NCBI GenBank assembly: GCA_002104945.1
Contig: MCFH01000009.1
Span: 186,001 to 250,000, forward strand
DNA length: 64,000 bases
Direction of reading: 5' to 3'
From: Piromyces finnis finn
Taxonomy: Eukaryota > Fungi > Neocallimastigomycota
In this document: piece after piece, positions 1 to 64,000 of the stretch
How positions within the stretch are numbered: position 1 is the stretch's first letter
How the letters are laid out: the number at the start of each line of letters is the position of its first letter
Made by a program: the position numbers and the translations under genes
The notes under the pieces: generated by a model
What the model was told of the DNA's origin: nothing
What the model saw: only the letters and a program-made list of their open reading frames with translations
Database searches by the model: none

Positions 1-183
1 TTTTACTCTGTTTCATATACAAAGGATTGGATGGTTTGCAATATATACAATGACAAACATTTGTTTTTCCTAATAAATAATTTATATGTACTTTTGCTTC
101 TAAAGGTGTTTCAAAATAGTTTCCTGAAGGATGCTGATACAATAAATGAGAAAAAAAAAATATATATAATTAAATAGTATATT

Positions 184-215
<32 letters not shown>

Positions 216-742
216 CAATTTATTTATTACAAGTATTTACAAGAAAATTATATGTTCATTATATATTAATAATAGAATCGAATAATATAAAAATAATAAT
301 ATTAATTATCAAAATATAAATTGGTCTCCTATTTTCTAATAATAGTATATATTTTATATATTTTATGTATTAAATAAAAAGTATTAATTACTCCGTATAA
401 ATTGGTTTTAACTTTTGTTGCTTTTGTCATTGACTTTTCTACTTTAGAAAATAGTTTATAATTATTTGGAAATGATTTTATATTCATATTTGTTAACCAT
501 GCTTTATATTTTTTATAATATGGATACAAATTTTAAAATAAATAATAAAATATAAATTAAATGAACTAATTTATTATTTTTGGAATTTGTTATTTTCAAT
601 TCTTTTTTTTTTTTTTTATTTTTTATTTATTTATATTATATATATTATAGTTTCATGTACTTTTAACTATATCCGGTTGAGCTTCCTTCCATGGTGCTTC
701 AGGGTAATTTGAAATTGATCCATCATTTATAATATAACTCAT
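1..742 (-). CDS. Probable multi-exon hypothetical gene running off the window start (partial)
   Basis: ATG at 742 gives MSYIINDGSISNYPEAPWKEAQPDI followed by a GT donor. The open frame 329-529 (YPYYKKYKAW...TNLYG) may be exon 2, but I could not find a clean acceptor. No recognisable domain. Confidence 0.4.
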
Positions 743-1461
743 TAATTCTTTATTTCTATTCTAAAATATTTTTAGTTTTGTAAATATAAATAATGCCTAA
801 TAATTTTTATAACCTAATCAGAAAATAAACAGTGTTCATGTGATATAGTAGTGATTTTAATAAGAAAAAACATATTAAATGTATGGAAACTAAATTAATA
901 AATAAAAAAGTTAAAAAAAAGAATATTATAGTTTTTTATTGTTTTTATATTTATATATTTATATCATAGATTAACAAGGATTAGTGATATAATATAAATA
1001 CTCTTTTAATGTATATTACTGTTATGTATTAAACAAGTAGAAAGAAACAAAAAAAATAATAATAGTAATAAAGCAAATAAATAATACTTTAATATAAAAA
1101 CATTTTGATATTTAATAATTAAACATTTAGCAATAAAAACATAAAATAAAAAATGTTTGGGTTAAGAGATGTGAACTTGATAAAAATGAATATCATTGTA
1201 TCATTTATATATTTTTATATTATAAAATCGAAATATAAAAATTCTTATATATGATTATTAAAATAATAATAATATAATAATATAATAATAAAAAAAAAAA
1301 AAAAAAGAGATAATCCAAAACCGAAGTTTTTGCATAAATATTGATTTTAAAGTTTTTAAAGTTTTTTTTTAATTTTTATTTTCTTTAATATTATTATTTT
1401 GTCAAATAATTGTATAGAGTTTTCTCATAATAATATTTTAATAATTTAAAAAAAAAAAAAA

Positions 1462-4363
1462 ATGGATAACATAAATAGTTTAAAAGATGATATTTATAAA
1501 AATGAAAATAATAATGAAAATGATATTGAGATGAAATATACATTGATAACCCCGAATAATAGCGAAAGTTTTAAAGCAGAATTACAAAATAATATAGAAC
1601 AATACAAGTAATACACACTAAAATCATATTTATTATATATATTATTTTTATAAATACAAATTCATAATTACCAATTATTATATAATATATTTACATGTTT
1701 TATTAATTTATTAAGATATGAATTTGAGAAGAGATTATACAATGTATTAAACAAAGATATTTTTAGTGCTTCCTTTGACCCCCAAAAAAATATTTTTGAT
1801 ATTAATGGAAACTTTATAACATATCCAGAAAAAAAAAATAATCAAAAATGGAAAAGGAAAAGCAAGAATAACATCAATTTTATAAAAAAGAATTCCTTTA
1901 TATATTCTAGTTCAATTCTAAATCTTGATTTAGGAAATCAGGATTCGAATTCTAGTTCATTAAGTAAACCAAAGTTTAAAAGTGAAAATAATATTTCTGA
2001 ATTACTTAAAAAAAATATGAATAATCAAAATATTTCGAAAAGAAAAGCATTTTCATATAATAATGTATCTAATCTTCAAAATAGTAGTTTCAATAGTAAA
2101 TATAGTGATGATTCAAATACTAGTACTAATAATATAAATATAATAATGATAAGTATTAACTTCAAAAATTATACACATATTATAAACAATAATTAAATCA
2201 GGAACTGTTGAAAATAATTCAAATAATAACGATAAGAAAAATTTAAAGTACAAGTCAAAAGACTATCAAATAAGAAAAACTTACGAAGATTTGCAAAGGG
2301 AATTAGAAAACCTTGAAAATGAATTTAATAATGTAATAGTAATAATGTTTTATTAATATCAGTAATTTATTTATTAATATTTTTATATAAATAATTTAAA
2401 AATATACAAAAATATCGATAATTATATAGAAATCGGAAGAATCAAATGAAGACAAAATAAAAATTGATATGAGAAAGAAAGAACTTCATAAAAATTATAA
2501 AGAATATATTAAATTAAATAATAATAATAATAATACAGATAATCCAAATTTAAGAAGAGTAAGATAATAACGAAAATAATAATATCTTTATACGATAATA
2601 TTATATCTATAACTTTCTTATAATAAAATATTGAACATTATATTTATAGTATAAGAATTATGTTAATGATTTTGAATGGGTATATATATTCACATAATAT
2701 ATATAGAAATTTAAAAAATATATCTTAAAAAATAATTAACCAGGAATAATTTAAACTCTATATTTATATCTAATTGTTTTTTAAAGGTTAAACAAAGACA
2801 TCTTGATGCAATTAATAAACAAAGTATTCCTAAAACAACAACTGAAATTAATGAAATAACTGAACGTTTATATAATCCTAAGTATATAAAACAATATAAT
2901 AAATTTTTAAATTATTTTAATTTTCATTGATTTTTATTCATGATTTAAAAAAATATGATAAACAATTTTTTTTTTTTTAATTATAGTAATTATCCAAATG
3001 TTTATAAGATGAAATTCAATACAGGAAAATCTAATGAAAAGCTTGATTCAAATACGAATGTAATAATTGATTATTATTAATATTTGATAATAGTATAAAT
3101 ATACATTATTTATTGTTTTAAATATTAAATTTATATAATACAGTATGATAAGAAAATCTCATCATCAAGAAAAAAGCTAAATACAAAGTATGTAAACCAT
3201 TTTTAAATTAATTTGAATAAATATATGACTTGTTTAAAAATATATAAAAACTAATCATAAATATTTACAGCAAAGAAAAGATTTATTCTCAAAGTGAGCC
3301 AATATTAAATTCAAGTAACGATGATAATATCAGAGCAAGAATGATTGATCAAATTAATAGTTAGTTTTTTTTTGTACAAATTATTTTAATATTATTATTT
3401 TTATAAAAGTCTAAATAAATTATAAAACTTATTTATTATTATTATATAAATAAATAGACTTCTCACCATTATCACCTGAAAATTTCACTATGAAGTCTTC
3501 TAAAACAAAAAAGAATGCTTCATTAAATACTCTTAATACTAATTCATCTAATAAAATATATTCAATTAATAAAAATGAAAATAATCATTTAAACAATCAG
3601 AAAGATAAAACTAGTAATGAAAGTATCAAAAGCACTTCTAATTTAAAGAAAAGTACCACGAATATTAATAATAATTTAAAAAACAACTCTATTATAGAAA
3701 ATGAATTTTCATATATCAACAATAATAGTAAAAATAACATTAGCAAAGGCACAATAAACAACTCAGTGGAAAGTATTAGTACTAACAAAATCAATAATAA
3801 AGTCAGTTTTTCTACACAAGAAATAAATAAAAAAGATTACAAAAGTAACGATTACTTAAAAAGTTCAAGTAAATTAAACTCAATGAAAAATTTATCATCA
3901 TCAAACAAAAATATATCGTATAAAGTATCTTATAATGACTTAAATAGATCAACTAATAGTTTAAGTCACAAAAAAAGGAGTAATAATGAATCCAAAAGCT
4001 ATACTAATTTAAAAAGTTCATCATCATCCCTTAATAGTTTAAATAGAAAAAATAAAAGTAAAAAGAACTTATCCCTTAATAAATCAGTTGATAGTATTTC
4101 TAGAAAAACAAAGAAATCTTTTTACGATAACACAGTAAATATAATTTTAATTTATAGTTTTATGTTTTTAAATAATTAAAATATAATTAATTAATATTAT
4201 ATTATTCTTATAGGAGAAGATTACAGAAAGTAATCCCGATATTCATAACGATGATTCATTTGAAATTATTGAAGAAGATACTGGTGAACAAGCTGCCTTA
4301 CAATTTCAACATATTATGTCAGTATCTTCTAAAAGTATAAATAATCTAAATAATTATGATTAA
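1462..4363 (+). CDS. Multi-exon hypothetical protein, low-complexity Asn/Ser/Lys-rich with a short coiled-coil-like segment
   Basis: MDNINSLKDD... start at 1462. In-frame exons join across GT..AG introns, e.g. ~2154-2201 giving ...MIRTVENN...TYEDLQRELENLENEF. Includes track ORF 3490-4179 as an internal exon. Last exon ends ...SKSINNLNNYD* at 4363. Confidence 0.7.
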
Positions 4364-4994
4364 TAATACTAAAATTATGCTTATAGTAATTGTAAAAATA
4401 ATTTATTAATGCCTATATAATATTAAATAAATAAATGAATATATTAGTGAATAAAAACTTGATTATATATATTTCTTCTATTTAATTATTATTTTTTTTA
4501 TTCTTTTTCTTATTACGATTTATTTACCTATTAGTTAAATGTAATTTATTATACTTGGTAACATTTAAAATTGTATCAATTAATAAATTAAAATCTAAAC
4601 TTTAATTTATATTTATATTATTAAAATTGTTCTTACATCTAAATATAGATAATATTAATTGTATATATAAGAAAAAATCTTATTATTTGTACCCATAATT
4701 TTTTTTATTATACTTTTGAATAATTAAAAGTTTAATAATTAATACTTGAAAGGTTTAATATTTTGATGAATAAAAAACTATTACATTCAATTATCAATCA
4801 CAGTATTTTTAGTTTCAATTGGATATAGTTTTTATATCTTTTTTTTTTTTCTTTTTTTTTTTCTTTTTTTTTTTTTTTGAAAATATATATTATTATTAAA
4901 AAAAAGTTCTATAATAAAATTAATAATTACATTTAAATATTCAATAAATATAAATATTATTATAGTTTGCTTTAAAAAAAGATAATAAAGATTA

Positions 4995-7900
4995 ATGTCA
5001 CAAAAAGACATTATAGTGTGTTCTGGATGTTCGAATGAAATATCATCAGGGTACACATTATAATAATAATAATAATAATTTTAATTTTCTTTTAATGAAG
5101 TTGATACTATAGAAATATTTTGTTATATAATAATTACAATAAATATTATTTTCTAAAAAAAAAATAAATATTTTCTATTTATACAAAAAAAAAAAAATAA
5201 TCATTAGAAATATTATTTCATTTGAAAATGATTACTGGCATCCAGAATGTTTTAAATGCATGAAATGTAATAAAACTATAGATATATCAGATCAAAATAT
5301 TTTATTATGTGAAGATAAACCAATATGTTCAAATTGTGGATATATATGTCATGTTTGTGGGGAAGCAATAACAGGAGAAGCTATTACTGCTGGTAAAATA
5401 TAGATTTATATTAAAAGTATTAAAAATAATTAATATAACTAATCCATAATTTTAAAATAATTTTTAATTAATAACAAAAAATAACATAAAATGAAAAAAA
5501 ATAAAATCATACTATGATGTTCATATTTTTGTAGATGATATGATAATACATTTCGGTTGTTTTAAATGTCAATGTTGTGGAAAATATATTGATGATTTAA
5601 CATATATCTTAGTTAATAATGTAATTAAATATAGAGTTTTTATATAAGAATTTTACAATTGTAAATTAATTTAATACTATATCTATTTATTACTTTTTCA
5701 AATCAAATAAATGTTTATATCGATCTTTTTAATTTTATATGATGATTTATGATTTCCTTTTATAATATTATTAAATCAATAATTAAGGAAATTCGTTGTA
5801 TCAATTGTACCTATAATATTGATGAAGATGTTCAAAATGATTTTGGTATTAGTTCACCAGTAAAAAATTCTAATTCTAACTATATGAATGATCCCTTTGT
5901 AGAATCAACAAATTATATTGAAGGAGAAAATAATGATAGTAGTAGTCCACCTCAAATAAACATATTAAATGATAATGAAACTGCTGTTTCGAATAATATA
6001 TCAAAAGATAAAGGTAAAAGATTTACTGCAAAGCATTGCAGTATGCTACAAGACAAGAATGCACTTTATCGAACATCTGTAGAGGACAAAATATCAGAAA
6101 TGAGTTCCAAAACAAGTAGTTATGTTCCTAATTTACCATCATTTTTAGAAGAAGATTCCAAAGAAGCAGATTCTAAAGAAGAAAAGGATGAGATGGAAAG
6201 AAACCCTAATCAACATGAATATTATGTTGATAATAAGAAATTTACAGATGAAGAAATATATATTTTAAAAGTCAAAAACGAACAACTGACATCAGAAAAC
6301 CGACTTTTACAAGAGGAAAAATCTAGCATAATAGAAAAATATGAAGAAAAAATTGATGAAGAAATTAAGAAAAATGAAGCCTATGAAAAAACAATTAATA
6401 ATTTACTGGAAGAAAAAAAGCAATTAAAAGAAAGTATTTCACAAACTAATAAAAAATTAAAGAAATACGAAGAAGACTTTAAACTTGATGCATTGAAATA
6501 TGAGGTAAAATGAATATATATTTTTAAAATTACTAAATACACTATTATTAATAATATAGTTCGTATTGTTATTTTCTTTTCTGTTTTTATTTAATTATTT
6601 CTTTTTTCCACTAAAATTAACATACATTTATAAACATAAAAGAATGAAAATAATTTATTCCAAATAAAATACGAAGATTTAAAAGCAATTTATGAAAAAG
6701 AACGAGAAGAAAGAATAATTGCAGAATCAACTATTATTCGATTACAAGAAGAAATACATGTTCGGTATCTTGATGAATTAAAATATACATATATATATGA
6801 TATTGAAACAAAATACCAAAATGAATTTGAAATTTTAGAAAATCAAAAACAAAATTCACTTGCAACTTATGAATATTTGAACAATGAAATAAAAAAGTTA
6901 GAGAAAGATATAAATTCACCTAAAACAGATGGAGAATCAAAGTAATTAAATATAAAAAAAACTTTATATAGATTATATATGTTTTTAAAGATGAATTTTA
7001 TATATATTATATATTGTGTATTGTACTATAAATTGTAATGGAAATTCATAATATATTAATACAAAATATTATTATTAAAAATTTTAATATTTATTTATAC
7101 AATAATAGTGGAAAATCTCCTAGTCCATATGATTCCCTTGGTAAATACAATGAAATTATTACAAAATACAAGATTGAATTAAATAACATTCAAAATCAGA
7201 AAAAATTATTACAAAGTGAAGTTAATCTTTTAAGAAACCTAAGAAAAGAATTAATTAATGATAATTTAATATATATGGATAGATTCAGAAAACTAAAATC
7301 TGAAGAATCAGCATTACAAAGAAATTTACAAAAAATCAAAAAATCATCAACGTATAAAAGTAACAATGATTTGGTTAATAATAATTTAAAGAACGATGAA
7401 AGTAATTTAGATACTGCTTCAATATATTCTACAAATAATGACATTAAATCTAATGATCCCAATTTCCATAATATTACACTACAAAAAATGGAATCTTCTG
7501 TAAATAATAGCTTTGCTGTATATGAATCTATAACAAAAATAATAAATGATTCTTTCCAACCGCCAAAACTTGATAAAAACTTCAATTTACCAAATAAATC
7601 GTATTCAAAAGAATCAATAAATACAGAAGTTTTAAATATTTCAACATCCGTAGTCAGTCCTATTAATAGTGAAAGCACTGAAGATAAAACATCACCATCC
7701 ACGGCAACTACAGATGAAGAACGGATGATTATTCCATTGAACGATTCACCATCTGTCCCTCAAAGTAAAAGTAGCACCATAAAAAAAATGAAAAAAAATA
7801 AGAAATATTATGGTAAAAATAATATAATTTATTTAATACATGATACCTGTATAACATGAATAATATATTAAAATAATATAATATTTATTTATATAATTAG

Positions 7901-9338
7901 CATCTGAATCTGTATTATTTAATGAAAAGAAATTACCTTATAAAGACGATAATATGATGATTAGTTCAGATGAATTACAAAAAAGTGGATCAACATCACC
8001 ATTTAAAATAAAAATTGATAGTTCTCATGAATTCCAATTTCATAAATTCCTTACACCAAATAAATGGTATATAACAAATATGAAAAAAAAAATAATAAAT
8101 TAATAAATTATTCCATTTTAAAATAAAAATTTAAAATTTATTTTTTTTTAAAAAAAAATAGTGAAGTATGTAATGAACTTATGTGGGGAAGAGAAACAAA
8201 ATGTAAATGCTGTGGTATGAGATGTCATATAAAATGTATTACCGAAAAACTACCAGAATGTTCAATGAAACCTGTTGATCCAGAAGTAGCAGGTTAATTT
8301 TTTTTAGCTATTAAAAAATGTAAAAATTTTAAGTTTAGATAATATAACACTAAATTTTATTTATTTTGTCATTAGCTCTTTATGCATTTGGTACTGATTT
8401 AAGTAAACAAGCTTCTATTGAAGCTGATAATATTCCTTTCATAGTTAAAAAATGTGCACAAGAAGTTGAAAAAAGAGGTAAGAGTTTCATTTTCTAAACT
8501 ATAATGTTTTAAAATATAGTAATTTATAATAGAAAAAAAAAGGTAATATTTAATTAATATATATATATATATATAGGTATGGATTTTGAAGGAATATATC
8601 GAAAATCTGGAAGAACATTATTAATGAAAATATTAATTGGGTAATAAAAAAAACATTTTAAAATTAAATAAATAGTAATAATTTTTTAAATAAATTCTTA
8701 CATAATAAGATATAATAAAGGCATATTAATAAATAAAAATATATATATTTAATATTATAATAAAAATAATAATTAAAATATTCAAAAACTAGTATCTTTT
8801 CAAAGGGTGATGATCCTGATTTATCAGAAGACGGTGAATTTTCAGAAATTACTATTATAACTAGTGTTTTAAAGCAATACTTTAGAGAATTACCTATTGC
8901 TGTTATTCCACCTGATACCTATACAAAATTATCGGAATTAATAAGTAATTTTTAATATATTCAAGATATATTTTAACAAATATCAACATATTTAATTAAT
9001 ATATTATTTATATTATATATTATCCAAAACAAAATAAAAAAATAAAAGCTGCAGACGAAAAAGACATAAATATACAAGAAATTAAAAAATGTATAGATTC
9101 CTTAGAAATAACGCATTATTGTACATTGAAATTCATTACTAAACATTTAATTAAAGTAAGTCAATATGATAATGTTAATTTAATGAATATCAAGAATTTA
9201 GCTGTTGTTTTTGGACCAACATTAATCGGTAGTAATGAAATATGTCCAGAAGTTGATTTTTCGTCTACAGGAATTAAAGTGAAAATCATTAGTGTTATAT
9301 TAGAAAATGCAGATACTATCTTTCCAGACAACGAATAA
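4995..9338 (+). CDS. Rho GTPase-activating protein with 2 N-terminal LIM domains, coiled coil, C1 domain and C-terminal RhoGAP (fungal Rga family)
   Basis: Spliced LIM1 MSQKDIIVCSGC...WHPECFKCMKC...CSNC and LIM2 CHVC...HFGCFKCQCC...CINC. C1 domain HEFQFHKFLTPNKCEVC...CKCCGMRCHIKC...C. RhoGAP FGTDL...IPFIVKKC...GIYRKSG (Arg finger)...LKQYFRELP...NLMNIKNLAVVFGPTL. Track ORFs at 5749, 7038 and 9126 are exons of this gene. Confidence 0.92.
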
Positions 9339-9629
9339 AATATTTTTATAATAAATATTATCGTTTTCTTATAACCATATATTTTGTGCTTTATTATGTA
9401 TTTATATTTTTTTAATAGAAATAGAAATAATAAATTATATTTTTAAAAAATAAGAATACTATTTAAAAATAAAAATAAAAAAAAAATATAATATAAAATT
9501 TTAAATTAAAAAAATTTTATTAATTCACCATATATATATAACATATACTTGTGTTATATATGTTTTTCCCTTAAGAAGGGATTTAAAAAAAAAATAATAA
9601 TTTTTTATACACTCTAGAACACTAGAATA

Positions 9630-9743
9630 ATTACTATTAACGAGAATTATTTAAAATTATCATTATCATTACTATTAATGAGAATTATTTAAAATTATCA
9701 TTATCATTACTATTAACGAGAATTATTTAAAATTATCATTATT
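9630..9743. repeat. Tandem minisatellite, 3 x 38 bp
   Basis: Unit attactattaa(c/t)gagaattatttaaaattatcattatc repeated three times between the convergent 3' ends of the RhoGAP and GTPase genes. Confidence 0.9.
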
Positions 9744-9871
9744 CTTATTTGTATATTGCTAATAACACGTGTTAATGGTTATTATTAAGTATTTTCTCTA
9801 AGATGTATTTTTAAGGTATATTCCGAAGAGAGGGGAAGGAAAAGATAATTGCAAACTATTTTAATAAAATT

Positions 9872-11059
9872 TTATTTTTCATCATCCTTCTTTATATTTT
9901 TTATAATTGTATCGAAAAGTTCATTGACATTTATTCCAGTTTTAGATGATACATCCATAAATGGTATTCCCCATATATTAGCCTGATATATATTTTATAT
10001 TTTAATATAATTACTTATTTTATTTAATAAAAGAATATATGTAATTTAAATAGTATTCAAGAATAATATTACCTGATTGATAGCCTCACTAATCTGAATT
10101 TTTATATTATCTGAATCATCATTCTATTATACGATTAAAAATAAACTATGAATATATTATTAATTATATAATTAATCTTTTATATATATTTAAAAGCATA
10201 CTTTGGTTCCAACAAGAATAGTAAAAGCATCAGGTGATACTCTATTGTTTTTTTCGTTTTTTTTGTTTTTTTTAATTGCATATTATTAAATATATGAAAA
10301 AATTTTATTATACATATTACTATACAGAGAAAATTTGAAAATATTAAATTTTTTTTATACCTCTTAATTTCATTATACCAAAAAGCCGAATCTTCGAAAG
10401 AACTTTTACTTAACATATCATAACATATAATAGCACCCTAATATGTATAAATATAAGGACTATTAATTTTTATACTTAATTATTAATTAAATATTTGTAA
10501 AATGGCTTTCATATATTTGTATATTATATATTACATCAATATCATTATAAAATTGATATAGAAGGCATTTATATCTTTCATGTCCTCCACAACAACATAT
10601 TTCTAAAGTTCTTTTATTTTGACTAAATATATAATAGTATATATAATGTTTTAAATATTATATGGATAAAGATTTAAAAAAAAATATTAACCATCTTTAT
10701 TATTATATTGATTTTTTTTCATTAATAGAGATTATTTAATAATTTTTATACCCCTCTCCAACATATTTATTTGATATTTCTGCACCTAACGTTTGCTTAT
10801 ACTCCTGATTATATGTATCTTCTATAAATCTTTAATATGAATTTTATTTTGATAATATAAATGTTTTTTTAAGAAAAAAAATTTTTTTATTAATACTATC
10901 AATTTATTCTGTATTAAAATAATATTTAATATTTAAAAAAAAAAAAAGGATACCTTACCTTTTAACAAGACAAGTTTTACCAGATCTGCAAGATCCAATT
11001 ACAACCAATTTTATAACTTCTCTGGTAGATATAATTTCTTGAAATTTTTCATTTACCAT
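9872..11059 (-). CDS. Atypical Rab/Ras-superfamily small GTPase, multi-exon, no C-terminal Cys
   Basis: Spliced motifs: G1 KLVVIGSCRSGKT, G2 region YKQTLGAEI, G3 region LEICCCGGHERY, GAIICYD...SFEDSAFWYNEIKR, G4 LVGTKND, G5 MDVSSKTG. Ends IKKDDEK*. Confidence 0.85.
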
Positions 11060-11856
11060 TTTTCTATTTCAATTTTTTTTAAAATAAAAAGTATGAATAT
11101 TTATTTATAAAAAAGTATCACATTTACAACAACATTATTTAAAATTATTACTATTTGCAAATACATATTTATATTCTGAGTTTAAAATAATATATATATA
11201 TTTATTATTGTAAAATAATTCGCAATTTTATTTGACTTTTCCTATATATAAAAAATAATATTAGCTTAAAGTATTTTTTAATTAATATTACTTACAATTT
11301 TTATTTATTATTTTACCGTTTTATTATTAAATAAAAATATGACTTTTTAAAGGAAAAGTTTTTTTTTTTTTTTTTAATTTTTATTTTTTTTTTTTTCGTT
11401 TTATTGAAAAGTTTAAAAAAAAAAAAAAAAGAATTATTGGTTACACTAAATTGATGAATATTTTAATTAAAATTAAAATAAAAATTTAATTTTAATTAAT
11501 ACAAAAAAATTAAATAAATAATAAATTAAAAAAATAATAACAAAAATATAAATCTAAAAGATATAGGGAAAAAAGGAAATTTTAGATTTGGTAAAAAAAA
11601 AAAAAAAATCGATAGGAAAAATAGAGATGTTATGATAAAGAAAATAACAAGTGGATGGCAATATATTTAAATAATAAAATTACTATCTCAATAACATAAA
11701 TATAGATTGGCGATACATTGAAAACCCTTAAGCATTCCTTCCTTTTAGAATAAATATTAAAGAATGAAAGGCAGTGAAATTTTAAAAATTAAAATTTAAA
11801 GGGAAAACATAACATTTTTAGTTATTACTTAAGAACTAATTTCTAATATTGTTAAT

Positions 11857-12119
<263 letters not shown>

Positions 12120-12371
12120 CAAAAAAGATATAATAAATAAACAAAAAAAAATTATGAATATAAAATATAAAATGTTTAATACTTATTGATTTTATTTTAT
12201 TTTTTTAATTATATAGCTATTACATTTACTTCTAAATTAATTTTATATCTTTATTAGAAACTACTAGTAATTATTATTCTATATCTACTTATTTAGAAAA
12301 TTTTTAATTTTTTTAAATTGAATAACTTTATATTTTTATTTTAGTTAATCTTTTTTTTTTTTACTTTTTCT

Positions 12372-13841
12372 TTAATTAAAAAGAGTTGAAGTGACTTCTT
12401 CATTTTCAGAATCTTGATCATCCTCAACTTCAATATCAGAAACGTTAATAATTTCGTTAGTTTCATCATCAGATTCATTATCAAACATCCAAAATGGAAC
12501 CTTATTAATTAAATCATTAACATCATCAAGGTTTTTCATAGCATTGTAATTGTAGAATTCAGTTGGTTCAAAAGTTTCAGAGGTGAAGGTTGCATTAACC
12601 CAAAATGGAATTTTTCCACCAGAAACATTGATTTGGTCTAATTTATTTTTAACCTTTAATTCAAAAGACTTTTTAGCAACAGCATCTAAATCATAACTTT
12701 GACCATTGAATTCTGAACCATTATCATGGAAAATATAACCACCATAACTGTAAACAAGAATATCATCAGCAGGTAAAATTTTATCATCTCCTATATAATT
12801 GAATGAATTATATTCAGAAAGAATATTTGATTCAACGCCAATTCCAATGAAATAGCATGGGAAAACATTATCACTGTGATAATAATTATCAACAGTTAAT
12901 GATTTATAAACTGGATTGAATGTTTCGGCATAGTAATAGTTATTAAAAATATGAACTCTACCGTAACGGACACGAGGAAGACGTTCATTACAATTTATGA
13001 AAACATTGTTATGAATAGTAACTTTTAAACTATCACGATCGGTAGTTCGACTATCACTATTACCAATTAAAAGAGCTTTTTTATGATTTTCAAAACGGTT
13101 GTTAGAAATAGTAATATCATCAGATTGAACAACAATATCAATAACACCATCATGTAATTCAACGTAACGACCAAAAGCTAAAGGTGCTTTATCAACAGTT
13201 TTCTTACCATTAGTAAAGTAGCAGTTATCAATCCATACATTAGTAGAATTTCTAATAGTAATTGAATCATATTCTGGGAACCAAGTACCTTGAGCACCAT
13301 CATTTGGTTCCCAATATGGGAATAAATCATTTGGTGATTCCATATACAAGTTCTTTATAATAACATTTGAGATATTTTTAACTTGGAAGTTAACTTCTTC
13401 TATTATTGCATCATCATCATTACCAATAATAATGGTATTAGGAGTTATATTCACATTAGTTTGTTTTCCTTGAAGTGGAACACCTTGTTTACGAAGTTCT
13501 TCAATTTTATTACATTCTTCAGTATTAGACCAAGTGTAACCATCATCGATAAAACAATCTATATATTTTTGAAAGTTAAAACCTGGAACTAATCCTTCCG
13601 CAGTCATAACGGTACCATCATCAAGAATACGACCATTAATTGGAGAATCAATGTAAATAATTTTTGGGCCATTTGGATTTCCATTATTATTTAATGCGTC
13701 CCTAAATTCTTTATAGGTATTAACATGATATTCATCCCCACCTATACCACCAGTAGCATTTTGACCGAAACCAACAATAGAACTAGCACTAACTGCAGCA
13801 ATTGCTGTAAATAAATTAAAATTTAATTTTGTGAACTTCAT
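12372..13841 (-). CDS. Secreted pectate lyase, polysaccharide lyase family 1, intronless, acidic C-terminal tail, no dockerin
   Basis: Signal peptide, then GFG..ATGG..GG. Ca-binding EYDSITI and LHDGVIDI, VWIDN (vWiDH-like), catalytic RLPRVRYGRVHIFNNYY. Resembles bacterial Pel of the Bacillus/Thermotoga type. Confidence 0.93.
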   Translation of the reverse strand: MKFTKLNFNLFTAIAAVSASSIVGFGQNATGGIGGDEYHVNTYKEFRDALNNNGNPNGPKIIYIDSPINGRILDDGTVMTAEGLVPGFNFQKYIDCFIDDGYTWSNTEECNKIEELRKQGVPLQGKQTNVNITPNTIIIGNDDDAIIEEVNFQVKNISNVIIKNLYMESPNDLFPYWEPNDGAQGTWFPEYDSITIRNSTNVWIDNCYFTNGKKTVDKAPLAFGRYVELHDGVIDIVVQSDDITISNNRFENHKKALLIGNSDSRTTDRDSLKVTIHNNVFINCNERLPRVRYGRVHIFNNYYYAETFNPVYKSLTVDNYYHSDNVFPCYFIGIGVESNILSEYNSFNYIGDDKILPADDILVYSYGGYIFHDNGSEFNGQSYDLDAVAKKSFELKVKNKLDQINVSGGKIPFWVNATFTSETFEPTEFYNYNAMKNLDDVNDLINKVPFWMFDNESDDETNEIINVSDIEVEDDQDSENEEVTSTLFN

Positions 13842-14307
13842 TATTATCTATATGAAATTTAAAATGGATAAATATAATCTTTATTTTAAAATGTATTTTT
13901 TTTTATTATTATTACTATTATTAATTTAATTGAAATTACTTTAACTTTTTTTTTTTATTTTATTTTTTAGTTTTCTTTATTTTTTATTTTGTTTTGTTTA
14001 ATTATTATTGTTTTTTTTTTTTCTTTCTTAGTATTATTTTATTTTATTATTAATTATTTGTTTATTTGTTTTTACTTTTTGTTTACTTTGTCTTTACTTA
14101 AAGAAGAAAAAAAAGTAAAAAGAAATTAGAAAAAATGTCATTTTTATATCAAATAAACTTTATTACACAAAAAAAAAAGAAACAATTATGTAAGAGAAAA
14201 TTAATTAAAAATATCTCTTTTAATATATATTATCCATAAAAAAAGAATGTTTATACATTTTATACATAAATCTATGTTGGTTTATAAATGATATATTATA
14301 TACTATA

Positions 14308-14535
<228 letters not shown>

Positions 14536-15097
14536 CAAAATGTAACAACATAATTTATTAAAAAAAAATTAATTTAAAAAAAAAAAAACATTTATATATT
14601 AAAATAAAAATTACTTTCAATGTTTAAATATTATAATTGTAATTGACTTATCAAAACTTTAATATTTCCAGAAGGCAATAATCATTAACACTAATTCTAC
14701 CATTCTACCATAAATATTTTTTTTACTATTGATTTACTATGATTAGAATTTAAGTTAATCAAGAAGGCTAATTTTGACAAAATAATAACATTTCTATGCT
14801 TTTTTTTTTCAATAACAAGTAAAATAAATATTAATATGAAAAGGAAAAAATTTTAAAAGAATTGTGATGAATAAATATATTAAATTTAAAAAGAGAAAAC
14901 ATAGGAAATAATAATATTATATACCTCTATGTAATAATAGTATATCAATATATATTATAATTTTCTTCAAATAATAAAATAATTAAATTAAATATAATGA
15001 TTTATAGCTCTCTCCAAATCCTACTTTTAGCTCACATTAAAATTATGATATTTATTAAATTATTAAAACTAGTCCAACAATTAAAATTTAAAGAATT

Positions 15098-15681
<584 letters not shown>

Positions 15682-17292
15682 AGTTATAAATGTTAGTATT
15701 ACATCTATATAATATTTCATTTTTAATTTTTACAATTTTGATATTTACCTTATTTAAAAAATTTTAGAAATAAATTAATTTTTTTAGTATAAAAGAAAAA
15801 AAAAACATTTTTCTGTATTTTTTATACTCTTTAATTTTTCCATAGTAGTTTCAACTTTATTTAGATAAAAAAAAAAAAAAAGGTCATAATTATATATATT
15901 TTCTTTTTTAATTAAAAATAGTATTTAATATTTACTTAAAAATAATAATAAAATACATTTATAGTAATTTAATATATTCAAAAGGTAATATTAAAAAAAA
16001 AACAAATATATAATATTATAAAATATTTTATTTTATAATTTTTTTCCCATTATTATTAATATTATTATTATTGATGTTTTATATTATTATTATTTATGAT
16101 GATACTTTTTAATGTAGTATATTATTGTTAAAAAACATTATTAAATATTGTTTTTTATTAAAAAATATATTATTATTATTAAATTATATTAATAATTAAG
16201 ACGTATAAATATATATATAAATATACTTATTTATATTTATATTATGACTATAATAAAATTTTAATCCTCTTTCATACTACATTCCTTAATTGTATATTTG
16301 GATAAATAAAAAAAAAAGTTTTAATTCTAGACTCTTTTTTTTTTTCAAACTCATATAAAGTAATTTGGCCGTTTTTTTTTTTGTTGTTGTTATTTGACTC
16401 ATTATAAAACATGATTAACCTTCCTTAAAAACTTTAATTAATATAATAATTTATATGATCAACCATAAATTAATTATAAATTAAATTGAATGGTAATATT
16501 GAACTTTTATTTAATTTAAATTTTTTATATTTTAATTTTTTTTTTTATTAAAGCATTTTAATAAAATTTTAATTTGATGCATATTTTTTTTGGTATTTTT
16601 TTTTATTTATTGGTATGTAAATCTAAATTATAATTATAATTTATGGGAGATGAATTTAAGATTATATTAAAAAATTTTCAAGTGTAAAATCAAGTACTAA
16701 AATACTAAAAAAATATATTATAATTCAAGTAGTAGTACTATACTAAAAAAATATATTATAATATTAAAAAAAAAACATTCTTCTTTACACCTATTATGAA
16801 AAATAAAAAAAAAACCTTGGTACATTTTAAAATTAATTTCTATTAGTTTTATTTATTTTTAAATATATTAATAAATATACATTATTTGTTTGTTTATATT
16901 TTTAAACTTATCGTTGATTAAGCTTGTTAATCATAAACTATTAAACAATAAATTATGATAAATGTTTTTTTTTAAAGAAATACTATAATAACCTTATTTT
17001 TATAATATAAGAGAAATTAGATTTCTTTTGAATTTTAAATATGAAATATCAATTAGAATAATGTTTTGATTTTGATTTACATTATTGATTTTTTTTATCT
17101 ATTAACTTTATAAAACGTTAATATGTTCGTTTTATATTTATTTTATCGTTATCATTGAATTATTATTACTTTAACATTAAAAGTAATACTCTATTGGTTA
17201 AATTATTAAACTATATATATATAAAAAAAATGTTAAATTTTCCCTTATAAAGGAATCCACAAACTTAAATTTATTCAATAAATTTAAAATAC

Positions 17293-18768
17293 TTAGTTTT
17301 CTTCAGCTGAATCATCAGCAGAATCTTCATTATTTTCAATTTCAGCATCAACATCTTCAACAGATAATTCAGAATCTTCATCAACATCCTTAATAAATGA
17401 TTCAACATCATTAAACATCCAAGTTGGAACCTTATTTATTAAATCGTTAACATAATCAATACTCTTGACAACTTCATAATCATAATATTCAGATGGTTCA
17501 AAAGTTTCAGTAGTGAAGGTAGCATCAGTCCAAGCTGGATTGGATTTACCATTGATAGCATTTTGGGCCATCTTAGTTTTAACCTTTAACTTGAAAGATT
17601 CTTCAGCCATTTTATCAAAATCTAAGTTCTTACCATTGTATTCGGAACCATTATCGTGGAAAGTGTAACCACCATAACTGTAAACAACAATATCATCAGC
17701 AGCTGGAATTTCTTCATTACCTACATAGTTGAATGAATTGTATTCAGAAAGAACATCAGAGTAAACACCTAAACCAATAAAGTATTGTGGGTTGGCATTA
17801 TCATCATGATAATAATTGTCAACAGTAAGGGATGGGTAACCTGGCTTGAAAGTTTCAGCATAGTAATAATTGTTGAAAACATGAACCTTACCGTAACGTA
17901 CACGTGGAAGACGTTCATTACAGTTAACGAAAACATTATTATAAATAGTAACCTTTAAGTGATCACGATCGGTAGTACGACCATCACTGTTACCAATTAA
18001 ACTGGTCTTTTGGTGGTTTTCAAAACGGTTGTTGGAAACAGTAACATAATCAGCACTATTAACAATATCTAAAAGACCATCGTGTAATTCAATGTATTTA
18101 CCGAAAACAAATTGAGTGGTATCAACACCTTTAGCACCATCACTTAAGTAACAGTTATCAATCCAAACATTAGTAGAGTTATGAACAACAATGGCATCAT
18201 ATTCAGCATTCCAGGAACCATGAATACCATCAGTTGGATCCCATTCAGCGAAAAGATCATTTGGAGCTTCAACAGATAAATTCTTTATAATAACATTTTC
18301 GCTTTCCTTGATTTGAATAGACATTTCTTCTAATCTAGAATCATCACCAGTACCAATAATAGTAGTGTTTGGAGTGATTCTAACCATAATTTGAGCAGCT
18401 TGAATTGGAGCACCTTGAAGACGAAGTTCATTAATTTTATTACATTCATCGGTATTTAACCATTCAGAACCATCTTCAGTGAAACAATCAAGGTATTTTT
18501 GGAAAGAAAAACCTGGAACTAATTCTTCAGCAGATAAAATGTGACCATTATCATCTTCAGCACCATTAATTGGTGATTCAATGTAAATAATCTTTGGACC
18601 AGATGGATTACCGTTGTTATTTAAAGCATCTTTTAATTCTTTGTATGAGTTGACGTGATATTCAACACCACCTTCACCACCAGTAGTGTTCTTACCCCAA
18701 CCGATTGGAGAAGTAGCATTAGCAGCAACAGCTAATAATAAACTAAGGTTTAATTTTGAAAATTTCAT
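17293..18768 (-). CDS. Secreted pectate lyase PL1, paralog of 12372-13841, intronless, no dockerin
   Basis: Signal peptide, GWGKNTTGGEGG, EYDAIVV, VWIDNC, LHDGLLDI, RLPRVRYGKVHVFNNYY, acidic tail. Colinear with the first copy. Confidence 0.93.
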   Translation of the reverse strand: MKFSKLNLSLLLAVAANATSPIGWGKNTTGGEGGVEYHVNSYKELKDALNNNGNPSGPKIIYIESPINGAEDDNGHILSAEELVPGFSFQKYLDCFTEDGSEWLNTDECNKINELRLQGAPIQAAQIMVRITPNTTIIGTGDDSRLEEMSIQIKESENVIIKNLSVEAPNDLFAEWDPTDGIHGSWNAEYDAIVVHNSTNVWIDNCYLSDGAKGVDTTQFVFGKYIELHDGLLDIVNSADYVTVSNNRFENHQKTSLIGNSDGRTTDRDHLKVTIYNNVFVNCNERLPRVRYGKVHVFNNYYYAETFKPGYPSLTVDNYYHDDNANPQYFIGLGVYSDVLSEYNSFNYVGNEEIPAADDIVVYSYGGYTFHDNGSEYNGKNLDFDKMAEESFKLKVKTKMAQNAINGKSNPAWTDATFTTETFEPSEYYDYEVVKSIDYVNDLINKVPTWMFNDVESFIKDVDEDSELSVEDVDAEIENNEDSADDSAEEN

Positions 18769-21700
18769 TTTATTTATTTAATTTATTCTTTAAAATGGAA
18801 AATATATCAAATATATAAATAATATTTTATTTCAAAAAATAAACATAAAGAAATTAATGTCTTATTGATATTTTTATTATATTATTATAAAAGATTCAAT
18901 TATATACAATATTTAAATTTGATATAAATTCTTACTCTTAAATTATTTTTTTTTTTATTTTGTATATATATAGTTAAATAAATAGGGAATAATTAAAGTA
19001 GAATTATAATAAAAAAAGGAAACTTAACTATTTATATGAAATAAAAATATTAGAGTTCTTATTAAGTAATATGATATAATATATAATGATATAATAATAT
19101 AAATGAATTTATTAAAACTTGTTTTATTGAAAGAATGTAACATTTTAAATTAAATGAATATATTTCAAAACCAATAAATTTTATTTATAATATTTTAATT
19201 TAAAAAAAAATATATATATATATTTTCTATTAAAATTTGCATTTAATAATAAAGTTTAAGGATGATTACATTCATTTTTTCATTTGTAAATTATTAATAT
19301 ACGATGTTACAATAAACTGTTAATAATTTAATTAAAATTTATTATTATTCATAATATAATATATAACTTAATATATTATTTAATATAACATATTTTATAT
19401 CTTTTTTATACTATAAAAAAGAAATTTAAAAAATGAATAATAAAAAAATTTTACAATTAAATCCAACATTGAAATAAGAAAAAAAAAAAAAAAAACGAGC
19501 TACCTTATTTATGAACCTTAAAATATAATAGAATAGAATAGAATAAAATATTATTAAAGATTAGAAATTATATATAATTTTAATAATATTTAAAATTAAA
19601 ATTTGATATTATATTATTTGAAACTATTTATATCAAAAAAAAAAAATAAATAAATAAACAATGAAAATAATCGATAATTAAATCTTAGTATATAATATAT
19701 TTTAATAAATTATATGTTACAATATAATTTCTGTTTTTTTGATTTTTTTTATTCCATAAATATATAAATCATATTAAAAAAAAAAAAAGGACTAAATATG
19801 AAATTGAAAAAATTATATAATATTCTGTAATACTATGATATCATCAATAATATTAATTAAAATTTAAAAATTAATTATTTCAATAACCTTATTTACTATT
19901 AAAAATTTTATAGCTAAATTAATAATTACAGAACCTATTAACACAATATATATAATAAGATTCAACATTTTTCCATTGAATAAAAAATGTCCTCCTTTAA
20001 TTATAAAATTTAATTACCAACACCAACAATAAACATTTTCGGAATATTATATTTTATATTAATTAATATTCCATTGTTTTTTATAATAAATAATGTTTCA
20101 ATTATTACAAAATTTTTAATTAATATAAAGAAAAAAAAAATTATGTTATAAAATAAAGTTTATAATGAAATGAAACAAAATAAATCAATAAAAATGTAGA
20201 GTAAAACCTAAAATACCAAAAAAAAAAAAAAAAGCCTTTTTTTGTTTCCTATAATATATTATTTATAATATTATATTATAATTATAACTAACACTTTTCA
20301 AATTGAAAAAAAAATACTTTTTTCATCTTATAAAAAAATTTAACATTTATTAATACACAACCAAAGATTTTCTTATATTACACAAAAAATACTGCCTATA
20401 TTTAGTATTTCTTTAATGAAAGGGAGATATAATTCTATTAACCATTTCCTTTTATTAATTTTTTCAGATGAATGGTGGAATAGCCTAATATAACTATAAT
20501 ATATATTTTCAAAAAGTAAAATAAATATATTATGAATAAAATACTTTATATAGATAATTTATTAATCTTTTTTTTTTTCACACTATTCTTTTATCATAAT
20601 TTAATTTTATAATTAATTAAAATAAAATTAATTATAATTATTTCCTATATATAAAATATGAATAATAGTTGTTATACTTTATAAAACAATAGTATATTTA
20701 AAAATTAAATAAAAAAAAATTACCTTTTAAAAAGAATTAAAAATGTATCCCATCTAGAAATTTAATATTCATTTTTATATCATAAATATACTTATTATGG
20801 AAGTTCTATACAAATCTAGAAAAAATAAAATTTTTCAAAGACTCCTTTTACTACTTTTTTAATCAAGCTTATATATATGTTACGTTTACATCTTTTAATG
20901 TTTTTAGTTTGATATAATAAGAATAAGTATAGACAATAAATATTATTTTATTTCTATATTTGTTTCATTCTAGAATTTTTATTTATTTTTTACTTTTACT
21001 TTCAATTGACAGTTTAATCAAGCACAAATATAATAATCTGAAACGTCTAATAGCCAAACATATAATATTTATTATTATATAATAATATATTATAATTTAT
21101 TATAATTAATAAGATTTTATATTATACATATAAAAATAATATATTGGGACTATTTTCAGAAAAAACAATAAAACTTTAATTATATTTTAATTAATTATTC
21201 CATTAGTCGCTATTTATAAAAATTTATAAATATGGAAGAATATTGTTATACCATTAAATTACTAATATTTTGTGTTTAAGCCATGCTAAAAGTAATAAAA
21301 TTATTGGAACATTTTTCATTTATTTTATGAAAGTATGTTATATAAACGACAATATATTATATAATATATTATATGTTATATATCATATATTGTTAAAATT
21401 ATAAAATAATAAAAAATATTGTTAAGACGACTATGTAATATAAGCAAGAAATAAAGGGTAAATAATATTGAGAAGAAAGGAAAAAATTAAAATAGTTTTG
21501 ATAAAATATGCCACTATAAAATATATTATTTTTATTTACTCTTATCTCTACTATCTTTCTAAAACATAATTTAATAACTTGTGTAAAATTAAAAAAAAAT
21601 GTGTCTAGATTTAAAAATTAATTTTAATAATAAATTAAATTGCTACATTTTTTTCCATTCAAATAAATCTCAAAAAAATTGAAATTAATAAAAATAAAGT

Positions 21701-23304
21701 TATTTTAATATTATTAACATTTAAATTAAAAATAAATTAAATTTTTTATTTTAAAATAATAGTTAAAAAAAAGAATTTACAATCTAAAAACTAAAATCAA
21801 TATCAATATATATATAATTAATATATTTTAAACAGAAAGAAAAAAAAAAAGAACATATAAAACATGGGGGAAATTTATATTATTAACAGAATTATGTTTA
21901 TTATAAAATAAGAAAAGTGGAAATTATTAAATTAATAATGATTAATAATGATTAATAATGAATAACTATTCTCACTAAAAAAAAAAAAAAAAAAAGAATA
22001 CCAATAATTAATAGCATGCTTTTCAATTAAAAAAAATGATAAAATTTGAAGAAATTGTTGTTAATCTAGACATTCTAATTATATATATATATTATTTTTA
22101 TATTTATTTTATACTATATGCAATGATTAATAATAAAAAATATATATATTTATTTCCATTCTTTTTCACTATGATGTATCCCCTTTAACATTTATTTCTA
22201 ACAATTAATATTAATTTAAAAGTGAATAGTATAGAAATAAAACTATTAAAAATAATTAATTATTGAGAAAACTAATTATAAAATGTTTTATTTTGTTTTA
22301 TTTTTTAAACCTTTATATTATTTATTATTAAGGTTAATGAACCATGTTCTTATAGTTAATATAACTTTATTATAATATAAAATGAAATTTTGTTTTAATT
22401 TTCAAAATTGTATTATAGAATAAGGTTATTCTTATTTGTCATGGAAATTAAATTTCATATTGAAATTGTTTTATATTAAAACATACAAAAACAAATAAAA
22501 TAAAATAAAAAAACTTGCCGTTAGATATTAAAAAAAAATTAAATTTAATAATAAAAAAAATTGTTTTGTTCTATTTAAATAAAATATATATTATCAATAA
22601 TTAATATATTAAGATTATTTAAAAAAAAAGTTTATATTTAATATTCTTAATCATTATTTATTTTATTATCAACAACTAATAAGTAAGGAAGGAAGGAAGG
22701 AAAAATACTAAAATATACATTGAAATAACAATAACAACATAAAAAAGTTATTGTTTTGTTATTTTATTTAAATACTTTATTTGAAGAATTTTTTTAAAGT
22801 AAAATAGGAATTAGAATTAATATCTTATATATCATTAACTAATAAGAGTCAATATATAAATTAAATTACAAATAATTTATCTTTTTGATAGATATATACC
22901 ATCAATATTGTTAAAATATATAAACATTTTAAGATTTTCAATACATTGCATATAAATCTACTATATTACGTATACATTGTTTATTTTGACATTTATATTA
23001 GGAACTATTATACTATTATTGCATTTCTTATTTAATTCTTATGATTTAACATTTTATTCTTTTTATATATTTAATTATTATTTCATATAAATATGATCTA
23101 GTCTTTTTTTACACCTTTTTATTGTAATCTGAGTTTATAAAGTTTATTTTAATTCAATAAATAGAAATATAAAAAGTATAATGGAGGCAATGAAATATTT
23201 ATATTAAAAAAAATATGTTGTATAAAACTATATTTCAAATTCATTTTCAAATAAATGATAAAATATTTATATTCAATAGAATTACCAATTTAATAATAGT
23301 TTAG

Positions 23305-23312
23305 TATTATTA

Positions 23313-23347
<35 letters not shown>

Positions 23348-23348
23348 G

Positions 23349-23398
<50 letters not shown>

Positions 23399-23399
23399 G

Positions 23400-23447
<48 letters not shown>

Positions 23448-23513
23448 TATTATGTTTATTATTATTATTATGTTTATTATTATTTTATTATTATTATGTT
23501 TATTATTATTATG

Positions 23514-23545
<32 letters not shown>

Positions 23546-23679
23546 GTTTATTATTATTATTAATTATTATGTTTATTATTATGTTTATTATTATTATTAT
23601 GTTTATTATTATTATGTTTATTATTATTATTAATTATTATGTTTATTATTATTATGATTATGATTATGTTTATTATTAT
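23305..23679. repeat. Compound (TTA)n microsatellite
   Basis: TTA array with TGTTTA variants downstream of the channel gene. Confidence 0.95.
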
Positions 23680-24113
23680 TAACAAGCTAGTTTTACAGTA
23701 CTAGAGAGTTATTACACAAAATGTATATGTTTATGAAGTCTTTCATTTATTATATGAAAATTTTCATTACATTTATATCATACATATAACAAATATATTA
23801 CATTATTATGCTACATTATTCTATTACATTATTTCAAATACATATTATTACATTATAATTTATAATGTATTACATGATTATTATTATTATGTTTATTATT
23901 ATGATGATGATGATGATTAAATTTTATTATTTTTTATATTTTATTATATTTTTTATTATTTATTTTTATTAAATTTACATGATTAGATTAATCTTTTTTT
24001 TTTTTTAATTATAAATATTATTGATTGTATTTTTCATGTTTTTTTTTTTTTTTAAGATAGTTATACATTAAAATAAATAAATTACTTCTATTAATTTCAA
24101 AAATTTTTTTTTT

Positions 24114-27020
<2,907 letters not shown>

Positions 27021-30000
27021 TATTAATTATTATATATAAGATACTTTAAATTTAAAATAAATTAAAAATGAAGAAAAAAAAATGAAAAAAGTAAAAAAAA
27101 CTTTCCTTTGAATATATATAATTAATTTAAAATTAAATTTTAAACTTTTGGTATATATTAATTATATTGGTAATTTAAATAATATATAATATAATGGATT
27201 ATACAAGATGAATATAAAATGAAAAGGTAAAATTATAAATAATTATTTACTAAAAGATTATTATAAATAATAATAAATATAATATGGATTTATATTGAAT
27301 TTATTTAAATTATATAATAAACAAATTGGCAAGTTTTTTTTTTTTTTTAATAGCTTAATTTTAAAATTATTTTTATAAAAGATTTCATTCCCCAAATTTC
27401 AAATTCTATTTTATATATATATTTATTAGCAAAAAAAAAAAAAAAAAAAAAAAAAAAGAGTTAATTTTAGAAATTTACTATTAAGCAAAAAAAAAAAAAA
27501 GTTGATAATAGAACTATATTTATTCGCTAATTATTATTTAATCCTTCAAAAAAAAAAAAAAGGAATTATGATAAGAATAATAATAATTTTACATTAATAA
27601 ATTGATAAATAATATAATAATATAATTGTATGTCTATATACTTTTATTATTTTGAAATGAATTTCAGTAAAAGAAAATAAATAATAAAATAAAAGTACGA
27701 ATAATTTTAATTTAAAAATGTTTGAGATTTACTTTATAAAAGTTTTTTTTTTTTTTTAATTTAAAATTTTAGAAAAGTTTATGTTTTGTTGAATTTTGTT
27801 TTTTTATTTACATTTTTATTTAACTTTTTCTGTTAATTATTTCTTTCCTTTTTTTTTTTAGTTTTTACTTTTATTATCTTTTTTTTTTTTTAATTTCTAT
27901 CCATTTTGTGTTATCGCTTTTTTTTTTTTATCTTTTTTTTATCTTTCTTTTTTAATATAATTTTTTTTTTTTTTTTTGGTTATTTTAATTTTTTATGGAT
28001 GATGTTGGGTATGGTTACACGTACATTACCACGATTTTTTTTTTTTGATTTTATGTATTTTTTATTGATTGATAAAATTTATATTTAATATAATTTATTT
28101 TATCTCCTATTTAATTTATTATTGCATAAACGTTTTTTTCTGTTTTTATAAACATTTCTCAAAAGTGTTTTTATTTTTTATTATATATATAATAGATAAT
28201 AGATATATTTTTATATTTTTATGTACAATAAATAAAAATCAAATTTTTATAGTACTATTTTAGATAGATAGATAATGTATTAATAATGTAAAAGAGTTTT
28301 GTACAAAAAAAGGTTATATCTTTTTAAATTAATTTTCTATCAAAAATCTAATCTTTTGGATAAAATAAACTAAAAATATTTTTCATTTCAATATATTCTA
28401 ATACGTCTTCTTAAAGGTATACAAATACATATAAATATCATTTTATTTTTTAATACTATTCTATAATAATTTATTTTATCTTGCTTATTTTTCAATTATA
28501 AAAAAAATTACTTTATTAAATTTTGTATGTGTGTTGGAGTTGTTTTTTTTTTTTTGTTGTTATCCTATTTATAATAAAATGGCATGACTAAAGTTATTTT
28601 ATATATATTTATTTCACTTTTGTAAATTTAATTGAAATATTTTATCATCAATTGGTTGTAAATATTTCATACAAGGATTTCTTTTCCTATACTACCTTAA
28701 TATATATTTAAAGAAGTATGAATTTTCTATTGTTATTCTTTTTTGAGTTTTCTTTTTCTATATAGATAAAAAACATTGGTGAACCTAAAAAATATAAATT
28801 AATCTTTATGATGAAATAGGAAATAGTGTGAAATTTTGGATATAATTCTTTTTTTTTTTTTACATTATTTAATAAGAATTGATTGATTCGAATAGATGAT
28901 ATATCATAAATTGTCTTTTTATTCTATTATTTCTATTAAATTAAAAGAATTAACTATGAATTCTTTGTATAGATTATTGTAATGTAATCATATATTTTTA
29001 GAAAAAAAAAACTTTTGTCTAAATTAAAAAATTGTTTCAATAGTTTAATAGTAGTTGTAATAACATAACATTCTTATGTATTTTTATATTCCTCTTCTAT
29101 CATTAGTATTTACAAAATATTCCTAATTTTATAAATTCAAAATTTAGTTTGTTTATTTATTATTGCTTGATCCATTTATTATTTCATTATTATTAAACTT
29201 TGATAATTTCATAAACCTTTCAATCATTTTTTTAATAAACTATATCCTAATATAATAGTATTTTTTATATATATCATTATAATCAAATTGTATAAAAAAT
29301 AGAATAACATTTAATGTTTTATTTTATAATTAAATGCTATTTGATTATAATGAGAATAACAAATATTGAATTATATATTATTATATGTTTAAGAAGTGAA
29401 TTAAAGTGTCAAGAATATTGAAAAAAAATAAATAATAAATTTACTAAATATATAATTAAAATTAGTATTTAATTAGAATGAATAGCATTATTTCAATTAT
29501 TAGCTAACGATAGTATAAAATTTTCATGTTTACTATTTATTTTCTTCTTTCCCTTTTAATCCATTAATTATAAACTATTTTATTATTATTGTTCATCATT
29601 CACTTTTTCACCAACGCATAAAATCCTAACCATTTTATTTTATGGTTCATTTCATTTTTTTTTTAAAAAAATAATTTAATTATAATTCTCTAGAGTTTTA
29701 TTGGTGGATTGAATCAATTATTAAATATATTATTTAAAATATTTATTTCAAAATCAATAAAAATTTGTTTTATAATTTGCAAGCAATGCTATTATTGGTT
29801 CTTTTTTGGTGTATCATAATTTCTTTTTTATTGTACTACCTTTTCATAAACTTTAATTACTTTTTTTTTATTTTTAGTGTAACATAAACCTATCAAAAAA
29901 TTAAATTTTTGGATAAATTAATAAATTGTATATATTAAAAATATAATTTAAATATACTAAAAAAGTTTCAAAAAAAGCGATAATTTAGGTTAGTAGAATG

Positions 30001-30964
30001 ACGATTTGGTTGTTGCACCTACTAGCACTGTCACCGTGAAAAAGGAATACACAAGAAATCAATAAATATATTTAATAATAAAAGATAATAAATAAATTAA
30101 AAAAATTAAAATTAAAATTTATTTGTAAAAGTTTTTTTTTTTTTTACATTATAATTTATATTAAATTGTATTAATCATATATTACAAATTAAAAATGAAT
30201 TTTTTCATCTCTATTTTTTATATATTATGTATTAAAATGACCTAAAATTTATTTTTTTTTTCTTTTTAAAAAAAAATAGTAAATAAATAATAAAAAAAAT
30301 AAAAATAAAAAAAAAAATATATATAATAAATATTTATTTTAGTAAATAGCAAAGAGTAATATTATTATAATAATATGACTTCCTATAATAATTTATTATA
30401 TAAATTATAAATTTACTAAAATTGTATTTAAATAAACTATATTTCATAAAAGAAAGAGAAATAATTTATAAATGTAAACACAAGCGATAACTATTCCAAA
30501 TATATAATATTTTGTTATTAAAAAATAATTTTTAATAATCTTTTTTCAGTCTTTTTGTTGATTATATATATATAAATAAATAAATGATTGAATAATAATA
30601 AAAGTTTTTATTATTATATATATTATATATAATGGAATAATATAATTGTTTTCTTTTTTAAAGTGATTAATAAACTGGTTTTATTTTTTATTGTAAAATT
30701 TATTTAATATAGTTGTAAAATAACATTTTAATAAATTCTTCATTTTAGTAATAATAAAGTAAATATTATTTATGATAAGAAATTATTATTAAAAATATTA
30801 AAATTAAAAATTAATATAATAGTAATAAAACAAAAATAAAAATGTAATATAAATAATTAAACATTATTAATAAAACTAATAATATTAATAGCATCATTTA
30901 AAATAGTAATAATAACAACAACAGTAATAATATACTACCAATAAGTAAAAACTACTATTACTAA

Positions 30965-31001
<37 letters not shown>

Positions 31002-31152
31002 ATATATAATTAAAATTAGTACTAAAATTATTAATATAAAATAGTTGAAAGCTAAAAATATTAAAAAAAAAAAAAAAAAAAAATTGTTAAATTTATAATC
31101 ATTTATTTAATATAGAAACCATTTTTCGAATAAAGTATTCTATATTTCATAA

Positions 31153-34100
31153 ATGTCATATTATTATAAAAAAAAAAAAAGTAAAATTATAAATGTCAAT
31201 AATATATTAATCATGCAATCTGATTGTGATAGTATAATTTCCTTTTATAAAGGAAGTAATTTAAAATTCAGTAATGAAAATTGTTGTAATTGGTCAAATA
31301 TTCAATGTAAAAATAATAAAATCTACTTATTGTAAGTTATTTATTTATTATATTATTAATATTATTTTCATTTATCAATGTTCTTATTTTTTATAAATGA
31401 TTAACAAAATAAATTTCCCTAATTCACAACAGTCAATATATCAATGATAATAATGAAAAAATTGATTTTTCGACATTTCCAATTCTAGGAGAGCTTACTG
31501 ATTTGTATATTATTATTTTTATACTTAAATATAAATAAATAAATAAATAAGTAAATAAATAAATATTTATTAATTAAACAAAATATTTTAATATATTTAT
31601 AATTAAGAATAATTCAAGGAAAATACTTGTTAGGAGGTTCAGTCCCCACTATATTTTTTAGTCAGCCAAAATTGATGCGATTGTAAGTATTATGAAATAT
31701 TGATTACAATGTCATAATTCATATTTATTTTGATTACAATATTAATACCAAATTAAATTTAGAATATTAGATAACAGCAATATATGGGAAATACCAAATA
31801 TTATAAATTCTGCCAGCTCTAGTTCAATAGAGTCGATGTAAGAAATATGATATAAATTAAAGTGATAATAATAGTATAACTTACATCTTTTTTTTTTTAA
31901 TTATTAAATATTTAGATCCTTAAAAAATAATCTTTTGACGGCATTTCCATATTTTTTACGTAATATGCCTCATTTAAAATCATTGTATGTAAAAGAAAAA
32001 AAAATTAATATTATTACTCTATAAATAATTAATCTTATTATATATTTATAAAATAACTAGGAATATTAGTGAAAATAAAATAAATGAGGAATTAACAAAT
32101 GAAATTAGTCAATTTCCATCTCTAGAAATATTGTAATTATAAAAAATAAAATCATTATATATTATAAATTTAAAATTGGCTTTATATTTAAATTATTATA
32201 TCTTATAAATTAGGAATATATCATCCAACTTTATGACTGGTAGTATACCAGAAATCCCATCAAGTTTAAAAGAATTGTATGAATTAACAAATAGATTGTT
32301 TATAATACTTTAATATAAGCGTATATCATATACTAATAATTTTTTTTTTATTTTATACAATATTATAGATATATTGATAACAATCAATTCTCCTCCCTTA
32401 AATTTTCTTATTCTCAATCTCCAAATTTAGAAATATTGTAATATATCAAATAATTATATATTTAATTAATTGGATAAAAATAAAGGGAATATTAATTGTT
32501 TCATTTCAACATTTATATTTAAATTAGTTCTGGAAATAATAATAAACTTGGTAATGACGCCTTTAAGCTTCTTACAGAATTCCAAAATATGAAAAATATG
32601 TAAGAAATATAATTTCGTTAAATAATAAAAAAGATAAAATATATTGATTTTTTTCTATTTATTTTGTAATGGTTAAACAATAGTTCATTAGAAAATACGG
32701 AGTTGACAGGTATTCCATCATCAATAAACAATTTAAGTAAACTGAGATATTTGTATGTATTTATTATTTTTTAAAACTTGTAATATATTTACAATATAAT
32801 AATAATTAATAATTAATTAATAATAATGTTTTATTCTAAATGCATATAATTCAAGGTCATTAAAAAATAATGATATAGATCAATTACCAGAAGAGTTTAA
32901 TGATATAAAATATTTAGAAGAATTGTAATTATTGTTTATCTTTTTTTATAATTATTTTTATTTTTAAAATAATTAAAATATTGATGAAAATCTAAATTAT
33001 TTAATTTAAAAATTTTATTTAGAAATTTATCCGGAAATTCTAAATTAAAAGGAAAAATTAAGAGTGGTGCTGCCATCAGCAAATGTTATTTAAGTCATAC
33101 CGCCGATGTTTGTGTTGAATATAAAAATATATGTAGTTTCAATGATTCTCAAAATATTTGTGGACAAAGTAAAGGCTCTTCTTTACTTTCGAATATGGCA
33201 GTTGTTTTTCTATCCTTAGCCATTATATCATTGCTCATTTATATAATACATTTTCTTTATAAATTAAAGAAAGAAAAGAATAGAATGAAAAACTTTTCTC
33301 GTATGTCAAAAAGTACAAAAGGAAATAGCGAAAGTTTTGCTAATGACAGTTTAGATGTTAATTGTCAATCTTTAAGAAGTAAAACAAGTAAAGAAGTAAT
33401 TAATACTATTAATGAAGCAGTAAGTCATTTAAATTCTAAGAGTGATTCTAAAACTAGAAGCGCTGAAATTGCATTTTCTAATGGTATGAAAATAGTAGGT
33501 TCAGCAAATGAAGCCTTCAATTTGGCAAAAGATAGAAATCAAAAACCTCAGTTAAAAGAAATATTTAAAGATATTGATAGTCTTGATGGTGAAATTACAG
33601 ATCATTTATTTGTAAATCTAGAACGTGATGATAATCAAATCTCAAATAATAGTAATGATAATAATTTTAAAAACAATAATCAATATCCTTCTTTAAGTCG
33701 ATCTGTAATATCAAATCCCTGTACTTCATCTGAAGCTATAATACCACAAATAATAAATTATTCATTACCCAGAAATAATAATATAAGGAATATTATGCTT
33801 ACAAATACTTCAAATGCTTTAATGAATAATAATAATATGAATATGAACATGAATATAAATAATGGAATTACAAATAATAATAATAATAATAATTTAGATT
33901 TCAGAAATAATAGTAAAACTAACAATAATCATTATAGCAAAGTGAATTCAAGTACTCCTTATAACTCAATTGAGATTAAGACTAAGTTACTTCCCCGTTC
34001 TATATTGGCTAATTCTTCAGAATTTATTAATAATAATAATATGAACATTCTTAAATTGAATGCAAGAGATACTGTTATGCCCGGTGTTCGTAAAGATAAT

Positions 34101-34895
34101 GCTAATGAATATACAAATAAGATCAACAATATAAATTCTGAAATAAATACTCAATCTCAACTCTATAAGAATGGAATATTGAATAATACTAATTGCTTTA
34201 ACCTTGAAAATTTTAATAATTATAATGTAATAAATAATACTACTGGAATTAATAGTAATGGTCAAATTCATTTATTAAATTCTACCATTGTTAATCCAAA
34301 TAATAATCAAACTAGCCCTATTTTAGTAGCTCTACCAATATTACCTTATAATACTAATAGTCTAAATAGAAATCAAACAACTAATTTAAATAAATTACCA
34401 CTTAACAATACAATTGCCTTGAAAGAACTTCCCTCAAATCAAAATCAACCATTAAATGATATATATAGAAATAGGTCTATCCAAGAGAATATTCCATCAC
34501 TAACTATAAATTCCTCAAATAATTCAATAATCCCCATAAATCATAATTTATCTATTAGTAGTAAATCTAATTCAATTACTACTGATACAAATATTACAAA
34601 CTCAAATTCTATTTCCCTTTCATCCTTTAGCGTAAATAACTCATCTTTTAGTGATGAGGAACTTTCTAAAAATATACTATTTCAAAATCCATCCCCTATA
34701 AAAATTAAAAAAAATAACAGTAGTATAAGGAAAGGTTATTCAAATTCTTTAAAACCAATTTTTAACCATAAAGGCAGCTTAAAAAGTGTTGGAGACAAAA
34801 GTGTTAATTCAGGAAATATTAGTAGTAGTTTTGATCTTCATATAGATTCAATGGAATTGGATGATATTCTTAATGAGATTAATTTATCAAAATAA
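31153..34895 (+). CDS. LRR receptor-like protein 1: Cys cap, 10 one-repeat exons, Cys-rich juxtamembrane, single TM, long Asn/Ser-rich tail, no kinase
   Basis: Cap CCNWSNIQC. Internal exons 31433-31504, 31608-31682, 31763-31837, 31916-31984, 32061-32132, 32214-32276, 32369-32437, 32528-32599, 32684-32752 and 32856-32924 each encode one LRR (e.g. ISLKNNLLTAFPYFLRNMPHLKSL). TM AVVFLSLAIISLLIYIIHFL, then KLKKEK. Start codon uncertain. Confidence 0.88.
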
Positions 34896-35639
34896 AATTA
34901 GTATTTATATAATTTTTAATCTATAAAGTTCAATCATTATATTTTTTTTTAATAATTAAACTTTAAAATAATTTATACATTTAATTCAAGAGTAATTAAA
35001 TTCTTTTTTTATTTTTTTTTATCCATTTTTCATAAAAGAAATAATTTACTATTACGAAAATTTTATTATAAACAAATAAACAAATAAACAACAACAACAA
35101 TAACAATAATAGCAACAATAATAATAATTATATAAAAAGTTTAAAAAAACAAAAAAGTAAAAAAAAAAAGAATAACAACAAAAAAAATTACAATAATATA
35201 CTTGATTTTTTATAATTTTATGACTTTTAAAAAAAAAGTAGAAATTAAATAAAAAAAAAAAAAAGGGAAACAAAATAAAAATAAAATAGCAATAAAAAAG
35301 AAAAGGCAAAGAAAATTAGTAGAAGAAAATATAAAACTATTTTCTTATTAAATAATTACTTTGCATTTATTTATTAATAATAATAAAAATTATATTTTTA
35401 TGAGAATAAAAGTTTTTATATGTATAAAATATAAAATAATAAATAAATTATAAATAAAAAATAAATTAAAATGAACAAAATTATAATTAATTTGGCTTAA
35501 TTTACATTTGTGTGATTTTTCCTTAATTTGTTTTTGTACTTTTTTATTATAAGAATAAAGTTTTTTTTTTTTCTTTTTCTTTTTTTTTTTTTTATTGATC
35601 CATACAGTGATATATTAATCAATATAACATACCTTGAAT

Positions 35640-36030
35640 CCTCTTGGGAACGTGCCCTCATTTATTTAATAAATGAAGTTTTTCAAGGGGCTCTACTCAT
35701 GCTCATGGTACTGAGAGAGTAGAAAGAATTAAATCCAAGTATTGCGCAATGGATGCTTGGTTAGTCTTTATTTGGAAATATTATTAGGACTAAGCTCATG
35801 GCATTGAGCGACCCTCTTTTCAAGGTCGCCGTGTGCAACAGCAAAAGAGGGTTGCCTTTTCTGAAAAAATAGTAAGAAAAGACAATAAATTTCGAGTTGA
35901 GTTGGTAACCTGAGTGACAGTTGTTATACCATTTTCTCATTACATATTTAACTAATCTTAAATATTAGTTACCTTTACCACTTAAATAACATAATATTAG
36001 TTTACAAACTTTCTTCTTCTTGTATTTATT
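35640..36030 (+). mobile_element. Solo 5' end of non-LTR family B (shared leader 35640-35811 plus B-specific UTR)
   Basis: Colinear with the reverse complement of 38440-38814; no ORF follows. Confidence 0.8.
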
Positions 36031-36127
36031 TAATTTGAAATATTACATTATATTAAGTGATAATATATATTGATATAATAAATAATAAATAATAATAATA
36101 ATAATAATATATATATATATATAAAAT

Positions 36128-38814
36128 AAAATAATTATTAAAGTTGCATAAAAGTTCAATAAACTCTGCAACTCGTATTGTGTGGGATTGGTCCCTACCT
36201 AATAAATTAAATGAAATAAAAAAGAGAAGTAACATCAGGTATGATAGTGTGGTGTCCACTAAACTCTCTCATGAGCTCATAATGTTTTCATTCAAAGAAA
36301 TACTAACATTGAACCCTGTGTACGGAACATTAGGAATGTTCCTTTGCCATATCGGTACGACGTCGGAGCTCTTGATTACATTAGGTGTTTTACTAAACCT
36401 ATCAAAAAGTAGCTTCCTAGAGCTACTAATAATAAGGATTGTTTTAGTAAGAAAAGACGCGAGACCTTCTACATATAAACATGAGACCCCGATGAACTGT
36501 AAAGCTGTTCATTCAAATGTCTTTGTTCCGCCTTATCGATTTGTAGCTCATCATAAGCTAAAGTTCCACCAAGAAGGAACGTAAAAATATAGTTATAAAT
36601 TGTTTTTCTTACTTCCGTTTCGGGGAGTAAGTATGTGATGAATTGATTATTGTATTTATTTTGAAAAAGGGTAAAAAGATTGTCAAGAAAGCTAAGTGAA
36701 GAAGCTCTGTATTCAGAAAATGTAGAACATTCTAATATCCAATAGTAAAAAGATTGTTCGTCATAACCACAACATGGACAGACACGAGGGCAGTCAGGAG
36801 TAACTCTATTACTGGCAATAGCAATTCGGGTGGTATTTTCATAACCGCATCGAATACGAATAATCCAGGTAATTCCTAAATTTAAGTGAGGTTTATTGAG
36901 ACCGATATGCATTAGGCGATTTGAATTAAGAAATTTGTTGTTAGTATATCTGAGGGCTTTACTTCCATTATTTAGGCTACTATTATTCCAATAATGTTCT
37001 CTAATAACTTCAGTACTTTTAATATTTATTTTCATAAGCTTCTTATGTAGTGAACAAGATTCTTTGGTCCAAGAGTAATGAGACATGGGAGGAATAGATC
37101 GGACGAGACCTTTAATAATACAATTTGATTTTCTCCATTTAACAAAACATTTCACTTGTTGCGCAGCACAAATACCTGAAAGGGTAGGAATCTTCATATC
37201 TCTTGTCAAAGCATACAGATTAATAAATGAATTTCGTTCAAAAACAAAATCTTTGCTATTAAAACTTTTATTGTGAAAGCTATTGACACTCCATAAAACA
37301 GCAGGTATTGATAAGAGATTGGACTCTTCTAGTTCTATTTTTGTTGGAACCAAGTAAAGGAGCATAATAAGAGACTTTGCTTAAAATATAAGAATGAATT
37401 ATTATTAGAGATTATTGAGAAAATCAAAATATTTACCACGTATACCTAATTTATATAACTTTGTAAGGATATTAAAAATAGGAACTGAGTCGTATGCTTT
37501 TTTAAGGTATAGAAAGGCAAATATTAATGGATTTTCCTTTAAATTTTCTTCTTTGACAGATTTCTCTAATGGAAATAAATAAGCTAATGCATTCTTCTTT
37601 ATTACAAAAACCAAATTGCTCAGTTCTGATAAAATTATGAAAAAGAATGTAATAGTATAAAAAATAATAATAGTAAAGTGGATATATTGAATAGTTATTG
37701 GATTATTTGTCAAACAATGTTTTACTTTTACTTGGAGAATAAAAAATATACTAAGTTGCTGAAAAACTTAGTATTTACTTTATTGAAGACTTTAAATTGG
37801 AAATAAATTTATATTCTGTCACTTTGAATTTCTGAGATATACCTGTAATTTGTAAACTTTATTTTTTTATTAGATTAATACTGTTTGTTGGTTGACTATT
37901 GTAATATGTTGATTCTGATTGTTGGATTTAAATAATCATAAATGTTAATTTATGATGAAGAAAAAGTAGTAAAAAGGTGAGAAGTTATTATACCATATTG
38001 CAAAGGATAAAGGATATAAAGAATTAAATAAAGAACATAATAAATTCTCAAAATAAAATTGAAACAAGAGTAGTATATATAATAAAAAACTAGGATACTC
38101 GATTTTCCAGAATTTAAGCTTTATTGTTAAAATAAAAAAAAAGAGAGTTTAATATTTACCATGAAATGAAATTCTACAATATACCTAAAAAATTATAAAA
38201 ATATAGAATAGAGATAGAAAAAGTGTACAAAAGAATGTTAGTAGAAAGAGATTCCTTGGAAAATTTAGAGTTTCAAAAAAAAAAAAAAATAAAATAAAAT
38301 AAAAAGTAAATATAGTGAAAAATAAAAAGATTAAATATGATTAAAAGTAATGATAGCCGCAATAATTACAAACTTGATTAACAATTAAACTATATAAGCT
38401 ATGAAAAATAAAAAATAAAATCAAATATATTCTTAAAACAACAATTAATACTACAGAATCAGAAAATTTGTAAATTAATATTATGTTATTTAAGTGGTAA
38501 AAATAACCAATATTTAAGATTAGTCGAAGATGTAAGGAAATGTGGTATAACAACTATCACTCAGGTTATCAACTCAAATCGAAACTTATTGTTTCAGAAA
38601 AGACAACTCTCTTTCGCTGTTACGCACTGCAACCATGAAAGAGGGTCGCTCAGTACCATGGGCTTAGTCCTAATAGTATTTCCCAATAAAAACTAACCAA
38701 GCACCCATTGCACAATACTTGGATTTATTTCTACTCTCTTAGTACCATGAGCATGAGTAAAACTCCTTGAGAAATTACATTTATTAAATAAATGAAGGCA
38801 CGTTCCCAAGGGGG
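36128..38814 (-). mobile_element. Non-LTR retrotransposon family B, internally deleted and frameshifted, both termini present
   Basis: Leader at 38646-38814. RT pieces EQFGFCNKEEC... and LKKAYDSVPIFNIL (37405-37713) join directly to the post-RT region. C-terminal CPRVCPCC...WILEC zinc-knuckle region. 3' end followed by TTTTA units. Confidence 0.88.
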
Positions 38815-39589
38815 AAACACATTTCCTTTTCATATTATTAATTTAAATAGATATCAAAAATAACTAACAATAATTAATGTTTAAAGGGAATTTATTTTCA
38901 TGCTTTTTATAAAATAATAATTAATTATATTGAATTCACATATAAACTCTTTTTATATTAATGTTACTAAAAATTAAATATCTATTAGTATTTCTAATAT
39001 TTTTTTATTTTATACATCTTTATTTTTTTTTTTTTTTTGTAAAGTATTATATTATAAATCAAATATTTCTTTTTATTGTTTAAACAACAAATTTTATTCT
39101 ATTTTTCTGCAGTTCAAATGAGTAATTATTTAAATATAATAATTGTCTTAATAATAAAAGCAATAAATCTAATTATTATCTTTTAAATATATTATTATTT
39201 ATATTTTTAATCATCAGATTATTAATAATTTATCTAAATAGATAAATTAATACTATCATTAATACCAAAACTAAGACTACTAAGAAGGCTACTACAAATA
39301 TCAATAAAGACTACTCTTTCATTATTAAATTTAAAAACGAAAAATAAAAAAGTTGATAATCCATCTAAAAATTAATACACCTTTTTCTTCAAAAATAAAA
39401 TCAACCTTTGACTCACCTTCACTTATACCAATCATTAAATCCAATAAGTACCTCCATTAATGAATACAGTGAATTTTATTATTATTATTATTATTATTAA
39501 TTTTTTATTATTAATTGTATTGTATTCATTACTTTTTATATTGATTTTATTAATATTATTTTGTATAAATATTCTATCATTCTATCGAG

Positions 39590-39890
39590 TTTTCTTAATA
39601 TTAATTGTAATCTAGTGGTTGTTCACCAAATTGATCATATTTATCATCATCACCTTTAGAGGTTTTATTTAGTAATGCTTCTTTAATGGCTAACATTTTT
39701 TTACGAATCCTAACTTGTAAGTCAGCTTGATCTTTATTAATTTGATTATTTTTTTTCTTGTTATAATAATTCTTTATTTAATATAGAAGATAAAACTACT
39801 GATAGTACAGCAACAGGAAAGGAAAGTTATATGGTATAATATTATTTTCATTGCTATTATTAAATGTTGTGTCAATACCCATGTTATCTT
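39590..39890 (-). pseudogene. Pseudogenic fragment of the C-terminal tail of the 42262-45017 LRR-TM family
   Basis: Aligns by eye to NMGINIPFNN...VAVPPV...KELLLQENNIQID..QAxLxxxIRKxMLA..., with an in-frame TAA and frameshifts. Confidence 0.8.
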
Positions 39891-41309
39891 TATTATATGA
39901 TATATTAATATTTACATTAATATAAATTAGTAGAATTAAAGAAATATCTTTCCTTGGCTTATTTTATCCTTTTTTTTTTTAACAAAATATTTAAAATATC
40001 ATGATGATACTAATACTTTAATATATATCATTACTATAATATGTTTTTTTTTTTCACTTTATAGTAGTATAGCTATATGAATATTTGACAAAGAATAAAA
40101 GTACAACACAATATTTTAAATTCATTACTAACTACCAAAAAAGTTTTAAACTCTTAATTATATAATAAATATAATATATTTATTAATATCCTCAAAAAAT
40201 TATCGATTAATTCTAGAAACTATTCAAACAGACTACTAGTAGATGTTAATTTACTCTTCAAGAAATTATGGTAGTAAAGAAGTACAAAATTTCTCTCTCT
40301 CTTTTTTTTTTTCACTTTACATTGAAACGTATCTTTAACCTAAAGATAATTTAACCCTTTTAAATTATGATACAATACAACACAAAGTGTTTGTTTCTTT
40401 ATAATTTTTTAAATAATTTTTATTCAATGTGTAATATAAAACATTAATGATTTTATAAAGAATAATTAATAAATAAAATAAAATAAAATTACTTTATTCC
40501 TTTATATTACATTTTAAAGAAAAGATATTGAAATAATTATATAAATATATACTAAACTAAAGCATAATTGTACATTTAACCATTTCTATGATTATGATAT
40601 TTCTAATATTCATTTTCATTTATTTAATTATTATAAATCTTTAACAAACACTATTATTAGTATTTTATTAATAAGATATAAATTTTGGTTTTATTTTAAT
40701 CTTTGTCATTCTAAAGTATTGAGAAGAGTCTAGATTAACGTAATAAAAGAATTGCTTATTTGAGGCTTGACATATACAAATATAATGTATAATACAAATC
40801 TATTAAATGATATAAAAAAATAAAAAAAAAGAAAATGATGAATGGTTACACTAAAAAAAAAAAGAAATTAAATATCAATTTATATTATTTAAAGTTGCTT
40901 ATTAATTTCATAAAATAGTCAATTGCCAATATATATAAACAATATAAAAATAGAATGATACAATAGAATAATATAATATAATATATGAATAACTCTGAAA
41001 TTTTGTTTAAAGTGGATGGATTCTAAAACCAATATAAAACTTAATGGAAAACTTATTTTCTACTATAAACTTTAATTATAATAAAAAAAAGTATTTTTTA
41101 TGTATTTTATATATTCATAGAATTAAAAAGTTTGTTATAATTTATCATAAAACATTAATTACTTTTAAACACTGAAATATATTAAAATTTACAAAAACTA
41201 TAAATAATTAAATAATTCCTTGGACATTTAATTCAAATTATTATTATTATTATTATTATAGTTTAAAAAATTTAATTATTTCTATTTAATTATAAAAATT
41301 ATTGCCTAT

Positions 41310-41810
41310 CATTTTACCTACACTCTTTTTAAAGTGTTGCATAAAAACACCTTATTTCAATAGTAAATTTGATTGATAAATTTTAATTTAATATCAAGAA
41401 AATGAATTATCCAAATAAGGATAAAAGGAAAAAAATTTTTTTTCATTCATTTCCAATTTTTATTATTGGTTCAATTTGTATGAATAATTTAAATTTTATA
41501 TTGTATAATATATTACTTTATATTGATGTATATTATAAAATAAAAAAGTGAATGATTTTATTGACTACTTAATTAAAATTTTTATTTTAATTATACACAA
41601 AAAAAAAGTCCTTAAATATATTTATTCTCGATTTTTATTGGTTCATTTTAATTAAATTTATTAATTAAATAATTGTTTTATACATTCAGAAATTCCTTTT
41701 TTTTAATTTTGTTTTAAATTTAATTTATAATATAATAATAATATAATATTATATATAATATATTATATTATACTTTATATATTTCTATATAGTTTTTATA
41801 TATAACTCTT
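41310..41810. repeat. ~500 bp local duplication, copy 1 (copy 2 at 56831-57290)
   Basis: Near-identical cattttacctacactctttttaaagtgttgcataaaaacacc...; copy 2 lacks ~50 bp bounded by tgtat microhomology. Confidence 0.92.
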
Positions 41811-42261
41811 TTATTTTCTTTAAAGTAATTACATACTTTTATATTACATAGATGAATAAATGATTTTATATGAAAATCTATTTTAATCTATTTTTTATAT
41901 TAATTAAACTTTTAAAGAAAAACTTTTTTTATAAATAAAAAAAATCCTTAAAAAATATATTATGTAATATATTGATTTTTTTTATTTTTAGTTTGAAAAA
42001 GCTTAATCTTTTTTAAATACTTCAAATAATTAATTATTTAAATAATAATAATTATTTTAATAATAAAAATAATAGATGTAATTATCTTTTAAACCTATTT
42101 TTTTTTACTGTTAATTATTTGATTATTATTAATTTGTATATTTAACTATTGATTTTTCTTAATATCTTTATTATTAATATTACTGTTTTTATTATTGATC
42201 TTATTATTGTGTTTTTTATTTTTTAATATATAATTTATTCTAGTTGTTCTATTAAATTTTC

Positions 42262-45017
42262 TTAAAATTGGGTGTAGGATGGTGGTGGTTCATCAAATTC
42301 ATCATTCTTATTATTATTACCTTTAGATTTCTTATCAAGTAACATTTCTTCAGTTGCTAACATTTCTTTACGAATCTTGGCATGTAATTTAGCTTTATCT
42401 TCATCAATTTGGATATTATTTTCTTGTAATAATAATTCCTTCTTTGATATAGAAGATGATGAAGCTACTGGTGGTACAGCAACTGAAAAGTTATATTGCA
42501 TTGAATTATTTTCATTCATATATCCCATATTATTATTAAATGGAATATTAATACCCATATTACCATTATTATTAAATGGAACATTAACACCCATATTACC
42601 ATTATTATTAAATGGAACATTAACACCCATATTACCATTATTATTAAATGGAACATTAACACCCATATTACCATTATTATTAAATGGAACATTAACACCC
42701 ATGTTACCATTATTATTAAATGGAATATTAACACCCATGTTACCATTATTATTAAATGGAACATTAACACCCATGTTACCATTATTAAATGGAGCATTAA
42801 TACCTGCATTATTCATTAATGGAGATGAAACAACTATACTATTATCCATACCATAATTAATACTTTGTTGTGATGTATTAATGTCATTTAGGTTATTAAA
42901 AGAATTATTTATTGGTGAATTATAATTTCCATTAGCACCATTGTTATTTAATTCCGTATTAATGTTTGCTTGAGAAATATTAGCAATATCATTATAATGA
43001 TCGTTATTACTTGTATTAATTTCTTCTGGCTTGTTTTCAGATTTATTAAGATTATATTCATTTATAATTTTTTTACTTTCTTCATTTGTACTATAAGCAT
43101 AAGTTGCATTATTATCGTCTTTAATATATTCTGGTCCTTTTTTATTTTTATTGATAAAAAAGAAAACTAAAATTGAAATAGTTAAAACAACTGCAACTAC
43201 TATTGATATAATGATAGCTTTATTAAGCTTTGGTTTATCATCATCATTATTTTCTTCTTGTTTTTTTTCATAAACCTTATCTAATAAAACTTCATTATTT
43301 TTTTCATACTCTGGTGTACAATCAAGTTTATCAACATCTTCACTACAAACCCCTTTATTACGAAAACAAAATTTACCAGGATCTAATGAACAAGTTTTTA
43401 ATGTAGTACCGTTAAATCCAAAAACAACATTTTGAAAACGATTTTTTGAAAAATCACTATTATTAAATAAATAAATAAATAAATAATAACTAAATAAGAA
43501 TTTTATATAGTTATTATAAATTTAATTAAATTTAAAGCATACATCATTTCCAAAGATTTTATTTCATATAATTCATTTGGTAAAACTGTGATTTTATTAT
43601 CGGTTACATTTCTAATAGAAAATATTATATAACCATATAAATATTTATTTTAATATATATTTCAAAAATTAACATTAATTATTAATACTTACAATTTTTT
43701 CAAATTTGATAACTTGTTTATTGATTTTGGTATTTTTTCAACTCCATTTCCTGTAAAAAATCTTTATTAAACATGTTTTTAGTAATGTATTAAAAATACT
43801 ATTATAAATGATATATTCAAAACAAATTATATTTACAAATTTTTTAAATTCATATTAGAATTTATAATATCTTCAAACAATGAATCTGGATCCTTAAAAA
43901 CATTATCTCCAACATAACTTTTTTTCAAATATATATAAATGATGAATTGTTAAATAATTTATTAATATTAAATATCTAATTTATATATTGTTATAAATCA
44001 CAAATAAATAATACAGGCTTTCCAAGTTTGGAGGAAATGAAGTAATTTTATCAACTTCACTGTTATATAAATTCCTATAAGTTGAACAATAAATATTATT
44101 CATAATAGTAGCAATAATATATTAGATTGTAATTTCTGTTAAAAAGTTAAAATATAGCCAATTTTTTTAATACTAACAAAACAGCAAGTTTTTTATTTTC
44201 ATTCAAACCTTCAATTTTTTCCACTCTAATATTTTTTATCCAACTACATTTAATAAGTAATATATCATTAGAATTAATTCAAACAATAAAATAATAAATT
44301 TTTAACTTTATCATTACATCTTTTCAAGATCATGTAAAATTCCAATATTTGGAAATTCTTTTATAGTTTTATAATTATCTACGATTTGTCTATTTGTTAT
44401 ATTTTATATTAACAAATAAATATTATTATTGAATATTAAAATATTTTTAAATAATTAAATAATTAATTATTTTATTTACAAAATTTTCAATTTTTGGAAT
44501 TTATCAAATATTTTTGGAAAATCTGCATTTCTATTAAAAGCTAATGATCTTTATATTTAATATAAATATTAGTTTTTTTTTAATTGTAATGAATTATATT
44601 ATTATATTTAAATTTATATATTTTTTTCTTACAAATTTTGAAGATTTGAAAAACTTTTAAGGGGATCAAGATTTATATCTGCTTGTATATTATAAAATTC
44701 TCTATATAATAAATGAAAGTAAGTATAAGAAATAATAATAAAATCTATTAAAATTAATTGAATATATTTTATACTTACAATTGAATAATTTCATTATTTA
44801 CAACATTATACCGTAAATTGCTTCTAATACAATAACCATTAATATGACAGTATTTATCAGGACTATCGGGTGGTACTGCTATATTCAAATTATTTAAATT
44901 ATGTATATTTATAAATTCTTTAAGCTCATTACATTGTTTCTCTAACAAAGTTTCACCCTGAGCTATAATAGAATATCCGAAAATTAATATACAAAATAAA
45001 TATAAATGAAATTTCAT
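42262..45017 (-). CDS. LRR receptor-like protein 2: signal peptide, 8 one-repeat exons, TM, Asn/Gly/Met repeat tail, C-terminal PPxY
   Basis: MKFHLYLFCILIFGYSIIAQG signal. Phase-2 exons of 69, 69, 72, 66, 60, 81, 69 and 69 bp. Cys-rich TCSLDPGKFCFRNKGVC, TM AIIISIVVAVVLTISILVFFFI, ends DEPPPSYTQF*. Confidence 0.9.
42530..42790 (-). repeat. Coding 36-bp tandem repeat (~7 x NNNGNMGVNVPF)
   Basis: Visible directly in the DNA and in track ORF 42262-42849. Confidence 0.93.
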
Positions 45018-45230
45018 AATTTTTTATTTTTCCTTAATTTATTTATTTTTATATATATAACTTTTTTTTTTTTTTTTTTTATTTTTTTAACTTTTTATAA
45101 TGAATTTTCATTTTTATATTAAAAAAATTTATTATTTATTTTTGCAACCAATGATGTTATTTTTTAAAATTATTAGAAACTGATTGATACAGTTTACTAC
45201 TATTTTAAATTTATTAATCATTGACCGCAG

Positions 45231-45598
45231 AAATAAAATAAAATAAAATAAAATAAAATAAAATAAAATAAAATAAAATAAAATAAAATAAAATAAAATA
45301 AAATAAAATAAAATAAAATAAAATAAAATAAAATAAAATAAAATAAAATAAAATAAAATAAAATAAAATAAAATAAATAAAATAAAATAAAATAAAATAA
45401 AATAAAATAAAATAAAATAAAATAAAATAAAATAAAATAAAATAAAATAAAATAAAATAAAATAAAATAAAATAAAATAAAATAAATAAAATAAAATAAA
45501 ATAAAATAAAATAAAATAAAATAAAATAAAATAAAATAAAATAAAATAAAATAAAATAAAATAAAATAAAATAAAATAAAATAAAATAAAATAAAATA
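45231..45598. repeat. (AAAAT)n array (~70 units) abutting a family-B 3' end
   Basis: Pentanucleotide array immediately adjacent to the family-B terminus at ~45599. Confidence 0.95.
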
Positions 45599-46010
45599 AT
45601 TATTTAAGTTGCATAAAGATAAAAGTTTAATGCATTTTGTACTGCGATTGTTTAGGATTGATTCCTACTTAATAAATTAAATAAAATAAAAAAGAAAAGT
45701 AACATCAGGTATGATAGTATGATTTCCGTTAAACTCCCATGAGTTCATAAGGTTATCATTGGAAAAAATACTAACATTGAAACTTTTATATAGAACATTT
45801 GTAATATTTCTTTGATATGTCGATAAGACGTTACATCGGCGTTCTTGATTACGTTAGTGCTTTATTAAATCTATCAAAAAGTAGTTTCATTGTGCTACTA
45901 ATGATAGGAATTGTTTTAGTAAGAAAATTCTCAAGACCCTCTATATGGAACATGAACCTCTGATGAACTATAAAGCTGTTCATTCAAATGCCTTTGTCCC
46001 GCCTTATCAA
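45599..46010 (-). mobile_element. Family B LINE 3' portion (left half of a copy split by a family-A insertion)
   Basis: Colinear with 36130-36540; breaks at ...ccgccttatcaa. Confidence 0.85.
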
Positions 46011-46011
46011 C

Positions 46012-49000
46012 TTTTTTTTTTTTTTTTTTTTAACGGCATCAAATATTTTTACACTTTATTATTAATTTAATTAAAATTATAATACATGTTATAAAAAAAA
46101 TAAAAATAAAAAATAAAAAAAAATATGTTTTAATAAATACAAATGAATAAAAATTGGGTATAATGTATTCTAGTAATTTTAATTAAAGTAAGAAAGCCAC
46201 TACTAAAGTATAATAATTGTATTTGACTTCCAATGGAACACCGAGCCAAAGATCAAAATTTTATCATGGAAAAAAATTATGATCGCCATTGGTTGCGCTG
46301 GCCCTCCTGGCCTGTCTTACTGTTTCTTCAGCATTGACGCTCTTGGCTGTTGCTTCAAACCTTTTAAACATTGACCATTGCTGGCCAATAGCAAAAGGCA
46401 TGATTTTGGTTAGAAGTTCCGCGGTTACCGTCAAGAATGGTGTTCCTTCGTTAGTGCCAGATTGAATCTCACACTTGCCAAGTTCTTTCCCTTGAATTGT
46501 AATTGATATTGTTAAAAATTCTTCCCCCAAGAAGGAATTTAAATATTTTACTGCACACACTAGAATAATCATACACATTAATATTCACCGGATTATTAGA
46601 ACTATTGTTATTATTGCTATTATTAACTAAATTACTATCTAAATTAGAATTATTATCTTCACTATAGTTATCTTTACTATTGTTACTATTACTATTGTAA
46701 TTATTATTATTACTATTATTATTATTATTATTATTATTAATATTATTACTATCTCTACTGATATTAACATTTTCATTATTATTGATCGGACTGTTGGAAT
46801 TACGTTGACTGAAAAAATTTAATAGCTGGACTATGGAATCATAATATTTAATACGGATATCTTTAAATGTTGGACAATCTAATAACCAATGCTTAATACT
46901 TTGATCTCCACTCTTGCAACATGGACAGTAGCTAGGACAAACTGGGTCAACAAATTTAGCAGCTTTTGCAACTCTAGCATCCAACTTGTATCCGCTTCTT
47001 GCTTTCAATAGCCAGTAGAAACCATAGGCAAACTCTGGATACTCATATCATAATTTAGTAAAATCTTTAGTTTCTATAAATTTATTATCATCATAATATT
47101 GTGCTTTGATTGAATTTCCTCTGAGATCTTTCCAATAAAAGTTTTTAACTGCTTTAATATCTCCATGTTTCTTTAGTTTTTTATCTAGTGTCCTACTTGA
47201 TTTGCGCCATGTATATTTTCTAAATTTAGGAATGTAATTGACAAGGTGTGAGATAATACAATTCGAGTTTTTCCATTTGTTAAAACATCTAACCTGAGCT
47301 AACGCACATTTGGCTGACAATGGAGGAACATTCAAATCTTTTGAGATAGAGTATAGAGATATAAACGATACAGCTTTATAAACTCCGGCAACCCATCGTA
47401 TTCCTTTGTTAACATGCTTCTGAGCAATTCTAGACCTAACTTTGTTGGATCCAAGTAATGGTGCAAAGTATGAAACTCTGCTGATCACTTGGGAGTTAAG
47501 TACTAGCTTTTTGAAAGGAATAGAAATATTAGGATTTCTTAAGAATTTACTGACTGAAAAGAGTCCTTTCAAAACCTTGTTATTAGGAGCTTTAATTACT
47601 AGTTTAAGGGACAAACTCTTATCAAATGGAACACCAAGATATGTGTAGCAATAAGTAGTTGGAATGGGTTTTCCTGCTAAGTAAAATGTTGGATCTTTCT
47701 TGTTCTGATTTTCTATTAATTCAGGACGAATCACCATCGCTGAACATTTTTGGATACCAAATTCCATTTCATTATACAAAGCCCATTCATTAACTCTTTT
47801 TAGCATCTTTTTTAAGCATCTTCTTGATGGAGCATAAATAACTTTATCATTTGCAAAAAGACCACCACAGCATCGAGTGCCTCCTAAACTTGACTTCGAG
47901 GTCTTCACACTCTTTAAAAATATCATTAATAAAGAGATTAAAAAGAATAGGTAAAAATGAGCAACCTTGACGGACTCCTTTCTTCACATCAAAAGATTTC
48001 TAGAATTGTCCATCTAATTTGACATTAGCCTTAGATGTTAAATATTACTGATTGGGACTGAATCGTATGCTTTCCTGAGATCCAAAAAGACCAAATATGT
48101 CTCTTTATTATCTAATTGACGTCTACGACATATTTCTTGGATTGAAATGAAAAGACTGACACTTTCTTCCTTTTTTCGAAAACCAAATTGTTCAGGTCTA
48201 ATGAGATTATTCTTAAGACCATATTCTGAAATTCTAGTGGTGACAATTTTTGAAATTAACTTAATACCATTATTGATAATTGATATATCTCGGTAGTTAT
48301 CACAATCTGTCAAATCTCCCTTCTTAGGAATAGAAACAATACTGGATTCATTCCATGAGCTAACACTATCTCTCTTTTCGAGATTCCACCATTGGTGTTC
48401 CAACTAAGACAAAAAGAAAAGTTATCAGGTTTGTTGGATGTGGAAGAATCATTGCTATTATTATTAAAGTCATCATTAATAATGGATAATGTGTCAAAGG
48501 AATTAGATGAACTATTATTAGATGGCTGTGAAACTGACGAACTATCAACTATTGAATAGAGTTGATAGAACTATTAGAATTAATTGTTGAATGTTAAGGT
48601 TGAAATTGTGTTTGTTGTAGATCTAGGATACTTTCATGTTGGAAATCTTGTTGAAGATCGGATTGTTGATGGAATTGTTGATGGAATTGTTGAATTGAAT
48701 GTTGATGTTAACACTAATAACTAAATTAAATTTATCCTTCAGAATAACCTCGAGTTTTTCCCATAGCATACTAACTGACCATGATCGAATACCACGGATA
48801 AAGAAGGTGCTAATATCATCTAAGGGGATACCATAAAACAGGGTACTACGTCTGATATAGTTCTTATCTTTAATATAAAGGACTGACATGATGATTAATT
48901 ATAATTAAAAATATTGAATATAAAATAAATACTAATAAAAATTATAAATATAATGTATATGGGAAAAAATTCTGTCTCTCTCTTCTTAAAAAAGTACTGG

Positions 49001-49605
49001 ATGGTACAAGAATTGTTTCAATGCTTTGATTAAAGTTTCTTTTCTAGTTTTGGTTTGTTGTTAGTAAATTCGATTCGTTTTTTGACACTAAATTTATTTG
49101 ACTTTAATTATCTTTAGATTGTTAAAATTTTGAATCAAGAATGCCGACACTAGAAAGATTGTGAATAGTATTTTTACATGATGTACAGTGAATCAATCTC
49201 TTACAGGAAACAATACAACAATAGCTACATGAATATAAAAATACAATGCAAATGCTAAAGTTGCCTACATTGGATTCTTACAAGAGAAGAGTAGTACTAC
49301 ATGAATACATGAATAAAAGAAAAAATACAGCAACAAAATGTATTCCTCTTAAATTAAATACTATACAAACTTACCTGAACACCAAACATTCAACTTCTCC
49401 ATCAAATACTTAAATTCGATGGATAAATGTTTTTTAATCGCTCAGTATCATGAGCTTAGTCCTTATATTTTTCCCTATAAAGACTAACCAAGCATCCATT
49501 GCGCAATACTTGGATTTATTTCTACTCTCTCAGTACCATGAACATGAGTAGAGCCCTTTGAGAAACTTCATTTATTAAATAAATGAAGGCACGTTCCCAA
49601 GAGGG
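46012..49605 (-). mobile_element. Non-LTR retrotransposon family A, internally deleted, with 5' leader and poly(A) tail
   Basis: Leader 49438-49605. ORF start 48889 matches the 62487 ORF. RT motifs WNESSIVSIPKKGD, EQFGFRKKE, FLDLRKAYDSVP, GVRQGC, GGLFAND (FADD decayed), YTYLGVPF. CCHC CPCC...HWLLDC. 20-nt poly(T) on + at 46012-46031 is poly(A) in element sense. Confidence 0.92.
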
Positions 49606-49795
49606 TATAATCAATTTGTGGCTCATCATTAGTAAAGTTCCAAGTTATAAATGATTTTTCTTTCTTCCATTTCTGTAAGTGATAAAATAATTCTTATATT
49701 AATTATAGGAAAGAGCAAATATACCATCAAGAAAGCTAAATCAAGAAATTCTATATTTAGAGAATGCAGAACACTTTTAATATCCATCATTAAGT
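49606..49795 (-). mobile_element. Family B LINE fragment (right half of the split copy)
   Basis: taatcaatttgtggctcatcat... continues where 46010 stopped when compared with 36535-36750. Confidence 0.8.
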
Positions 49796-50101
49796 TTTTC
49801 TTTTAAAAATATCAAATATTAAAATAATTATTATTATTTTTTAAATAACTAAAAGATTACATAAACATTACAATATTAAACTATATTTACTATTAATTTT
49901 TTTTTTTTTTGTTAATTTAGTATTTTTATTTATTTATTAATTAATTATTTTATTACAAGTAATTTTATTATTTATTATTATATATTGTATTAACAATATA
50001 TGCTTTTTTATTTATTTTATTTTGCTTACTTTATCTATTTTTTTTATTAAAATATTATAGTTTTAAATTATTTAATTTTTTTGTAAATATTTTTTTAAAT
50101 T

Positions 50102-50857
50102 TTATTTTAAATTTCTAACAATGCATTTACGTTGCTTTTTCTTTTCAATAGTTTTTTGTTCATTTATTTGAACATCTTCCTTTTCAGCAGTTGGTTCATT
50201 ATTGTCAATTTCATCATCTGAATTAACAATCTCACTTTCATCATCATTTTTAGATGAAGTTGGTTTTGTGGTAGATTCAGTAGTTTGGGATGGAGCTGGT
50301 TCAGTAGTACCAGTTGGTTCAGTAGTTTGAGTTTGAGCTGGTTCAGTAGTACTAGTTGGTTCAGTAGTTTGAGTTTGAGCTGGTTCAGTAGTACTAGTTG
50401 GTTCAGTAGTTTGAGTTTGAGCTGGTTCAGTAGTACTAGTTGGTTCAGTAGTTTGAGTTTGAGCTGGTTCAGTAGTACTAGTTGATTCAGTAGTTTGAGT
50501 TTGAGCTGGTTCAGTAGTACTAGTTGATTCAGTAGTTTGAGTTTGAGCTGGTTCAGTAGTACTAGTTGATTCAGTAGTTTGAGTTTGAGCTGGTTCAGTA
50601 GTACTAGTTGATTCAGTAGTTTGAGTTGGAACTAGTTCGGTAGTTGTAGTTGTGGTTGTAGTTGTGGTTGTAGTTGTGGTTGTAGTTGTGGTTGTAGTTG
50701 TGGTTGTAGTTGTGGTTAAAAGTGGGGGTACTGTTTTTTCATCTTCAATGTTGATAGAAGATTGAGGATTATCTAAAAATGGATTAGTTTCTTGACAATT
50801 AACAACAGCAATACAGAAAAAAACAAATAAAAGTAATAAACTTAAATTTAACTTCAT
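50102..50857 (-). CDS. Secreted Thr-rich mucin-like protein with 14-aa repeats (TTESTSTTEPAQTQ) and basic C-terminus KKQRKCIVRNLK
   Basis: Signal peptide MKLNLSLLLLFVFFCIAVVNC, poly-Thr run, ~8 x 42-bp repeat, intronless, no catalytic domain seen. Confidence 0.85.
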   Translation of the reverse strand: MKLNLSLLLLFVFFCIAVVNCQETNPFLDNPQSSINIEDEKTVPPLLTTTTTTTTTTTTTTTTTTTTTTTTTTELVPTQTTESTSTTEPAQTQTTESTSTTEPAQTQTTESTSTTEPAQTQTTESTSTTEPAQTQTTEPTSTTEPAQTQTTEPTSTTEPAQTQTTEPTSTTEPAQTQTTEPTGTTEPAPSQTTESTTKPTSSKNDDESEIVNSDDEIDNNEPTAEKEDVQINEQKTIEKKKQRKCIVRNLK

Positions 50858-51544
50858 TTCTAAATTAAAAATAATATAGTTATTGTTATTAAAAATTTTA
50901 ATTATTTATTTTTTATATTTATTATAAGTTTTTATTTTATTTCTTAACCAAATAATTCATTTTTACCTTTTAAACAATTCTTTATTTTTTATTTATTTTT
51001 TTATTTATTTTTATTTTTTATTTTTTATTTTTTATTTTGTAAAAAAAAAGGTTTATGAATTTATTCTTTTTTATATAATTTTTTTAATATATAAATATGT
51101 AATATAATAAATTAAAATTTTAAATTAAAAATTTTATTATAGTTACACATAGCTTTATTATTCATAGAAATTTTTGTATAATAAAAATAATTTACTTGAA
51201 TGTGGCTTGAATATACATAATTGAAGAAGATTACATCCTTTTTATGAATAGAAACTATTTATTATAAAATAAAAATAAAAATAATAATAGTATTGTATTA
51301 AATTAACTATAAATAAGATTTATATGAATAACTACATTTCTATTAAAATATTTGAACTTCAGGAAGTAAAAGTAATAATTACAATTTATAGATACTATAT
51401 AACTAAAAAATAAAACATCAATTAAATTAACATCAAAAATAATAATTATTTTTATAATAAAATCAAAAGTTTTTACTAGAAAAAATAACAATATATCTCA
51501 TTATTTTAGTTCTAAATTAGTATTTATTCAATCTTCCAATAATA

Positions 51545-51750
51545 ATAAAATAAAATAAAATAAAATAAAATAAAATAAAATAAAATAAAATAAAATAAAA
51601 TAAAATAAAATAAAATAAAATAAAATAAAATAAAATAAAATAAAATAAAATAAAATAAAATAAAATAAAATAAAATAAAATAAAATAAAATAAAATAAAA
51701 TAAAATAAAATAAAATAAAATAAAATAAAATAAAATAAAATAAAATAAAA
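51545..51750. repeat. (AAAAT)n array (~40 units)
   Basis: Perfect pentamer array; source of spurious FILFY ORFs. No LINE end adjacent. Confidence 0.95.
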
Positions 51751-51989
51751 AGCATATCATATTTTTTATATTTTAAAGAATAATATTTTTTCATCTTAAT
51801 AATACGTAACTTTTACATTTTTAAATATCAATAATGCATTATTACAAATATTTTCTTTTATTTTTTGCTTTTTTTTTCTTTTTACAATTAAATTTTATTT
51901 AACTTTTATTTTCACTTTAAATTATATATTATATAAATTGCGTATTAAAAGACTTAATATATACTTATAACTATTAAATTATACAATCA

Positions 51990-54462
51990 TTACAATTCTG
52001 AATATGGAGGTAAATTATTATTAGGATCATTTTGATTATTGTTTTGGTTTATACTAAATTTTTCTAAATTCATTTTTTCTTTTAATATTTTCTTTTTGAG
52101 TTTATCATCAAACTCTTTAATATCTTTTCCATCTGTGGTTGGAATAATATTATCACTACTACTACTACCAGCCAAGTATGAATTATTCATCGAATAATTA
52201 AGCATATTTATAGGATATAAGTTGATTAATGTTTGACCATTCATTATATTATTTGGCATATTAGGATTTATATATGTAGATGATGGAATTTGTAATATAT
52301 TTGTTTCATTACCCTTAAACATTGGATTAGTTACATTAATAGAAGTAATATTATTATTAAAACCAGAATTAGTAAATGGACTTTGCATTTCCATTGAAGT
52401 AGCTATAGTTTGATTATTTATTGTTGAGGAAGATGCCATTGGAGTAGTACTACTACTAATCATTTGATTTCCATTATTATTATTAGATGCTTGTAATGTT
52501 AAATTTCTCAGAGGATGAACTAAGGAAGGATCATTTCCAACAAGTATTGGACTTTGTACTGCATTATTAATTATAAATGATCCATTTGAATTATTACTTA
52601 AATTTCTTTGAATATTTGAAATTGAATTAGAAGTAAGTGAAGATACTGCTTCTTTATGACTAGTAAATGAATTGTCTATTATTGTTTGTGTGTCATTACC
52701 AACATTAAAAGATTGATTTGTTTTATTTTCTTCAGCATTCTTTTTATTACTAAGTGAATCCTTATAGTAATTTTCATTTTTAACTGTTGGTGATATAATA
52801 ATATCTGCCTCTCTTGACTTTTTGCTTTTTTTATTTACTTTATACATCCAAATAAAACCAACAATACATAAAAGAATTACCGAAACAATTGAAAATATTG
52901 TTAATATCCTATTCTTATTATTTGGTCTTAATTTATTTATTAATTCTGATGAACATTCTTTATAATTGTTTAATTCTGGAACTATATTAGCACAAGTATT
53001 CTTTTCATAACAAGCTATTTTAGTATTTTCGAAATTACAATTTTCGATATATCCCGATTCCTTGAAATTAATAACACTCATTTTCAATTGAATATTATTT
53101 GAAAGATTCCTAAAAAACCATATTAAAAACAAAATCGTTTGAAAATAATATATTAAAAATTTTAGTATTTTGATTTATATAGTAACTTATATTATTAATT
53201 TGTTTGTTGTTATATTATATAATTTACAAAAATAAATTATTTACAAGTTATTTAAGTTGTTCATTCCTTTCATCATATCGTCTGGGACTTTTTTTAAATT
53301 ATTATTTGAAATATCCCTATAAAATAATATTAGTAAATTATTATTATTTTATTTATAACACTTGATATTATTTCAATTTAAAAAAAAAAAAAGTTATAAA
53401 AATGTGTGTATATGTGAAAATAGTATAAATGAAAAACTTACAAAGTCTCAATATTTTTAAATTTGTGGATTTCTTCAGTTAATTCTGTAATTTCATTTTT
53501 AGACAAAATTCTTTATATATTTTTTTTTTCATTAATTAAAATGTTTTTGAATATGAATATAATCAAAAAAAGTGCTATATTTATATTCTCATACTTACAA
53601 TTGTTTTAAATTCACTAATGAGCTAAACTGATATGGAACTTCAGTTAGTGACCCATTGACAATTTCTCTAAGTTTATTTAAAGGTAAATTATTAAAAAAA
53701 TAATAATAATAAATCATCGATTTTATATTTTATTATTACATTGTACTTATTTTTGAATTTGCATCACTTGAAAAATTTGAAGGGATGTTCTTAATTACTG
53801 AATTTCTAATAATTCTTAATTTTAAAATAAAATTAATTTTAGAACATTTATTTCTCCTATTTTATTATAATACTATACAATTCATTTGTATATACAATTG
53901 AGTTAATTCCGGATAATTCTGAGAATTTAATAATCTTGAAGGAAATTCTTGATTATTAAAATTTATATTAAATATTTTTCTACATTTAATAATATTTTAA
54001 TATAAATTTATAAATAAAAATAATTAATTTTAGGTTTAAATATATATATATATTGTATTAACTATATTTTTATCAACAATATTTTGATATTACATTGTTT
54101 TCAAGCTATGAAAAGATGGAAAATCATTAAAATTATTAAAATTTAAGTTTTCATCATTATTTAATCTAATATTTCTACATATGGAAAAAAAAAATAGAAA
54201 AGTTAAATAATTAAGTATAAATTATTCAATTTATATAATAAACAAATATATTATTTATTTCTTACAAAGAAGTTATATTATTATCTTGGCAATTCATATA
54301 GATTTTATCGTTACAATTGTAATGAGAAACAAAAACATCATAAAGAGCTCCTTTAATGTAATTGCTTAAAAAGTTATGAAGTTTTTCAATGTCATTCTCT
54401 TCCGCTGAACATAATACTAATAATATATTCAAAAAAACTACATAAAACTTTAAAATATTCAT
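51990..54462 (-). CDS. LRR receptor-like protein 3: signal peptide, 6 one-repeat exons, TM, Asn/Ser-rich tail, C-terminal LPPY
   Basis: MNILKFYVVFLNILLVLCSA signal. Phase-2 exons, e.g. LEIVNGSLTEVPYQFSSLVNLKQL and LDISNNNLKKVPDDMMKGMNNLNNL. Cys-rich CNFENTKIACYEKNTC, TM ILTIFSIVSVILLCIVGFIWM, ends NLPPYSEL*. Confidence 0.9.
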
Positions 54463-54789
54463 TATGCGAATATTTTTATTTATTTTTATTTTTTTTATTT
54501 TTTTTTATTTTTATTTTTTTTTAATTTTATTTTTTTTTTAGAAAAAAAAAAGTATCCCTACATAACATAAATAAAATTATATATTGTTATTTCTAATAAA
54601 TTATTGGCGTAAATTTTGTGAAACATTACATTTAATGATTATTGTTTCAAATATTTGGATTAAAAACCATTAAAAAAAAAGAATTATTATTATTTGTAAA
54701 ATTGAGACTATTTTAGAATAAGTTTATATATGAACCTTTTAAATCTGTATTTATATATTTCTTATATCTTTTACATCCAATAGTTTGAA

Positions 54790-55520
54790 AAAGTCATTTT
54801 CCTAATATGTTTACTAACTTCTTTTGGAGATTTATTTTTATGAATCATTCCCACTAGTTTAAAGGACCATTTATTCTAAAAATAATAGGACATTGTCGGA
54901 ATATTCTTAACTAAAAATGGGCAATAATACAAAACATTTTTTCCATTTATTAATGCAATGTATCTGAGAATTAGCATAAAAACTAATTATAAGTGATATT
55001 AATAATTCCTTAGACATGCTATACGGAGTTGTATTTGAAGTATTGATTTTAAATTCAAAGTAATAATATATTCTTCGATATAGAACAATCTGTGCTATTT
55101 TAATATTAGCTTTACTATATTCAAAGATTGATGTAGAATAAAAAATTATATTAAGAAATAAAATATTCCTTTTGGAATAAATGAATACACTATGGTTACA
55201 AAAAAAAAAAAAAAAAGGATTAACAAAGAAGTTAATTTTACTACTCATTTTCTAGATGATTGGTTTCATTTCTAAGGTTTAACCAAATAGTATTTCAAGA
55301 TAGGTATAATTATTAATTTTTGATAAGCGATGAATACCAAGATAGAAGGTAGGACCAACATTGTTGGATAAAGTACCAAAACTGACCAATTTAACTACTA
55401 ATATGGCACATTTGTTAATATCAAATATTACTTTGTTCTTAATTTCCAATTCATTAACTCGTTTTAATAATTTATTGGGGAATTCTTGTGCAATGAACAT
55501 AATATCATCAATGAAGTTTT
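54790..55520 (-). mobile_element. Old degenerate LINE RT / post-RT fragment
   Basis: FIDD...LKRVNE...KCAILVVK...PTFYLG...YTYLEILF and QIHCINKWKK, homologous to family A/B ORF segments, with many stops. Confidence 0.75.
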
Positions 55521-55674
55521 TTCTTTTTTTTAGATATGGAAGAGAATACACTTTTTCTTGTATTTATTTATTTAATTTAAGACTTTACATTATATTATGT
55601 TATAGTATTGATAATATTGATATAATAAATAATAAATAAAAATGATAAAATATATATAAATAAGGATATAAATA

Positions 55675-56222
55675 TAAAATAAAATAAAATAAAATTAAAT
55701 AATTAAGTTCAATGAATTTTGCAATTTGTACTGCGACTGTATAGGATTGATTCCTACTTAATAAATTAAATAAAATAAAAAAGTAACATCAGGTATGATA
55801 GTACAATTTCCACTAAACTCTTCCATGAGTTCATAAGGTTATCATTGGAAAAAATACTAACATTGAAACTTTTATATGGAACATTTATAATGTTTCTTTG
55901 AAATGCCGATACGACATTACATTTGTGCTCTTGATTACATTAGTGCCTTATTAAATCTATCAAAAAGTAGTTTCATTGAGCTACTAATGATAGGACTTGT
56001 TTTAGTAAGAAAATCTTCAAGACCCTCTATATATGGTGCATGAAATTTCGATGAACTATAAAGCTGTTTATTTAAATGCCTTTGTTCTGCCTTATTAATT
56101 TGTAGCTCATCCTAAGCTAAAGTTCCATCAAGAAGGAACTTATAAATATAGTTATAAATAATTTTTCTTTCTTCCATTTCGGGGAGTAAGTGATAAAATA
56201 ATTCTTATATTAATTATAGGAA
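55675..56222 (-). mobile_element. Family B LINE 3' end with short (TTTTA)n tail
   Basis: Colinear with 36130-36640 and with 45600-46010 plus 49660-49715. Confidence 0.85.
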
Positions 56223-56527
56223 AGACCTATTAAACAAAATAAAGAATTACCATTAGTTTTACAGAATAAACAAGATTCTGACTTACATTGAATAAATTTA
56301 ATTTTTGAAAAAGAAAATTAGAGATAATATTTCAATTAGGTCATCCGTATAAGGATTTCATAAATGGTCAAAAGCACTTTTAGTAATTTTTATCACTTTG
56401 AGGATGAGATACATAAACTTTTTGTCTAAAGGAGCATTTTAGGTAAGCAGCTTTAATGTCTAATCAGTATTTTATTTAAATTTAGCAGCTAAGGACAGGA
56501 TAGGTTAATATGCCAATAATGTCTGAT
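56223..56527 (-). mobile_element. Ty1/copia RT fragment, duplicate of 60454-60741
   Basis: Near-identical to 60454-60741; encodes decayed LDIKAAYL..APL...VYVSYPQ...KSLYG. Confidence 0.8.
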
Positions 56528-56674
56528 TGTTATAGTCATAATAAAAAATTTCTACAGTGTAATCATCTTCAAATATTCATCTTTATTATTTAATGATTAT
56601 TTAAATTTTAATTGAATTATAACTATAGTTAAGTTTGTATTGTTATAAACATCAATGATACTTTTATTCATTTA

Positions 56675-57290
<616 letters not shown>

Positions 57291-57343
57291 ATTATTTCTT
57301 TTTGTTTTGTAATTAATTTAGTTTAGAAAAAAAGTCTGGCATT

Positions 57344-57708
57344 CTAATGACATTTACCGTAGCTGGATTGACATCCTTTTTTTTACCACAATAATCAGAA
57401 GAAGTACCACAATACCCCCATTTACTACAGCAGTATTTAGTTTTAGGACATCTACCATATTTTGGACCACATCTTCCAACTACAGTAGATGGTAGAATTG
57501 TAGTAGTAGTAATTAGGAATATTGATTTATCATCATCGTCATTTTTTTTTAACTTCCGAGTACGTTTCTCCCATCAATCGAAGTTAGCCCCAATGGTCAT
57601 CGTCATCATCGTCATCATAGTCTCCTGATTTTCAAATGGATTTGCATCATCTTGACAATTAACAACAGCAATCCATAAAACAAATAAAAGTAATAAACTT
57701 AACTTCAT
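57344..57708 (-). pseudogene. Secreted CBM18 (hevein-like chitin-binding) gene with an in-frame stop and a frameshift
   Basis: MKLSLLLLFVLWIAVVNCQDDANPFEN..., then TGA. Downstream GRCGPKYGRCPKTKYCCSKWGYCGTSSDYCGKK/GCQSSYGKCH* is frameshifted in an A8 run. Confidence 0.82.
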
Positions 57709-58786
57709 TTCTAAATTAAAAAGAAAATAATTTTTGTTATTTAGATTTTTGTTATTATAGGATTTTATATTTATTTTAAGTTTTTTATATATTTCTGAAA
57801 AAAAATTAAGGTTTAAAATTTTTTTTTATTTAATTAACTGTATGTTAATTATTAGTTTATTAATGTATTATTAAATTTCAATTTTAAATATTTTATATTG
57901 TTATTATCAAATTGAATTTCCCACCAAAATGTGTATAATAAGCTGCACACTTAAGGGTCTTTCATCCGATGATTTATGTTCCATCCGTCACACCCTTCAG
58001 GATATTAAAATCACCCTTACTATACCTCTTCTGAGAGTTGCAAGGCTTGCTTATGCTGACACGATTTTGTTAAATTCAATATTGATAAGAATGAAACTTC
58101 AATTATCAATATTAAATAATAATATATAATTTTTTTATATATATTGTTACTAAATAACTATATGCAGAATTAATAAAAATGAAAATGTTTTAAAAAAAAA
58201 TAGCTAATACAATTTATTAAAATTGTATAACTTCTTCCTCCTCTAAAAGAACCGATATCTCCACCAAATGATATAACTCGGTTCTATTTCCTTTTTAGGG
58301 GAAAACTTTATGTAATAATATTTTTAAATAAATTTTATTTAAGATATGTTTGGCTATAAAAATTACAAGAAGCAAAGAATTAATTACAAGAAATAATAAT
58401 ACGTTTATATATCTTTTAATAATTGTAAACTATGTTTTTTTTTGTTTAATTAATAAATATATAATAACTAGTATAAAAATATATTTATTAAAGTATAATA
58501 AAAATATAATAAAATATAAATATAAAATATAAAATATTATAAATAAAAATAATAAATAAAAGAAATTATTTACATAACATAAAATTATGTTATATTTTTA
58601 TTATTTTAATTAATAAAACAAATTTATTTTGTCACTTAAATATATTTTATCTTGTGAATTTATTTACGCCTCAATTGCTTTTAGTCACATCATTACATGA
58701 CTATTTTAATTTATTTCATGTAATTATTAATAAAATAATTTTATTAATAATTAGAGTTTTATATAATATTTCATATCACTTTTTAT

Positions 58787-58981
58787 AGCTCTTTCTTGAT
58801 TCTATGGGTGGTGGTGCATATCCGTACTTAGTTGGTGGAGTGATTTGTCTGGTTAATTCCGATAACAAACGAGACCTTTACCTGCTAAATAATTACGTGA
58901 ATTTTTTATTCGTGGCTAACTTCTTAAAGGGACTATAGATTTTTAATCTATAATCTATGGAAGTTTGAGGCAATAACAGGT
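58787..58981 (+). pseudogene. Isolated 18S rRNA gene fragment with substitutions and a 7-bp tandem duplication
   Basis: Contains universal SSU motifs ttcttgattctatgggtggtggtgcat, ttagttggtggagtgatttgtctggttaattccgataac and ggaagtttgaggcaataacaggt. AT-rich non-rDNA flanks. aatctat is duplicated. Confidence 0.92.
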
Positions 58982-59109
58982 GAAATATGTGGCTAATATT
59001 TAATATGTACAATTTTACAGTACAATTATTCTAATATTCATTACAGTATTTTTACATTATAATTGTAATATAAATTCTTACAAGTAAAATAAATTTTTAT
59101 TGAATTATT

Positions 59110-59730
59110 CACTCAAACTTGATTGTTTATTTTGTTTATCAAAATAAAGTTTGCGAATTTTATCATTTTTAGTCCAGTAGTATTTTTGGTTAATGTGTCA
59201 GCAAGCATATCTTCAAGATTTTATAAATTCTAAATTTATTTTATTATTTTTAAATGCATTAAAGATAAACTGTTCTATTAAGTCTATGTGTTTGTATTGT
59301 TGTTAATTGTCCATTTTCATTTGCTTTTTATGTCTATTAAATTGTCTGTGTATATTTTGTTGTTTTGCTTTTATTTAATATTTCTTTGAAAATATTTCTT
59401 AACCATAAAATTTTTCTAGTTAATTCAGAAGCACTAATAAATTCTGTTTTAGTTGGTGTAAAAGAAACTGCCTTTTGTTTCTTTGATGCTTGTTTATTTC
59501 CCATACAAATAATATTGACTGATATTGACTTTTTGTTAGTTTTGTCTCTCTCAAAATCAGCATCAGAGTAAACTAATAACTCACCAGAACCATCAATATC
59601 TAGTAGCATTATTAACAGCAAAAGCGGCGACAGGACGAGTACATTTTGCTAAGTGAATTAAAGAATTAATAGCAGATTTATAAACAGCTTTGTTAAATAA
59701 AAAGCTATTCTTAGAAACATAATTTTCACC
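59110..59730 (-). mobile_element. Degenerate Ty1/copia RT C-terminus and RNase H
   Basis: YKSAINSLIHLAKCTRPVAAFAVN, VYSDADF..D...KSIS, SKKQKAVS....TEFISAS, (K)HIDL....EDMLADTLTK. Confidence 0.85.
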
Positions 59731-60429
59731 AGTACATGTGATTGTAAAATTTAAAATTCAATAAATGTGTAACTGAAATTTTCATGTACAATTTTGTATC
59801 GATACATTACATTACGTTAGAAAAATTTTAATATAATTAACTTTAATAAATAATAAAAAAAATTTTAAAAGAATCTTAATTATTAATAAATTAGTTATTA
59901 GCAATAAATAGAAAATTTTAAAAGAATTAATTAGTGAAGAATGTTTAACACCTTCTCGAAGTAATATTGATTTTATAATTTTTATTATTAATTATTTTTA
60001 ATTAATTAATAATTATTAGTAATTATTATTAATAAAAAACTAAAATAATTATAAGGTTTCAATTGAAATTTTAATATAAATAGTTAAAGAAAAAATTAGC
60101 TACGATTTAATTGAGAATTATTTTCAAATTTATATAAAAATCTTTAATAGTTACTTTTTGACTTTGGAAAAGTTCCTCTTTTATGTGCTTGTAAAAAAAA
60201 CAATTTTTAATTTTAAATTTAAATTATTAATAAAAGAATTTTTAAATAAATTTTTATTTTTTTTTTTTTTTTCACTAAAATTTTGTCAAACTTTAATTAA
60301 TAATAAAATAATCCAACCTATTCGCCAACCTCTTGATCCACAAAATGAAATTAATAGGTTCCCATTTTGAACATTTTGAAATAGAAAATTTATTTTTAAT
60401 TTTATATATAATACATACTAATTCTTGAT

Positions 60430-61000
60430 TAAATAATCATAACATACACGTACAGACCTATTAAACAAAATAAAGAATTACCATTAGTTTTACAGAATAA
60501 ACAAGATTCCGACTTACATTGAAAAAGAAAATTAGAGATAATATTTCAATTAGGTCATCCGTATAAGGATTTCATAAATAGTCAAAAGCACTTTTTGTAA
60601 TTTTTATCACTTTGAGGATAAGATACATAAACTTTTTGTCTAAAGGAGCATTTTAGGTAAGCAGCTTTAATGTCTAATTGGTATTTTATTTAAATTTAGC
60701 AGCTACGGACAGGATAAGTTAATATGCCAACAATGTCTGATGTTGGTGAGTAAATATTGTCATAATTAATGTCTTATTTCTGTTTGTATCCTTTAACAAT
60801 TACTCTTGCTTTATAGGTTGATATTTTATTGTTTGTGTCGATTTTAATAATGAAAACACACTTTGTTGATATAACATTAATATTTTCCCAAATATTTTTG
60901 ATGAATACCATATCTACATTATTGTATAAGTTTGAAAGTTCACAACTTCTAAGAGCACGGCATGGTCTTTTATTATCATTTTTGTTATTATTTTCACTGT
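60430..61000 (-). mobile_element. Degenerate Ty1/copia RT N-terminal part (same element as 59110-59730)
   Basis: VISTKCVFIIK.D.N...YKARVIVKGYKQ...YDNIYSP, DIKAAYL, KSLYG, IGLYV (YVDD decayed). Confidence 0.85.
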
Positions 61001-61176
61001 TTTATTTGAAAATTTTTTGTTATAGTTGTTATAGTCATAATACAGTGTAATCATCTTCAAATATTCATCTTTATTATTTAATGATTATTTAAATTTTAAT
61101 TGAATTATAACTATAGTTAAGTTTGTATTGTTATAAACATCAATGATACTTTTATTCATTTATTTATTTATTTATT

Positions 61177-61248
<72 letters not shown>

Positions 61249-61329
61249 TTTTATTAATTGTATTGTTTTCATTACCTTTTATATTAGTTTTATTAATAAT
61301 TCTTTTATATAAACATTATATCACTCTAT

Positions 61330-61560
61330 CTAGTTTTCTTAAAATTAATTGAAATTTTGTGGTTGTTTACTAAATTCATTATATTTATCATCATCAATTT
61401 TAGAGGTTTTATTAAGTAACGCTTCTTCAATGGCTAACATTTTTTTTACGAATCCTAGCTTGTAATTCAGCTTGATCTTAATTAATTTGGCTATTATTTT
61501 CTTGTAATAATAATTTTTTATTTGATATAGGAGATAAAGCTGCCGATGGTACAGTGATTA
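61330..61560 (-). pseudogene. Second pseudogenic fragment of the LRR-TM family C-terminal tail, ending just before a family-A LINE
   Basis: VPSAALSPISNKKLLLQENNSQIN*DQAELQARIRK..., homologous to 42262-42480 and 39590-39800. Confidence 0.8.
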
Positions 61561-61720
61561 TAGGATTATTAAAATTTTAAATTTCCAAAAATTAGTCCCT
61601 CTTGGGAACGTGCCTTCATTTATTTAATAAATGTAGTTTCTCAAGGGGGTCTACTCATGCTCATGGTACTGAGAGAGTAGAAAGAATTAAATCCAAGTAT
61701 TGCGCAATGGATGCTTGGTG

Positions 61721-61890
61721 CCCTCTTAGGAACGTGCCTTCATTTATTTAATAATGGAGTTTATCAAGGGGGTCTACTCATGCTCATGGTACTGAGAGAG
61801 TAGAAAGAATTAAATCCAAGCATTGCGCAATGGATGCTTGGTTAGTCTTTAAGGGAAAATTATTAGGACTAAGCTCATGGTACTGAGCGA
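61721..61890 (+). promoter_or_regulatory. Hairpin-rich 5' leader shared by both LINE families (copies at 35640, 38814, 49605, 61597 partial, 61721)
   Basis: Complementary pairs read by eye: ccctcttgggaa/ttctcaaggggg, cttcattta/taaatgaag, tctactc/gagtaga, ctca-tggtac-tgag (twice), ccaagtat/atgcttgg around the palindrome attgcgcaat, ttagtc/gactaa. Function is inferred. Confidence 0.6.
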
Positions 61891-62486
61891 TTAAAAAACA
61901 TTTTATTCATCGAATTTAAGTATTTGATGAATAAGTTGAATGTTTGATACTCAGGTAAGTTTGTATAGTATTTAATTAGAAGAGTAATACATTTTGTTGC
62001 TGTATTTTTTCTTTTATTCATGTATTCATGTAGTATTACTCTTCTCTTGTAAGAATCCAATGTAGTCAACTTTAGCATTTGCATTGTATTTTTATATTCA
62101 TGTAGCTATTGTTGTATTGTTTCTTGTAAGAGACTGATTCACTCTACATCATGTAAAAATACTATTCACAAGCTTTCTGGTGTCGACATTCTTGATTCAA
62201 ATTTTTTACCAATTTAAATATTTAATGAAAAGTAAAGTCAAACAAGTTTAGTGTCAAAAAGCGAATCGAATTTACTAACAACAAACCAAAACTAGAATTT
62301 TTAAAGAAAATTTACAACTAGAATTCAAAAAAAAGAAACTTTAAACAAAGCATCGTAACAATTTTTGTACTATCCAGTACTTTTAAGAAGAGAGAGAGAG
62401 ACAGATTTTTTTCCATATACGTTATATTTGTAATTTTTATTAGTATTTATTTTATATTCAATATTTTTTAATTAGAATTTATTATC

Positions 62487-64000
62487 ATGTCAGTCCTTTA
62501 TATTAAAGATAAGAATTATATCAGACGTGGTACCCGGTCTTATGGTATCCCCTTAGATGATATTCGCTCCTTTATCCGTGGTATTCGATCATGGTCAGTA
62601 AATATGCTATGGGAAAAACTCGAGGTTATTCTAGAAGATAAATTTAATTCAGTTATTAGTGTTAAATATTTTCAAACTTTCAATGATCACTTTTTCTTAG
62701 TCAAGGTTCATGGTTCATCAAAAGATTGTATTAAAATCTTACACATGTTAAAGAAGAAACTTTCAGTTACCTCAATTTCCTTTTCAGCTCGTAGTAGAAG
62801 GAATCACAAATACACTTTTTCCACTCTCAAACGTAAAATTTTAGTTTCTAATAAACATCAACATTCTATTCAACAATCATTTCAACAATCAGTTCAACAA
62901 TCAGTTCAACAATCTCATCAACAATCCGATCTTCAACAAGATCTTCAACAAGATCTTCAACAAGTTTCCCATCATGAAAATATTCCAGATCTACAGCAAA
63001 CACAATTTCAATCTCAACATTCAACAATTAATTCTAATAGCTCTATCAACTCTGATAACAGTTCAATAGTTGATAGTTCTTCAGTTTCACCGCCATCTAG
63101 TAATAGTTCTACTTATTCCTCTGATGCATCATCCATTAATAACGATGACTTTAATAATAATAATAATAGCAACGATTCTTCCTCATCCAACAAGCCTGAT
63201 AACTTTTCTTTTTGTCTTAGTTGGAACACCAATGGGTGGAATCACGAAAAGAGAGATAGTATTAGCTATTTCACAGCTATTTTCAAACCATTATTTTTAT
63301 GTTTCCAAGAAACTGGTAATGGTTCTGGATCGAATACAGATTATCCTTGTCGTGTTACTTTGCGAAACTATAGACACTTTTTCAAGAAAGCTGACGAATC
63401 AGTTCCGGGAATGAGAGGTTTATATTTAGGTTTTCACAATTCGTGTCAAGCCTCACTTGAAAACTTCTCTGGAAAGTATATTATTTCTATTTATACTTTT
63501 AGTCTTTGGAATAGATTCAAATGCTCGATTGGAAATGTTTATATGCCTCATAGTCATCACAACATCTATGTTGATCATGCAAAGTTAGAAGTTCGCTTGT
63601 GGTTACAAACTCATTCATCCCATCCATCGATTCTTGTTGGTGATTTTAATATGTCTAAAGTTAAATTATCCAACTGGTTATCAACTAATGGATTAGGAGA
63701 TTGGGAAATTCTTCCGCTTAGAGGGTCTACTATCTCTTGGACTCGAGGTGATCAATCTTCCGACATTGACCATGCTCTTATCAATTCGAAGATGAAAGAT
63801 CTTATTCACTCAGGATCATTTATAAATAATTTTTATCCTGTATCAGACCATAAGCCACTTCTCATTAATGGTAAAATTATTCCTATGGAAGATTTTTCTA
63901 ATGACTTAAATGTTCCTAAGAAAATTCTGAAATGGAATAGACTAAAATGTATTGAGGAAAAGGAATCTATTCTCAGTCATAATAAATTCCAAATACTTTC
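62487..64000 (+). CDS. Single retroelement ORF (>504 aa, no stop in window): ~120-aa N-terminal domain, Gln/Ser linker, AP-type endonuclease
   Basis: Translated by hand, absent from the track: MSVLYIKDKNY...FIRGIRSWSVNMLWEKLE...QQSVQQ...SWNTNG...CFQETG...GNVYMP...LVGDFN...IDHALI...SDHKPL. Confidence 0.92.
   Translation, partial: MSVLYIKDKNYIRRGTRSYGIPLDDIRSFIRGIRSWSVNMLWEKLEVILEDKFNSVISVKYFQTFNDHFFLVKVHGSSKDCIKILHMLKKKLSVTSISFSARSRRNHKYTFSTLKRKILVSNKHQHSIQQSFQQSVQQSVQQSHQQSDLQQDLQQDLQQVSHHENIPDLQQTQFQSQHSTINSNSSINSDNSSIVDSSSVSPPSSNSSTYSSDASSINNDDFNNNNNSNDSSSSNKPDNFSFCLSWNTNGWNHEKRDSISYFTAIFKPLFLCFQETGNGSGSNTDYPCRVTLRNYRHFFKKADESVPGMRGLYLGFHNSCQASLENFSGKYIISIYTFSLWNRFKCSIGNVYMPHSHHNIYVDHAKLEVRLWLQTHSSHPSILVGDFNMSKVKLSNWLSTNGLGDWEILPLRGSTISWTRGDQSSDIDHALINSKMKDLIHSGSFINNFYPVSDHKPLLINGKIIPMEDFSNDLNVPKKILKWNRLKCIEEKESILSHNKFQIL

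Follow-up and report, generated by a model that had tools for sequence, protein, structure and literature searches.

A syntenic trio of kinase-less LRR-TM genes with symmetric one-repeat exons in the gut fungus Piromyces finnis is probably conserved rather than combinatorial

Little is understood of how gut fungi perceive plant fibre, bacteria and methanogens. To our knowledge, fungi are usually described as being without cell-surface LRR receptors, and LRR pattern receptors were reportedly noted as missing from fungi by Soanes and Talbot in 2010. LRR-TM genes that form a syntenic trio conserved in anaerobic gut fungi are therefore a useful entry point. Three such genes, here called A, B and C, lie within the 64,000-nucleotide stretch of the P. 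finnis genome that was analysed (the window). Their layout of one LRR per exon raises the question of whether the exons serve a variable repertoire. The original prediction was that they do, in a diversifying non-self or surface-sensing system whose symmetric exons are skipped, duplicated and swapped to yield combinatorial ectodomains.

Exon chains rebuilt from the sequence reproduced the three kinase-less LRR-TM genes that had been proposed, with 10 (A), 8 (B) and 6 (C) internal LRR exons. All 27 introns are bounded by GT-AG, are 72-135 nt long and fall in phase 2. The codon that they split, foreseen as one and the same hydrophobic codon of the LRR, is always L, I or F and corresponds to L4, position 4 of LxxLxLxxN; LxxLxIxxN fits all 27 junction-anchored repeats. 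Exon lengths had been given as 60-81 bp and multiples of 3; divisibility by 3 holds for every internal exon (24/24), but the sizes extend from 60 to 84 nt, one exon of gene C having 84 nt. Each protein displays N-cap cysteines, the expected Cys-rich stalk, with four Cys, and single TM segment, and a tail that is N/S-rich, as its description as low-complexity implied, but not purely so, conserved motifs being present. No kinase was found in P0019, in P0001 or in the terminal exons of the three genes (3/3) by Pfam scans. From the positive-inside flanks of the TM segments, the N-glycosylation sequons and the invariant ectodomain cysteines we infer a topology in which a capped LRR solenoid would lie N-terminal of the membrane, followed by the 4-Cys stalk, a TM helix and a long, disordered, kinase-less cytoplasmic tail.

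The rebuilt model of gene A (31213-34895, plus strand) matches the public protein P0019 (898 aa) exactly. Exon 1 (31153..31331) encodes an N-cap with four Cys, the public start being the ATG at 31213 (exon 31213-31331). It is followed at 31433..32924 by an array of ten single-LRR exons, all phase 2-2 (31433-31504, 31608-31682, 31763-31837, 31916-31984, 32061-32132, 32214-32276, 32369-32437, 32528-32599, 32684-32752 and 32856-32924), whose lengths are in order 72, 75, 75, 69, 72, 63, 69, 72, 69 and 69 nt. The terminal exon (33023..34895) encodes the last LRR, the 4-Cys stalk, the TM segment (about 33177-33266) and the cytoplasmic tail, which is N/S-rich, spans 545 aa and has conserved segments near the membrane and at the C-terminus; a membrane-proximal helix is strongly conserved in A-type tails, and gene A has no PPxY motif. 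The start codon of the orthologues has its homologue in an in-frame ATG further upstream, at 31153, and 23 codons separate this ATG from a DCD motif, as many as in the N. californiae sequence L002. The signal-peptide core in this stretch has decayed, the maximum 8-residue hydropathy at the N-terminus being 1.4 in gene A versus about 3.0 in B and C. Piromyces-type gene A sequences show no convincing signal peptide, and the surface topology of gene A is therefore uncertain. The signal peptide of this gene was lost in the Piromyces lineage.

Gene B (45017-42262, minus strand) was likewise rebuilt as a model identical to a public protein, the 662-aa P0001. A signal peptide and a Cys-bearing N-cap are encoded by exon 1 (44779..45017), and eight single-LRR exons, all phase 2-2, occupy 43543..44701 (44701-44633, 44548-44480, 44389-44318, 44243-44178, 44074-44015, 43917-43837, 43761-43693 and 43611-43543; 69, 69, 72, 66, 60, 81, 69 and 69 nt). 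The terminal exon (43456-42262) adds the last LRR, the 4-Cys stalk, the TM segment (43144-43230) and the tail. In the tail the juxtamembrane YIKDDNNATYAY is conserved, a 36-nt unit is repeated in tandem (42493-42859), and a C-terminal helix is accompanied by the motif PPSY (42274-42285), three residues from the stop codon. A decayed relic of a B-type cytoplasmic tail was located at 39607..39918 on the same strand. It is 39% identical to residues 552-659 of B, contains stop codons and has a degenerated PPxY; no LRR exon relics were found upstream of it.

For gene C (54462-51990, minus strand) the public 383-aa model P0025 proved to be truncated. The public protein (ORX55283.1) lacks both signal peptide and cap, as well as about six LRRs. 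In the corrected model, exon 1 (54266..54462), absent from the public one, encodes a signal peptide and a Cys-bearing N-cap, and six single-LRR exons, all phase 2-2 and aligned by the homologues P0028, P0030, P0031 and P0037, lie at 53245..54174 (54174-54094, 53979-53896, 53814-53740, 53667-53599, 53510-53442 and 53316-53245; 81, 84, 75, 69, 69 and 72 nt). The last junction is also used by P0025. The terminal exon (53109-51990) encodes the last LRR, the 4-Cys stalk, the TM segment (52833-52916) and an N/S-rich tail with a conserved helix and the motif LPPY (52002-52013) three residues before the stop. Exon peptides and homologues alone assign gene C to the LRR superfamily.

For A and B this assignment comes from the Pfam family LRR_8, with scores of 49.1 bits (A) and 36.1 bits (B) against a curated cut-off of 27. 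An AF2 model of residues 1-420 of A predicts a curved beta-strand/helix solenoid (mean pLDDT 80.7, pTM 0.71). Foldseek comparison of this model with the PDB returned 473 matches with E at or below 0.001, and among the matches listed (roughly 50 of the 473) all are LRR proteins. The top structural neighbours are the plant proteins TMM, RLP23-type RLPs, PGIP and the ERECTA family; LRRTM2, LINGO-1 and Leptospira LRR proteins are also among the neighbours. The caps had been likened to plant LRR N-caps; the cysteines are indeed present, but LRRNT_2 (PF08263) matched none of the caps, whether in A, B and C or in their homologues, with E allowed to rise to 10. The LRRNT and LRRCT caps and the TIR domain of animal LRR-TM proteins and Toll-like receptors were likewise not found in Pfam scans. 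The LxGxIP signature that follows the beta strand in the plant-specific 24-residue repeat occurs in 2-3 of the 27 repeats, in gene A (LLGGSVP, MTGSIP), the other repeats being of mixed type.

Gene A has orthologues with an equal repeat count in Piromyces sp. E2, Orpinomyces/Pecoramyces and Neocallimastix, and its N. californiae orthologue, as read from genomic DNA, retains all 10 LRR exons in phase 2. That orthologue lies together with a B-like and a C-like gene within about 32 kb of N. californiae contig MCOG01000002.1, and the linkage of the trio predates the Piromyces-Neocallimastix split. Between P. finnis and Neocallimastix the number of LRR exons differs in the B (8 versus about 10) and C (6 versus 7) lineages, so that ectodomain length is not fixed in these two; exons gained or lost in the ordinary course of evolution account for this difference of one or two. 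The few relatives of the stalk-TM-tail module that could be named all come from anaerobic gut fungi, and the module is so far known from this group only. Diversifying selection on the concave LRR face had been expected. For the one sequence pair compared, gene A and the cDNA L003, dN/dS is 0.24 over the LRRs, with 0.12 at concave positions and 0.27 elsewhere; this is purifying selection, an outcome named beforehand as speaking against the expectation. Mean pairwise identity among five full-length gene A orthologues is 0.63 at concave positions versus 0.60 elsewhere.

We consider it probable that A, B and C are anciently diverged single-copy genes for kinase-less single-pass LRR membrane proteins, conserved and not combinatorial. 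Each gene would make one constitutive ectodomain under purifying selection. The one-repeat phase-2 exons may be the inherited footprint of an ancient duplication of exon-plus-intron cassettes, their symmetry permitting occasional in-frame gain or loss of repeats over evolutionary time. The concave face of the LRRs may bind a conserved extracellular ligand or partner, and any signalling would require a partner protein.

At the C-terminus of B and C a conserved helix is joined by a PPxY-type motif (PPSY and LPPY, respectively), and this C-terminal motif is kept in all B- and C-type homologues (P0002, P0026, P0028, P0029, P0030 and P0037). The genome also contains a 3xWW-HECT gene (G000:C112:1679053-1681496). 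The conserved tail ends suggest, at the level of sequence, that a Rsp5/NEDD4-type ubiquitin ligase would control B and C: the helix and PPxY would recruit the WW-HECT enzyme and lead to endocytosis and turnover. The conserved PPxY tail provides a concrete handle for testing. Alternatively, the LRRs might simply attach the fungus, be it to plant fibre, partner microbes or its own wall proteins, and pass no signal inward, PPxY serving membrane-protein quality control only. The lack of a kinase or other signalling domain in the three proteins fits such an adhesive or scaffolding role, as do the largely disordered, N/S-rich tails and the presence among the structural neighbours of LRRTM2 and LINGO-1, which are adhesion molecules, and of PGIP, an inhibitor. 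We nevertheless regard it as unlikely, in view of tail segments conserved beyond PPxY, namely the B-type juxtamembrane YIKDDNNATYAY and the A-type membrane-proximal helix, which indicate specific cytoplasmic partners. Somewhat more doubtful still is the idea that the B- and C-type proteins form the sensing arm of a receptor system found only in gut fungi, in which ligand-triggered, Rsp5-type ubiquitin-dependent endocytosis replaces kinase signalling. If true, it would give fungi a system resembling LRR pattern receptors, in which the number of repeats could drift from one species to another thanks to the symmetric exons.

The combinatorial ectodomains of the original prediction now appear very improbable. 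Several features do speak for them: any skip would preserve the reading frame, since each internal exon is symmetric (phase 2-2) and divisible by 3; one or two LRR exons differ between genera in the B and C lineages; and the dead B-type copy documents gene birth and death. Brown-alga ROCO genes of the same layout are, moreover, reported as shuffled and alternatively spliced (PMC11378527). The P. finnis genes, however, bear no trace of shuffling or of recent exon duplication, one of several observed outcomes that had been named beforehand as refuting the prediction. Each is single-copy, only about 5-6 loci in the genome share the stalk-TM module, and pairwise identity among A, B and C is 26-31%. 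When the 24 exon-plus-intron cassettes were compared all against all by blastn, both within and between genes, nothing but AT-rich words of 13-26 nt matched, and LRR exon peptides are no more similar within genes than between them. The synteny is old, the exon count of gene A is identical in Neocallimastix and its concave face has an omega of about 0.12. As for splicing, several samples yielded intronless cDNA contigs of relatives that are full-length and carry every exon, and shorter variants are 5' truncations only. Internally exon-skipped forms were absent from the assembled cDNA contigs of relatives; assemblies drop rare isoforms, and low-level in-frame exon skipping may therefore occur in A, B and C. 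A layout of one repeat per symmetric exon thus need not by itself mean a variable repertoire, and in these genes it accompanies strict conservation. Many genes of gut fungi were gained by horizontal transfer, but an origin of these ectodomains in plants or gut bacteria is highly improbable: plant LRR ectodomains and Leptospira LRR proteins are among the best structural matches of A and word-search matches to B are LRR proteins of archaea, bacteria and plants, yet the latter are generic (26-33% identity over protein parts), the former reach TM-scores of only 0.2-0.5 at 13-22% identity, the genes are intron-rich with intron positions conserved across genera, the plant LRRNT_2 cap is undetectable and the stalk-TM-tail module is found only in gut fungi. 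In practical terms, the preferred reading of a conserved trio comes with a corrected model for gene C, a marked B-type pseudogene relic and the signal-peptide loss spotted in gene A.

Among known systems, plant LRR-RLPs and LRR ectodomains resemble A, B and C in having a signal peptide, a Cys-capped solenoid, a Cys stalk and one TM segment but no kinase, and ERECTA-type genes are said, after Torii et al. in 1996, also to carry a single LRR per exon. Unlike the plant proteins, A, B and C have caps without Pfam LRRNT_2, GxIP in only 2-3 of the 27 repeats, 13-22% identity to their structural matches and a family confined to gut fungi; their tails are long (286-545 aa) with PPxY or other conserved motifs, whereas those of plant RLPs are short. 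The PY-motif membrane cargo of Rsp5/NEDD4 ubiquitin ligases, and their adaptors, share with B and C a conserved [LP]PxY, placed in these two at the extreme C-terminus of the cytoplasmic tail. Gene A differs in having no such motif, and for B and C the likeness is one of sequence, consisting of the motif and the WW-HECT gene.

The exon layout itself has closer parallels elsewhere. LRR-ROCO genes of the brown algae Ectocarpus and Saccharina have one LRR per ~72-bp exon and introns all in phase 2, in common with A, B and C; their exons are near-identical, shuffled and alternatively spliced, with the concave face under positive selection (PMC11378527). They encode cytosolic LRR-ROC-COR GTPases, whereas A, B and C would be membrane-anchored, with old and dissimilar exons and, in gene A, a constrained concave face. 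[quoted passage not shown] The arrays are similar in kind to those of A, B and C, but the Tetrahymena genes number thousands, are young and species-specific, and have exons that measure exactly 90 bp, in contrast to A, B and C, which are three in number, old, single-copy and syntenic, with exon lengths of 60-84 bp. The LH, FSH and TSH receptor genes, according to passages in PMC11378527, have similar-sized phase-2 LRR exons that are spliced constitutively into one conserved binding domain. Their LRR ectodomain is thus built like those of A, B and C from similar-sized phase-2 exons, but is fused to a seven-TM GPCR, where A, B and C have just one TM segment, followed by a disordered tail.

The window corresponds to C222:186001-250000 of the genome (G000), and public databases list its proteins under Piromyces finnis, an anaerobic gut fungus. 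It is extremely AT-rich (GC 9–30%), and the three kinase-less LRR-TM genes that it contains, referred to here as A, B and C, were rebuilt from the raw sequence by listing all AG...GT-bounded open segments and then chaining them. Gene A (31213–34895, + strand) comprises 12 exons, ten of which are internal and 63–75 nt long; gene B (45017–42262, − strand) has 10 exons, with eight internal ones of 60–81 nt, and gene C (54462–51990, − strand) has 8 exons, with six internal ones of 69–84 nt. The length of every internal exon is a multiple of three (24/24), and all 27 introns (72–135 nt) are of the GT-AG type, lie in phase 2 and split a codon for L, I or F. Alignment of the 27 junctions gave the consensus LxxL|xIxxN, in which the intron interrupts the LRR motif at position four. 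The one-LRR-per-exon, phase-2 layout put forward for the three genes in the original prediction was thus borne out. Many other LRR arrays in the same genome lie in long uninterrupted frames of 500–2300 aa (e.g. C57:761394-772818 and C163:116438-125708), so that the one-repeat-per-exon layout belongs to particular LRR families and not to all.

The rebuilt A protein was identical, letter for letter, to the public 898-aa protein P0019, the rebuilt B protein to the public 662-aa 'L domain-like protein' P0001, and the last junction of C is also used by its public protein P0025 (ORX55283.1, 383 aa); the gene models are therefore not circular. P0025 is a truncated model: its first residue is an internal Met of exon 7, and signal peptide, N-cap and about six LRRs are absent from it; homologues from Neocallimastix, Anaeromyces and one transcript contig align across the missing part. 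Database searches with C were carried out exon by exon, its joined spliced model being analysed in local scripts only, and those with A and B were run through the public protein ids, which correspond to the spliced models. A search for public contigs encoding P0001 found none. A reading of the genes as pseudogenes or annotation artefacts was ruled out by their intact frames, orthologues and cDNAs.

The predicted receptor-like anatomy, namely a Cys cap, an LRR solenoid, a stalk and one TM segment with no kinase, was supported. LRR_8 scored above the Pfam cut-off in A and B, N-cap cysteines were found in each of the three proteins, and a four-Cys stalk of the form C-x7-9-C-x5-6-C-x7-12-C is common to them. 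Each also contains a single hydrophobic segment, flanked by more basic sequence on its C-terminal than on its N-terminal side; the ectodomain carries three to seven N-glycosylation sequons, and the N- and S-rich tail is 286–545 residues long. Pfam scans of A, B and C detected no kinase, TIR, LRRNT, LRRCT or plant LRRNT_2 domain, and gave sub-threshold noise only on caps and tails. Since LRRNT_2 was not detectable, the proposed likeness of the N-cap to plant LRR caps is a visual one. An AlphaFold model of residues 1–420 of A, with six orthologues as input, had a mean pLDDT of 80.7; its N-cap is helical, its solenoid regular and its C-cap rich in beta structure, and it includes a long TM helix. 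Its nearest solved folds were plant LRR ectodomains (PSKR, PGIP, MIK2, ERL/TMM), followed with nearly equal scores by Leptospira LRR proteins, LRRTM2 and SHOC2 (TM-scores of 0.2–0.5 at 13–22% identity); as modelled, the fold of A is that of a generic LRR solenoid. A word search with the B ectodomain returned generic LRR proteins only, from archaea, bacteria and plants.

Based on the flanks of its TM segment, the N-terminus of A is predicted to lie outside the cell. A classic signal peptide stands at the start of the A orthologues in Neocallimastix and Orpinomyces. The homologous ATG of P. finnis, at 31153, has an equal number of codons after it, but the hydrophobic core is decayed. This region (31153–31225, + strand, in the window; L002:1501-1580 at the genomic locus of the N. 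californiae A orthologue; also covered by transcript contigs L004–L007) is decayed in Piromyces-type sequences, and in a Piromyces-like relative, represented by mRNA contigs of four samples, there is an in-frame stop two codons before the Met. All eight ectodomain cysteines of A are invariant despite the decay of the signal peptide.

The original prediction had gone further and proposed a diversifying combinatorial system built from interchangeable one-LRR exons. That the three genes are recent tandem duplicates was ruled out by the 26–31% identity between their LRR regions. When the 24 exon-plus-intron cassettes were compared all against all by blastn, the only matches were AT-rich words of 13–26 nt, and the similarity between exon peptides was no higher within a gene than between genes. 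These comparisons point to no recent duplication or exchange, and the expected exon shuffling among paralogues was therefore not seen. A, B and C are each single-copy in the 56-Mb genome, a stalk-TM profile search of which retrieved the three genes and only two or three further loci. One-to-one relatives of A were identified in Piromyces sp. E2, Orpinomyces/Pecoramyces, Neocallimastix californiae and metatranscriptome contigs; the full-length ones have an equal repeat count and are 54–71% identical over the first 420 residues. When the N. californiae A protein (P0023) was mapped to its locus L002 by seed-and-extend threading, the same ten single-LRR exons were recovered, cut in the same phase.

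In N. californiae, an interval of about 32 kb on contig MCOG01000002.1 holds the A orthologue together with a B-like gene and the C-like gene coding for P0028, with their order kept (L008:2578-5999, L008:10001-13038 and L002:1501-5918, L008 being a further stretch of this contig; about 1.047–1.079 Mb). The product of the B-like gene matches B at 57% identity across the TM and juxtamembrane stretch and at 50% in the C-terminal 48 residues. The trio is thus syntenic in the two species, with a difference in orientation: the three genes share one strand in N. californiae, but in P. finnis A lies on the strand opposite to B and C. Among five full-length A orthologues, the mean pairwise identity was 0.63 at concave positions versus 0.60 in the rest of the repeat. 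Comparison of A with its closest cDNA, contig L003 (Nei-Gojobori, one pair), put dN/dS in the LRR region at 0.24 overall, with 0.12 at concave and 0.27 at other positions. Within the LRR region of A, constraint is strongest on the putative binding face, and positive selection was not seen there. With single-copy genes, old synteny, constraint and conserved A exons, the evidence speaks against a diversifying array.

Full-length A-type proteins are encoded by contigs that have no introns and stem from metatranscriptomes or RNA runs (L003, L004–L007), one identical 990-aa A-type product being encoded by ten contigs in all, and a B-type protein is encoded by the intronless contig L001. One C-type transcript cluster comprises seven length variants; all are truncated or partial, and none was found to have an internal exon-sized deletion. 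Since assemblies drop rare forms, the assembled transcripts of the relatives show that the full-length isoform is dominant; minor isoforms may exist. On an evolutionary time scale, the number of repeats has not stayed constant in the B and C lineages, two of the three: the C-like gene of N. californiae has seven internal LRR exons versus six in P. finnis C, about ten candidate exons in its B-like gene compare with eight in P. finnis B, and elsewhere among C-type homologues the excess reaches three or four repeats. A decayed B-type tail relic lies between A and B (39607–39918, − strand); it is 39% identical to the B tail, contains stop codons and has a degenerated PPxY. A search upstream of it for relic LRR exons found none. 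Such change amounts to ordinary birth-and-death, with an exon gained or lost now and then.

Between the genes lie two diverged copies of a single retroelement family, which looks DIRS-like. The first (35620–38830, between A and B) has inverted terminal repeats of about 90–400 nt (35640–35819 versus 38638–38813); the second (45600–49780, between B and C) has terminal and internal segments in common with the first, an RVT_1 fragment (48041–48403, − strand) and broken ORFs. Also between B and C, a 251-aa ORF (50102–50857, − strand) without a Pfam match may code for a secreted mucin-like protein, as suggested by its hydrophobic N-terminus and long Thr/Ser-rich tandem repeats. Two (AAAAT)n microsatellites were found, one of about 370 nt just upstream of the B start (45233–45600) and one of about 200 nt just downstream of the C stop (51545–51748).

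The tails, predicted to be of low complexity, are indeed N/S-rich but contain conserved segments and so are more than that. B, C and all their homologues have a conserved basic/acidic C-terminal helix of the form KLxxKIxKE, followed by about 15–20 N/D-rich residues and then by [LP]PxY two to four residues from the stop. The juxtamembrane sequence YIKDDNNATYAY is common to B-type proteins. The B tail also includes about eight tandem copies of a 36-nt repeat (42493–42859, − strand; core 95–98% identical) coding for the 12-residue unit NNNGNMGVNVPF, which is a recent expansion. Gene A has no PY motif and has its own conserved membrane-proximal helix and acidic C-terminus. The [LP]PxY motif is a classical ligand of the WW domains in Rsp5/NEDD4 HECT ligases. 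A gene of this type, in which three WW-domain exons precede the HECT exons, is present in P. finnis (locus L009; G000:C112:1679053-1681496, + strand) and is a candidate reader of the PPxY tails of B and C. A complex prediction for one of its WW domains with the last 45 residues of B (score 0.07, mark 0.34) speaks neither for nor against this pairing. In our best reading, A, B and C would be constitutive surface proteins binding a conserved ligand, as receptors or adhesins, and the surface level of B and C would be set by ubiquitin-dependent endocytosis; ligand, topology and connection to the ligase are inferred. Through the PPxY tail, the mechanism becomes testable.

An exhaustive search with the stalk-TM-tail exon of C retrieved 11 proteins among 1.84 billion representatives; the named ones are all from Neocallimastigomycota (Piromyces, Neocallimastix, Anaeromyces, Pecoramyces) and the remainder from metagenome or RNA assemblies. 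The relatives of A are likewise from Neocallimastigomycota where named and otherwise from metagenome or RNA assemblies. Kinase-less LRR-TM receptor-like proteins are not expected in fungi, which lends the three genes moderate interest. In the literature searched on LRR and Neocallimastigomycota, the family is barely mentioned. An 'LRR receptor-like' gene was down-regulated in Pecoramyces co-cultured with a methanogen (PMC6414434), and LRR-RLK-like orthogroups were reported in chytrids in a 2026 paper (PMC13618815), among whose references is a report of 2010 on the absence of LRR pattern receptors from Fungi. Overall, A, B and C are uncharacterised kinase-less LRR-TM receptor-like proteins, of a kind and with an exon layout that are already known. 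Plant ERECTA-type genes are described as having the phase-2 one-repeat-per-exon layout. As in A, B and C, it is also found in brown-alga ROCO and vertebrate gonadotropin-receptor genes (PMC11378527), and in Tetrahymena it takes the form of 90-bp exons (PMC6564038).
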